Shown here: positions 1-64,000 of the stretch, piece by piece
Numbering within the stretch: position 1 is the first letter of the stretch
How the letters are laid out: each line of letters starts with the position of its first letter
Origin: Ylistrum balloti
Lineage: Eukaryota
Assembly (NCBI RefSeq): GCF_031769215.1
Contig: NW_026782078.1
Coordinates: forward strand, 744,001-808,000
Reading direction: 5' to 3'
Length of the DNA: 64,000 nt
Program-made: the position numbers and the translations under genes
The notes under the pieces: generated by a model
What the model was told of the DNA's origin: nothing
What the model saw: only the letters and a program-made list of their open reading frames with translations
Databases searched by the model: none

Positions 1-249
1 TAAAGAAGACGAATTATACAATTACGTCTTAATGTGACGCCATTTTAAGAAAAATATTATTTAGGCGTTATTGATTGCATCCCCTGGTAAGTATCACTTT
101 TATGGAAATTACAGATACGGTGGTCCTACGTTGAATTTATGTGCATTTCAGCTCACAAACAAAAATATTTCGCAAACTAGAACTGGAAAATTCATTTAAG
201 GGAAAGCGGAATCATCACATGTCTTATATATCTTGTTGGTTGTTTTATG

Positions 250-1020
250 GGGAAATTGTACGACTCGTGTTCTTAACTTCTCATTAACAAATGAGAACCA
301 GGCTTATAACAACGAGACCGGGAACAATGATATACATCTAGTTTCTCGTCACACATGGAAATGAAATTGTTCCCAACTAAATCATAGTTATATCACCACC
401 TTATAAGCATTAATCAACCTGCATTTCCTTTTGTGTAATTTTATTTGTCAGCTATTGACATCATTCAAAGAAGTCATGATAGCGGGAACCAGTCGTAGGA
501 CAGCAAATAAGCTGTTATATGTAAACACCTTTACTCAGGAAGTAGACTTAACACAACTAGAATAAATAGATTAAATCATTTGACAATGAGGAAATCGAAA
601 CCATACAGCTTAGTAAATTGTTGACTGCATTGTAATCAAAGATCGAGACAACATGTTATCTAGATAATCATGGCTGTGACATTCAACACTGTTGGGTAAG
701 ATCAATGACGGTTTTGTCATATAAAGACGGAACAAAATAGTGAATATGAGTAAAAGTAAAATATCAAAAAATATCAAGCTCTTTATTACCTGTTTCAATA
801 ACCGATACGATTAATTCGAATCTGTTTGTAAGATTGAGTTATCTAGTAAAGGGAGCGCAGTTAGTTGGGTATGCCATGAACTGTTTAAAGCTTCTAACAG
901 CAATCTCATCGAAGATATTGTCAGCCATAAATTCGATCATTCTCAGGAGTTCATCCTCGGTATATTTCCTCTTTGCTTCAGAAGAACCTTTAACGAAATA
1001 ACACTGAATATTCTTCTAAA
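250..1020 (-). mobile_element. Degenerate Penelope-like retroelement (PLE) reverse transcriptase fragment
   Basis: The minus strand reads YFVKGSSEAKRKYTEDELLRMIEFMADNIF...NCAP..., followed by thumb-like segments, with many stops and frameshifts. It matches from memory the RT of invertebrate PLEs and resembles other fragments in this window. Confidence 0.6.
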
Positions 1021-3925
1021 AAAAGATAAATAAAGATGTCAAAACTAGAGAATGCAGGCGCTACGTTCCTTTAGCTGAGAATATGGTTTAGTCGTTTAAA
1101 AAAAATGGGAAAAATAAAATGTTTTCACGGAAGAGATTTTTTGAGCGTACATTTCATCATTTCTACTGTTAGAGTAAACAGTACTTTAGAAGACTATAAC
1201 CCTGTTTTAATAGCAGAAATGATGGCAATAACGACTGGATGAGCCAACAATATAATGGTACTTATACAGTGTAAATGAGGAAATCCCATGACATTGTCAT
1301 TAACAGGTTATCAGGAGGATTTTTAATGAAGTTTGATAGTCTTTAGAAAGATTGGATAATTCATAGGTAGGGTTTCTCCTATAATCAAACAAGCCTTGGT
1401 GTTCTTGTAAACATGGAATATCTATTTATATCATCTGACTTTGATCAAGGTGTTGAATGTTTTATGAAGTCACCGGCAGTAAGACATACAGATTTGTTTT
1501 TTGTTTTATAACTTAGCTGTTTATTCTTAATTACTTAATTGAGTTGATACACCCTGACAATGAATCGTACGCAGCAGCATATATGGTAGTACCCATTCGC
1601 TAGCTTGGTTTTCCATAGCATCCATGAATATATTAAGAATGCATGTTCAGTGTTTTAGAATAAACATGTAACCTTTTTGTTGAGGTTAAGGAAAGCGAAA
1701 GTGTTTTTCTCTATAAAGCCAAAATATATTTTAAGACGTTGGCTACGCATTCTATTTATCCTGCAACATCTAATGCAAATTCTGCCAATTGAAACTTCAG
1801 AGTCTGTTGTTCAATGTTTGTTTATCTGACGTTGACGTTTCACAGAGTTATGTCTGATGACATAAGTCAAAATTATTTCTCGGAAAACAGAGATTCAAAC
1901 TTCAAATGATATAACTGCAATTTAATTAATTTGCTTAGAATAACCTTGTTTGCTTCAACAAATAAAATTGTTTATTTGGAAAGTTATTGTTATCTTCAAA
2001 TGTAATATTTCTGTAAACCAGAATGTAATTCTATGTGTTAAAATACAGCTGTTTTCTGTCTCTGCCGAATACATGAATACATGTTGTGAGTGTATTCCGA
2101 CAATGACAAGTAAAATTCATATTTTGGGTAATAGAGTTTCTGGATATTTCGGCCTCTCACATAACAAACACCACATATTGGATGGAATAATGACTAGACT
2201 GTAGCTTCATGTACAACTGGACTATGACTTTGTGGAAAGATAAAACATGCTGAAGAATTAGCTCTATTTAGATATTCTGAATTCATCAAGCAATGAAAAG
2301 TATGTTGATTAATGCAATTAATGTCACCATGGTAGAATGTTGATTCGACGTACTTGTTTGAAAACTCGACTTTCTCGAATTACCGAGTTGCCGGAATACC
2401 TTGTCCGTCCGTACAGACAGACTTAGTCTGCTTTGTGCTTCATCATCAGTGATAACAATTTGTCTAGCCTGCTTCATACATCTAATCTATCCTTTGAGGA
2501 CTTCTTAATGATGCTAGCGTATATACTTATATTTAAACTACAAGCTAAGGATATCACAATAGGCCTAAACAGGATTATACAAAAGACACACTTGAATCGG
2601 CGCTTCCAATACAAATTAGGAATAATATTCAGCAGAGTCAAATAATGATATATACACCATCATACTACTGTTTCGTCCCTTGGTTAGGCACGAGCCAAGA
2701 TGAGACAAGTTCATTATTCAATCAAACTGGTTATTGTCAAAAATCATCATCTGACAGAAATATATTTTGTACATTTATATGACACGTGGGAACAAAAACT
2801 TAGTCATCGAACTGATGTCTTGTACTTGTTATATCACTGTCTGTCACTGTCTGTACCTCAAATTGATTCATCAATGTTGCAACATTTAACGATCTGAGTA
2901 TGCCCGCAAATTCTAGAAGTAGTCAATTAGTGTTTCGTGTTAACTGATGGGTGATATTACCCTACACAGCTGTTTGCTTTGATACAATTAATCACTGCTG
3001 TTTATCATTTATTACACAAATATCATTCTATACAACAAACCCAAATAGGAGTCTCATCCGAGAAATACATCCAATTATCAAATTATGTAATACAGCGCAC
3101 AATCTTGTCGGAATGTCCAGGTAGCTAGAGTATATGGTGCAGTTTCTAATCAATTTATAAAATGAAACACAGTCATAACGTAATTGTTTCAATATAAAGT
3201 ACTATTATGAACGAGTAAGGATCTACCGTACGATACACATGTAGTGTGCACACATAGAAATTTTCTTGAGCACAAACAATTGTACAATGCGAGTTTAAAC
3301 ATTTTCATTATTGATAAAGCATCTTGAAACATCTAGAGAACTTGAAGACTTTCTGTTGGATCAGGATTGCTATTTCACTATTAGTACAAATCCATTTTTC
3401 AAACAAAATGAAGGTTTAGATCATAAAGCAGGATGATTATAGAAGTTAAATATTTGATAGTACATTTGCTGTTTTGTAATGTTTCAATGCATTGTACAGT
3501 GTATGACAGAAATCAATTAGACAATCATATCACATTGCGCTCGGTTCATTAGGAAATTTGTTTACATGAAATATTGAAATGAATGAATATATCGACATTT
3601 TCAATCGTTATTACACAGGTCTATTTTCATAAACGCTTAAAGAAAAAAATAATGACACGGCCAACGAAAGGAAGAATACCTAACAAACATTGCCGATGTC
3701 ATTTAACACTGCAAAGCACTTTTATCAAACGCTGGGTTTTTTGTTTGTTATAATTTCTTAGCAACAACATTTAGCTAAGTATCAAATGCTGGTACGGTTA
3801 TTTTTTTATATTTTTTTATTTTTTGTTTTGTTTTGCTTGTTTTCTTTTGTTTTTCAGTGTCAGGGCACAACACATGGTAAATGTCAGTTGTCAAGGTTGT
3901 AATATTAATCAATACAGTTACCTTA

Positions 3926-4031
3926 TATACCTGTATACAGGTAGATAGGTACCAGCATGTTAAGTCAACATATATATATATATATATATACCTGTATACA
4001 GGTAGATAGGTACCAGCATGTTAAGTCAACA
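3926..4031. repeat. Direct duplication of ~45 bp separated by an (AT)n microsatellite
   Basis: tatacctgtatacaggtagataggtaccagcatgttaagtcaaca occurs twice. Each copy contains the 16-bp palindrome tacctgtatacaggta. Confidence 0.85.
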
Positions 4032-4052
4032 GGTATCTCTACATCAGTCTTA

Positions 4053-4075
4053 GTCACATGATCATCATTATAAAA
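4053..4075 (+). promoter_or_regulatory. Putative core promoter of gene 1: E-box (GTCACATGA) plus TATA box
   Basis: gtcacatga at 4053-4061 and tataaaa at 4069-4075, ~50 nt before the ATG. Confidence 0.45.
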
Positions 4076-4125
4076 CACAGTGTCTCGGATGTGAAACATG
4101 TAGTGTGTTTGAGACCAGGACAACA

Positions 4126-7100
4126 ATGCTCGTGAAAACATCTCTCCATCTCGTGGTGCTGGCTGGTTTGGCCCTCTCAGTGGTATCCAGCCATATTGTT
4201 AAGGGAAAGGGAAACAATGACGACCAGCCTGGACAATCTAGACACGACGGGAAACGGGCCATGGACAATATGTACAAAGGCAAGTCGAGAATTATACCTG
4301 ATAAACAGTATATAATATTTGAAATTGTGAAAAACAACCTTGAATTTGCAACTGGAGTCTTTTTTCATTTGTTAGTAATTGGTATTAGCATTAAGTTGAG
4401 AACTAAAGTTTTCTTTATAAATGCTTAGTATTTTCATTCGATTTTATTTAAAGAAAATATTAGTTTTTTCCTAAAAAAAAATAGCGAAAGACACATAATA
4501 AAGCATATCGTATCATGGATATCGCAAATGTAATTATACTCCAAAGTCGGTATCGTAACACCGCCAATATTTGGTTATTAACATTATTTTGACGATACAA
4601 TGTATTTGACATCACAAGAATTATGACTATGATTTACAACCAAACCATGATATAGATAAAATGTTGTAATTTCTTAAATGTATACAAAATGTGCAGGTAT
4701 GATGGAGTCTTTTAAGACAAGTTTTGTTCCCGGATCCAAGAAGGACGACGGTAATGGTAATGGTGGTGACGCTTCCCCTAGTGATTGGAAGAATATGATA
4801 CCGGGTTTCGCGAAAGGTTTTATTCCTGATAGTGCAGAGGTATGTACAATATGGGTAGAGTTCTTTACAGATTTAGCACAGGTACGTAATGCAAGGCTAT
4901 ATAAATGTACTGGGATTGTAGAGTTACGCACGGTGAGGAATCGGTGTCTTTATGTTGTAGTTGTAGAGGTACGTAAGTTAAGGCTATATAAATGTACTGG
5001 GATTGTAGAGTTACGCACGGTGAGGAATCGGTGTCTTTATGTTGTAGTTGTAGAGGTACGTAATGCAAGGCTATATAAATGTACTGGGATTGTAGAGTTA
5101 CGCACGGTGAGGAATCGGTGTCTTTATGTTGTAGTTGTAGAGGTACGTAATGCAAGGCTATATAAATATCCTGGGATTGTAGAGTTACGGAAGTTGAGAA
5201 ATCGGTGTCTTTATGTTGTAGTTGTAAAGGTACGTAATGCAAGGCTATATAAATGTACTGGGATTGTAGAGTTACGGAAGTTGAGGAATCGGTGTCTTTA
5301 TGTTGTAGTTGTAGAGGTACGTAATGCAAGGCTATATAAATGTACTGGGATTGTAGAGTTACGCACGGTGAGGAATCGGTGTCTTTATGTTGTAGTTGTA
5401 GAGGTACGTAATGCAAGGCTATATAAATGTACTGGGATTGTAGAGTTACGGAAGTTGAGGAATCGGGGTCTTTATGTTGTAGTTGTAGAGGTACGTAATG
5501 CAAGGCTATATAAATGTACTGGGATTGTAGAGTTACGCACGGTGAGGAATCGGTGTCTTTATGTTGTAGTTGTAGAGGTACGTAATGCATGGCTATATAA
5601 ATGTACTGGGATTGTAGAGTTACGGAAGTTGAGGAATCGGGGTCTTTATGTTGTAGTTGTAGAGGTACGTAATGCAAGGCTATATAAATGTACTGGGATT
5701 GTAGAGTTACGCACGGTGAGGAATCGGTGTCTTTATGTTGTAGTTGTAGAGGTACGTAATGCAAGGCTATATAAATGTACTGGGATTGTAGAGTTACGCA
5801 CGGTGAGGAATCGGTGTCTTTATGTTGTAGTTGTAGAGGTACGTAATGCAAGGCTATATAAATGTACTGGGATTGTAGAGTTACGGAAGTTGAGAAATCA
5901 GTGCCCTTATATAGGTAAGGATATATCAATGTAAAGATTGATATTGTGTTTTGTATCTAAACAAATCATTTCTGATGCTACCTAGATAAGTGTCTATGGT
6001 ATATTGCTTGTTTTTATCATTATTTCTTTGCTGGGGTATGTAATATACGTAATTTTATGATAGTGAACATATTTCCTGTTTAAGATTGAGATAATGGGTT
6101 AAAATATAATAACATGAACGTTGAATGAAAATTGCGGAAATGTTTTCAAAATGAAAATGAGGCTGACACCATATATATTTCCCGTTTCTATTTTATTGAC
6201 GAATTAGAATTTAATGATTAATAATTTTATAAAGGAAAGTAACAAATTCTGATCTGGTTCGTTCTAGTTTGATGTAATATAAGCATGTTTTTGCTGTACG
6301 AGTTGATAGTTAATTATTCATACTTCATATAAAAGATGTATAAGTGTTTTGTGTTTTCACCAGGATGGTACAGATAACAGCACTGTCAGTGAGGACGCTG
6401 TTACAGATTCTTCTGCCACAAACTCAACTTCAATGGGCATCGAGGGATCGTTCAAGGTCAACGCTGCCCTCAAAGATGACAAATCCACTGCAGACGAAAC
6501 AATGACGTCACAAGATGGCGAGTCAGTCGATACCACCGCGCTACCGGAAGTTCTGTCAACTGACGACAATGTTCCGTCGGAATATGGACTTCTTACTGGT
6601 GAGAATGACCTAGCGAATATCAATACACAGTCAAGCGAAACAGGAGCAATGGAAACTCCAACAGATTTGTCTGGCACAAATGAGGAACAAGATGGTGACA
6701 TGACACAATTAGAAAACGATTTAGCGGAAACAACAGATGAAGACCTTAATCCTCAGGGAGACACTGGCACACAGTTAGATGATACAGAAACAGATTTGAA
6801 AGAAAAGGAGCCGGACACAGATGCAAAAAAGGTATATACCTAAGAATTAAGGCATTCATTATGTTGTTAAAATATTTGCTGATTTTTTTTGTAGTGATCA
6901 AGACAGGGCACTACCTAGATGACGTCACGATAATTATCACGTGATGTTCAGGAAATATTAACTGTTCAGGATCACATTGTTTGTCTACGTTATAATGATT
7001 TGTATTGTTTATGTTGAAAGTTATTGAATTGACTAAGAACGAACAATACTCTTCACTTGTATGATGTATATGTAATTAATTATTATTATTAACTGTCAGT

Positions 7101-7405
7101 TACCAGAGCGAAAAAAAAATTCATGTAAAAATATTGAAGAATTTCAGTTTCGCAGCCGATTAGAATTATTAGAATCATCAGCTCGAAATGACGACCCCAA
7201 TATGATTCTTGTGAAGATATTCTGTGTTATTGTTAGATTTCTACGTAAGCTATATAATTACCACTTTTTCTATGCGTTATTGGACATGCTAACCGAGCAT
7301 ATATAGTCTATGTTTCTAAAGATGGCTATGAGTGGTAAGGCGTCCCTCAAGCACGATGAGAAGCCGGTCACTGATGTAGAAGAAAAGAAGGAAACTACCA
7401 TTTAG
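4126..7405 (+). CDS. Cluster gene 1: secreted acidic low-complexity protein, 282 aa, 4 exons (4126-4279, 4697-4839, 6364-6831, 7322-7405)
   Basis: Signal-like MLVKTSLHLVVLAGLALSVVSS, then ...HDGKR-AMDNMYK. Intron 1 has a GC-AG donor (AAAG|gcaagt). Exon 2 reads G-MMESFKTSFVPGSKK...WKNMIPGFAKGFIPDSAE, exon 3 is D/E/T-rich, exon 4 reads MAMSGKASLKHDEKPVTDVEEKKETTI*. Phases 1,0,0 are consistent and the total of 849 nt is divisible by 3. AATAAA at 7422-7427; TATAAAA at 4069-4075. Exons 1-2 are clearly homologous to gene 2. Confidence 0.8.
4882..5910. repeat. 87-bp minisatellite, ~12 copies, at the start of gene 1 intron 2
   Basis: Unit gtacgtaatgcaaggctatataaatgtactgggattgtagagttacgcacggtgaggaatcggtgtctttatgttgtagttgtagag. 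Confidence 0.95.
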
Positions 7406-7770
7406 TCCTCACGGTACCACTAATAAAACATTGAATAACTGAACATGTACGTAACTGTAGTCTTTAATGCTGATTATAGATATAGTAAAATAACAATTCT
7501 CAAAAAGTACAGGCAATGTCCCTGTATTAAAGTTATTGAAACATTGATATAACACAAACTAAATTATCATTTCATGTGTGTTGCAACAATGCAACATGGA
7601 GTGTTTTGAGTATTACTGCTTGTGCTTTGAAATAATGTTAATCTATAGAACCAAATTAAATGTTTTAACTCAACACTTGTTTGTTCGCCCCAATTTGTTA
7701 AGAATATCTTAATATATCGTCAATTGATTACAGATCTTTTTCTTATTTTGTTTTGTCTTGTATATTTCAG

Positions 7771-7803
7771 ATTCCCACCAATCCAAACATGGCAATCCTG
7801 TAA
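7771..7803 (+). CDS. Candidate alternative last exon of gene 1 (IPTNPNMAIL*)
   Basis: Long pyrimidine tract ending tttgtcttgtatatttcag|ATT, phase 0, stop at 7801-7803, AATAAA at 7839-7844. Confidence 0.35.
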   Translation: MPTNPNMAIL

Positions 7804-8639
7804 ATATCTCGTATATAAATGTACAACTGCAGAAAACCAATAAAATGGTTTACAAGAAAACTGACATTGTTTGGTCTTACTTTCAAATATCCCTAAAATA
7901 TGTTCTAACCTAGAGATAGAAACTTATCTGTGTTACAACCTATCAATAATGGTTTAAATGACAGGTCACATGGACCTTGTTGTTTCATTGACAGTTCACA
8001 TTGACTTTATTTTCCAATGACCCTATGACCTCTTGAGTCCAGTACAGATCACCTTATTCTCTAGACGTGATTGCAAATTGTATCAATTGAATGTGAACTG
8101 TATGATTATTCATCTTTTATCAAACCCGTCACACTAGCAACATGAATGCTTGACTAAGATATTAAAGGAGGGACTCACTATAAGCTACACCTTACAATAT
8201 ACGAAATCTATGGAAATGGGGGAAGGTTAGTCAGTATTTTAGGATACTATTCCTGAATTTATATTGGAGATCTCGCGAAGGCATCAGATGTCACTCACAC
8301 AAGGTAAAGTAAACAATGATATCAGAAATCGTTTTCCTAATAAAGTAGAATTCATCAAATGAAATTGGCTACCGTTTCTTGAACAAAGTTGAAAGCATAC
8401 TTTTTTCTTGACACTCGGATAGGATGTAAAATTTAGATAATGAAGCACTGAATACAAAACGAAAACTTTATTTGAAAAACAAAGATGAAAGTTTTGTTAC
8501 GATGTTACCAAATGCATACTTCTAGATAACAAATAACGATTGATTATCATACCGCCTTTAAAATTGTTATTAGGGTATTCATTCTTCTGGAAACAATATA
8601 ATAATATTCTTCAATTATATATGAATTTGTTTTTAAAAA

Positions 8640-9591
8640 ATTCTGATTAGAAATAGCGATAAGTCTTTTATTGCCAAAAGGATAATGGCCGTCTGTCAAT
8701 CATTTCGTATTCTCATTAGCAACTAAATCAAACGGGCACAACCAAGGACCAAGGGAAACCTATCTGTGGAATTCGAGAATGATACATCCAGTACCTCTCA
8801 AAAATAGGGATAACAAACTAATTCAAAATCCAAGATGGCCTCCTATCAGCCTTTTTATCTGATCAGTCACAAAATCAAACAGGCACAACATGGAATCAAT
8901 GCCAATTTACTTATAATATTCTCAAGAAAAAATTGAAAACAAGCTTTAATTGTCAAAATCAAACATGGCCATCTTGTTTTGTGATCAGTCCCAAAATCAA
9001 ACGGTCACAACCAGGGATCAGGGGAAAACTACACATGAAATTTGAGACAGATCTATCAAGTACTTCTCAAGAAATATGCTAACAAACTTTCGTTGTAAAA
9101 ACCCAATATGGTCGCCTATAGGCTATTTTATTGTCTGAATCGTCCCAAAATCAAAAGGAACCTGTGTTTGATATTTGAGAGAGAACCATCCCATACTTCT
9201 CAAGATATAGCGATAACAATATTTCACCATAAACCCAAATATCAGTCGGCCAAAACCAAAACAGGAATACCTAGGGGACAAGAGTAACTTACATGAAATT
9301 TGAGAGATTCATACAGTACTTAATAGCGATAACAAACTTTCTTAGATAAAATGTAAAAATCAAGGAAGACCGCCTGTCGACAATTTTGTTTTTTTCTGAT
9401 CAGTCTTAAAAATCAAACGGACATAACTTAGGATCAACGGTGATCATGATCTACATATGAAGTTTGAGAGATCCATCCAGTACTTGTCAAAAAATAGCAA
9501 TAACAAAAATTGTTAAATGAAGGATCGACCACGGACTACTAACGGAGGATAATTTTAATAACCGACCAGCATCAGATGGTGGGCTTAAAAA
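8640..9591 (-). mobile_element. Helentron-associated (HINE-like) non-autonomous element with degenerate internal ~130-140 bp tandem repeats
   Basis: The minus-strand end reads tttttaagcccaccatctgatgctggtcggtt..., a T-run plus an imperfect subterminal hairpin. Repeated internal blocks (aaaatcaaac.ggcacaac...gaaatttgagaga.atcca.cagtacttctcaagaaatagcgataacaaa) follow. The family assignment is from memory. Confidence 0.45.
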
Positions 9592-9689
9592 GGAAAGTCA
9601 ATACCGAAAAATCCACGTGCAATGAAGGTTTGGAAAATATATTGTGATTTTTAAGGAACGACAACTCTGGCAGAGATTTGTATCACATA

Positions 9690-9820
9690 AGACGGGGAGT
9701 ACATCGACAGGGGTCATGGCCCGTGTGGGGACTGTCCACTCTCAGCACGCTAAGATCCCTCTGTGGCTTTTAGAAAAAGCGTAGTCGTAATAACGTCGGT
9801 CCAGGGGTTTCTGGATAGTG
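9690..9820 (+). mobile_element. Possible SINE core fragment (Deu/Nin-like)
   Basis: GC-rich island ggcccgtgtggggactgtccactctcagcacgctaagatccc resembling SINE core domains; recalled similarity only. Confidence 0.25.
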
Positions 9821-10974
9821 TTAGGATATACAAATACTTTTAAGGCATTTAACAGACTTTAAAATTATCCTCATATAAATAAAATCTGAGTAAACCCCCT
9901 ATTCTTCCTTTCATCTTCTGGACATGTTTCAACTGAGTTGGTATAAGGCATTATTAGGCTTTGGAGCCGTCTTCTAAAACTAGTATAAATAAACGTTAAC
10001 CGATGCCGACGGTTTCATCCTACTGAGGGGGGTGCAGGTCGCCCCCTCACGTCGCCATAACTCTGACGTTTGTCGGTGAGACGATACTTGGACACGGGAG
10101 GGGAAAAACAGAATTCCTGTCAAACTACCAAGCAGACAGGAGTCACTAATTTCCGGTTCCCACCACCATACGTTCGGTTCTCCCTCTGACCTCAAATTTC
10201 CTATCCCATATCCGAATTTTCTCCCTTCAAAATGGCATATAACAGTTTTGTTTAGAAGATATACACGTTTATTATTTACTTACATTGATGTCCTAATGAA
10301 GGAACATTTTATAACCAGTAGTAATGAGACAGGTTCTTATAAAGCGTCCAAGTGAACAGTCAGTCGATAGTTGTGTTCTATATAGTAGTTCTTGTTCGAT
10401 TTCGTTAAATTGTGTAGAGTTCTCACTTGTCAGTATTTCTTTAGTTATAACACTCTAGTTACTTGTCGATTGAAATGCTGACATTCGTGACCATGATGCT
10501 CTTGTCTACCCTCTTGTTTAATCTCTTGATCAACTGTAGACATGGATGACAAGTTCAAAATTTTCATATTCTTTAACTGATATATCGAAGGCATATACAT
10601 CTGCAGTCTCGTCTTATGTTCGTCCAAATTGTGATACCAAATAAATGTAGATACGTGTTTGCAAAAACAAGATTTTTGTCTTTGTTTGTATTCATAATAT
10701 ATCGATACCATAAATCAACAGGTTAACTTGGCATTTATCAAGATATCGAAGAGAGATAATGAAAAATATTTATTGGTGCCGTGAATGACATTTTCTTGGA
10801 TAAATTACATGTTGACATGTGGCATTGACAAAATCTGATGGTACTTTGTTCTTTTAAGTATTCAAAACGAAAAAAAGAACACTGTCTGAACATATTCTAG
10901 ATTAGACCCCATAATTAACTCTCTGTAACACTCTGTTAACATGTACTGTAGTACATTAACACTGCGGTTACATG

Positions 10975-11325
10975 AATCCTATTATTATTATATATAAATG
11001 TATATAGAAACAATGTGTACGTGTATTATTCTATCACTATATATAAATGTATATATAAACTATGTTATTAAATCTATTATTCTATCACTGTATATAAATG
11101 TATATAGAAACACTGTGTACGTGTATTATTCTATCACTATATATAAATGTATATATAAACTATGTTATTAAATCTATTATTCTATCACTGTATATAAATG
11201 TATATAGAAACACTGTGTGTAAATGTATTATTCTATCACTGTATATAAATGTATATAGAAACACTGTGTATAAATGTATTATTCTATCACTGTATATAAA
11301 TGTATATAGAAACACTGTGTGTACA
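10975..11325. repeat. AT-rich ~45-bp tandem repeat
   Basis: Repeated tattattctatcactgtatataaatgtatatagaaacactgtgt. Confidence 0.85.
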
Positions 11326-12777
11326 TGCTTTATTTCATATACATGAGCACCTCTATCATTTTAGCAACATATTACAACGCAGTCATGTCTTCTGTCCCAA
11401 CATTTTGTTTTGTTCATGGTGTCTTTCTGTCAACTTTATCGATGTCATTATATTTGTCACCACTTTGTACATGATATTTTAAGATTTTAAATAAGGTGTA
11501 TTTTAAGAGATTGGATGGATTATAACATTAATACATGTACAACTAAATATCATTTCCAGTTTGTGTTAGAAAGCATATATGTTTTGTTAAATCAATACTT
11601 TCAACCAAATAAACCATGCAATGTTGTTTAGTCATTAAGAAAAGGCTCCTGATTTAAGAATATACACATAAACATTCGTGAAATCAATGTATGATAAAGA
11701 ATTTTACAAAAGACAAAGTGAATAACACTTTTCAATATAAATTTAAAGATAATGGTGAGCTGAGCCCCAAATTCGAATACACTGCTGGATTCATATGAAA
11801 AAATGGCCGAAATTGGAAAAACATAGTAAAAGGGCTGACGGAGAAACGTGTAAGTATACTAAATCATACATTTAAATACACGCATCAGTATATGGAAATG
11901 TACTTCCATTTGTAAGGTATATATCTATTTCATGATAGATGTGACTAGTATAAGACAGTTTCATCATTCTAACACAAACATTGATAAGCGAAAAATACAC
12001 GTTAGCGCTTTATGACTAATCAGTTATAATTACAATAACACCCAATACATATGTTTGTTATTACGCACTTCAGTATGACCTAGAGGGGCTATGGCTGCCT
12101 GAATGTTCCTGTTGTTTTCATTTTGACGTCATAGCTTTATGACGTGATATGCATTGTGACATCACCAAAAAATTATAGAATGAGCGAGAATATATCAATT
12201 TAACATTTTGTATCGGTTAAATTAAATACTATTTGCATTAATGTCTGTGAAAGTTTACTTTCTAAAAAACATAACATTGGTTTTCCATTTCATATGAAAC
12301 TCGACGCGATTTTTTTTACCTTTCTATCACGTGGTAAATGGAGAACGAAGTAACCAGTACTGACATTGGTTTAAGCATAGTCTCGGTATACACATTTAGA
12401 ATAGAAAAGAGAGAAAAAAAGGAAAAAACGCAAAAAAGCAACACGATCTGAATAGTCTTAAAGTTAATTTGAAGCATTTGAAACCGTTTCTATCCCTATA
12501 TTTTTGTCTTTCGACAAAAGCTTTGTCCTAAGTAATAAAGATATATGTTTTGATGCACACTGAAACAGCTTTTCCAATGAATATGAAATATTTATTGTTG
12601 GACACCTGTCAGTTGTACAAACACATTACTAGTGTATTGTCTCTTTGTTTAACTACCAGCATTATGCTGATTATAGATATACATGTAAAAATGCGTCACC
12701 AAATGGATCTTAGTGTGATCACGTCATTTACCTAAGAAGGCATAGAGACTGTGTTGTATTAAACATTCGTGGACACT

Positions 12778-14499
12778 ATGGCCAGGAAGGTAGACATATC
12801 ATTGCTATTTGTCTTCGTTCTATTGTTATACTTTCCCCAACTTTCGAACGGATCTGATGATGAGCAGACCAAACACCATGACAAGCGAGCTATGGGTGGC
12901 ATGTTTAAAGGTAATACTAACGAAATTCAAAAAAACTTTTATCCTAAACTCCGACTTACATAATTTCTTATTGAAGAAATCCTCTGAAATCGGCAATCTT
13001 AGTTTTTTTAAAGTGGGAGGACAACCCAAAGCATAATTAATACAATATCTGTTCACTATTTGTCGATCAGTAAACTGTGAAAAAGAGAGGAATACTTTGA
13101 TAAAAACTTGAGATCATTAAGCGTCAATGTGATTGGTTTAGCCTATTTGTTGTTTGGTGGCTACATTAAGGAGTTTTTATACATAGTACTTACACTGTAG
13201 TTTATTTGATGTTTGTTGTAAAAGTAGAGGACAGTTATTAATGATTTAATAAACGAACGATTATATCTGTGATTTGCTATCAATGTGAAGGAATGTAACC
13301 AATACCTTTCTATGTATCTGCAGACATCTTGAAATCTATTAAAACCAACTTCGTCCCGGGCAGTAAGAGTAAGAATCAGAAAGGAGGCGACGGAGGAGAC
13401 GGCAATGCCGGGGGATCGTCCAGTGGCTCCTGGAAAAACATGATACCTGACATAGCTAAGGCGTTTATACCAGACGGAGACCAGGTATAGTGAACATATT
13501 TCTATCACATCAATCGACAATGAGTAACACAAGTGTCAAAATATTGTAGGAGCTTCATCTTTCGGCTGGAGGGCAAATCGTTATGGCATACACATAGTTA
13601 CAATAATTTTAGATATTTTCTTCTTCAAAATCTACGTATAAATCACTATGATTAAACATTTAGATAACTTAGCTATATAACGTAAGCATCACTGGTAACA
13701 CTTGTTCATTTGGAATACTATCTTTGCGGTACAGGATAACAGCACCTCGACAGAAGACATGCAGGATAACGATTCCAGCTCTAACGTCACAGAGGTAGAT
13801 CCACAGGCCACTGAAGTCAATGCAGGAGTAACAGAGAACATGGGACAAGATACAAAAGTGAACAAACAGGATAGCGGGACCCAAGACGACATATCAGAAG
13901 ATGATTATGATACACAGGCAAGTGGCAAGACAGATGATAAACATGATTCAAAAGCGGACAATGGTTCAGGCGAAAAGCAAGACAAAACAACTGAGAAACA
14001 GAATGCGAAAGTTAATGAAGGAATAACTGAAAATATGGGCCCCAATGTAGATTCGAATATGATGGTCAATGAAACAGGTGATAATATGACGCAACATGAA
14101 TCAATTACCCAGCTACCGACAGGTGTGCACGATACGGCGTTAAACGCTGTTCATGACAATGATAAGGCAGCAGCACTGTCGTGGGAAGATGAATCACAGG
14201 AAGCAGAACAAGAAAAGGAAGAATCAGAAAAGCAGAAAAGTAACGACGATCTGAAAAAGACCGAGGAAGCCGAAGTAAAAGTTAATGCCGGTGTTACTGA
14301 AAATCTGGGTAATGACAATGTCAACCCAAAGCCAGCTAAATCTGGCTTATCTGACAACGACCATGATGTCAACTCCAACACAACAGTTTCCACAGGAAAT
14401 GCACTTATGTTTGAACAAAGCCAACCTTTGTCATGGGAAAGCGAATCACCGGAGGTCCTAGAGGATGAAATAGAAAAAGAACGTCAAACAAGACGATAG
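12778..14499 (+). CDS. Cluster gene 2: secreted acidic low-complexity protein, 352 aa, 3 coding exons (12778-12910, 13324-13484, 13735-14499)
   Basis: Signal-like MARKVDISLLFVFVLLLYFPQLSNG, then SDDEQTKHHDKR-AMGGMFK|D-ILKSIKTNFVPGSK...WKNMIPDIAKAFIPDGDQ|DNST... GT-AG sites with phases 1,0; total 1059 nt. A GTAAGT donor follows the stop immediately, and a further exon begins at 14897. Confidence 0.8.
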
Positions 14500-15929
14500 G
14501 TAAGTATTGGGAAATTCATTTCCCATTGATCTGAGTTGGGCTGAAATAATAATTCGTCAAAGTTTTATGAGTCATTATATGGGTATTGAGTCTGATTTTG
14601 AGTCGCCTCCTATATCTTAGTCTTTCTAGGACTCATCAGTGATTCCAAGGCAAAACAAACTGTTATGAATCTTTCGTTTTACGTCTTAAATACTTATTTT
14701 ATGTTTATAAAAATTGTTTCTTGAAATATGTCGTTGAATCCTGCTTATATCTACATCTGATTTTAGAGATAAAAGAAATACTTATATGCTCACAGAATTT
14801 GACATATCCTGTTTCATTTGCATTGTTACCAATAATGTATAATAATTATCAATATTTCATAGAAATTGGTGTTATCACATTTTCCTTTTCTTTCAGGAGA
14901 TGACAAGCGAAATACAAGTGGACATAAAATGAAAAGTCACAATGACAATATGTTAAAATTATTTTCATCAATAATTGCTTCGGATTGTGGTAAAATATAG
15001 ACATCAGTAATAGTGAGAGTGTATTAAACGTGCTGCAGTTTTACATCAGTCATATGAACTCTAAGAATATTCGGTGATCTTGACTGTAACACATGTTTTT
15101 GTATTTGTAAGAGTGTTATGCAATTAAAAGAAAGATATATAGATTCTGTTCAGTATTTGGCCTTTTGCCTTAAGCTTACAGTTTCTGCTCGAGATCTCGC
15201 TATTTTTCATAAAGGACATAACAAAAGAATTTTTTTTTAAATCTCAAGTTAGAGTTTTAAAAGGCAATATATGCACTAAGAAATGGATTATTCACTGACC
15301 TTGTAAAACGTACAGATATTAAAAGTGTATGTGTTCCGGGAGGTAGTGAAGTGATAATACAAATAATAAATGTTACGTATTCTGTCATGTATACATTTAC
15401 GTGAATGACAAAGTGAAAATAACCAACTGTGTCTGATTATGGGATAGATGAAATCAGCGCTATCCCAGCCTGGAATCGCTATCAATATCATATTGTACCT
15501 TGGACTGAAAAATAATTTAACATATATATTTCCAAAAAAAATAAATAAATACAGCACCGTATTTCGAACTAAAACTAAATGAACCAAGAGCAATACTGAA
15601 CTACTAAAAAGTATACAGGTAAATAGACCAGGAGTTCCTGAATGGGTAAGAGTCTTCTTCATTGACAGCATAGCCGTGTTAATCTAGGATTGGCTTCCTA
15701 ATCATAGGTTAGAAATAACAAAACTGCAAGATGCACTAGAAATTATACCTATAAACTTCCATTTTCCTTACTCCTTCTAGATCGTCATATGTTCTTAATT
15801 CGTTCAATTAATTTTGATTTCTTCTCAGTCGCCTCCTACATTTAAGAAAATGGTCCTTAACATCACTAACAAGTACTTGAAGGACGAAACAGTTATAAGA
15901 CGCAGATTTATTCTTTATATGACACTACA

Positions 15930-16410
15930 GTTTCATATAACGGCGATATCCACAAGTGTCTTTTGTACAATAGAACTCAAATTTGATGAAACTATGGCAT
16001 AGATATAAACAAAAGAAAGATTTACATGGATATTCCTGAAAAAGCACAAGGAGAATAGGATAAGTTGTCTCAGAAGAGTAAGTGTTTTCAATATAAACAA
16101 AACTGGAACTATCAAACATACTAACGAGTATCAAACACGTCTAACTTCATACCACACCAGTTGTGTGAATATTTCTCCTATCAAATCATTATGAGTTCCG
16201 TTAAACTCTTCCATCAGCCTGCAAATTTCGAAACCATGAGTTGTGAGTTTCAATTGCAAGTCATTATATCGGGAACAAGCCTTTGAATATCTAATCAAGT
16301 TCGACAAACGCCATATATGAGATGTAAGGAGTGCAAGGCTGTTGATATCCAGAAATGGAAAATTCACAATACGGAAATTAAAGTCATCATACTTATTGTA
16401 CAACCCTCCC
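15930..16410 (-). mobile_element. Degenerate PLE 3' fragment (RT thumb region and terminal repeat)
   Basis: Reads YNKYDDFNFRIVNFPFLD...LIRYSKACSRYNDL...KLTTHGF..RL, the YDKRDDF-type motif region. Confidence 0.65.
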
Positions 16411-17289
16411 TGTTGGTTTCGTTGTTTAAAAAAAAGTCAAGGTACGAAGCTCATGTAGACGAGTCTGTCGTGTCTTAGGTTATCAATTCAGTGAAGCTTT
16501 ACGATAGACATTACTGATAAATCTCTTGTTGTCGACGTCGTCGTTATATCTGAAAGTGATATTAAAAGCTCTTTGATAATTCAGCCACGCATGAAAACAA
16601 AAACAAATCCGCCAAGAGAGGAGAACAAGTTATTCGTAAAGGTATACCAATTAACTGCTGGAATATATTACCGCAAAACATTAAAGAGATGTTATCAACG
16701 AGAAACGCGCGGAATACGTTTTAATGTTGTTCATATGTTACATAATGTATTTCTAGATACATGGTAAACAAACAACCTGTTAGTAAAACTGACACCGGTG
16801 CAATAGATATTTTACTTTATCATAATATCATCAGCTCATACCATCTATTCCAAACCCATATATTTCACAAAATACATTAATTTCTACAATGCTACAAGGG
16901 AAAAGTCATTATATTAAGTCATGAAGTTTTCATCAAGTAAGTTAGTGAGTTGAAAAGTCGAATGCTATATCAAAAAAAGTTTTGGAGCAGATCTTCTTAG
17001 TTTATTAAAAGGTTATGAAAGGTCATAGCTTTAGTACCCAGACACACAGAAAGAAGGAAAGATATGGATCAGCAGATAACAACGCTGACGTAAAAGTTAT
17101 GGTTCCATAGCTAAGGCGATCAGCATTCTGGCACGTTTAATAAAGAAACCATTTTTAACGGTGTATATCATGTTAATGAACTATCAAAAACTGTACCATA
17201 GAAGAATATAATTCATGGAAGTCATTGGGCTGGATGAGCATGGTATATAAAACATAAAGACAATACCAACATGGTAACATAATCATAAT

Positions 17290-17730
17290 TCAAACTCAAA
17301 TTCCATAAAACTAGGGGAATATATGAACAAAGGAGAGATTTACACGGAGACTCCTGAAAAAGTTCCATGAAAATAAGCCCATATAAACATTGGTCAATCC
17401 AAGTAAGTAATGTCACGTTCTCAAATGAGAACAAGGTATACAACAACGGAACCAAAAGGCAAATTAACGAGCATCAAACACGTCCAGCTTCATGTCGCTC
17501 AGAGAAATAGAATATTTCTCAATGAGATCACTATGGCGACCATAAAACCATAATTGTCATCAACCTGCATTTTAGAACCATTGTGGTAAGAGTTTGTCAG
17601 TCAGTTGACGACATCTTGTACGATAAATCGTGATAATTGGAACTGGCCCTTGAATATCGAATCAGTTGTGACAAGTAAATACCAAAGGTTGGAGATGCAG
17701 GGATATTGCTATCCAGAAATGTAATTAATT
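17290..17730 (-). mobile_element. Degenerate PLE 3' fragment
   Basis: Minus strand reads FLDSNIPASPTFGIYLSQLIRYSRASSNYHDL... and shares the gttctcaaatgagaacaag segment with other copies. Confidence 0.6.
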
Positions 17731-18439
17731 TTATCTAATACTAAACTTACATTCGATTTTGGGTAATAGTACAAAGAACGTCTTATAAAAATGCTTTAGA
17801 ACTGCAGACTCCAAGATTTAAAGGGGGAAAAATCACAATTCTAGTTTTTGTCGTTCATACTAGCATACTATAGTTTTTCAATATATGTCATTTCAATAAA
17901 TAAGTTTGTGTAGCCTGATTTTTTTTCCACATGTTTTGTAAGAGGAAATAAGATTTTCTCAAACTATTCACATAAATAGCAATAAGTACTCCTAACCAAT
18001 TAAATTACTTCACTCATTGTTAGAGGTACACAACACACTATATCAAACTATACAGCAGTGTCAGATAGGAACGAGATACGTTATAACACAGCGTAAACAA
18101 AACCAAAAAAACAAGAGCACACCGCAATGCCATCAAAATCGTCATTCACATTAAACTAGATGGAAATATTCACAAATAAAAGAGGCCCTTTTTAAAAAGC
18201 ACACTTAGTTCTGATGTTCCTGAAGACTTTTTTCACCCGTCAAATTATTCAGGTAAGTTATGTTTCATTATCATCCACCTGATACACAAAGTCATCGAAC
18301 ACATTACTGGCCCAATTTTCTATTTGAAAATTTGTCTTTTGTTCATGCATTGCCCATCTTTCACAAGTTTTAAACTTTTACAAAAAAAAGTACTTGTAGT
18401 ACGCCAAAGCGTCAAGTAACGAATTTACAATGTACCGCA

Positions 18440-19845
18440 ATACCAATAACACAGATAGACTATACCTAGCGCCAATAACACAGATAGACTATACCTAGCG
18501 CCAATAACACAGATAGACTATACCTAACTATACCCAAGCGCAAATAATACGGTCAGAAATAATACAATTAGACTAGAAACCTAGCGCCAATAAACACAGG
18601 TTACGCCTTAGCGCCAATAAACACAGTCTACGCCTTAGTGCCAATAAACAAACTACGTTTTAGTGCCAATAAACACAATTACAATATACACAAATGTATT
18701 CTAACGCCAGTTAACAGAAACCTTTGCGCCAATAAGACACAGTAAGACTACACCTTAACGCCAATAAACACAGACCAGACCTGAGAGCCATTAAACAAAA
18801 TTAGACTATACCTTAGCGTCAATGAACACAGGAAGACTATACCTTAGCGCCAATAACACACTTAGACTATACCTTAGCGCCAATAACACTTTTAGACTAC
18901 ACCTTAGCAACAATAAACACGGTCAGTGTACCACATAAAAACATTTAGAAAATAATAAAAGCGCACAGTGTATACCACCATCGCCAATAATACATGGGAA
19001 AATATACTCAACTGTCAATAAAAGCGGTCAAAATATACCACAGCGCCAATATATCAGTGTATACCACAGCGCCAATAAACATCGATAAAATATACATAGC
19101 GCCAATATACAATAAAAGCGGTTAGCGCCAATATACACGGGAAAATACACCATAGCGCCAATATACACGGGAAAATATACCATAGCGCCAATATACACGG
19201 GAAAATATACCATAGCGCCAATAAACATCGATAGAATATACTCAACTGTCAATAAAAGCGGTCAGTGTATACCACAGCGCCAATAAAAGCGGTCAGTGTA
19301 TACCACAGCGCCAATAAACATCGATAGAATATACTCAACTGTCAATAAAAGCGGTCAGTGTATACCACCGCGCCAATAAAAGCGGTCAGTGTATACCACA
19401 GCGCCAATAAAAGCGGTCAGTGTATACCACATAGCCAATAAAGGCGGTCAGTGTATACCACATCGCCAATAAAAGCGCACAGTGTATACCACATCGCCAA
19501 TAAACATCGATAGAATATACTCAACTGTCAATAAAAGCGGTCAGTGTATACCACAGCGCCAATAAAAGCGGTCAGTGTATACCACATCGCCAATAAAAGC
19601 GCACAGTGTATACCACAGTGCCAATAAAAGCGGTCAGTGTATACCACATCGCCAATAAAAGCGGTCAGTGTATACCACAGCGCCAATAAAAGCGGTCAGT
19701 GTATACCACAGTGCCAATAAAAGCGGTCAGTGTATACCACATCGCCAATAAAAGCGGTCAGTGTATACCGCAATGACAATAAAAGCGGTCAGTGTATACC
19801 ACAGCGCCAATAAAAGCGGTCAGTGTATACCACAGCGCCAATAAC
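18440..19845. repeat. Compound minisatellite built on a GCGCCAATA core (~28-31 bp units)
   Basis: The early unit gcgccaataacacagatagactatacct grades into gcgccaataaaagcggtcagtgtataccaca. Confidence 0.9.
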
Positions 19846-20189
19846 TCGAGATTTCTGTCCACTACCCTATCTAACGCTCAGACATTGTGTTTACAGATAT
19901 ATATATATCTAACACTAAGACATAGTTTTTACATATGTATATGTGCATATATATGTATATGTGTATTTTCGTTTTCATCCAAAAAACCATTTACGAAACG
20001 GATTTAAGTATCTAGATGCATTCCCACAAATTTGATTGGTGTGTTTTAGAAATGTTTTACCAGTAAATAACAATTGTGAGAACCGAATTTTTAAGTCGGA
20101 ATCATAGTTACAACATCAATAAAAATGTGCATGCTATGTTACGTAGACTGTTCACTACATCACGTGAATGTGTAAGGCTACAGAGAGAG

Positions 20190-23100
20190 ATGCACGACTG
20201 GTACATCTGTTTGCTGGTTAGGCTGTTCATTCTACAGAGGGGTATTATACCCGTAGTTTGTGGTCCCTACACGGGGTACAGAGGGACTAATGGAGGTTCT
20301 TTCCAGGACGTATTATTTGGTGAGTGTTGTCTTTTCTACCAAGTAAATGGCAAGTTCGTTATTGTTGTTCCCGTCAACGGTTTTGTTTGAGATATAGTAG
20401 AGAATATATCTATTTTTTGTTATTTTTGTCTAATTAACGATATCAGTCATAATTCTATATATTTGATCGTCACAATTTTTAAGCTATAAATAAAAATGTA
20501 TATTTCTGTCAGCGTGTACAGCGTATACTGTATAACATTGAATGTTCAGGTAAAGCTAAATGAGACATCCGATTGAAGTATTATGTGTATAGTTATGTGA
20601 CGAGAATGAAATTTACACTCGATATGACAGGATTAAAACCACGAATAAAAATATCCACGAAAATGGTATGATGTATACCATGGCATTGCTATAACTAAAG
20701 TAACATATCAGCACAGATTCTACAGAAATTTTAAAATTTACAAAAACTTCAACATTTAAATATGAAAAAATATACACTATCCAACAAGCAATAATTAATA
20801 TAAAGCCTAATCTTTGCTGTTTATGGTTTTATAAACGAAAGTAATCACGTGGTAAGCGCGCCGTCCTTTTAATATGTTCATATCCAAAGGTTCATGCGAT
20901 TTTTCTCACTTGTATTTTCTCGTGTTTTCCACGCTCTTGTCGTACCGTCGTGTCTTATGACTAAAACATGTGCGATGTAAAAGTATTGTTATTTATTTAT
21001 AACTTAATCAGAATGTGTCACTGGTATGTTTTGTACCAGTCATCAGTTTTCTTTGTCATTTTTTGTAACAATCCTTGTATATATGTTTATTTATTTTGTA
21101 TTTTTATAAAGAAAATTTGTATTGATATGAACGTGTACTTTCATTAAGGAGTATTAGGTATAGTGTTGGTCCAAACAAAGCTGAAATCGATAGGACTGTA
21201 ATATACAACTTGTTATTTATGATTGATGGTAAATGAAAAAAGTTAAGTTTTTTTCATCAAAAGAGTTGGAATAAAAAAAATTCCAAAAATTATTTTTTAA
21301 ACGGAATTCGGAATTTTTACTTCCAGTACCAACACTTATCCTTATTCATCCCTTTTAAGCTCTTTAAAAGTGTAGTAAAAGCTAACGGCTAATATCAATA
21401 ATATTGATCACTCATGTTTACCCGGATGGAAGAGCACGAGAGTTCCTACTAAGGGAGGAAACCGCAGTACCTGAGGAAAACCCACAATGTCGGGCAAGTG
21501 AACCCCATACTAAATCACTGTTTATGAAACATTTGTTATTTGATATATCCAAGGAATGATATGGTCTCTCCACGATGTATAAACTAATTACTTTGATATC
21601 CAATAGTTAGTCGGTCTATGACGCCAAACCTTGTTATTGTAGGTGTCCCAATCGGCATGAAACACAGCCCATCAATCGTGGTACATGACTTAAATGATTC
21701 CGATGGTTCTGACGGTTCAGACGGCTCCGACGGCTCAGATCGTTCCGATTCATCGTTGTCGTCATCGTCGTCGTCATCGTCGTCCAGTGAATCAAATGAA
21801 GACGAAAGGGACGATGCACAAACAAATGGACGTGGAAATGATGATAGGCAATACAATGACAGAAACAGTGATGAAGATAGACGAGATGACGACAGTCGAA
21901 ATAGAAACAACGACGATGAAAATAGCAAGGAATTGCAGGCAGTGAAAGGTGACGAGAAAGGAAAAAACATGAATGAATATAAACTACAACAAATTTACAA
22001 TAATAAAAATGAACACGATAGCGAGGAGAAATCAGAAGATGTTGGCGACATCAAGAAAGCAAAACTAGACAATGCGGCGATTGTCCACGCTGTAACCAAA
22101 TCTGGATCCATGGATGGTGTTGCTGGTGAGACGGGAGGGGCTTCTCTGCCTTCTGTTAAAGATGGGCCTGAAACTGTTCTACCAGGAGAAGCAGACGGCA
22201 AATCGAGTAGTGATATTGATGAAAGTAGATCTAGAGGAGAAGACGACAGCAATGAAAGCAGGCCCCGAGGAGAGGATGATGGTCGCCCAAGAGGTGAAAA
22301 TACATCAGGTGGCAAGAAACAGTGGCCGAAACTTGTACCCGACATGTTCAAAAGTCTCGTACCCGAGGCGGTAAGAGAGATCAATATTTTTATTAATCCT
22401 TATCATTGGAGGACTTTAAAAGACATTTTAGAAATAAGATATCAGTAATAGATAGGTATTTCCATGATATAGAAAAGGCACGATGCCAAATGTATTTTAA
22501 CTTTCATAAAAAATAAAATGCTGAATGTCACATTTCTATATAACAGAAGAAAAACAACACCAAGCACACTATGACCGCAGAAGGAAAGAAAAACAACACA
22601 AGGGGACAGGAAACCGTCAGCAAAAGTAACCATGGATGGCCATACTTTGTACCTGAAGTATTTAAACCGCTTATACCAGACACGGTAGGTGACGACCATA
22701 CTTAGTACCGGAAGTATCTAAACCGCTTATACCAGACACGGTAGGTGACGGTCATACTTTGTACCGGAAGTATTCAAACTTCTCATACCAGACACGGTAG
22801 GTGACGGCCATACTGTACCGGAAGTATTTAAACCGCTCATACCACATACGGTAGGTGACGGCCATACTTTGTACCGGAAGTATTTAAACCTCTCATACCA
22901 CATACGGTAGGTGACGGCCATACTGTACCGGAAGTATTTAAACCTCTCATACCAGACACGGTAGGTGACAGCCATACTTTGTACCGGAAGTATTTAAACC
23001 GCTAATGCAAGACATGGTAGGTGTCTATCTTAATTTATACCGGAAGTATTTAAACCGCTCATACAAGACACGGTAAGTGATGGTCATACTTTATACCGGA

Positions 23101-25066
23101 AGTATTTAAATTGCTCATACAAGACACGGTAGCTGACGGTCATACTTTATACAAGAAGTATTTAAATCGTGATACCAGACACAGTAGGTTAATTTATCTC
23201 AATGATATCAAAGACACTTTGTATGACTTTATCTTCTACAATTAGTTAACGATAGGTATTAGAAACAGAAGAAAATCTGCTGTTCTTCAATCAGATTGAG
23301 AATGTTCTTTATGTTATATTTTAGAATGTGTTAAAAATGTATATGCTAAACATATAGTTTTGTTTATGTTTACTGTATCATAAGTACTAGTTTTTGTCTG
23401 GTTTTTCACGTTTATTTCGATCTGCCGCAGTGCGAGACACTTTCATTATCTAGCTCTATTGTCACTCGTTGTTTTTTCTATGTCCTTTATACAAATTTGT
23501 AACATATATATATTTATCCGAGACAAATTGGACACATGTAGATGACGATTCGGGCTCAAAATCACGATTATAGTAGTTATAATTAACAGAAAACAAATAC
23601 ACCAAACGAAGGAAAGAAACATTGATAGCAGTTACCTACATGTACTACGGTGAAGTATTACGTTGGGGTTTTTTTACCGGCAAAGAACTGGACACAGGCA
23701 TAGGATAAATCGGACACAAAAGTTGTCAAAACGTGGGTTTTCTTCGAACGAGGATAGGGGAAAATTTAGACCATTGTAAATACAAAGTCATTTAGCCTAT
23801 ATGAATTTTTATATGCTAGATATTGGACATAGGAAGAGGACGAATCGGACACAGATGAATAATAATAACTCTGTCTACAGTGATGTTAATTATAATTTTA
23901 CAGGAGAGGAATGGGACTCAGGCTGAGGACAATTCAGACACATACAAACAGAACAACAACATGTCCTATACCGACACGTATGTAATGGACCAATACATGG
24001 AGAATTTGGTAAATATTCTTCCTTTGATCACTCAAAATGCAGAGGAAATAATGGTTCACATTTGAGTTTGGCAAGATTAAGTTCCAACCCACGAAATAAA
24101 TCCGCATAAAAGTACAATAATCATAATAATTTGCCACGATACAAGCAAAATACAAAATACAGAACATTTTTCATGATGAAGAGTACCAGTACTGGGAATC
24201 TTATTTCAGGAAATTGTAACAGTTACAAAACAGAAATCATGACAGAAAAAATGCCTTTGATGGCTCCATAGCATGTTAATCATTTGATTGAATCTTATTT
24301 TGACATAGTCTAAAATATTTCATTTTTCTGACTATGAAATCGAAATAAATACAATTTCACAGAAAAGTGATAAGCGAGATTTGTCGATTCTTAGTTTATG
24401 ACAAAATCTGCATCTTTATAAGAACTTGTTTATTTAAACTATTGTATGTGTCAACACCGATATATTGTATTTAGAACCTGCTTATCTGTGTTTATTCCAG
24501 CGCATTGTTTAATTCGTGTTGTTAGAATGACGTAATATGAATTAACTACACGTGCTGCTGTTCTTTGATTTACCTAGCCCTACGCTAAGTCAATGCTGAC
24601 ATTTGGCGAAGCTGGAGAGCATGAGGTGGAACACACAGATGCTTCCGGTGGCGAAAAGACACAGAGCGCCGACTTCAACATACCCCCAGACGAAATCACC
24701 ATGCAAAATGGCGGCGCTGGATACTCAAGCGCCAACGAATCAAGTGGTGTCGGGAACAACAACAAAAGTCCATTCAAAGTCAACTACAGTGGTATGTCCG
24801 CAACCGGAAGTCATGGAGTGGATGATAAAAATAAGTCTCCCGGTAAAATGAAACCCCCGGGGAAGGAGGGTGGTGAGGCTGCTGGAGATTCGCATCAGCA
24901 AGTCCCGGACAACAAACCAGGGAAAGTAAAAGGAAAAAAAGAGAACAACAAAGCTACTGAGACACAATCGAGCGGCGGAGGGACCGTACCGCAGGGCCAG
25001 GGAAGTCCAAAGGGGGACCAGTACAACCGCCCTCCTAGCAACGTACCGAGTGTTCCCGACAAATAA
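20190..25066 (+). CDS. Cluster gene 3: secreted Ser/Asp/Gly-rich protein, ~529 aa, 5 exons (20190-20319, 21643-22370, 22547-22684, 23904-24008, 24578-25066)
   Basis: Hydrophobic N-terminus MHDWYICLLVRLFILQRGIIPVVCG and a phase-1 donor TTTG|gtgagt. Exon 2 has (SDG)n and poly-Ser and ends WPKLVPDMFKSLVPEA. Exon 3 (absent from the ORF track) ends WPYFVPEVFKPLIPDT. Exons 4-5 join in phase 0 (YMENL|PYAKSMLTFG). Total 1590 nt, divisible by 3. The start codon and the exon 4 donor are the least certain parts. Confidence 0.7.
21415..21525 (-). mobile_element. SINE central-domain fragment
   Basis: The minus strand tgtgggttttcctcaggtactgcggtttcctccc is typical of the conserved core of invertebrate tRNA-derived SINEs. 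Confidence 0.45.
22685..23190. repeat. 54/56-bp minisatellite, 9 copies, made of the gene 3 exon 3 end plus 5' splice site
   Basis: Donor-like gtagg/gtaag/gtagc at 22685, 22741, 22797, 22851, 22907, 22961, 23017, 23073, 23129 and 23184. Confidence 0.92.
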
Positions 25067-25817
25067 ACACCGGGAAGAGAGGCCAGTGTAACGATTGTAC
25101 CGGCTGCTTCCACTGCGGTTAACGTCTCAAGGAGGGGCAGTACGATGGTGACTTTTCTTAATACCACGTGTTTCTGACATAACGTACACTTTCACAATTT
25201 CATCAGACATCATCCATGCTTGTTTTGATTTTTGCTATTTTTCGGATCATACTAGTATTTTCATTAAATGTAGATGTTTTACTACTCAGAGTTCCATATA
25301 CAATTATTTACATGTATATGATGTTCTTAATGACGTTTTATTAACTCTGTGTACCTTTGTCATCGATTTCATGAAAATGATCTGGAGAAAATGATAGAGC
25401 TCAAAACATGCTCAGTCATCTACCCTTCGTTCTGGTGAAAGTTTGTCTATATTTCAACTGTCCATAAGTATACAGAGCCATCCTTTTATGTTCTACAAGA
25501 TTTTCTCAATAAAATTTACACTTCCATCTGAAATGTACGTTGTGTACTAAATTGTATTACTTCACGTGTTCTTCTAGTCATCATTATGAAGGAAACAGTC
25601 GGTGCTTTATCAAGCGAGTAGAGTGGGATATCTTGTCAGTTACATGTGTGTCATAAAGCTTCATTCAAGTACAACAAAGTAAATGTAGTTATAGCTTCAA
25701 AGGATGGTATCTTACCGTTCTTATTGGAAGTCATTTTCACTTTAGAATAAATAATAACAACCACTTGTGTCCACATACGGGCAGTAAATATAGCTGATAA
25801 ATGATAGGGTATGATAA

Positions 25818-25853
25818 GTCACGTGGTACAGTCACATGCTAGAAGTCACATGA
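25818..25853. promoter_or_regulatory. Triple E-box cluster upstream of gene 4
   Basis: gtcacgtgg (25818), gtcacatgc (25831) and gtcacatga (25845) within 36 bp. Confidence 0.4.
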
Positions 25854-26570
25854 TCAGACTTGTAGGTATGTGGTTTGCTTACCATTCACAAATAGATGCC
25901 ATTGATTATGTTGTGTAAAGAAGTATCTCTGCGACAGCTGTAGGCCATCCTTTTTATCACGGGGAACAACCTGTGTGTAGGAAAATATGATATCGTCAGT
26001 TATATTTATATCTGAAACTATAAACTTGCTATGTTTGATATGTGTGATATGTTTAATCAGTACATAAAACTTCATAGTTTGTACACAGTACATCAATGAT
26101 TTATGCAGATTATTGTCAAAATTGACAATAGATCAGATTTGTTCATTACAAAATGTTCAAATGTTGATTCAAGGAAATAAAAGACTTTTATATGACTTGT
26201 GAGTAAACACAGTCCTAGATATGAAAAGATATGACAACATTACCCTTATCATCGTGAAGATCAATAATTGTTTGCTTCCAATACGCCTATATAGTATACA
26301 TTTCTTGGTAAAGTATACACGAATACATTCACGAACAAAATATCATAGCAAGAGCTTACATTGAAAAGGCTTAATTGAATCTAAAGTTTTAATGTAAATT
26401 GAAAATTAAGAAGAAGTAAATACGCACACGTTAACAGATTGTGCCTCGTGATAAGACAGTATACAGTATCAGTTATCAACAAAAGATATCATTGATTTTG
26501 GTCTTTCTATCATAACTCTGTGCTTCCTGTGTCATCTGGTGAGACTTAAACTCTTGTGGAGAAGACAGCC

Positions 26571-29500
26571 ATGATTCCCAGATACAGTCTGATAATACTT
26601 ATTTTAGTTCTCTTTGCTGTAGCAGATAATGCTTCTGGGAAGTCGCTCGTTGTCAAACAAAGTACGAACGACAACGATAGCGACAACGATAACGACAACG
26701 ATAGCGACAACGATAGCGACAACAACAATGATGACGACAGTAAATTTATTAACATCATAAAGGGTGAGTTTTATAAAGTAAGATTTAAACGATAGCAAGG
26801 ATTTAAACTTCATGTCGTTTATCTCCATTATCAGTTCTATTATATGACGAAATCATTCATTTCCTGAATTTTTTCTTATGATAAATCATTGTATGATTTC
26901 GTTCACCTTTCTTCATTTGTCAGGGTTATTCTCTATTACATTTCCTCCTGTGTTAGGGTTATTCTCTATTACATTTCCTCCTGTGTTAGGGTTATTCTCT
27001 ATTACATTTCCTCCTGTGTCAGGGTTATTCTCTATTACATTTCCTCCTGTGTTAGGGTTATTCTCTATTACATTTCCTCCTGTGTCAGGGTTATTCTCTA
27101 TTACATTTCCTCCTGTGTCAGGGTTATTCTCTATTACATTTCCTCCTGTGTTAGGGTTATTCCCTATTACATTTCGTCCTGTGTCAGGGTTATTCTCTAT
27201 TACATTTCCTCCTGTGTCAGGGTTATTCTCTATTACATTTCCTCCTGTGTCAGGGTTATTCTCAATTACATTTCCTCCTGTGTCAGGGTTATTCTCTATT
27301 ACATTTCCTCCTGTGTCAGGGTTATTCTCTATTACATTTCCTCCTGTGTCAGGGTTATTCTCTATTACATTTCCTCCTGTGTCAGGGTTATTCTCTATTA
27401 CATTTCCTCCTGTGTCAGGGTTATTCTCTATTACATTTCCTCCTGTGTCAGGGTTATTCTCTATTACATTTCCTCCTGTGTCAGGGTTATTCTCTATTAC
27501 ATTTCCTCCTGTGTCAGGGTTATTCTCTATTACATTTCGTCCTGTGTCAGGGTTATTCTCTATTACATTTCGTCCTGTGTCAGGGTTATTCTCTATTACA
27601 TTTCCTCCTGTGTCAGGGTTATTCTCTATTACATTTCCTCCTGTGTCAGGGTTATTCTCTATTACATTTCGTCCTGTGTTACAGTCCTGTGTCAGGGTTA
27701 GGTTATTCTCTATTACATTTCCTCCTGTGTCAGGGTTATTCTCTATTACATTTCCTCCTGTGTCAGGGTTATTCTCTATTACATTTCCTCCTGTGTCAGA
27801 GTTATTCTCTATTATATTTCCTCCTGTGTCAGGGTTATTCTCTATTACATTTCCTCCAGTGTCAGGGTTATTCTCTATTATATTTCCTCCTGTAGGGTTA
27901 TTCTCTATTACATTTCCTCCTGTGTCAGGGTTATTCTCTATTACATTTCCTCCTGTGTCAGGGTTATTCTCTATTACATTTCCTCCTGTGTCAGGGTTAT
28001 TCTCTATTACATTTCGTCCTGTGTCAGGGTTATCCTCTATTACATTTCGTCCTGTGTTAAGGTTATTCTCTATTACATTTCCTCCTGTGTCAGGGTTATT
28101 CTCTATTACATTTCCTCCTGTGTCAGGGTTATTCTCTATTACATTTCCTCCTGTGTCAGGGTTATTCTCTATTACATTTCCTCCTGTGTCAGGGTTATTC
28201 TCTATTACATTTCCTCCTGTGTCAGGGTTATTCTCTATTAGATTTCCTCCTGTGTCAGGGTTATTCTCTATTACATTTCCTCCTGTGTCAGGGTTATTCT
28301 CTATTACATTTCCTCCTGTGTCAGGGTTATTCTCTATTACATTTCCTCCTGTGTCAGGGTTATTCTCTATTACATTTCCTCCTGTGTCAGGGTTATTCTC
28401 TATTACATTTCCTCCTGTGTCAGGGTTATTCTCTATTACATTTCCTCCTGTGTCAGGGTTATTCTCTATTATATTTCGTCGTGTCAGGGTTATTCTCTAT
28501 TACATTTCCTCCTGTGTCAGGGTTATTCTCTATTACATTTCCTCCTGTGTCAGGGTTATTCTCTATTACATTTCCTCCTGTGTCAGGGTTATCCTCTATT
28601 ACATTTCGTCCTGTGTTAAGGTTATTCTCTATTACATTTCCTCCTATGTCAGGGCTATTTTCTATTACATTTCCTCCTGTGTCAGGGTTATTCGTTATGA
28701 CGGCAGAAAACCTTTATGACAGAAAAGGTTACATAATTCTCACCATTAAGCAAAGAGGTTTTGCTTTTCAGATAGTTTTATATTGAAAATCTTTTACAAC
28801 TTGATAGACCCACTCTAACATAAATATGTACAACTTTCACTCTATAGAACATCCGGTGTGGTACTAGTTGCTGTACCATTACAGTGAAACAAGAGGACAA
28901 TGAAGGACAGCGTCTTTGTGTTGTAGCAATTAATTCCTATAAATAAATCAACGCTAAAAGAATCAGTAAAGAAAATACCGGCATGTCTACAAAAAGTTAA
29001 ACACAAAATGCTGGCATGTCTAAAGAAAGTCAAACTCAAAATACCGGCATATCTACACAAAAACAAACTCAAAATACCGGCATGTCTACAGAAAGTCAAA
29101 CTCAAAATACCGGCATGTCTACAGAAAGTCAAACTCAAAATACCGGCATGTCTACAGAAAGTCAAACTCAAAATACCGGCATGTCTACAGAAAGTCAAAC
29201 TCAAAATACCGACATTTCTACAGAAAGTCAAACTCAAAATACCGACATGTCTACAGAAAGTCAAACTCAAAATACCGGCATGTCCACAGAAAGTCAAATT
29301 CAAAATACCGGCATGTCTACACAAAAACAAACTCAAAATACCGGCATGTCTACAGAAAGTCAAACTCAATTTCAATAAAACTAGGACAAAACCGGACTCA
29401 TGAAAAAGTACAAGGAAATAAGACCAAGTGTTTCTCAATGTAAATCTTGGTCAATTCCAGTAAGTAATGTCGCGTTCCCAAATGAGGACAATGGTAACAA

Positions 29501-32500
29501 CAAGGAAATCATCAAGCAACATCATCGAACACGCCCAACTCTATACCGCAAACATAAACAGAACATTTCTCAATGAGATCATTATGACGACAATAAAGCC
29601 TGTGTCGTGAATATGTCAGTTGCCGACACATAGCACGAATATCGTGATATCGGGAAAATAAATTGAAAACCGAATCAAATGTGACTTCAAATATCATAAG
29701 TTGTGATACACCCGCAATCCAACATTTTTATGACTTCTGTTGTAACCAATATCATTTAATAACATTACACAGGTCCAGTTGCCTTAAAGAATTAAAATAT
29801 ACTGTGCGTTATATCCTCTATATACACCAAATGATATTAAGGCGCCAACATTAAGTATCAATCTTTATATGCAAATAAGCTGACAACTAACATCAGCTCC
29901 TCACAAAATGTTTATGTCGACGAGCTAAGTGGTATAATTATAGAAAAGGCGGGAAAACATAATGTCATATTCATGTTGATCTGGCAGTTAAATGTCCCAT
30001 TCAATGTCTTCTCATACCGTCTTAAATTACGATGACGTCATCCTATTTCGTTGCAGAGGCCATGGAAGATATAAGCGCTGAGATTGACGAGTACATCGAC
30101 TTAGTACCGGAAACGGATAAAAAACAAAGTATTGAGGTACTAGTATACAGTATTAACGGGCGATTGTATAGTCTCGGATAAAAGAACACTATTAATTATT
30201 GATAAGGTTTATAGACAATTATAGCGGGGTCAGGGGTCAACAGGTTAATTGGAACAATCGATGGAAATGACAAAGATCAAGGGTGGTGAGATAGACCAGG
30301 AAAAAGCAATGGAAATGAAGGTCAGTGGTTAGAGAAACCTGGAACAAACAATACCGGTATGTTAGACAATAATGTAGGTCAGGGGTCAAATAGATCAGGA
30401 ACTAAAAATAGAGGTATGTCAGTCTAATAGACAATGATGTAGGTCAGGGGTCAGGTAGATTGGGGACAAACAATAGATGTATATAAGTGTTATAGACAAT
30501 GATAGGAGTCAGGGGTCAAATAGATCAGGAACTAAAAATAGAGATATATAAGTTTGATAGAAAATGATAGAGGTCAGGGGTCAAATAGATCTGAACAAAC
30601 AATAGATGCAAGTAAGTTTGATAGATCAGATGTAATGTATAGAGAAAACAAATCACTGCTGGAAATGTGGTCGACAAGCAATGGGAAAGGATACTTCTAG
30701 TGACAAGGATGAAGAATTAAGTATATACAAGAGGTATAGAGACTATAAAGTGTTGGAAAAAGAAACTACTTGCATCCGGAGTTGTTCAAAGATTGGCTAG
30801 ACTTAAACCATTGTCTGGGCTAGAATAAACCAGTAGTTATTGAAAAATCTTAACTGATGCCACTGAAAAAAAAACTTCCATAACAAAATTTACTTGAAAA
30901 TAGCAAATTGACATGTATCAACAGATCAACGGCTGTGCAAAAAAACTCCCAATATATCTCTTAATTTTTTAATACCTTATTGTTATTGTAATGACACTAT
31001 TTAACAATGCACTAAGCCGATGTTCTCTGGCATTTATTCCAAGGTGGAGACAAAAAATGGGTATGATGTTGAGACAAAGAAAACAGTCATCAACGGAAGT
31101 GTTGGTGATAAGGACGCAAAATTATACATAGAGCAGGCCAAAGTACTCGGCAAGGTAAAGTCTGACGTATTAAGCTTATCTCCGTGTAACTTTTGTCAAT
31201 ATAATTGTGTCATACTAGAAAAGTACATGAAACTCACAAGGGTTTTCGTGAAGGATTTGACAGAGTGGTATCCCCATATAGTGATTTAAATGGACAAAAT
31301 CTAATCATCCCGATATATTGATTAAAAAAATCCTGGTATACTAATTAATATATAAATTGAAATGGCGAAGATCTACTCATATCAGCAAACAAAACGTGGA
31401 ATAGGTGGCGAAGCCATTAGCCATTGTGTTGGCATAAACCAGTGGTAGTTATAGTCTCACTCAACATAGCAACAACTGTTGTAATGGGGACGTCTAGTAC
31501 TGTTGTAATGGGACGTCTGGTTCTGTTGTAATGGGGACGTCTAGTTCTGTTGTAATGGGGACGTCTAGTTCTGTTGTAATAGGACGTCAAGTTCTGTTGT
31601 AATGGGACGTCTAGTTCTCTTGTAATGGGACGTCTAGTTCTCTTGTAATGGGGACGTCTAGTTCTGTTATAATGGGTCGTCTAGTTCTGTTGTAATGTGA
31701 CATCTAGTTCTGTAGTAATGGGACGTCTAATTCTGTTGTTATGGGACGTCTAGTTCTGTTGTAATGGGACGTCTAGTTCTCTTGTAATGGGACGTCTAGT
31801 TCTCTTGTAATGGCGACGTCTAGTTCTGTTGTAATGTGACGTCTAGTTCTGTTGTAATGTGATGTCTAGTTCTATTGTAATGTGACGTCTAGTTCTGTTG
31901 TAATGGGACGTCTGGTTCTGTTGTAATGGGGACGTCTAGTTCTGTTGTAATGGGGACGTCTAGTTCTGTTGTAATGTGATGTCTAGTTCTGTTGTGATGG
32001 GACATCATGTTCTGTTGTAATTGGGACGTCTAGTTCTGTTGTAATGTGACGTCTAGTTCTGTTGTGATGGGACGTCTAGTTCTGTTGTAATGGGACGTCT
32101 AGTTCTGTTGTAATAGGACGTCTAGTTCTGTTGTGATGTGACGTCTAGTTCTGTTGTAATGGGACGTCTAGTTCTGTTGTAATGTGACGTCTAGTTCTGT
32201 TGTGATGGGACGTCTAGTTCTGTTGTAATATGGACGTCTAGTTCTGTTGTAATAGGACGTCTAGTTCTGTTGTAATGTGATGTCTAGTTCTGTTGTAATG
32301 GGGACGTCTAGTTCTGTTGTAATGTGATGTCTAGTTCTGTTGTAATGGGACGTCTAGTTCTGTTGTAATGTGATGTCTAGTTCTGTTGTAATGTGACGTC
32401 TAGTTCTGTTGTAATATGGACGTCTAGTTCTGTTGTAATGTGACGTCTAGTTCTGTTGTAATGTGATGTCTAGTTCTGTTGTAATGTGACGTCTAGTTCT

Positions 32501-34175
32501 GTTGTAATGTGGACGTCTAGTTCTGTTGTAATGTGGACGTCTAGTACTGTTGTAATGGGACATCTAGTTTTGTTGTAATGGGGACGTCTAGTTCTGTTGT
32601 AATAGGACGTCTAGTTCTGTTGTAATGTGACATCTAGTTCTGTAGTAATGGGAAGTCTAGTTCTGCTGTTATGGGACGTCTAGTTCTGTTGTAATGGGAC
32701 GTCTAGTTCTCTTGTAATGTGACGTCTAGTTCTGTTGTAATGGGACGTCTAGTTCTGTTGAAATATGGACGTCTAGTTCTGTTGTAATGTGATGCCTAGT
32801 CCTGTTGTAATGTGACGTCTAGTTCTGTTGTAATGTGACGTCATATTCTGTTGTAATGGGACGTCTAATTCTGTTGTAATGGGACATCATGTTCTGTTGT
32901 AATTGGGACGTCTAGTACTGTTGTAATGAGGACGTCTAGTTCTGTTGTAATGGGACGTCTAGTTCTGTTGTAATGGGACGTCTAGTACTGTTGTAATGGG
33001 ACGTCATATTCTGTTGTAATAGGACGTCTAATTCTGTTGTAATGGGACATCATGTTCTGTTGTAATGGGGACGTCTAGTTCTGTTGTAGTGTGACGTCTA
33101 GTTCTGTTGTAATATGGACGTCTAGTACTGTTGTAATGGGACGTCTGTTCTGTTGTAATGGGGACGTCTAGTTCTGTTGTAATGGGGACGTCTAGTTCTG
33201 TTGTAATAGGACGTCTAGTTCTGTTGTAATGTGACATCTAGTTCTGTAGTAATGGGAAGTCTAGTTCTGTTGTTATGGGACGTCTAGTTCTGTTGTAATG
33301 GGACGTCTAGTTCTCTTGTAATGTGACGTCTAGTTCTGTTGTAATGGGACGTCTAGTTCTGTTGAAATATGGACGTCTAGTTCTGTTGTAATGTGACGTC
33401 TAGTCCTGTTGTAATGTGACGTCTAGTTCTGTTGTAATGTGACGTCATATTCTGTTGTAATGTGACGTCTAATTCTGTTGTAATGGGACATCATGTTCTG
33501 TTGTAATTGGGACGTCTAGTACTGTTGTAATGAGGACGTCTAGTTCTGTTGTAATGGGACGTCTAGTTCTGTTGTAATGGGACGTCTAGTACTGTTGTAA
33601 TGGGGACGTCTAGTTTTGTTGTAATGGGGACGTCTAGTTCTGTTGTATTGGGACGTCTAGTTCTATTGTAGTGGGACGTCAAGCAATGTTATAATGGGAC
33701 GTCTAGTTCTGTTGTAATGTGACGTCAAGTTTTGTTGTAATGGGGACGTCTAGTTCTGTTGTATTGGGACGTCTAGTTCTATTGTAGTGGGACGTCAAGC
33801 AATGTTATAATGGGACGTCTAGTTCTGTTGTAATGTGACGTCAAGTTTTGTTGTAATGGGGACGTCTAGTTCTGTTGTATTGGGACGTCTAGTTCTATTG
33901 TAGTGGGACGTCAAGCAATGTTATAATGGGACGTCTAGTTCTGTTGTAATGGGACGTCTAGTACTGTTGTAATGAGGACGTCTTGTTCTGTATTTCGGAT
34001 TAAATTCAGAATGACAGTTCTTAATTTGTTTTGATGATATGGTAATTGTGTTATATAGCTTAAAGTCTTCCTTTTCATTTTCACATCTAAGATAATGTTA
34101 TTTGTATGACGTTTTGACTAGAATACGGAGGGAGAACAAAAAAAAGCTGGCGAATCGTCGGAGGATGTCGATTAG
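26571..34175 (+). CDS. Cluster gene 4: secreted Asp/Asn-rich protein, ~145 aa, 4 exons (26571-26763, 30057-30136, 31044-31154, 34122-34175); last exon possibly frameshifted
   Basis: Signal-like MIPRYSLIILILVLFAVADNASG and a (ND/SD)n tract, then ...KFINIIK|E-AMEDISAEIDEYIDLVPETDKKQSIE|VETKNG...VLGK|NTEGEQKKAGESSEDVD*. Phases 1,0,0; total 438 nt. Exon 2 aligns without gaps to exon 2 of genes 5 and 6. Confidence 0.65.
26919..28695. repeat. 33-bp minisatellite, ~54 copies, in gene 4 intron 1
   Basis: Unit cagggttattctctattacatttcctcctgtgt. Confidence 0.95.
28975..29370. repeat. 33-bp minisatellite, ~12 copies
   Basis: Unit aaataccggcatgtctacagaaagtcaaactca. Confidence 0.92.
29380..29700 (-). 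mobile_element. Degenerate PLE 3' fragment
   Basis: Similar to 17390-17560 (aagtaatgtcgcgttcccaaatgaggac...atttctcaatgagatcattatgacgac). Translates to SRYHD...YCRHNDLIEKCSV. Confidence 0.5.
30215..30620. repeat. Degenerate purine-rich ~65-70 bp tandem repeat
   Basis: Recurring aggtcaggggtcaaatagatcaggaactaaaaatagag...tagacaatga. Confidence 0.7.
31476..33990. repeat. 23/24-bp minisatellite, ~105 copies, with an internal ~600-bp block duplication
   Basis: Unit gggacgtctagttctgttgtaat. The rare variant ggaagtctag occurs at ~32650 and ~33255 in the same context. Confidence 0.95.
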
Positions 34176-34589
34176 GGGCTCAGGGAAATACCGATGATGA
34201 GGGATATCACCAAGATCATACAGAGGATTTTCATGATAAATTGATTGTTTCATATTAGAACCAAAATATCAAACACTGACGCATATATGTTGATAATCAT
34301 TTCCAAATAATTGTCACATATATGGTCCTATTCAAATGTAGGGTAAACATAATTCTAGCTTGTATAATGCTATGTTGAAATATTGAGCACTTGAAATAAA
34401 AACAATCGTCGCAATGCTTACGTTGAAGTTTACTTTTGCTTTTCAAGGATTTCCTACATAGTATAAAATAATTTTGTCTTGAAATTGGCTTAAACCTGAA
34501 ACTGTGAAATTTCACACTGATATAATCTCCATTGTGGCCAGTCTGAAAACGTTGAACTGAATACTGTTCAGACAAAGCAGGACCTAAAC

Positions 34590-35475
34590 TATAGACCAGA
34601 CCAGAGTGTAGCGATATAGAGCCCAGACAGGAGTGTAGCGATATAGAGCCCAGACAGGAGTGTGGTGATATACAACACAGACCAGAGTGTAGTGATATAG
34701 AGCCCAGACAGGAGTGTGGTGATATAGAACACAGACCAGAGTGTAGTGATATAGAGCCCAGACCGGGTTGTAGTGATATAGAACACAGACCAGAGTGTAG
34801 TGATATAGAGCCCAGACCAGAGTGTAGTGATATAGAGCCCAGACCAGAGTGTAGTGATATAGAGCCCAGACTGGGTTGTAGTGATATAGAGCCCAGACCG
34901 GGGTGTAGTGATATAGAGCCCAGACCAGAGTGTAGTGATATAGAGCCCAGACCGGGTTGTAGTGATATAGAGCCCAGACCGGGGTGTAGTGATATAGAGC
35001 CCAGACCAGAGTGTAGTGATATAGAGCCCAGACCAGAGTGTAGTGATATAGAGCCCAGACCAGAGTGTAGTGATATAGAGCCCAGACCAGAGTGTAGTGA
35101 TATAGAGCCCAGACTGGGGTGTAGTGATATAGAGCCCAGACTGGGGTGTAGTGATATAGAGCCCAGACCAGAGTGTAGTGATATAGAGCCCAGACCAGAG
35201 TGTATTGATATAGAGCCCAGACCAGAGTGTAGTGATACAGAGCCCAGACCGGGGTGTAGTGATATAGAGCCCAGACCAGAGTGTAGTGATATAGAGCCCA
35301 GATCAGAGTGTAGTGATATAGAGCCCAGACCAGAGTGTATTGATATAGAGCCCAGACCAGAGTGTAGTGATACAGAGCCCAGACCGGGGTGTAGTGATAT
35401 AGAGCCCAGACCGGGGTGTAGTGATACAGAGCCCAGACCGGGGTGTAGTGATACAGAGCCCAGACCAGAGTGTAA
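34590..35475. repeat. 27-bp minisatellite, ~32 copies
   Basis: Unit gtgtagtgatatagagcccagaccaga. Confidence 0.95.
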
Positions 35476-35757
35476 TGAGGAAGATTTTAAGAATTGTCAG
35501 CAGTTTTCCTGACTGAGGAGGTATTAGTGCCCGCTTTGAGTAAGTATGAGTAAGTACTTGTTTGTCGACAAAGAGATTATATCATTGGCTTTCATGATTG
35601 CTACAGCTGGCATGACCGTAAATGTACCAGCATAACACAAACAGTTACAAACACGTGATCTGAGGTGTTTACAACCTGTTGTACGATCCCGAGATAAGTC
35701 TCATACAAATACTGTCCTCTGTTGGGTTTACTTTCCATTTTATGATCCTATTAACAC

Positions 35758-38254
35758 ATGTGTGACACAAAAATGATGTTTCAAAAATACATCATTCTGA
35801 TATGTATTCAAGTATTCGTAGTTCAGATAGTACTGTCACCAGTATCCTACGGCAAAACTGCGCCCTCTAACGGCACAGAGAATGAGGACGTGCCCAGAAA
35901 TATCAGCAGCGATCCAGGAAGAAAAAGTACAGTGGGGAAAGCACTTGCAGATCTCATCAAAGGTAACGTGTCCGGGAATTTGTGGGGAAGGAACTTGTAG
36001 ATCTCATCAAACGTAACGTGTCCGGGAATTTGTGGGGAAGGAACTTGTAGATCTCATCAAAGGTAACGTGTCCGGGAATTTGTGGGGAAGGAACTTGTAG
36101 ATCTCATCAAAGGTAACGTGTCCGGGAATTTGTGGGGAAGGAACTTGTAGATCTCGTCAAAGGTAACGTGTCCGGGAATTTGTGGGGAAGGAACTTGTAG
36201 ATCTCATCAAAGGTAACGTGTCCGGGAATTTGTGGGGAAGGAACTTGTAGATCTCATCAAAGGTAACGTGTCCGGGAATTTGTGGGGAAGGAACTTGTAG
36301 ATCTCATCAATGGTAATGTGTCCGGGAATTTGTGGGGAAGGAACTTGTAGATCTCATCAAATGTAACGTGTCCGAGAATTTGTGGGGAAGGAACTTGTAG
36401 ATCTCATCAAAGGTAACGTGTCTGGGAATTTGTGGGGAAGGAACTTGTAGATCTCATCAAATGTAACGTGTCCGGGAATTTGTGGGGAAGGAACTTGTAG
36501 ATCTCATCAAACGAAACGTGTGCAGGAATTTGTGGGGAAGGAACTTGTAGATCTCATCAAAGGTAACGTGTCCGGGAATTTGTGGGGAAGGAACTTGTAG
36601 ATCTCATCAAAGGTAACGTGTGCAGGAATTTGTTGGGAAGGAACTTGTAGATCTCATCAAAGGTAACGTGTCCGGGAATTTGTGGGGAAGGAACTTGTAG
36701 ATCTCATCAAAGGTAACGTGTCCGGGAATTTGTGGGGAAGGAACTTGTAGATCTCATCAAAGGTTACGCGTGCAGGAATCTGTTGGGAAGGAGCTTGCAG
36801 ATAACCTCAAAGGTAATGTCTTCAGAAATTTGGATGGGGGTGGGGGCGGAAATCGCAAATCTGAAGAAAGAAAGAATGATCTGTAAATGTACCTGTATTT
36901 TCTGATAGAATTACCTTAATCACTCTGAAGCAGAGCATGTATATAAATGTGACAGGCCGCCCGAATACAAGCTGACGTTTATAACATCAGGTATATCTAA
37001 AGTGTATGTATTATCATCGGAAATTTATTACAACTAAGTTATTTCATCTGAATTCGAATCCTACATAGACAAGTATAAAACGGATTTAATCTAACACATA
37101 GTGAAGAATAGTTCAATGCAGCAAATGTTCGGAAATTTAAAGAATTATCATATCTTAGGCAGGGTTTGATATTCGACGCCATGATCTCATTCGGAAAACA
37201 TGTTTGTTTGTTTGTTTTTATTATTCTTAATCTGCAGGTACTTATTCATGAATAGGTGTGTATTTCTTTCTTTCGTTCAAATTCTGATATCATTTTGATC
37301 GGTTCTGCATTTGAGTACAGGGTTTAGACAATATTTTTCTTTAGTGACTATCATTGATATTTTATGTCATGTTCCAGCTATCTTCAGACTGATAAGGGTT
37401 GAGATTAAGTCAACCGAAGATCTTATACCTGACTTTGAAGATGACCCGAACCGTGACCCCATGTCACTACCTCTAATAACGGTCAGTTTATCTTCAAACA
37501 ATTGCATGTCGCCATTCCTTCTAGTAACGATCAGCATACATACCACATGACCTGTTACTTACTCTACAACGGTATCTCCCATGTGACCACGTGTTACTTC
37601 CTCTGATAACTTTTCCTCTCTCGTGATCTTATCATGTAACTCCCTCTTTTAACGGCCATTGTATCTCCAATATATTTCCAACATGATATAATTTGACTTC
37701 CTCGGTTAGCATATTTCCCACGTGACCCATTGTTAGCTTTCAATATATACAGACACTCCCTCTACAATAATAATGAATCCGCTTAATAAATACTTTGTTT
37801 TTTTTAGATTGAGAACGTGAACGGGACACTTGTAGCCACCTCCAGGGACGTCAACATATACGACGCCATAAGAGATGTAAGACTTCTGTTTCCGTCACTC
37901 TCGCTCACAAAACTCGCCTCTTTACTCAGATTACTAATTCGATTTCTCCGTAAACTGTTGTAGATTCTGTATACCAATTAAAAAGCACACATTTATACAT
38001 GTATGGCGCAGTTTTTCTTCTTTCTGTGTATCACATCAGTGTCAAAGTACTGTGTGAATGAAATAAATCATAAGACTTTAATCATAAACAAAACCCTGCT
38101 AATTCCTGTACTTCCTATCTGTGAACAGCAACAACGACGTCAAAATAACAGCCACGAGGTGCACTATGTTTCCGGTCAGCAAGATGGCGGCATATCTGTT
38201 GAGGGGGCTGGTCTCAGCAAGGAAGGAATGGATTCAGGCGAGAATGAGCTCTGA
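35758..38254 (+). CDS. Cluster gene 5: secreted protein, ~167 aa, 4 exons (35758-35962, 37378-37481, 37808-37876, 38129-38254)
   Basis: Hydrophobic MFQKYIILICIQVFVVQIVLSPVSYG, then ...PGRK-STVGKALADLIK|A-IFRLIRVEIKSTEDLIPDFEDD...LIT|IENVNGTLVATSRDVNIYDAIRD|QQRRQ...ENEL*. Canonical GT-AG sites, phases 1,0,0; total 504 nt. The exon 3 start resembles gene 4 exon 3 ([VI]E-x-x-NG-x-x-V-x-T). The start could be at 35758, 35773 or 35776. Confidence 0.72.
35951..36820. repeat. 50-bp minisatellite, ~17 copies, made of the gene 5 exon 1 end plus 5' splice site
   Basis: Unit atctcatcaaaggtaacgtgtccgggaatttgtggggaaggaacttgtag. Confidence 0.95.
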
Positions 38255-39084
38255 AAATAGAAGACTTATTATAGAGAAATTGTATATCATAACTTCCAAA
38301 ATTAAAAATGGTATCCGCAAAAGGTCAGAGTCCAAGAAGAATTATCACTTTTTTAGAACAAAGTGATATAGTTTCATAACTCTATGTTACAATTTTGCGA
38401 TTACATATCGCATTTAGCCAATGGAGTGTCTGGTGAAAAAGTGTACGATGTTTGTGACCTTCATTTAGGAATGACTTATTTAACGGCAACTTAGCGTAAT
38501 GTTATCACCATGTCACTAAAGCTACGGTATAGTCACCTGTGTGAGGACTGTACTTATGGTGTATACCTACACTAATGTCATTATGTATCCTAAGTTTGTA
38601 AGTTGGTGGAATTGAATTCAACTAGAATAATATCGCTAGTTTTTATTTAGTTTCCTTTATTAAATAAATGGGATTAAAATCACACGTTACATGATTTTAC
38701 AAATTTAAAATCACATGAATCTGATTGTTTTGATTTAGATTGTTGATTTGAAATTTCTATCATTATTCATACGTAATGTGGTATATACATATAGCTTTGT
38801 AATTCCTACATTAGCAGTGTGTGTTGAGACTTTGACTTAAATTTGAGACATAATTTGACGACTGTTAAAACAAGATGTTTACAGTAAAAGCTATTGTTTC
38901 TGTTTTTGTTTGTTTTGATGTGTTTTTTTTTTATTTTTCCTGTAATTTACATTTAGTTTAATATTGGTCCGTGTAAATTATAAATCAGGCAAATAGACCA
39001 AGCATCTCTGTAATCGACTCTAAGTGTTCATGTCAATAAAAAAAAAACCAGCAGAAATGTTTGTTTTGTTATCAGTTCATATTA

Positions 39085-42000
39085 GGTTACCACATCTGAA
39101 GTAAGTATACCACATCTGAAGTAAGGTTACCACATCTAAAGTAAGGTTACCACATCTGAAGTAAGGTTACCACATCTAAAGTAAGTATACCACATCTGAA
39201 GTAAGGTTACCACATCTAAAGTAAGGTAACCACATCTGAAGTAAGGTTACCACATTTACAGTAAGGTTACCACATCTGAAGTAAGGTTACCACATCTAAA
39301 GTAAGGTTACCACATCTGAAGTACTGAAGTAAGGTTACCACATCTGAAGTAAGGTTACCACATCTGAAGTAAGGTTACCACATCTAAAGTAAGGTTACCA
39401 CATCTAAAGTAAGGTTACCACATCTAAAGTAAGGTTACCACATCTAAAGTAAGGTTACCACATCTGAAGTCTGAAGTAAGGTTACCACATCTGAAGTAAG
39501 GTTACCACATCTAAAGTAAGGTTACCACATCTAAAGTAAGGTTACCACATCTGAAGTAAGGTTACCACATCTGAAGTAAGGTTACCACATCTGAAGTAAG
39601 GTTACCACATCTGAAGTAAGGTTACCACATCTAAAGTAAGGTTACCACATCTAAAGTAAGGTTACCACATCACCACATCTGAAGTAAGGTTACCACATCT
39701 AAAGTAAGGTTACCACATCTAAAGTAAGGTTACCACATCTGAAGTAAGGTTACCACATCTGAAGTAAGGTTACCACATCTAAAGTAAGGTTACCACATCT
39801 AAAGTAAGGTTACCACATCTGAAGTAAGGTTACCACATCTGAAGTAAGGTTACCACATCACCACATTTAAAGTAAGGTTACCACATCTGAAGTAAGGTTA
39901 CCACATCTGAAGTAAGGTTACCACATCTAAAGTAAGGTTACCACATCTGAAGTAAGGTTACCACATTACCACATCTGAAGTAAGGTTACCACATCTAAAG
40001 TAAGGTTACCACATCTGAAGTAAGGTTACCACATCTAAAGTAAGGTTACCACATCTAAAGTAAGGTTACCACATCTGAAGTAAGGTTACCACATCTGAAG
40101 TAAGGTTACCACATCTAAAGTAAGGTTACCACATCTGAAGTAAGGTTACCACATCTGAAGTAAGGTTACCACATCTGAAGTAAGGTTACCACATCTGAAG
40201 TAAGGTTACCACATCTGAAGTAAGGTTACCACATCTAAAGTAAGGTTACCACATCTAAAGTAAGGTTACCACATCTGAAGTAAGGTTACCACATCTGAAG
40301 TAAGGTTACCACATCTGAAGTAAGGTTACCACATCTGAAGTAAGGTTACCACATCTGAAGTAAGGTTACCACATCTGAAGTAAGGTTACCACATCTGAAG
40401 TAAGGTTACCACATCTAAAGTAAGATTACCACATCTGAAGTAAGTAAGGTTACCACATCTTAAGTAAGGTTACCACATCTGAAGTAAGGTTACCACATCT
40501 AAAGTAAGGTTACCACATCTGAAGTAAGGTTACCACATCTGAAGTAAGGTTACCACATCTGAAGTAAGGTTACCACATCTGAAGTAAGGTTACCACATCT
40601 GAAGTAAGGTTACCACATCTGAAGTAAGGTTACCACATCTAAAGTAAGGTTACCACATCTGAAGTAAGGTTACCACATCTGAAGTAAGGTTACCACATCT
40701 GAAGTAAGGTTACCACATCTGAAGTAAGGTTACCACATCTGAAGTAAGGTTACCACATCTGAAGTAAGGTTACCACATCTAAAGTAAGGTTACCACATCT
40801 GAAGTAAGGTTACCACATCTGAAGTAAGGTTACCACATCTGAAGTAAGGTTACCACATCTTAAGTAAGGTTACCACATCTGAAGTAAGGTTACCACATCT
40901 GAAGTAAGGTTACCACATCTGAAGTAAGGTTACCACATCTGAAGTAAGGTTACCACATCTGAAGTAAGGTTACCACATCTGAAGTAAGGTTACCACATCT
41001 GAGGTAAGGATACCACATCTGAAGTAAGGTTACCACATCTGAAGTAAGGTTACCACATCTGAAGTAAGGTTACCACATCTGAAGTAAGGTTACCACATCT
41101 GAAGTAAGGTTACCACATCTGAAGTAAGGTTACCACATCTGAAGTAAGGTTACCACATCTGAAGTAAGGTTACCACATCTGAAGTAAGGTTACCACATCT
41201 GAAGTAAGGTTACCACATCTGAAGTAAGGTCACCACATCTGAAGTAAGGTAACCACATCTGAAGTAAGGTTACCACATCTGAAGTAAGGTTACCACATCT
41301 GAAGTAAGGTTACCACATCTGAAGTCTGAAGTAAGGTTACCACATCTGAAGTAAGGTTACCACATCTGAAGTAAGGTTACCACATCTGAAGTAAGGTTAC
41401 CACATCTGAAGTAAGGTTACCACATCTAAAGTAAGGTTACCACATCACCACATTCTGAATTAAGGTTACCACATCTGAAGTAAGGTTACCACATCTGAAG
41501 TAAGGATACCACATCTGAAGTAAGGTTACCACATCTGAAGTAAGGTTACCACATCTGAAGTCTGAAGTAAGGTTACCACATCTGAAGTAAGGTTACCACA
41601 TCTGAGGTAAGGATACCACATCTGAAGTAAGGTTACCACATCTGAAGTAAGGTTACCACATCTGAAGTCTGAAGTAAGGTTACCACATCTGAAGTAAGGT
41701 TACCACATCTAAAGTAAGCTTACCACATCTTAAGTCTGAAGTAAGGTTACCACATCTGAAGTAAGCTTACCACATCTGAAGTAAGGTTACCACATCTGAA
41801 GTAAGGTTACCACATCTGAAGTAAGGTTACCACATCTGAAGTAAGGTTACCACATCTGAAGTAAGGTTACCACATCTGAAGTAAGGTTACCACATCTGAA
41901 GTAAGGTTACCACATCTAAAGTAAGGTTACCACATCTGAAGTAAGGATACCACATCTGAAGTAAGGTTACCACATCTGAAGTAAGGTTACCACATCTGAA

Positions 42001-42270
42001 GTCTGAAGTAAGGTTACCACATCTAAAGTAAGGTTACGTAAGGTTACCACATCTAAAGTAAGGTCACCACATCTAAAGTAAGGTTACCACATCTGAAGTC
42101 TGAAGTAAGGTTACCACATCTGAAGTAAGAATACCACATCTGAAGTAAGGTTACCACATCTAAAGTAAGGTTACCACATCACCACATCTGAAGTAAGGTT
42201 ACCACATCTGAAGTAAGGTCACCACATCTAAAGTAAGGTTACCACATCTGAAGTAAGGATACCACATCTG
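39085..42270. repeat. 20-bp minisatellite, ~155 copies
   Basis: Unit gtaaggttaccacatctgaa, with a ...ctaaa variant. Confidence 0.95.
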
Positions 42271-44125
42271 GGACTATATTGTATGGTGATTTTACACTCC
42301 TGAAGTGTGGTAGTTGTATGGAGACACTCTGTACTCCTGAAGTGTGACTATAGTTGTATGGTGATACTCTACACTCCTGAAGTGGAACTATAGTTGTATG
42401 GTGATACTCTACACTCCTGAAGTGTGGTTATAGTTGTATGGAGACACTCTGTACTTCTGAAGTGTGACTATAGTTGTATGGTGATACTCTACACTCCTGA
42501 AGTGGGACTATAGTTGTATGGTGATACTCTACACTCCTGAAGTGGGACTATATTTGTATGGAGACACTCTGTACTCCTGAAGTGTGACTATAGTTGTATG
42601 GTGATACTCTACACTCCTGAAGTGGGACTATAGTTGTATGAAGACACTCTGTACTCCTGAAGTGTGGCTGTATCTGTATTGTGATACTCTGTACTCCTGA
42701 AGTGGGACTATAGTTGTATGGAGACACTCTGTACTTCTGAAGTGTGGCTATAGTTGTATGGTGATACTCTACACTCCTGAAGTGGGACTATAGTTGTATG
42801 GAGATACTCTACACTCCTGAAGTGGGACTATAGTTGTATGGAGATACTCTACACTCCTGAAGTGGGACTATAGTTGTATGAAGACACTCTGTACTCCTGA
42901 AGTGTGACTATAGTTGTATGGTGATACTCTACACTCCTGAAGTGGAACTATAGTTGTATGGTGATACTCTACACTCCTGAAGTGGGACTATAGTTGTATG
43001 GTGATACTCTACACTCCTGAAGTGTGACTATAGTTGTATGGTGATACTCTACACTCCTGAAGTGTGGCTATAGTTGTATGGAGACACTCTGTACTCCTGA
43101 AGTGTGACTATAGTTGTATGGTGATACTCTACACTCCTGAAGTGGACTATAGTTGTATGGTGATACTCTACACTCCTGAAGTGTGGCTATAGTTGTATGG
43201 AGACACTCTGTACTCCTGAAGTGTGACTATAGTTGTATGGTGATACTCTACACTCCTGAAGTGGAACTATAGTTGTATGGTGATACTCTACACTCCTGAA
43301 GTGTGGCTATAGTTGTATGGAGACACTCTGTACTTCTGAAGTGTGACTATAGTTGTATGGTGATACTCTACACTCCTGAAGTGGGACTATAGTTGTATGG
43401 TGATACTCTACACTCCTGAAGTGTGGCTATAGTTGTATGGAGACACTCTGTACTCCTGAAGTGTGACTATAGTTGTATGGTGATACTCTACACTCCTGAA
43501 GTGGGACTATAGTTGTATGGTGATACTCTACACTCCTGAAGTGGGACTATAGTTGTATGGAGACACTCTGTACTTCTGAAGTGTGGCTATAGTTGTATGG
43601 TGATATTCTACACTCCTGAAGTGGGACTATATTTGTATGGAGACACTCTGTACTCCTGAAGAATGGTTATAGTTGTATGGAGACACTCTGTACTCCTGAA
43701 GTGTGACTATAGTTGTATGGTGATACTCTACACTCCTGAAGTGGGACTATAGTTGTATGATGATACTCTACACTCCTGAAGTGTGGCTATAGTTGTATGG
43801 AGACACTCTGTACTCCTGAAGTGTGACTATAGTTGTATGGTGATACTCTACACTCCTGAAGTGGGACTATAGTTGTATGGTGATATTCTACACTCCTGAA
43901 GTGTGGCTATAGTTGTATGGAGACACTCTGTACTCCTGAAGTGTGACTATAGTTGTATGGTGATACTCTACACTCCAGAAGTGGGACTATAGTTGTATGG
44001 TGATACTCTACACTCCTGAAGTGTTGCTATAGTTGTATGGAGACACTTCGTACTCCTGAAGTGTGACTATAGTTGTATGGTGATACTCTGTACTCCTGAA
44101 GTGTGGCAATAGTTGTATGACAATA
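42271..44125. repeat. 40-bp minisatellite, ~46 copies, two interspersed variants
   Basis: Unit tatagttgtatggtgatactctacactcctgaagtgggac, alternating with a ...ggagacactctgtactcc... variant. Confidence 0.95.
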
Positions 44126-44460
44126 TTCCATACTCATTAAGTGGTAAAATTTATTTTTGATATAAAGTTTATATTTGGATATGTACTCTTTGCAAAAGAT
44201 GAAATGGTTGGATGAATGATATAAAGATGTGAACTGTTTTGAGGGTATATTGTAAAAGACAAGCATATATTAGATGCATTTTGCTGAGGATTAGGGCATT
44301 GAAAGAGTTAACACTATAGCTGCTTAATGAAATATTCGATATCTAGATTGTCAGAGTGAAAAATCTTATAAGTATGTACGCCTTGCCTGGTCCTATTGAT
44401 TCTATTGATATAAGATCAAAATCGAAATTTATCGTTCTACGTCAAAAACAAATTTAGTAT

Positions 44461-45590
44461 TCAAAGGAACAAAGAAAATTCTGACATGTTAACAGAACCA
44501 TAATTCAATCTCTGATCCCATAATAATAGAACAAGTATGAACAAAAGACAAAAGAACGATTTACACGGAGACGTCGGAAAAAGTACAAGAACAAAAAGAT
44601 CAGGAGTTCCGGAAGAGTTAGTGTATTCTGCTTCATCAACGGCACCCGCCATGTTAAATTTCCTCAATCTAAGTAAGCAATGTATAGTTCTCAAATGAGA
44701 ACAAGGTCGGAGAAGTCGGAAGCAGGCCTAGTCGTTTCGTCATAATCACCCCAGGTCTTATTGGTATACCTATGATAACTGACTGTGCCCCTTTGTTGGC
44801 TGACTTGTGTTTGTTTTCAGACAAGTCTGAATTTATCAAGGAGCTTACGCTTATCAAAACAGTCACAAAGACCTTGTAAAGTCATTCAGTTTCATTTTAA
44901 TATATATTTAGGATGACGTCTTGTCTTTAAATAACAAGACATTTATTGACTACGTCTATCGCATGTACCTACCAGAATGGGATATCAAAGACACGAAAGA
45001 CTCTTCTACATCAGCCGCTTATCCCGATCTTTTCCTTCAACGAAACCAACATGGACAACTTTTCACCAGACTGTATGATAAGCGTGATGATTCAGCCTGT
45101 GTCCCCTACCCACGGTGTTTACATACCGCAATTGATTCGATAGTCAAGAGCCTTTTTCCATTATCACGATTTTCGTGTAACAAGTTTTCAACTGTCGAAC
45201 AAACTCATGGTTTCAAAAGATGCGGATAAGAGAAAACCATGGGAAAGCCATCATTATGATCTCATGGAGAAACAATCTGTTTCTGTGTGCAGTAAGAAAC
45301 TGGACGTGTTTGATTCTCGTTAGTTTTCCTGTTGGTTCAAATGTTCCATATCTTGTTCTCATTTGAGAACGTGGCATTACGTTCTTGGATTGACCAATAT
45401 TTACCTGGGGAGTGGCGTCGATGAAGCGGAAGATGCTTACTCTTCCGGAACACTTGGTCTTATTATCCTTGTACTTTTTCAGACGCCTCTGTGCAAATAA
45501 GTTTTTGTTTATAGTTCGCCCTATTTTTATTTAATTTAAGTTCGGATTATGATAATATTGACATTTTTGTATTATGTGTTCTCAACACTG
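44461..45590 (+). mobile_element. Degenerate PLE: RT C-terminal half (44750-45330) plus 3' terminal repeat, preceded by an inverted copy of the terminal repeat (44461-44745)
   Basis: Reads LIGIPMITDCAPLLADLCLF...DDVLSLNN...DIKDTKDSSTSAAYPDL...RLYDKRDD...GVYIPQLIR. The reverse complement of 44461-44705 is similar to 45350-45570. Confidence 0.7.
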
Positions 45591-45654
45591 CTTAAGTTGA
45601 CCTTGGATAACGTAGCTGAAGATGTCGTCTCATGAATTTTGTATTCGAATTACA

Positions 45655-46700
45655 ATGTTTGTAACATGTCGACATTATCTTGTTTCTTGTTATACATATT
45701 ATGTATGGTATGTCGACATTATCTTGTTAGTTGTTATACATATTACGGTATTTCGACATTATCTTGTTATACATATCATGGTATGTCGACCTTATCTTGT
45801 TACTTTTTATATATATTACGGTATGTCGACATTAGTTTGTTATTTGTTATACGTATCACGGTATGTCGACATTATCTTGTTACCTGTTATACATATTACG
45901 GTATGTCGACATTATCTTGTTACTTTTTGTACATATCACGGTATTTCGACCTTATCTTGTTACTTTTTATACGTATCACGGTATGTCGACATTATCTTGT
46001 TACTTTTTATACATATCTCGGTATGTTGACATTAGTTTGTTACTTGTCATACGTATCACGGTATGTCGACATAATCTTGTTATTTGTTATACATATAACC
46101 GTTTGTCGACATTATCTTGTTACTTTTTGTACATATTACGGTATGTCGACATTATCTTCACACTTGTTATACATATTACGGTATGTCGACATTATCTTGT
46201 TACTTGTTATACATATCACGGTATGTCGACCTTATCTTGTTACTTGTTATACATATTACGGTATGTCGACATTATCTTGTTATACATATTACGGTATGTC
46301 GACATTATCTTGTTACTTGTTATACATATCACATTATGTCGACATTAGTTTGTTACTTGTTATACATATCACGGTATGTCGACATTAGTTTGTTACTATT
46401 TGTACATATTATGGTATTACGACACTTTCTTGTTACTTTTTATACATATTACGGTATGTCGACATTATCTAGTTACTTGTTATATATATTACGGTATGTC
46501 GACATTATCTTGTTATACATATTACGGTATGTCGACATTATCTTGTTACTTTTTATACATATTACGGTATGTCGACATTATCTTGTTATACATATTACGG
46601 TATGTCGACATCATATTGTTACTTTTTATACATATTACGGTATGTCGACATTATCTTGTTACTTTTTATACATATTACAGTATGTCGACATTATCGTCAC
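45655..46700. repeat. 40/31-bp minisatellite
   Basis: Unit ggtatgtcgacattatcttgttactttttatacatattac, with shorter variants. Confidence 0.92.
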
Positions 46701-47153
46701 ACTTTCACGGAAGAAAGAGTCAACGTCAGCAATCTACACTTATTCATAGTTATAATGTTTCTGTTAGATAACAAACGTCACAAGTATTTAAGATGTTTTG
46801 ATCATTTATATATATCGACCCTTAGCTTTTACTAATGACTAAATTAACTCTCTTTACCTGACATGTGTCTTTGACCTAGCCCCCATTACCGTCTCTCTAA
46901 CTAATGTAACAGATGGAATACTGAGATGTTATATCACAGCAACTACAGACACATGCATTAAGTAATAGTCATGTGACATGCTCATATTTGTCTTTATCTT
47001 TATGTAAAGGAACATATAAAAATATTTACAGCAAACGAAAGATCCTTTTGTAAAAGGCTTCTGTGTGAGCAGGCAAACATATCATAATACGGAACATGTG
47101 CCATTCTGTGAAGGACTTGTGAATTTCCAGTGAAGTCATTTATCATATAGACA

Positions 47154-50100
47154 ATGTTTCTGTCCAGAAAAGGCTTGTGGTTCTCCTTCAGTGTTTTACT
47201 TATATATACATCTATCGTGTGTGTGAATTCTACCAAACAAGACAATGACGCGATAGGAAATGCATTCGGAAGCCTGTTTAAAGGTATAACCGGGATTTTC
47301 TGTTTCGAGTAGTATAATGTTTTTCGAAAACTTTGAAAAGATGTGCATTATGAAATTTGATTCTTTCATACCATTATTTTTAATGTGGTTTGATTTAGAT
47401 ATATTTTAATAGCGTTGTGGGGATTCTTTATCTGCGATAATGTACGCGTATGTTTCCTGTTTCTGTATATCCTGGTTTTCTATCGTCATCTTTTGTCCCG
47501 GTGTGTTGACGTGGTAAAATCTTGGTGATTTTTTCAGTCGTATGGTCCTTTTTGTTATCTGTCAATGCTCCGATAGTTTGCTCTATGTCATCATGTATGG
47601 GTTGTCCCTGTTGTACTGTATGACCGATTATTTTCACGGGATGATGGTCAAGTTACATTAATAAAGTGTGAATTAACGAGACAATTGTATCTAAGATGTT
47701 CTTATCGGACCAGATCGTGAAATGTTCATTAAGAAATATATATAATTTTTAAAGAAAATCGTAAAAGCTTTCACCCGTGAAAATTACAAGTTGTACGATA
47801 TATAGGTTAAGAAATACATTAGTATTACACACGTATAAAAGTTTATTTCTATAGTAGCTGCATGTTACCAGAGTAATTATCAGTATGTGTTATTGGTGTG
47901 TTATTCCGATCACCCTACACGCTGATGTGACGATGTTTATGTTTGTGTCATTCTAAATTTGACGTTGCCATGTTGTTTAAATGGTTCCTTTAGGAACACT
48001 CATACCATCCTGGTATTCTTGTGATTTTTCTTTAAGCAATACTCAACGTCGTAAGGTCACAATTCGAAGCAACAAAGGATTTTGTTCCTGGACTCGATAC
48101 GGCTGGAGGATCCACAAATCTCACGACTCAGGTATGTTGTCTCATCTTACGTCATCAAAAGTTACCAAAACATTTGTAATCATGTTTAGCTAACAGATGG
48201 ACCGGTGAGCTTACTCCATGGCGCAGCGTTCGTCGTCGGCGTATCTAAATTTTACTAAATGTCGCTACTTGTCATGAACGACAGAACAGATTGTAATCAT
48301 AACTGGTATGATGCACTCTTCGCGGAAGAAGAACGAAGTTTGTATAAATATTGGTTTTCAGCCCCCAGTGGTGTGATGGACGGGTCCCGAAAGGGAAAGT
48401 TTTGCAAACTCCTACTCCTCCTGAATGAATGGATGAAAATTGCCCAAAACTGGTATGAAGCATTCCTGGATGAAGAGGAATCAATCTTGTATAACTGGTG
48501 GGTCTCGACCTCTTGGGGCTGCAAGGGCGGAGCTCAATATAGAAAATAATGCAGATTCTTCGAAATTCTACTCCTCTTGTAGCAATGATTTAATTTTGTG
48601 CAAATTTGGTCTGAAGTGCTCTTGAGTGAAGCGGAATAAGTTCTGTACAACCTGTGGATACTGGCCACCTGGAGCGGGAGGGGTTGGGCAAAACTGGAGA
48701 ATTCTAAGTTCACAAAAATCCTCTTCCATTCAAGGATATTGTCCAAGTGTTGTCTGAAGCAATTTTCATGAATAGTGAATCTGACTTCAGTTTCAGCACA
48801 AGGCCAGGTAATTTTTGTTATCACCATTATTTATGTTTTTTCCTTTGATTACACAAACAGCGTATTACATACGTATAACTATTTAGCTGTGTTATTTACT
48901 TTTCTAGAATGCTGGAGTAAATGACATTGGGGATCAGACGAATCATGACACCAAGGTAAGTTGCAAATTTAATACTTAAGTAATGCCAAGAATAAGGAGG
49001 GGAAAAGGTCAAACGAGGAAAATTTGGGAAATAGACTGAACCTTAAAGACCTTATCAGAGCAATGATTGGGAAAGCCAAAATACTGGGACATGTTCACAA
49101 TGCAGCCGAGTAGGTAACCAGCAAGCACTCTAAAGGATATTATATAAGGAATATATTTCCCAGGAGTATGAGTGATTCACCAAGGATTAGGAGCAGGTTG
49201 TCAACTGTTATCATGGCTCGGCACATCATGCTGATATGGAAAGTGACTTGCATTTCAACTTCAATAACTTTCAACTAATACTCATAATTATATATATATC
49301 TTTATATAGGTAATCATGAATATTAGTTGAGAGGGTTTGACTGTATGAATTTATTCAAATACAAAGTCTGCAATCTATCATAATGTTTTATGGAGAGAAA
49401 ATACTATTTTTGTATAAGGCAAATTCATTAGTTGATTTTAATATATGCAGAAAAGTGGTATTAAGGGTATTATGTTTAGAAAATAATAATTAAATTGTGA
49501 TTCTCTCCTGGCAGGTTGGCATGAAGGTAGACATGAAATCGAAGAAAATCTTTTTCAATGACGATGTTAAGCATTCTACAGAGAGTCCATCTATCGACGA
49601 GGAAGCTCTGTCGCCTCCAACAGTCATGGGAGATCATGGAACCACCGATGAATCCCAGGACAGTGCAACTAATGTGCCTGGTCCAGAATACCAGGAAAGT
49701 CATCAGGATCAAACCTCAGATCAGAGAACTGGGGACGAAAGTCAAATCGGTTCAACAACACAAAGCACACAGGATAACTACCAGTCATCAGATACTGGGG
49801 ATGCCTTCGGGAATAGTAAAATTCCGGATGTTTCTTTCTCGGGTGGGAAATCTTTGTCATCAAGCGACGGTCTCCCAGGCCAGGTACATGGACCGGATAA
49901 GTGGCCATTCCAGCCTGATGTTAAAGACATGTTAGGAGTTCTTGGAAAGGAAATAACTGAACCAGTCGAAGTGTTTGGAGGAAAGCATGAAATAGATCAA
50001 GCAGGGTTTGTTCTTGCAAACAACATGACCGAAATTTCCATGCCAACGAATGAGTCGTCACCCAGCCACACAGCCGTGGAATCCACAGATTCACCAAATA

Positions 50101-50624
50101 TCCAACAGCCAGGTCAGGAAGCGGAAAACGGAGCGCCGATTCAAGGGACTGGACAACCCAACACATTGTCAGATAACGTTGATAACACAGCGAAGGAGTC
50201 TGGAGGATTCGATGGCGAAAACCCATTACTGCATCTACAGGAATTACAAACAGGAGTCGAGGAAGAAGTATGGCCAATTGAGCAAAACGTGGGTGATATG
50301 ATTCAGACTGTAGAGACAGAACTGGTTCAGCATGGAATGTCTTCTCCAGCTGGTAAGGGACAAGGACAAGGTCACGATTACATTGGTGGTCTGGAACCTA
50401 ACGGTGGACCACTAACAGAATCTAATCTATCTGCTGACAAAGAAAACGTTGAAACAACTGAGCAGGCTAATGGTGATGATAGCGACGTAAAACTCGAGAC
50501 AAAACCTCTTGTTGTCAGCGAAGGAAGTGATCTTGATCAGAACTCTCATAACACAGGAGGTACGAAAGGCACACAAAAGTCTGACGATTCCAATACTCTT
50601 CTGCGGTTAGTGAATACTATATAA
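47154..50624 (+). CDS. Cluster gene 6: secreted acidic low-complexity protein, 460 aa, 4 exons (47154-47283, 48037-48131, 48908-48955, 49515-50624)
   Basis: Signal-like MFLSRKGLWFSFSVLLIYTSIVCVNS, then ...AIGNAFGSLFK|A-ILNVVRSQFEATKDFVPGLDTAGGSTNLTTQ|NAGVNDIGDQTNHDTK|VGMKVD... The last exon is 1110 nt and S/T/D/E/Q/G-rich. Phases 1,0,0; total 1383 nt. Confidence 0.78.
48185..48830 (+). mobile_element. HINE-like non-autonomous element in gene 6 intron 2
   Basis: Starts tttagctaac...gtgagctta...cgttcgtcgtcggcgt, followed by three degenerate ~150 bp internal repeats (aactggtatga.gca.t...gaagagga...t.ttgtataa.tggt). Confidence 0.5.
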
Positions 50625-51038
50625 ACATGACACAATTAAGCAGACATCGATTGGGTCAACATCGAGAGACGATTAACCATGAATATTTCATAACGTTACA
50701 CTGATATATGTAATCCTCCATTTTGTTAGATACAAATTTGCTCTCATAATGTTTTATGTTTTCTGTTTACATGTATGAACATGATATGTAAAGAAGATAT
50801 GATTGAAAAAGGGACAATAAAATGTACAAAATCCATGTCTTTATCTATAGTGTTAAAGGAAGCTAATCAGTGCAGATATAAAATATATTTACTACCCGTA
50901 AACACAATCTATCGAAGCATTTTGTTTTATTTAACAATTCTGCCATTAAATCTCTTATGATAAATTTGGTAATGTGGTAGTGTGTCATTTTTCACACGAA
51001 TCCAGAATATTATATTCTACACTGATGTCACTAAACGT

Positions 51039-54000
51039 TTAAGACATCGCACATAAAATCTTATCTTTAACATCATCAAGCATTTCGTATCTGTCAACGT
51101 GGAAGTAGTTATTGCCTCCAGTGGTCAGATTTTGTGCTTGACCTCCAAGCACTCTGTCACCTACACCGATGACGTAGAGGTCAATTCTCTGGAAGGCGGC
51201 ATACTTTGCCTCCCTCTTTGCTTTGGAGAGTTCGAAATCTTGCAGCGTTTTGTCCAAAAACAAGATTCCGACTTTATTCATAGCTTTTCTCTCAAACTTG
51301 ATTCGCGTTTTCTTCATGATGGTGTTGAAGGGCCTGACAGATACGAAATCGAGCCCGCGGTCTATTTCGTCTGTGCTGTGTGCCTTGTTTATCAAGGCAT
51401 CCCCTCCGCCATCTTTAATACCACATCCACCGGATATGACCGAGACGGTCATGCGCTGTGACATCTGCGGAAGCTCAGAAAACATTTTATGGATGAACTG
51501 GAGGATAAATTTAGCGTTCTCCGTGCCGATAGCCGACATATCAAAGCCAAATACTGCATTCACTGGGCCTCTTGGAATGCACACTGTGAATGAATGATAA
51601 ACCAGTAAAACTGTTATAAAAGAAAATAAAATACAGATTTCTCACATGACAAATCTACAAATTATTAAACTTATTCCAAAATCTTATTGAAAAGAGAACT
51701 AAAATTTTTTGAAAGTATGTTATCGAGTAGACAACAAGACTTTTCCATATGTAGTGCAGGAGGCAGGTGCTCCTTCATAGCTTTGACGTGTTAATAGTTT
51801 AAGTATGTTTATGAAATAATTAACTGAGCGACTCTTTTCTTCATTTAAAGATAATGTCGCTTTACTGGTCATGTAGATCTTGTATGTCTCACCTTTGTTC
51901 CCGCTATCGTCCATCATTGGTGGGAGGGTGGGGGCCGGAGTGGTGACAGGATCCTCTATAGGAACAGAAACACCATTCATTGAAGCATTATTGGACAAAG
52001 TCATTACTAAGTTGACGGTTGAATATGAAGGGTGGGAGATTGAAAAATGTCACCAGTTTTTCAGTGACAATCGTTCTATACTAACACACGTTTGTCAATG
52101 GGATTTTATGAAGCGAGTATTAGATATTTTTTTTATTTTTGTGAGCCATGGCGAGCAGATCTGAAAACCTGGAGACGATTTCAGAAAATCTCATACTTTC
52201 TATCACATGACTCGGAAAAAACTACATCTTGTCAAGTTTTGAAGTAGCAATGCGGAGGACGAAATCAAACACAGACAGACGTTTTGTAACGTCGTTTTCA
52301 ATTCATGACGTAGTATCATTGTCTATATTGTGACATCAGAAATGCACAGCCAGCGAAACACTTTTCATGGTATTGTACTGGTGACGTGTACGCAAAATTA
52401 TTACATTGGTGAATTTATTACACAACATGCGGATTATTTGATTAAAGGATATGTTTATTATGAGAGATTGACGTTAACATGTATACTAAGTTAGCAGCAG
52501 TCACATATCCTCGACACGTCACTTTGTATCAATTAATAATTCTATTTAGATTTTCTATAAATGTCAAAAAGGGATGATAGGCAATTACAACTTACGAACT
52601 CATAAATACTACAAAACTGCATCACGTGACATACAAATTTACATTCGTTTATATACAAACACTTATCAATTTCAACAAAATCTTTGGTTGGCAGATGTAT
52701 TTAAAGCAATTTATCAAAATATGGTTAAGGTAAAGTGACAGAAAAGTAGAGAAGAGAATCAAGGAGTGTACGAGTACAGATTTAGTGCTGACGATAATGA
52801 GTTCATCCATAGCATAATGACTGTTAACATACATTCAATTTAGTCTGACATATGTTAGAAATGGATTGTACATTACGTTTGCATGCTTTGTTAGCCAGCT
52901 TCGACTTGATGGAGTTCAGAGCATCAAAATTAGCAATCCGGAACATGTAGTTTTCGGTAGGTTCGCTAGCAATGTCAGTCAGTTCCTGAGTGTCCACGTT
53001 CCTCTAGAAGTAAAGAAGATCACAACAAACCAGAAAATTTAACAAATATCAATATTAAAATTACCAAAACACTAATCTCAGTAAGATTAATGAGTTATGA
53101 GTATCAATTTGCCTCGGTAAGAACAATGGGTAAAAAGCTATTAACATATTTCAAAATATAACCCAGGAGTGACAACATTAATTCAAACCACGAGAGCAAA
53201 AGCGTATGTCCAGAAATGCCCCAGGAGATTCAACTTTCTTGATGTAACCTTCAGGATGTCTGCTATCAGCTCCTGACAATATTCGTTTTCGTTCAGTAAA
53301 TGTATCTTTCAAACACATGATGAACATGTCTTGTCACAACTGATATCCAACCCCCATGATGAATGTCTTGTCACAACTGATATCAAAACCACATCATGAA
53401 TATGTCTTGTCACAAGTGATATCAAAACCACATGATGAATGTCTTGTCACAACTGATATCAAAGCCACATGATGAACATGTCTTGTCACAACTGATATCA
53501 AAACCACATGATTAGCATGTCTTGTCACAACTGATATCAAAACCACATCATGAATATGTCTTGTCATGACTGATATCAACAGTTTTCAACTACAACACAA
53601 CGCTATAAAAACTAAAGAGAACGGTATCAAGACGAAACACGACTGGAGATGTGCAGATAATACCATCCTCAAGTTAGAGTGTATTTTGTATCTATTACAC
53701 TATGCTATGGATACAAAAGGAAGTTCAAAGCAAAAATATCACCAACAAAAAAAATAGAATTGTTAAGATATCAGTGACTGCACAGTTTATCTTTTATCAA
53801 TGTCATGTGAATACTTTAAACACCATTAAAGAACTGGGCTAATGATACTATTCGATATGTAAATATAAAAATGTGTACTTACATCGCCACCTATTCCAAC
53901 AACAAACACGCTTATCCCCCTTTTTTTGACCTCCATTGCTTCTTGTTTGGTCTTCTCCATGTTATACGACATTCCGTCGGTGAGAACGATTGCGATGTGT

Positions 54001-57000
54001 GACACGTCCGGTCTCATGACTCCCGGGACAAAAACACCGGTCCAGAGCAGATTTAAGGCGTCGGCCGTGTGTGTTCCCCCGCCTTGATAGAAAATGTTGG
54101 AGGAGGAGATTTGATGCAGGACCGCATCCTTGTTTCTGATTTCACCGAGGCCGATTTCTTCTATGACCTTGGTACTGTTGAAAAGTCACAAGTAAGGACA
54201 AACTAGTTATTAGACAGAAAGAGCTGCTGACATGTCAAGAACATTTTAATGTGGTCCATTCGATCACTAGGACAAAAATATGATTTAGCTTGCTCGACGA
54301 CGCAAGTTTCTTTCGAGTACACAGATGCCATGGCATATAAAGACTCTCTTGAATGTTTTCATAGCATAATATAGTTTGTTTCATAATTGTTCTAGAATTA
54401 TTTAGAAGAAAAAATAATTTCATAACATGACGCCTACCTGAAGCTGATAACGCCCACACGCGTCTTGTCGGAGTCGACATCGAAGATGGAAACGACATCT
54501 CTGGTGAAATTGATCTCTTTCTCGAAGTCCATGTAGTTGATGCTTCCGGACGTATCCAGGACGAACATGATGTCTGCCGCTTTTCCGCCACATGCTACAG
54601 GAGAAACAAACATAAATAAAGTGCACTATATAATGCTGGGTGCCTCGGTAGCCGTGATCGACAATGCGCTTAAGGAATGACTGTCGTTAATCAAGCGTGA
54701 ACTTAAGACCACTTTCCCCTAGAAGATGGGTTCAAGATGCACTGGTTGCGGGGGACGATGTCTGTTGAGTCGGTTTTCCTCCCACCGATGACACATTGTT
54801 TATCCTCCGCGGGATTTTCCTCAGACATCAAAAACAACATTTGTTCCTTTAGCGGTGTCGTAATAAATAGTCAACACGGCTGATGTTACAGTTTAAAATA
54901 AAAGTTCATTTACAGTATTCATGAGATTCAGTGTTTTGATGAATTTAAAAGAGTTTTGTGATCTTTGGATTTTTCATTTCTGGACATCAACATTCCTACA
55001 CCCCAAACCTAGTAAAAAAAACTATTTACATGTAGCAGTTGAGTCGATATGTAGGACCTCTTCCCGATGTCAAGACTTTCACGCAAGATGTCGGCAATTC
55101 ACAAACGCACAACACAGGTTTCAAGAGATGCAGGTTGATGAATATAATGGGAAGTTTTATAGACGTCATGATGATATCATTGACCGTGTTTGACACATAT
55201 TAGTTTGTCGCCTGGTGTTTCCGTTGATGAAAGGTACTATTCTCTTCTTTATCTTTTGTATAATCTTGCGCTCGTTAAGAATTGAGGATTGAGCAGGATG
55301 TCGTTGATGAAGCAAAAAACGCTTACCCTTTATTCACCTCGTACTGTTTCGTTTCTTTTCTTACTTTTACTTTCCGAAACCGACATGCACAGTATTCCAT
55401 GAAGCTGTATGATAAGCGTTATGATTTCGATTTCCATGTTGTAAACTTTTCGATTGATATACAAGGGCCTGTTCCCAATATCACAATTTTGAGCAATATG
55501 AAGCTTGACGTGTTTGCTGCTTGTTGGTTCCGTTGTTGTATACCTCGTTCTCATTTGAGAACTTACTTGGATTTACCTAGATTTACCTAATGGGTGTCGT
55601 CGATGAAGCAGAAGAGGCGCACTCTTCCGGAACACCTTATACTCCATGTACTTTTTCGGGGGTTTCCGTGTAACTAATTCTTTTGTTCATATTTTACCTT
55701 AGTTTCATTGAATTTGTGTTACGATTATAATTATATTGACATAATGGTATTTTCTTTTTTGTCATGAACGCCTTCATTATTGTCTTGTAATATAAAACAA
55801 CTTTTTTAAAAGGTTAACAAATACTATATACTCAGAATAATGTTTCGATTATGATTTCCAATATTTTTGTCCAGTATCTTGGAAATGATCATTAATAAAT
55901 AAATATGTTGAGTTAGAGGCGAAACCGCTGTCTTTACTATGATTGCCAATATCGACGTTGAGTTTGAATACAAAACCACTATCTTGAATATGATTGCCAA
56001 TACCTAGGTTGGGCGTGGATGCAAAACAAATGTCTTGGATATAATTGTCAATAACTATGATGAGCTTGGATGCGAAACAAATGTCTTGAATATGATAATT
56101 AATATCTATGTTGAGGTTGGATGCGAAACCATTGTCTTGAACCTAATCGCCAGTATCTAGGTCGACACTGGATGCGGAACTGTCTTGAACCTAATCGCCA
56201 GTATCTAGGTCGACACTGGATGCGGAACTGTCTTGAACCTAATCGCCAGTATCTAGGTCGACACTGGATGCGGAACTGTCTTGAACATAATCGCCAGTAT
56301 CTAGGTCGACACTGGATGCGGAACTGTCTTGAACCTAATCGCCAGTATCTAGGTCGACACTAGATGCGGAACTGTCTTATTAACTACTCAGTACAAGTAG
56401 TGTTCAAAAATAAAGACAATACAATAATTCTGAGTCATCATTCAGTTTAAGACCAATCAAGATGATGAGAAGACTTCCTTTGTCCTAAAATATATTTTCT
56501 TTGGTATTCAGTCTTTCTGTTTATGTGACGCGAGCTCGTCATTAGTCACATACTTCATCAATTCCCAGTAGCGAGCTCCACATGCTTAGGTTACATAACG
56601 ACATCAATGAATGACAGGAACACTTTCCTTTTCCTAATCAAATAGGGACCGATCCCGGGGTTGTTCCAATCAAATAACATCATTGCTGACGTCATATATA
56701 ATACGGTCGTGGAATTGACACCTGATATTTATACAATTAATTCGACAGCACTTACATCACTAGCTGTATCATCAAATTATAAGTCTAGAATGTCTTAACA
56801 TTATGTAATAAAACCAAACTACAAATATATCTTTATGTTTAACATCAATAATAGATAGAGCAAGATAAAACAAGAAAATAATACCGATAGTCCAGTATTT
56901 TATTCAAACATTTAAATTGGGATGAAAATATGAAAAAAGAAAAAACTAACGAACACTAATATCCTAGAAACAAGACAATAAAACCCGACGTTTGGTAATG

Positions 57001-59803
57001 GTGGGTCTCGTTTGCTTCCTCGAAGACCATTTAAAATAATGTCACGTTCTCAAAGTAAGAGCTGAATTGATAGGAACGGAAAACTGATTAATACTTATCA
57101 ACATCGAACACATGAAGTACTACAAAATAGATTACCTACTATGGCTTTTATTACGATGACAATAAAACATAGTCCTTAAAAATGTATATGTACATATCTC
57201 TCTCGAAAGCAAACAGGGAACAAACAAGGAAATAAATCCTTTTTATACCCCTTATCATTATATACAACTTATCTAAACATTGACTTTTATACATTATATA
57301 GACGTTTTGTCCTTCAGTGAATCAGCAGTGATGCTAAGTACCTTAGTTTCACAACCTAGAACGCTACTTATATGAGTATGTGAAAACTCTACCTTTGGAT
57401 GATTTCAAAATAATAACTGTTGACATCTATCGTTAAAATGTTATATCGAGAGAAAAAATATGTAATATCGAATCATTTGCGACATTTTAACAACATAGAT
57501 TTGAGAAGCAGGATTGTTACTACCCAGTGATGGATGGTTCAGACCAATGCCTTTAAAAACATCGCGCTTATTGGAAATGAGTCATGATCATTTCCTTGGA
57601 AATAAAGATCGAATTTCCTGTGTAGTCTGCCATGTTTTCAATTCTAAAGGGCGTGGTCCATAATTGTTACATTACTGAAAGAAATAAAGAGTAAATTTGA
57701 AGAAACTGACAAGATCTTCAACGTCATGGATAAAACAACACCCAACACCACCATCCACTACGCAATGAAATACGACATTGAAGGAACCACAGTACAACAG
57801 GACAGGTTAAGATAAATATTCACGAGAAATAAAAACATTCGAAATCATTAAATACAAATTGACAAAAACAAAATTCAAACATGTTTAAAACAGCAGTCAG
57901 AAACAACATCAAAAACTAAATAAGAACAACCAAACAAAAACAATATCGAAGGTGATGGAATATCGAAATAAAAGGAAAGACAACATAAAACGTGTTTATA
58001 TGTCAAAATGAACAGAAAAAACAAAGAAAGAAATGGGACGATAATAAAATTAGCAACAGTGTGCTAAGAAAGGAAAGGCAATATCAAAAGCAAGGAGATA
58101 TTCGATCAAATGATATGATAGTATCAAAAGCTTGAAGATTTGACAACGAATGGTAATACCGTATCAAAAGCTTGAGGATTTCACAACGAATGTTAATACA
58201 GTATCAAAAGCGTGGAGATTTGACAACGAATGGTAATACAGTATCACAAGCGGGGAGATTTGACAACGAATGGTAATACAGTATCAAAAGCGGGGAGATT
58301 TGACAACGATTGATAAAACAGTATCACAAGCGGGAAGATTTGAAAACGAATGGTAATACAGTATCAAAGGCGGGGAGATTTGAAAACGAATGGTAATACA
58401 GTATCAAAGGCGGGGAGATTTGACAACGAATGGTAATACAGTATCACAAGCGGGGAGATTTGACAACGAATGGTAATACAGTATCACAAGCGGGGAGATT
58501 TGACAACGAATGGTAATACAGTATCAAGCGGGGAGATTTGACAACGAATGGTAATACAGTATCACAAGCGGGGAGATTTGACAACGAATGGTAATACAGT
58601 ATCAAAAGCGGGGAGATTTGACAACGAATGGTAATACAGTATCACAAGCGGGGAGATTTGACAACGAATGGTAATACAGTATCAAAGGCGGGGAGATTTG
58701 ACAACGAATGGTAATACAGTATCAAAAGCGGGGAGATTTGACAACGAATGGTAATACAGTATCACAAGCGGGGAGATTTGAAAACGAATGGTAACACAGT
58801 ATCAAAAGCGGGGAGATTTGACAACGAATGTAATACAGTATCAAAGCGGGGAATACGAATGGTAATCAGTATCAAGCGGGGAGATTTGACAACGAATGGT
58901 AATACAGTATCAAAGGCGGGGAGATTTGACAACGAATGGTAATACAGTATCAAAGGCGGGGAGATTTGACAACGAATGGTAATACAGTATCAAAGGCGGG
59001 GAGATTTGACAACGAATGGTAATACAGTATCAAAGGCGAGGAGATTTGACAACGAATGGTAATACAGTATCAAAGGCGGGGAGATTTGACAACGAATGGT
59101 AATACAGTATCAAAGGCGGGGAGATTTGACAACGAATGGTAATACAGTATCACAAGCGGGGAGATTTGACAACGAATGGTAATACAGTATCAAAAGCGGG
59201 GAGATTTGACAACGAATGGTAATACAGTATCAAAGGCGGGGAGATTTGACAACGAATGGTAATACAGTATCAAAAGCGGGGAGATTTGACAACGAATGGT
59301 AATACAGTATCAAAGGCGGGGAGATTTGACAACGAATGGTAATACAGTATCACAAGCGGGGAGATTTGACAACGAATGGTAATACAGTATCAAAGGCGGG
59401 GAGATTTGACAACGAATGGTAATACAGTATCAAAAGCGGGGAGATTTGACAACGAATGGTAATACAGTATCAAAAGCGGGGAGATTTGACAACGAATGGT
59501 AATACAGTATCAAAGGCGGGAGATTTGACAACGAATGGTAATACAGTATCAAAAGCGGTAAACAAAAAAAACAAAACGACAGACTAGATTAGGAATAAAA
59601 AGTCAAAGGAACAGGCTGGAGTAGGATTTAAAAAGGGCAGGCTAAATTAGGAATAAAGAACAATAGGAAATGTGATTATTCATTAACCTGTTATATGTTA
59701 CTATGTCATAACATGATAATAGACAGTAACATCGTGTCCTATATTTATAGACAGTACCACTCCACTCACCCTGTATCTCTGAATCGCCAGATCCACCAAC
59801 AAC
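51039..59803 (-). CDS. Double von Willebrand factor A domain protein (collagen VI/matrilin-like vWA extracellular matrix protein), 5' end not found; exons 59770-59803, 54438-54594, 53883-54174, 52877-53003, 51893-52006, 51039-51583
   Basis: vWA1 reads ACGGKAADIMFVLDTSGSI...RVGVISFS...GGGTHTADAL...IAIVLTDGMS...VFVVGIG...ELTDIASEP...LANKAC, with a complete MIDAS (DxSxS, T, D). A Pro/Thr linker (PVTTPAPTLPP) follows. vWA2 reads VCIPRGPVNAVFGFDMSAIG...LYVIGVG...KILCAMS*. Phases 1,2,0,1,1 join into 1269 nt, divisible by 3. AATAAA on the - strand at 50926-50931. Confidence 0.9.
53320..53580. repeat. ~39-bp tandem repeat, ~6 copies, in a vWA gene intron
   Basis: Unit catgatgaacatgtcttgtcacaactgatatcaaaacca. 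Confidence 0.88.
54637..54900 (+). mobile_element. tRNA-derived SINE
   Basis: A-box-like ggtagccgtgatcg, B-box-like gggttcaagatgc, and a central ggttttcctccc...ggattttcctc domain. No cloverleaf. Confidence 0.5.
54960..55745 (+). mobile_element. Rearranged PLE 3' fragments
   Basis: Reads KLYDKRYDFDFHVVNF and GF..CRLM...FYRRHDDI. The terminal-repeat segment gtcgtcgatgaagcagaagaggcgcactcttccggaacac matches 45415-45455. Confidence 0.6.
55910..56375. repeat. 48-bp tandem repeat (5 near-perfect copies preceded by degenerate ones)
   Basis: Unit ggatgcggaactgtcttgaacctaatcgccagtatctaggtcgacact. Confidence 0.88.
58110..59560. repeat. 40-bp minisatellite, ~36 copies
   Basis: Unit gagatttgacaacgaatggtaatacagtatcaaaggcggg. 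Confidence 0.95.
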
Positions 59804-60449
59804 CTGAAAATACATATGTTTTATGATGTTGTAATTAACTCTTCATTGAATAAGTGGAGCAATCATATTTTACATTAACAACAAGACGACTTATGCTTGA
59901 ATACTTTTTTAATAAACACGCCTCGTATTATGTTATACAGCGTACTGTCTAATGAGTACTGCTCCACGCCCGGATCCTATTAGAGACCAGGGATATTGGG
60001 ACATCTAAAACGATTTATCAGTCCATTACGTTACCGAAACATCCAATCATACACACTCATGTTATTAATTTATCAAAGCGGACATTTCACAATTTATGGT
60101 AATACATATTTTATGATATAAGTAAATATCGGTGTAACAGTTTGACCTTACTGGATAAATTGTATGATGATCATGGTTGAAAAGAATCTATAAATTTCAA
60201 AGGCTGGATAAGATTTTTGATACAATATCATCGATTGGTGATACATTAATATCAAAAGCTAATCATACACACGAATGTTATAATACGTTTATACATTTAT
60301 TTATATTTTTATATACACTCGGATGATTGTAATCTGTTTGACCTATTGGAGGAGATTGAGATGATAATTTGGTAGTAATACATGTGTGGATAAGATTATA
60401 TATTCAACAACATACGAACTTAAGATTGTATGATGAAAGAATACAAAAG

Positions 60450-63400
60450 CTATGGGTAAGGGTTCTATGATGATAAGTAAATATCAGGTGAAAAGTTCTA
60501 TAACTGGATAGTTGTATGATGATAACTAATCGGTAAAAGAACAGCCATTAATATGATTACCAAATAAATATCAGGTGAAAATAAATATCTATACTGGATA
60601 AGATTGTATGATGATAAGTAAATATCAGGTGAAAAGTTCTATAAATACACTATGCTGGATAAGATTTATGATGATATATCTGAAATAACATCTATGTAAT
60701 GATTGTATGATGATAAGTAAATAACAGGTGAAAAGTTTATATACCCTTCTATGTTGGATAAGATTGTATGATGATGAATTAATATCAGGTGAAAAGTTCT
60801 ATGAATACACTTCTGTACTGGATAAGATTGTATGATGATAAGTAAATATCAGGTGAAAAGTTCTATAAATACACTTCTATACTGGATAAGATTGTATGAT
60901 GATAAGTAAATATCAGGTGAAAAGTTCTATAAATACACTTCTATGCTGGATAAGATTGTATGATGATGAAAAGTAAATATCAGGTGAAAAGTTCTATAAA
61001 TACACTTCTATGCTGGATAAGATTGTATGATGATAAGTAATATCAGGTGAAAAGTTCTATAAATACACTTCTATACTGGATAAGATTGTATGATGATAAG
61101 TAAATATCAGGTGAAAAGTTCTATAAATACACTTCTATACTGGATAAGATTGTATGATGATAAGTAAATATCAGGTGGAAAGTTCTATAAATACACTTCT
61201 ATACTGGATAAAGTTGTATGATGATAAGTAAATATCAGGTGAAAAGTTCTATAAATACACTTCTATACTGGATAAGATTGTATGATGATAAGTAAATATC
61301 AGGTGAAAAGTTCTATAAATACACTTATATACTGGATAAGATTGTATGATGATAAGTAAATATCAGGTGAAAAGTTCTATAAATACACTTCTATACTGGA
61401 TAAGATTGTATGATGATAAGTAAATATCAGGTGAAAAGTTCTATAAATACACTTCTATACTGGATAAGTAAATATTGAAAAGTATGATGATATGATGATG
61501 AATTAAATATCAGGTGAAAAGTTCTATAAATACACTTCTATACTGGATAAGATTGTATGATGATAAGTAAATATCAGGTGAAAACTATAAATACACTTCT
61601 ATACTGGATAAGATTGTATGATGATGATAAGTAAATATCAGGTGAAAAGTTCTATAAATACACTTCTATACTGGATAAGATTGTATGATGATAAGTAAAT
61701 ATCAGGTGAAAAGTTCTATAAATACAATTATATACTGTATAAGATTGTATGATGATAAGTAAATATCAGGTGAAAAGTTCTATAAATACACTTCTATACT
61801 GGATAAGATTGTATGATGATAAGTAAATATCAGGTGAAAAGTTCTATAAATACACTTCTATACTGGATAAGATTGTATGATGATAAGTAAATATCAGGTG
61901 AAAAGTTCTATAAATACACTTCTATACTGGATAAGATTGTATGATGATAAGTAAATATCAGGTGAAAAGTTCTATAAATACACTTCTATGCTGGATAAGA
62001 TTGTATGATGATAAGTAAATATCAGGTGAAAAGTTCTATAAATACACTTCTATGCTGGATAAGATTGTATGATGATAAGTAAATATCAGGTGAAAAGTTC
62101 TATAAATACCCTTCTATGCTGGATAAAGTTGTATGATGATAAGTAAATATCAGGTGAAAAGTTCTATAAATACACTTCTATGCTGGATAAAGTTGTATGA
62201 TGATAAGTAAATTGTATGATGATAAGTAAATATCAGGTGAAAAGTTCTATAAATACACTTCTATGCTGGATAAGATTGTATGATGATAAGTAAATATCAG
62301 GTTAAAAGTTCTATAAATACACTTCTATGCTGGATAAGATTGTACGATGATGAATTAATATCAGGTGAAAAGTTCTATAAATACACTTCTATACTGGATA
62401 TGATGATAAGTAAATATCAGGTGAAAAGTTCTATAAATACACTTCTATGCTGGATAAGATTGTATGATGATAAGTAAATATCAGGTGAAAAGTTCTATAA
62501 ATACACTTCTATACTGGATAAGATTGTATGATGATAAGTAAATATCAGGTGAAAAGTTCTATAAATACACTTCTATACTGGATAAGATTGTACGATGATG
62601 AATTAATATCAGGTGAAAAGTTCTATAAATACACTTCTATACTGGATAAGATTGTATGATGATATGAAGTAAATATCAGGTGAAAAGTTCTATAAATACC
62701 CTTCTATGCTGGATAAGATTGTATGATGATAAGTAAATATCAGGTGAAAAGTTCTATAAATACACTTCTATACTGGATAAGATTGTATGATGATAAGTAA
62801 ATATCAGGTTAAAAGTTCTATAAATACACTTCTATGCTGGATAAGATTGTATGATGATAAGTAAATATCAGGTGAAAAGTTCTATAAATACACTTCTATG
62901 CTGGATAAGATTGTATGATGATAAGTAAATATCAGGTGAAAAGTTCTATAAATACACTTCTATACTGGATAAGATTGTATGATAAATACAGCTGGATAAG
63001 ATTGTATGATGATAAGTAAATATCAGGTGAAAAGTTCTATAAATACCCTTCTATGCTGGATAAGATTGTATGATGATAAGTAAATATCAGGTGAAAAGTT
63101 CTATAAATACACTTCTATGCTGGATAAGATTGTATGATGATAAGTAAATATCAGGTGAAAAGTTCTATAAATACACTTCTATACTGGATAAGATTGTATG
63201 ATGATAAGTAAATATCAGGTGAAAAGTTCTATAAATACACTTCTATACTGGATAAGATTGTATGATGATAAGTAAATATCAGGTGAAAAGTTCTATAAAT
63301 ACACTTCTATGCTGGATAAGATTGTATGATGATAAGTAAATATCAGGTGAAAAGTTCTATAAATACCCTTCTATGCTGGATAAGATTGTATGATGATAAG

Positions 63401-64000
63401 TAAATATCAGGTGAAAAGTTCTATAAATACACTTCTATGATGGATAAGATTGTATGATGATAAGTAAATATCAGGTGAAAAGTTCTATAAATACACTTCT
63501 ATACTGGATAAAGATTGTATGATGATAAGTAAATATCAGGTGAAAAGTTCTATAAATACACTTCTATACTGGATAAGATTGTATGATGATAAGTAAATAT
63601 CAGGTGAAAAGTTCTATAAATACACTTCTACTGGATAAGATTGTATGATGATAATTAATATCAGGTGAAAAGTTCTATATACACTTCTATGCTGGATAAG
63701 ATTGTATGATGATAAGTAAATATCAGGTGGAAAGTTCTATAAATACACTTCTATGCTGGATAAGATTGTATGATGATGAGTAAATATCGGGTGAAAAGTT
63801 CTATAAATACCCTTCTATACTGGATAAGATTGTATGATGATAAGTAAATATCAGGTGAAAAGTTCTATGAATACACTTCTATACTGGATAAGATTGTATG
63901 ATGATAAGTAAATATCAGGTGGAAAGTTCTATAAATACACTTCTATACTGGATAAGATTGTATGATGATGAAGTAAATATCAGGTGAAAAGTTCTATAAA
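60450..64000. repeat. 64-bp satellite running off the window end
   Basis: Unit gataagtaaatatcaggtgaaaagttctataaatacacttctatactggataagattgtatgat. The period is seen at 60841 and 60905. Confidence 0.95.

Follow-up and report, generated by a model that had tools for sequence, protein, structure and literature searches.

Mollusc genomes encode many lineage-restricted, secreted, disordered proteins, few of which have been grouped by a defined conserved module. The window analysed here, 64,000 nucleotides of Ylistrum balloti DNA, raises the question of whether six neighbouring genes at positions 4126-50624 make up one such group, and by which features its members might be recognised. A sequence-only reading had proposed that they form an old tandem family of secreted acidic proteins. 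Our exon models place six spliced genes side by side on one strand (+, to which all coordinates below refer), with starts and first-exon ends at the positions given in that reading; the six genes are confirmed as real, and they are conserved among other scallops.

Gene models across the array

Each signal-like first exon closes at a phase-1 donor after a lysine (phenylalanine in gene 3) plus G, the ends of genes 1 to 6 reading MYK+G, MFK+G, VLF+G, IIK+G, LIK+G and LFK+G, respectively. The first intron is in phase 1 and all resolved later introns are in phase 0, and the coding sequences are divisible by 3 in length and have no internal stop, both statements covering only exons 1-2 in gene 4. 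For genes 1, 2, 5 and 6 our exon models agree with the RefSeq products (287, 352, 162 and 460 aa), exactly in the case of genes 2 and 6 (RefSeq proteins P0001 and P0005) and in product lengths and ends in the case of genes 1 and 5. The array had been described as hidden from the open reading frame track by splicing; this holds for a prokaryote-style track only, since RefSeq already includes models for five or more of the six genes. Rfam and tRNA scans returned no match.

Exon 1 of gene 1 (4126..4279) encodes a signal-like N-terminus, a spacer, a dibasic site (GKR) and the initial half of an amphipathic helix, and its MYK+G end (phase 1) lies at a GC donor where the Mizuhopecten orthologue has a GT donor in the same place. 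The conserved module is completed by exon 2 (4697..4839), which encodes the remaining half of the helix together with FVPG, a Gly-rich linker and WKNMIPGFAKGFIPD, and which is 91% identical to Mizuhopecten and 89% to Argopecten with dN/dS of 0.02-0.04. An acidic disordered tail follows in exon 3 (6364..6831; 65% identity to Mizuhopecten, dN/dS 0.24), and exon 4 (7307..7405) adds the C-terminal 32 aa and the stop, which brings the total to the 287 aa of the RefSeq gene (4126-7405); dN/dS is 0.42 in this last exon of 32 codons. Gene 2 is built along similar lines, with a signal-like N-terminus, DKR site and helix start in exon 1 (12778..12910; MFK+G, phase 1), the module with FVPG and WKNMIPDIAKAFIPD in exon 2 (13324..13484; dN/dS 0.03-0.04), and an acidic tail with conserved short motifs in exon 3 (13735..14499), which is 49-52% identical to its orthologues at a dN/dS of 0.17.

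The RefSeq model of gene 3 in this genome lacks the first exon, and the annotation is corrected here by an atypical signal-like exon at 20190..20319 that ends in VLF+G (phase 1). Along its full 43 aa, this exon shares 51% identity with the annotated start of the Mizuhopecten orthologue (L002 16958), and its donor has the same position and phase as in that orthologue; an Arg interrupts its hydrophobic core, and no helix is predicted at the junction. Exon 2 (21643..22370) encodes DSDG and poly-Ser runs and a D/R/N-rich tail that closes with the motif WPKLVPDMFKSLVPE (61% identity to Mizuhopecten, dN/dS 0.20), and exon 3 (22547..22684; 87% identity to the orthologue, dN/dS 0.06) closes with a second copy, WPYFVPEVFKPLIPD. 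Exon 4 (23904..24008; 35 aa) is included because the RefSeq length of 481 aa needs it. The Lys/Gly/Pro-rich C-terminal 162 aa, encoded by exon 5 (24578..25066), are strongly conserved, with 93% identity to Mizuhopecten and dN/dS of 0.01 at dS >2; “disordered” tails can thus be under strong constraint. A public sequencing run (X1) covers 20150-25100 at an even depth of about 10 across introns and exons alike, with heterozygous differences and no joints, so we take it to be a genomic DNA run that is uninformative on splicing.

Two exons of gene 4 are secured. Exon 1 (26571..26763) encodes a signal-like N-terminus and a D/N-rich stretch and ends in IIK+G (phase 1); its identity to the beginning of an annotated gene of Mizuhopecten (L002 22126; 268 aa), which has the same K+G donor, is 42%. 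Exon 2 (30057..30136), assigned on the basis of being in frame with exon 1, continues the helix and carries DLVPE. Later exons are tentative candidates from ab initio prediction only, namely a third exon at 31044..31154 (37 aa, phase 0) and a last exon at 34122..34175 (17 aa and a stop). A 305-codon open frame in a 27-bp repeat at 34595-35509 was considered as the gene 4 tail and is treated as a minisatellite that is open by chance, because differences between repeat copies fall 6/28/24 at codon positions 1/2/3 and so bear no coding signature.

Gene 5 begins with exon 1 at 35776..35962 (signal-like N-terminus, spacer, GRK site and helix start, ending in LIK+G in phase 1; 77% identity to Pecten), and its RefSeq length of 162 aa is consistent with an ATG at 35773. 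The helix continues into exon 2 (37378..37481), which carries DLIPD and is 91% identical to Pecten at a dN/dS of 0.04, followed by exon 3 (37808..37876; 96% identity to Pecten) and by exon 4 with the stop (38129..38254), whose end coincides with the RefSeq gene end. Gene 6 likewise has a signal-like N-terminus and helix start in exon 1 (47154..47283; LFK+G, phase 1) and helix continuation with DFVPG in exon 2 (48037..48131; 79% identity to Pecten, dN/dS 0.07). Its exon 3 (48908..48955) contributes 16 aa, and exon 4 (49515..50624) encodes a long acidic tail in which helical islands and the C-terminus are conserved (41% identity to Pecten, dN/dS 0.32).

The composition of the model products agrees with their earlier description as acidic and rich in D/E/S/T/N/Q/G. 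D+E makes up 17-33% of the mature proteins, their pI is 4.1-4.9, no Cys occurs beyond the first 25 residues, and each protein has 2-11 N-x-S/T sequons and 1-6 S-x-E sites. The tails are acidic, Cys-free, rich in N-glycosylation sequons and largely disordered, and they differ greatly in length among members; all had been called long, which is incorrect for gene 5, whose short product (162 aa) is without a long tail. AlphaFold models bear out the predicted disorder, with mean pLDDT of 45 for gene 2 and 35 for gene 6 and short helices only. The products are probably secreted, as judged from their signal-like N-termini alone.

Conservation and selection among scallops

Syntenic orthologues occur in three other scallop genera: genes 1-4 in Mizuhopecten yessoensis, genes 5 and 6 in Pecten maximus, and genes 1 and 2 in Argopecten irradians. 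The VWA-domain neighbour, whose synteny had been proposed as a check, is conserved in Pecten maximus. Splice sites and intron phases are kept between species. Exons compared in the correct frame with their Mizuhopecten, Argopecten and Pecten counterparts show dS of about 0.9-2.3 and dN/dS of 0.01-0.42, with the exception of gene 5 exons 3-4, where dS is just 0.2-0.4; saturated dS gives no ratio for gene 4 exon 1 against Mizuhopecten or gene 2 exon 3 against Argopecten, and gene 3 exon 4 was left out of the dN/dS comparisons. The age attributed to this tandem family accords with these orthologues and with a synonymous divergence of about 1 or more, and the array arose through local duplication before the sampled scallop genera split.

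The proposal of a conserved N-terminal module is upheld by the module exon, which is 79-91% identical between species with dN/dS of 0.02-0.07. The companion claim that the tails evolve freely was overstated, however, since dN/dS of 0.17-0.39 in the large tail exons, which contain conserved islands, and of 0.01 in the last exon of gene 3 indicate purifying selection there as well. The helix/motif module is under the strongest purifying selection, whereas that on the tails is real but weaker.

The shared module and the search for relatives

What links the paralogues is concentrated around the junction of exons 1 and 2. After the signal-like N-terminus comes a short polar spacer, closed in genes 1, 2 and 5 by a conserved dibasic site, and then a strongly amphipathic helix of about 18-25 residues that is split by the phase-1 intron, whose position is shared by all members; the junction-spanning helix is common to genes 1, 2, 4, 5 and 6, gene 3 having no predicted helix. 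AlphaFold places helices at residues 36-53 of gene 2 and 32-57 of gene 6. In genes 2, 4, 5 and 6, no other 18-mer of the entire protein is as amphipathic as the junction segment, and in gene 1 the most amphipathic window lies two residues off it; the hydrophobic moment is 0.53-0.78 (shuffle p<=0.009). A hydrophobic-[VI]-P-[G/D/E] motif follows the helix. By our working definition of the family, the junction is found in six of six genes and this motif, early in exon 2, in five of them; gene 3 deviates from the definition in having a related double motif at two exon ends instead.

Against composition-preserving shuffles, module alignments are significant for the gene pairs 1-2, 5-6 and 2-6 (p<=0.0005), 1-6 (p=0.007), 4-5 (p=0.02) and 4-6 (p=0.015), and are not significant alone for the pairs 1-4, 2-4 and 1-5. 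The paralogue modules align in register with the intron, and a profile-profile alignment of genes 1/2 with genes 5/6 (P=3e-4) holds the junction Lys in register. In addition, a 15-residue W..P..K..P motif lies at the 3' ends of four exons, one each in genes 1 and 2 and two in gene 3, and is letter-identical in Mizuhopecten. The subfamilies named earlier, 1+2 and 4+5+6, with gene 3 tied in through this second motif, were therefore recovered; genes 3 and 4 appear to be tied to the other members by short motifs and the shared intron position. As had also been noted, the paralogue tails cannot be aligned with one another any better than composition predicts (shuffle p >0.08). A KVNAG-like third motif shared by genes 2 and 6 in exon 3 was rejected, as it is not significant against composition-preserving shuffles.

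No named family had been recognised for these proteins, and our searches agree. A profile of the conserved module run against 1.84 billion proteins recovered only scallop genes 1 and 2, as two scallop clusters, plus three low-complexity chance matches; P0009 and P0010, matched by this profile, are repeat proteins that were set aside as matched through low complexity. Pfam gave no match at its curated cut-off and no SPARC-related domain, PDB sequences showed no similarity, and no relevant paper turned up in a literature search for the accessions, locus names, motif strings or automatic names. ESM Atlas look-alikes, which include a MEPE cluster and a bombinin antimicrobial-precursor cluster (0.63), all score under the meaningful level. 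A word-indexed search with gene 2 residues 1-100 found gene 2 orthologues only, and this blank carries no weight because even gene 1 went unfound. The names given to the orthologues are driven by composition (‘acidic repeat-containing protein-like’, ‘clumping factor A-like’, ‘dentin sialophosphoprotein-like’). These findings support a family, apparently restricted to scallops, of acidic, mostly disordered and probably secreted proteins with a short N-terminal helix-plus-motif module. Six RefSeq genes that were ‘uncharacterized’ or misleadingly named are thereby united with orthologues in three other scallop genera by an intron-marked amphipathic helix, short hydrophobic-V/I-P motifs and conserved synteny beside a VWA-domain gene, and the shared module offers a concrete handle on what such proteins do. 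This well-supported result is the description of a family, not a mechanism.

Proposed role and rival explanations

Taken jointly, the observations are best explained, and we think somewhat probably so, by a tandem array of six secreted paralogues in which the helix/motif module serves as an interface and the polyanionic tail as bulk charge. The module would be the working part, by which the protein docks to a matrix or partner of hydrophobic or membranous nature; alternatively, it may act in sorting and condensation within the secretory pathway. Judging by composition, the polyanionic and presumably glycosylated tail would supply bulk negative charge for Ca2+/mineral binding or for hydration. 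The setting might be extracellular, in a matrix or a secretion, with shell matrix, extrapallial fluid, ligament and mucus as examples.

The cluster had been likened to the vertebrate SCPP locus, and as an analogy the likeness stands for the tandem layout, the signal exon and the acidic disordered products and fails for the first coding intron. Like the SCPP/SIBLING cluster (DSPP, MEPE), the scallop array has same-strand tandem genes in which the first coding exon is short and signal-bearing, and its products are acidic, disordered and probably secreted, carry S-x-E sites and have tails that differ widely from one paralogue to the next through fast divergence; the MEPE cluster mentioned above is among its weak language-model look-alikes. 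The known SCPP introns are all in phase 0, including the intron after the signal-peptide exon, whereas the first coding intron of all six scallop genes is in phase 1 and only later ones are in phase 0. SCPP genes descend from SPARC/SPARCL1 and are confined to vertebrates; no sequence homology to them was detected in the scallop family, which is known only from scallops, has a module without matches outside them and lacks any SPARC-related Pfam domain. The conserved unit differs as well, being an amphipathic helix plus hydrophobic-V/I-P motif in scallops and a signal peptide plus S-x-E exon in SCPP genes. It is a speculative and rather unlikely extension that the family is a scallop-specific invention, with no relatives outside Pectinidae, that plays a role like that of the SCPP/SIBLING locus or constitutes a new helix-bearing host-defence class. 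In the SCPP-like version, the junction helix and hydrophobic-V/I-P motifs would anchor the polyanionic tails to an organic framework or to membranes; if true, the anchored tails would control formation of the foliated-calcite shell or ligament. Either version would make this a self-contained family of ‘anchor plus polyanion’ modules that lends itself to experiment.

That the six are unrelated lineage-specific neighbours, alike by convergence on a signal peptide and acidic low complexity only, seems highly improbable to us: the unalignable tails, the module pairs that are not significant alone and the failure of a word-based search with the gene 2 N-terminus to find even gene 1 would fit it, but all six share orientation and the place of the phase-1 intron, which falls within an amphipathic helix in five of six, the significant module alignments form a network in register with that intron, and genes 1, 2 and 3 have the 15-residue exon-end motif in common. 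It is also doubtful that the products are precursors, from which the signal is removed and a convertase cut at the dibasic site (genes 1, 2 and 5) frees the amphipathic, net-cationic helix as a host-defence/membrane-active or signalling peptide, the acidic tail being a charge-neutralising pro-region or granin-like packaging domain. The order of signal peptide, polar/acidic spacer, dibasic site (KR or RK) and amphipathic helix in genes 1, 2 and 5, kept between species, resembles that of dermaseptin/bombinin precursors; the helix has a net charge of +1 to +3 and a hydrophobic moment of up to 0.78, the bombinin cluster is among the look-alikes, albeit well under the meaningful score, and an acidic disordered bulk with scattered dibasic pairs recalls granins. 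However, a dibasic site ahead of the helix is absent from genes 4 and 6, the gene 4 helix is net acidic, gene 3 has no helix, and beyond the helix there is no conserved signal for cleavage or amidation. Moreover, the scallop helix is N-terminal to a long acidic tail, unlike that of the amphibian-type precursors, which lies at the C-terminal end; known pro-regions are much shorter than these tails, which are themselves constrained and have conserved islands; and there is no homology to these precursors or similarity to any solved peptide among PDB sequences.

A known mollusc family of shell-matrix, ligament or mucus proteins, missed through its low complexity, is a quite improbable identity for these genes. 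Acidic shell-matrix proteins of molluscs include Aspein, Asprich, scallop MSP-1 and Pif, and the scallop products resemble them in being signal-bearing (as predicted), very acidic, disordered and lineage-restricted, with DSDG and poly-Ser runs in gene 3, D/N runs in gene 4 and poly-D in its Mizuhopecten counterpart; the names given to orthologues follow such composition, and the comparison with the named shell proteins is one of description. Set against this, the module profile met only its scallop clusters and chance matches among 1.84 billion representatives, Pfam gave no match at its curated cut-off, and accessions, locus names and motif strings were unmatched in the literature. No homology was detected, module profile and Pfam supplying no named relative; to our knowledge, the junction helix and the motifs are not features of the Aspein, Asprich, MSP-1 or Pif families. 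A further point of likeness to the shell-matrix proteins is the conserved VWA-domain neighbour of the cluster, the VWA domain being common in shell proteins (PMC5854119, for the Pif/VWA context).

Gene models and their agreement with annotation

Gene models were rebuilt from the window sequence and then set against the RefSeq annotation. All of the genes lie on the plus strand. Exons were placed at 4126-4279, 4697-4839, 6364-6831 and 7307-7405 for gene 1 (a four-exon model); 12778-12910, 13324-13484 and 13735-14499 for gene 2; 20190-20319, 21643-22370, 22547-22684, 23904-24008 and 24578-25066 for gene 3; 35776-35962, 37378-37481, 37808-37876 and 38129-38254 for gene 5; and 47154-47283, 48037-48131, 48908-48955 and 49515-50624 for gene 6. 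In gene 4 only the exons at 26571-26763 and 30057-30136 were secured. Exon 1 of all six genes ends one base into a codon (phase 1), its terminal residues being LF plus G in gene 3 and [Y/F/I]K plus G in the other five. The later introns, where resolved, are all phase 0, and every modelled coding sequence (exons 1 and 2 for gene 4) is divisible by three in length and free of internal stops. This is the layout described in the sequence-only reading. For gene 4, its exon 1 start and K+G donor stand, both shared with a 268-aa annotated Mizuhopecten gene whose start matches exon 1, but exons beyond exon 2 are not secured.

At least five of the genes already have RefSeq models, and among the sources searched the six are nowhere recognised as one family. 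Our spliced gene 2 and gene 6 models are letter-identical to their RefSeq proteins (P0001, 352 aa, and P0005, 460 aa, respectively). The largest gene 2 exon is a 100% match to XP_060067883.1 ("uncharacterized protein LOC132548077") of Ylistrum balloti, the saucer scallop, annotated on contig JAUZWB010000107.1 of assembly GCA_031769215.1. RefSeq gene 1 spans 4126-7405, and its 287-aa product has the length of the four-exon model. The donor of intron 1 at 4279/4280 is GC (AAG followed by GCAAGT; GT in the Mizuhopecten counterpart), and the RefSeq product length implies use of this GC donor. RefSeq gene 5, ending at 38254, agrees with our model given a start ATG at 35773, one codon upstream; its product is short (162 aa) and does not fit the long tails ascribed to the whole cluster.

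RefSeq gene 3 starts at 21657 (481 aa) and lacks the exon at 20190-20319. Across its full 43 residues that exon shows 51% identity to the beginning of the Mizuhopecten orthologue as annotated (538 aa), which has its donor at the same position and in the same phase, and the Met that starts the Ylistrum RefSeq protein is a Leu in Mizuhopecten. The start originally proposed for gene 3 is therefore the better model, and the RefSeq protein looks N-terminally truncated. A public sequencing run over the locus has equal depth in introns and exons and no joints, and so represents DNA.

A conserved tandem family with a constrained module

Similarity among the genes is concentrated in an N-terminal module, made up of a helix that spans the exon 1/2 junction and a hydrophobic-[VI]-P-[G/D/E] motif; the acidic remainder we call the tail. 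Exon 2 is wholly common to genes 1 and 2: it completes the helix and then encodes FVPG, a Gly-rich linker and a motif of 15 residues (W-K-N-M-I-P...F-I-P-D). In gene 3 this same pattern forms the ends of both exon 2 and exon 3, and it is letter-identical in Mizuhopecten. When alignments of the junction segments were scored against composition-preserving shuffles, genes 5 and 6 and genes 2 and 6 exceeded the shuffles at p<=0.0005, genes 1 and 6 at p = 0.007, genes 4 and 6 at p = 0.015 and genes 4 and 5 at p = 0.02; the remaining cross-pairs showed no significance against these shuffles. Profile-profile alignment of the gene 1/2 and gene 5/6 orthologue sets gave P=3e-4 and placed junction Lys on junction Lys. 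With composition controlled, the tails of paralogues could not be aligned, as the sequence-only reading had stated. The six genes are adjacent, in the same orientation and identical in the position and phase of intron 1, which, with the motif and module alignments, argues for tandem duplication, and the proposal of a tandem family is borne out.

Three other scallop genera carry syntenic clusters. Mizuhopecten yessoensis has genes 1-4 in unchanged order and strand; in Pecten maximus, genes 5 and 6 again have the VWA-domain gene, whose synteny in related species had been suggested as a check, as a convergently oriented neighbour; and Argopecten irradians has genes 1 and 2, then unrelated genes. 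Codon alignments between scallops give a dS of ~0.9-2.3 (lower, 0.2-0.4, for gene 5 exons 3-4). These comparisons show that the exons are coding and that the cluster is old, in keeping with the age first claimed for it.

The module exon (exon 2 of genes 1, 2, 5 and 6) has a dN/dS of 0.02-0.07 and protein identities of 79-91%, and the signal exons have a dN/dS of 0.09-0.33. Corresponding values are 0.17-0.39 (41-65% identity) for the large tail exons and 0.17-0.42 (56-65%) for the 32-codon last exon of gene 1. The tails are thus fast-diverging yet constrained, and the description of them as "freely evolving" is contradicted both by these large tail exons and by the last exon of gene 3, where dN/dS is 0.01. 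The gene 6 tail has conserved islands, which are short helices in its AlphaFold model, and a conserved C-terminus. The last exon of gene 3 (24578-25066) codes for a Lys/Gly/Pro/Asn-rich segment, predicted from its composition to be disordered, that is 93% identical to Mizuhopecten despite saturated synonymous sites; it is an unusually constrained low-complexity region.

Relation to known proteins and proposed function

Apart from three repeat proteins, rejected as low-complexity similarity, an HMMER search of 1.84 billion representative proteins with a module-exon profile returned two clusters alone, those containing the scallop orthologues of genes 1 and 2. This accords with the original failure to recognise a named family. 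No product matched Pfam at curated cut-offs, a comparison with PDB sequences was likewise negative, and in the collection of papers searched none contained the accessions, locus names or motifs. ESM Atlas look-alikes, all under the tool's meaningful score, were mixed small secreted disordered proteins that included MEPE and bombinin clusters. Names given to orthologues ("acidic repeat-containing protein-like", "clumping factor A-like", "dentin sialophosphoprotein-like") reflect composition only. The parallel drawn with the vertebrate secretory calcium-binding phosphoprotein (SCPP) cluster holds as an analogy, but a defining SCPP feature is absent because intron 1 of the scallop genes is phase 1. 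What is new is the family itself; lineage-restricted clusters of secreted acidic disordered proteins are a familiar kind.

Beyond residue 25 the products have a pI of 4.1-4.9, 17-33% D+E, no cysteine, 2-11 N-x-S/T sequons and 1-6 S-x-E sites. In the AlphaFold models mean pLDDT is 45 (gene 2) and 35 (gene 6), and the junction segment is the first helix after the N-terminal hydrophobic one (residues 36-53 and 32-57, respectively). No other 18-mer of the protein is as amphipathic in genes 2, 4, 5 and 6, and in gene 1 the segment is no more than two residues from the top-scoring window (hydrophobic moment 0.53-0.78, shuffle p<=0.009 in these five genes); its net charge is +1 to +3 (-3 in gene 4). 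Gene 3 has no helix at the junction, and amphipathicity in its product peaks at the first W..P..K..P motif.

These findings show that the six genes form a conserved tandem family restricted to scallops, whose products combine acidic, disordered tails with an N-terminal helix/motif module under constraint. Signal-like N-termini suggest that the products are secreted. The module would probably act as a docking or sorting interface, and the tail would probably be a polyanionic, glycosylated, Ca2+-binding or hydrating part of an extracellular matrix or secretion. Immediately before the junction segment, genes 1, 2 and 5 have a conserved dibasic site, and the main competing idea is that the products are precursors from which an N-terminal amphipathic peptide is freed at such a site; we consider this rather unlikely. 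The reading as a whole, a family of secreted proteins with a docking or sorting module and a polyanionic tail, is the one we favour with some confidence, its family description being much firmer than its functional part. The earlier interpretation was essentially right. It does not hold for tails said to evolve freely or for gene 5, which is short, and it could be followed in gene 4 only as far as exon 2.

Minisatellite arrays and neighbouring genes

The window is AT-rich (~27-42% G+C in 2-kb windows) and dense in minisatellites, and very long arrays occupy much of its intergenic and intronic space. Long arrays lie at 31476-33991, 39084-44119, 58120-59558 and 60701-64000; they include a 23-bp unit x 108, a 20-bp unit x 155 and 40-bp units x 46 and x 36, and a 64-bp unit is repeated as far as the window end. 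A 27-bp repeat at 34595-35509 (32.7 copies) contains a 305-codon open frame of PECSDIEPR-like units that begins directly after AG; it is probably non-coding, since differences between copies have no codon-position bias.

Three of the arrays are seeded at splice donors. The start of gene 5 intron 1 (35932-36816) is a 50-bp unit x 17.7 that holds the exon end and 5' splice site (CTCATCAAAG followed by GTAAC), and use of a later donor copy would shift the frame into a stop. The orthologous place in Pecten maximus (locus L005, 1315-2078) has a 20-bp unit x 37.8. These arrays may provide decoy or U1-binding donor sites, or may mark a mere fragile site. A 56-bp unit x 9.9 at 22638-23189 starts within exon 3 of gene 3, its unit reproducing the motif-coding exon end with the GTAGGT donor, and an 87-bp unit x 11.9 at 4880-5910, resembling the exon 2/intron junction, lies in intron 2 of gene 1, starting 41 bp in; Mizuhopecten lacks both arrays at these positions.

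A second Mizuhopecten model (locus L002, 20197-22930; 235 aa), possibly a read-through or an alternative prediction, is annotated from 58 bp past gene 3 and overlaps the orthologue of gene 4. In Argopecten irradians (locus L003, 18762-24522) a Metallophos-domain gene and a NACHT/CARD gene come after gene 2 in place of gene 3; within 10 kb at least, the cluster there is broken or rearranged. Finally, gene 6 and the VWA-domain gene (51039-60624 and beyond, minus strand; RefSeq product 420 aa; PF00092, PF13519) are arranged tail-to-tail, as they are in Pecten maximus.

What the first reader, a model, noticed from the sequence alone, without database searches (positions are those of the whole stretch)
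35917..37450. Conserved amphipathic helix plus [FL][VI]P motif split by the phase-1 intron, behind a dibasic site in three members
Seen, aligned without gaps across the junction: g4 KFINIIK-EAMEDISAEIDEYID-LVPE; g5 ALADLIK-AIFRLIRVEIKSTED-LIPD; g6 AFGSLFK-AILNVVRSQFEATKD-FVPG. Each has 15 residues from K to the motif. g1 AMDNMYK-GMMESFKTS-FVPG and g2 AMGGMFK-DILKSIKTN-FVPG have 9. Hydrophobic residues recur every 3-4 positions. The segment is preceded by KR in g1 (GKR, 4249-4257) and g2 (12883-12888) and by RK in g5 (35920-35925). Established: signal peptide + acidic spacer + dibasic site + amphipathic helix is the layout of many host-defence peptide precursors, and G-K-R can mark amidation. 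Inference: convertase processing exposes the helix. Because charge runs from cationic (g2, g5) to strongly anionic (g4), it may be a self-assembly or granule-sorting module, or a charge-complementary pairing code between paralogues, rather than a uniform antimicrobial peptide.
Basis: partly seen in the sequence, partly recalled or inferred. Interest (0 to 1): 0.72.

Follow-up and report, generated by a model that had tools for sequence, protein, structure and literature searches.

The report
Conserved helix in scallop secreted proteins
A tandem family of secreted, acidic, mostly disordered proteins found so far only in scallops keeps a strongly conserved amphipathic helix just behind the signal peptide, always cut by the same intron; the helix is real, but nothing shows that it is released as an antimicrobial or hormone-like peptide, and its function is still unknown.

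Summary
The window is from the scallop Ylistrum balloti. All quoted peptides, coordinates, splice sites and intron phases check out. The finding's gene g5 is RefSeq LOC132548048 (162 aa) and g1 is LOC132548047 (287 aa). I found two more members, so at least seven tandem paralogues share the same plan: signal peptide, spacer, amphipathic helix split by a phase-1 intron, a hydrophobic-hydrophobic-Pro cap, then a Cys-free acidic disordered tail.

The amphipathic periodicity beats shuffles (p <= 0.004 in four members, weaker in g1 and g2). AlphaFold predicts the helix at modest confidence. In g5 the helix block is invariant across three scallop genera (dN/dS about 0.03 at dS about 1).

- A basic site lies between signal peptide and helix in only four of seven members, at distances of 0 to 46 residues.
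- The helix net charge runs from -5 to +2.
- The helix is followed by 85-290 residues of tail and, except perhaps in g1, is not flanked for release.

The "15 residues" spacing is not kept in g4 orthologues.

No Pfam, PDB, literature or RNA evidence was found. My best reading is a paralogue-specific docking or self-association handle on acidic secreted proteins, with KR trimming as an accessory in g1 and g2. Function is unproven.

The parts
35773..35962 (+). g5 (LOC132548048) exon 1. It encodes the signal peptide (about residues 1-27), a spacer with two N-x-S/T sequons, RK at 35920-35925, and the first half of the helix (T53-K63, 35929-35961). It ends in phase 1.
35963..37377 (+). g5 intron 1 (GT-AG, phase 1, 1415 nt). 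It splits codon A64 in the middle of the helix.
35932..36816 (+). Array of 17.7 copies of a 50-bp unit. It starts inside exon 1 and repeats the exon end plus the GT donor (..ATCAAAG|GTAACG).
37378..37481 (+). g5 exon 2. It encodes the second half of the helix (I65-S75, 37380-37412), the cap motif LIPD (37422-37433), and the conserved stretch DPNRDPMSLP.
37808..37876 (+). g5 exon 3 (23 aa, predicted beta hairpin).
38129..38254 (+). g5 exon 4, with the invariant RR (residues 124-125) and the stop codon.
4126..4279 (+). g1 (LOC132548047) exon 1. It ends ..HDGKR AMDNMYK| in phase 1, with a GC donor at 4280.
4697..4839 (+). g1 exon 2: the rest of the helix, FVPG, then the second motif W-K-N-M-I-P-G-F-A-K-G-F-I-P-D.
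6364..7405 (+). g1 exon 3 (acidic, S/T-rich, 6364-6831) and exon 4 (7307-7405, conserved basic C-terminal helix).
12778..14499 (+). g2 (352 aa): exons 12778-12910 (..HHDKR AMGGMFK|), 13324-13484 and 13735-14499.
20190..20319 (+). g3 exon 1. It ends ..SFQDVLF| in phase 1. Exon 2 starts at 21643 with G-V-P and runs into a long Ser/Asp-rich acidic exon.
26571..26763 (+). g4 exon 1: signal peptide, N/D/S-rich acidic spacer, then ..SKFINIIK| in phase 1.
30057..30136 (+). g4 exon 2: an anionic helix half, then LVPE. The acceptor lies further in than in the other scallops.
47154..47283 (+). g6 exon 1. It ends ..NAFGSLFK| in phase 1, with no basic site.
48037..48131 (+). g6 exon 2: the helix half and FVPG.

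Best explanation
The cluster is a family of tandem paralogues, seen so far only in scallops (Pectinidae). Its products are secreted, Cys-free, acidic and largely disordered proteins.

Shown: each member carries, just behind the signal peptide and a variable spacer, one amphipathic alpha-helix. The helix is encoded across a conserved phase-1 intron and closed by a hydrophobic-hydrophobic-Pro cap.

Inferred: the helix is a sequence-specific protein-protein docking or self-association handle. It stays attached to the acidic, probably calcium-binding tail and is not released as a free peptide. Its hydrophobic face is shared by all paralogues. Its polar face differs between paralogues but is frozen within each orthologue group, which points to a specific partner for each paralogue.

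Inferred: the KR in g1 and g2 is most likely a proprotein-convertase site that trims a short N-terminal piece in the secretory pathway. This is an accessory of some members, not the defining feature. The RK in g5 and RR(RR) in g0 are less likely to work this way.

Where the handle acts is open. It could act in cargo condensation or sorting in the trans-Golgi and granules, or in assembly of an extracellular or shell matrix.
For: Family and gene plan.
- Seven same-strand neighbours share one exon plan and a phase-1 junction after a hydrophobic-hydrophobic-K ending; in g3 the ending is L-F, with no K.

Helix.
- The periodicity is significant against shuffles.
- AlphaFold places helices at g5 53-75 and g1 39-60, with pLDDT about 56-66, in otherwise disordered models with mean pLDDT 46-48.

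Constraint.
- g5 residues G49-L79 are invariant in three genera.
- g5 block 49-96 has dN 0.028 against dS about 1.0. Signal peptide plus spacer has dN/dS 0.2-0.58.
- g1 residues 30-99 are almost invariant in four genera, while its tail is about 60-70% identical.
- The g6 and g2 modules are likewise kept.
- In g4, the segment-level periodicity survives a 17-20-residue length change.

Tails.
- pI 4.0-4.6, Asp+Glu 18-35%, no Cys.
- The Mizuhopecten g4 copies carry long poly-Asp runs.

Precedent.
- N-terminal amphipathic helices of proCART, secretogranin II and prosomatostatin are necessary for, or sufficient for, sorting and self-aggregation of secretory cargo (PMC3602189).
Against: - There is no expression, proteomic or peptide evidence of any kind. 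No RNA run was offered, and the one run laid is DNA of another individual.
- Oligomerisation could not be modelled with the tools at hand.
- Sequence statistics do not link g1/g2 with g4-g6.
- The near-invariance of polar residues, and of the stretch in front of KR in g1, would also fit a receptor-binding ligand or hormone.
- AlphaFold confidence for the helices is only moderate, and the alignments are shallow (3-4 sequences).
- Absence outside scallops rests on limited searches: a word index, plus one phmmer run with g5 exon 1 only.
Confidence: 0.45

Rival explanations
1. Prohormone or secreted-ligand reading. The proteins are cut at the conserved basic sites, and the products act on specific receptors. 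Candidate products are the possibly amidated peptide in front of GKR in g1, the 21-residue piece between KR and KK in g1, and the 72-residue piece between RK and RR in g5. The helix would be the receptor-binding part.
For: - The basic sites are kept in all orthologues seen.
- The Gly before KR in g1 is invariant in four genera.
- Polar residues of the module are invariant, as in bioactive peptides.
- KR without Arg at P4 suits neuroendocrine-type convertases (established knowledge).
Against: - g3, g4 and g6 have no basic site before the helix.
- The Gly before KR is absent in g2.
- There are only 2-4 dibasic pairs per protein.
- The long acidic, poly-Asp and Ser/Asp-rich tails and the seven-fold tandem diversification are unusual for neuropeptide genes.
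- None of six module peptide strings (from g1, g2, g5 and g6) occurs in the text or the held supplements of the Yesso scallop neuropeptide catalogue of 63 genes (PMC5996578).
Confidence: 0.2
2. Generic sorting-helix reading. The helix is a granin-like signal for regulated secretion. Only its amphipathicity matters, and it has no specific partner.
For: - The proteins are acidic, disordered, Cys-free cargo with an N-terminal amphipathic helix and some dibasic sites.
- There is precedent in proCART, secretogranin II and prosomatostatin (PMC3602189).
Against: - A generic signal should tolerate conservative change, yet 31 consecutive residues of g5, polar ones included, are invariant at dS about 1.
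- There is no match to granin families in Pfam.
Confidence: 0.15
3. Host-defence reading. Convertase cleavage frees a membrane-active amphipathic peptide.
For: - The order signal peptide, spacer, KR, amphipathic helix holds in g1 and g2.
- The hydrophobic moment reaches 0.5-0.7.
Against: - Net charge is -5 to +2, and no member is clearly cationic.
- The helix is not at the C-terminal end and, except perhaps in g1, has no cleavage site behind it.
- The spacer of g5 carries conserved glycosylation sequons.
- Strong purifying selection is the opposite of the diversifying pattern usual for antimicrobial peptides (the comparison rests on established knowledge).
Confidence: 0.05
4. Ordinary reading. 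The helix is simply the only foldable piece of otherwise disordered, lineage-specific secreted proteins, for instance a helix that packs on the rest of the chain. It has no separable role, and the basic sites are not used.
For: - No known domain, structure or paper was found.
- AlphaFold shows no tertiary contacts, but its confidence is low.
Against: - The helix block is the most constrained part of g5 and g1.
- The same plan has been kept through at least seven duplications and in four genera.
Confidence: 0.1

Closest known systems
N-terminal amphipathic sorting or aggregation helices of regulated-secretion cargo (proCART 24-37, secretogranin II 25-41, prosomatostatin N-terminus; PMC3602189)
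   Same: Both have a signal peptide followed closely by a 14-24-residue amphipathic helix with a leucine/isoleucine face. The cargo is acidic and largely unfolded, and dibasic sites lie nearby.
   Different: There is no sequence relation and no Pfam granin hit. The scallop helices are frozen in their polar residues too. There are seven tandem paralogues with very different tails. Storage in granules is not shown.
Amphibian-type host-defence peptide precursors (signal peptide, acidic spacer, KR, mature peptide)
   Same: The order of elements matches in g1 and g2, and the segment after KR is helical and amphipathic.
   Different: Here the helix is neutral to anionic. It is followed by 85-290 residues rather than being the C-terminal end. 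The basic site is missing in three of seven members. Evolution is conservative rather than diversifying.
Unusually acidic bivalve shell-matrix proteins (MSP-1/MSP-2 of the Yesso scallop, Aspein, Asprich; criteria quoted in PMC8217771)
   Same: Both are secreted, Asp/Glu/Ser-rich, low-complexity and lineage-restricted. Poly-Asp runs occur in the Mizuhopecten g4 copies. VWA-domain genes lie next door.
   Different: pI is 4.0-4.6, not below 3.5. No shell-proteome or mantle-expression evidence could be obtained. Homology was not tested, because no reference sequences were on hand.
Vertebrate SCPP gene cluster (secretory calcium-binding phosphoproteins), by analogy only and from my own knowledge
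   Same: Both are tandem clusters of fast-evolving secreted acidic disordered proteins. They share a conserved exon plan at the N-terminus while the tails diverge.
   Different: The lineages are unrelated. SCPP introns are phase 0 and the conserved piece is a phosphorylation motif, not an amphipathic helix.

Membership tests
Host-defence peptide precursor (amphibian type) | Signal peptide at the N-terminus | tested here: met
   All members have a hydrophobic N-terminus. AlphaFold places a helix at residues 3-21/22. No dedicated signal-peptide predictor was available.
Host-defence peptide precursor (amphibian type) | Dibasic cleavage site directly before the mature peptide in all members | tested here: not met
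   KR lies directly in front only in g1 and g2. RK lies four residues ahead in g5, and RRRR lies 46 residues ahead in g0. g3, g4 and g6 have none.
Host-defence peptide precursor (amphibian type) | Mature peptide is cationic and amphipathic | tested here: not met
   The segment is amphipathic, but its net charge is -5 to +2.
Host-defence peptide precursor (amphibian type) | Mature peptide is short and forms the C-terminal end of the precursor | tested here: not met
   The helix is followed by about 85 residues in g5, 225 in g1 and 295 in g2.
Neuropeptide / prohormone | Conserved peptides flanked by dibasic sites, with Gly for amidation | tested here: inconclusive
   GKR is invariant in g1 in four genera, and the g5 RK and RR are invariant. 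But there are only 2-4 dibasic pairs per protein, and none before the helix in three members.
Neuropeptide / prohormone | Listed among known scallop neuropeptide genes, or expressed in ganglia | tested here: not met
   None of six module peptide strings (from g1, g2, g5 and g6) is in the text or the held supplements of PMC5996578. Expression itself was not testable, because no RNA runs were offered.
Granins | Acidic, disordered secretory protein | tested here: met
   pI 4.0-4.6, Asp+Glu 18-35%, no Cys, mean pLDDT 46-48.
Granins | Sequence homology to chromogranin or secretogranin families | tested here: not met
   No Pfam family reaches its cut-off. There are no PDB relatives.
Granins | Storage in dense-core granules and stimulus-dependent release | not testable with these tools
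   This needs cell biology.
Unusually acidic shell-matrix proteins (Aspein/Asprich/MSP type) | Asp+Glu above 20% and theoretical pI below 3.5 (criteria as quoted in PMC8217771) | tested here: not met
   Asp+Glu is 18-35%, but pI is 4.0-4.6.
Unusually acidic shell-matrix proteins (Aspein/Asprich/MSP type) | Found in the shell matrix, or expressed in the mantle | not testable with these tools
   No supplements are held for the Pecten shell proteome paper. There are no hits in the held supplement of the biomineralization toolbox paper. No RNA runs were offered.

The most novel reading that the evidence does not exclude
The helices form a paralogue-specific recognition code. They share a hydrophobic core and have private, frozen polar faces. 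In this reading they assemble differently charged acidic tails into defined homo- or hetero-oligomers for packaging and for building the scallop's calcite matrix. It would be a modular 'handle plus tail' system that evolves by tandem duplication, by shifts of the splice acceptor and by insertions or deletions inside the helix.
Probability: 0.12. Interest if true: 0.6.

Novelty: new member of a known kind. Interest (0 to 1): 0.38.

Why it matters
If the helix proves to be a specific assembly or sorting handle, it would give a testable entry into how molluscs package and organise highly acidic, disordered secreted proteins. That question is open for shell formation and for regulated secretion in invertebrates, where granin-like proteins are barely known. 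As it stands, the result is a well-documented orphan gene family with one strongly constrained element and no functional data. It is useful for annotating scallop genomes but not surprising in kind.

Tried and rejected
- RNA evidence: the run search offered no RNA holder. The single run laid is DNA contigs of another individual, with differences only in introns.
- Word-index search with g5 exon 1 found nothing, because the true product (162 aa) exceeds the length filter. This was solved with phmmer and a second word search.
- Pfam on family proteins and long exons gave only sub-threshold noise.
- PDB profile searches were empty.
- ESM Atlas gave no usable feature hit, and the structure rows have TM below 0.45.
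- hhalign of g1 against g5 aligned only the signal peptides.
- Paper searches for LOC, XP and OWF identifiers and for the module peptides gave zero papers.
- The neuropeptide catalogue and the shell papers contain nothing on these genes.
- Look-ups for transcript contigs of orthologues returned only genome records.
- The 'charge-complementary pairing of g4 with g5' idea was considered but not adopted, because g5 is about neutral and multimer modelling was not available.
- An X-Pro-Gly hydroxylation site was considered for FVPG and MIPG and dropped, because LIPD, LVPE and FIPD do not fit it.

Full report
**Source and setting.** The window is AT-rich eukaryotic DNA. One third of it is minisatellite arrays. 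A word search with g1 exon 2 returned a 100% match to an uncharacterized protein of the scallop Ylistrum balloti (LOC132548047, 287 aa), with orthologues in Pecten maximus, Argopecten irradians and Mizuhopecten yessoensis. The encoding contig places the window at 744001-808000 of JAUZWB010000107.1.

**Checking the observation.** The stated coordinates of GKR, KR and RK are exact. In g1, g2, g4, g5 and g6, exon 1 ends AA(A/G) G| in phase 1, followed by GT (GC in g1). Exon 2 follows a YAG acceptor. The junctions are not just my reading:
- The RefSeq proteins of g1 (P0001) and g5 (P0009) contain exactly the joined sequences.
- I reproduced the annotated 352-aa product of g2.
- The full g5 gene has four exons (35773-35962, 37378-37481, 37808-37876, 38129-38254) and encodes 162 aa.

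**Two further members.** A gene 7 kb upstream of the window (g0, 162 aa, L001:2994-4496) ends exon 1 with ..DYSKFYK and opens exon 2 with D-IMENLKG-FLP. g3 ends exon 1 with ..SFQDVLF in phase 1 and opens exon 2 with G-V-P. The shared plan therefore holds for at least seven tandem genes, with 1, 8, 9, 9, 15, 15 and 15 residues between the junction and the Pro motif.

**Is the periodicity more than chance?** The helical hydrophobic moment at 100 degrees is 0.51-0.68 in g0, g4, g5 and g6, against 0.19-0.25 for 5000 shuffles each (p <= 0.004). The best angle is exactly 100 degrees. g1 and g2 are weaker (0.33-0.50, p 0.01-0.07, best at 90 degrees). In g1 and g5 this segment is the top-scoring 18-residue window of the whole protein. 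AlphaFold on shallow alignments predicts helices at g5 53-75 and g1 39-60 with pLDDT about 56-66. Otherwise the models are disordered (mean pLDDT 46-48), apart from a small hairpin and helix in g5 and a C-terminal helix in g1.

**Conservation.**
- In g5, residues G49-L79 are identical in Ylistrum, Pecten and Mizuhopecten. Codon comparison gives 19 synonymous against 3 non-synonymous differences for residues 49-96 (dS about 1.0, dN 0.028). Signal peptide plus spacer has dN/dS 0.2-0.58.
- In g1, residues 30-99 are nearly invariant in four genera, including the stretch in front of KR, while the tail is much freer.
- The g6 and g2 modules are likewise kept.
- Across paralogues, hydrophobic positions are shared but polar positions differ. 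Within each orthologue group the polar positions are frozen.

**Corrections to the observation.** In Mizuhopecten and Pecten, g4 exon 2 begins 17-20 codons further upstream (K|DVLGGLIGGL.. and ..|DVMKSIMDYL..). I could reproduce the annotated 176-aa Mizuhopecten product only with that acceptor and canonical junctions. There the region forms two separate amphipathic segments rather than one helix in register, and the motif reads KVP. So the gap-free '15 residues' shared by g4, g5 and g6 is partly a Ylistrum-specific coincidence created by an acceptor shift. Profile-profile comparison of g1 and g5 is not significant beyond the signal peptide. Common descent is inferred from position, strand, exon plan, phase and the short motifs.

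**The basic sites.** They are conserved where present: KR in g1 (four genera), KR in g2 (two), RK in g5 (three) and RRRR/HRR in g0 (two). They sit 0, 0, 4 and 46 residues before the helix and are absent in g3, g4 and g6. Mizuhopecten g4 has an RR that Ylistrum lacks. KR without Arg at P4 would suit PC1/PC2-type enzymes rather than furin, and RK is a rarely used pair (both from my own knowledge). Amidation signalled by GKR would affect the peptide in front of it, not the helix, and the Gly is missing in g2.

**What the proteins are.** The mature proteins are Cys-free and acidic (pI 4.0-4.6, Asp+Glu 18-35%), rich in Ser/Thr/Gly, and carry conserved N-glycosylation sequons. Mizuhopecten has three g4 copies with long poly-Asp runs. 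VWA-domain genes lie next door on the other strand. No Pfam family, solved structure, Atlas neighbour or paper was found. None of six module peptide strings (from g1, g2, g5 and g6) is in the Yesso scallop neuropeptide catalogue as held. No RNA run was available, and the one run laid is genomic DNA of another individual.

**Interpretation.** The helix is real and is the most constrained part of these proteins. It is not the mature end of a host-defence precursor, for three reasons:
- The charge is wrong.
- A long tail follows it.
- Selection is purifying.

A prohormone or ligand reading remains possible, mainly because polar residues and basic sites are frozen. Against it stand the missing sites in three members and the nature of the tails. 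My best reading (0.45) is a paralogue-specific docking or self-association handle on acidic secreted proteins, in the manner of the N-terminal amphipathic helices of proCART, secretogranin II and prosomatostatin (PMC3602189), with KR trimming in g1 and g2 as an accessory. Whether it acts in granule packaging or in an extracellular or shell matrix cannot be decided without expression and proteomic data.

**Novelty and score.** This is an orphan family, seen so far only in scallops, of a familiar general kind: tandem, fast-evolving, secreted acidic proteins with one conserved N-terminal element. It is of moderate interest. The recurrent arrays of exon end plus splice donor noted below may deserve their own follow-up.

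Noticed in passing
window 35932-36816; L002:10181-10944; L003:58440-62440: Minisatellites that repeat an exon end together with its 5' splice site recur at g5 in three scallops. Ylistrum intron 1 has a 50-bp unit x 17.7. Pecten intron 1 has a 20-bp unit x 37.8 (CTCATCAAAG|GTAACATGAT). Mizuhopecten intron 2 has an 88-bp unit x about 45 (..TTTATAACG|GTAAGT), while its intron 1 is only 431 nt. Most copies keep a good donor. In Ylistrum, use of a later copy would run into a stop after 12 codons. The cause and any effect (decoy donors, U1 binding, a mutational hotspot) are unknown.
   Followed up: partly
window 22638-23189 and 4880-5910: In g3, a 56-bp unit x 9.9 repeats a whole small exon end (..WPYFVPEVFKPLIPDT|gtaggt). 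In g1, an 87-bp unit x 11.9 starts 40 nt after the exon 2 donor, and its unit contains a donor-like GTAGAG|GTACGT that resembles the exon 2 end.
   Followed up: partly
window 4279-4285: g1 intron 1 is a GC-AG intron (AAAG|GCAAGT). This is confirmed by the RefSeq protein, which reads ..MYK-G-MMES.. across it.
   Followed up: yes
L001:2994-4496 (7 kb upstream of window position 1): A seventh family member, g0 (162 aa), has RRRR right after the signal peptide, the module ..DYSKFYK|DIMENLKGFLP, an acidic middle, and a Pro-less remnant of the second motif (DWASIFAGFSDKYM). It is conserved in Argopecten (L005:2873-4401).
   Followed up: partly
window 30057 versus L003:53774 and L002:5185: An acceptor shift in Ylistrum g4 removes 17-20 residues of the module that Mizuhopecten and Pecten keep. 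The old upstream sequence now contains a stop codon.
   Followed up: yes
L003:11930-55766: Mizuhopecten has three tandem g4 copies (268, 263 and 176 aa), two of them with poly-Asp runs of several dozen residues. The GenBank model KP79_PYT03192 (P0006) is a chimera of g4 and g5.
   Followed up: partly
window 4786-4839, 13431-13484, about 22330-22375, 22645-22690: A second motif, W-x-x-hydrophobic-[IV]-P-x-x-[AF]-K-x-hydrophobic-[IV]-P-[DE], sits at exon ends in g1 and g2 and twice in g3. It looks like a doubled copy of the K-x-x-hydrophobic-[VI]-P cap of the helix.
   Followed up: partly
window 7307-7405: The last exon of g1 encodes a conserved basic stretch (KK-SMFLK-x-AM-x-GKA..) that AlphaFold predicts as a helix (251-267, pLDDT about 67). 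It is a second conserved element at the other end of the acidic tail.
   Followed up: no
window 51042-54686, minus strand: Open frames here match the VWA domain (Pfam E 9e-15 and 4e-05). This is a neighbouring gene or genes of a type common among extracellular and shell-matrix proteins.
   Followed up: partly
window 39084-44119 and 60701-64000: There are very long minisatellite blocks: 20 bp x 155, 40 bp x 46, and 64 bp x more than 50. Arrays with TRF score of at least 200 cover 33% of the window.
   Followed up: no
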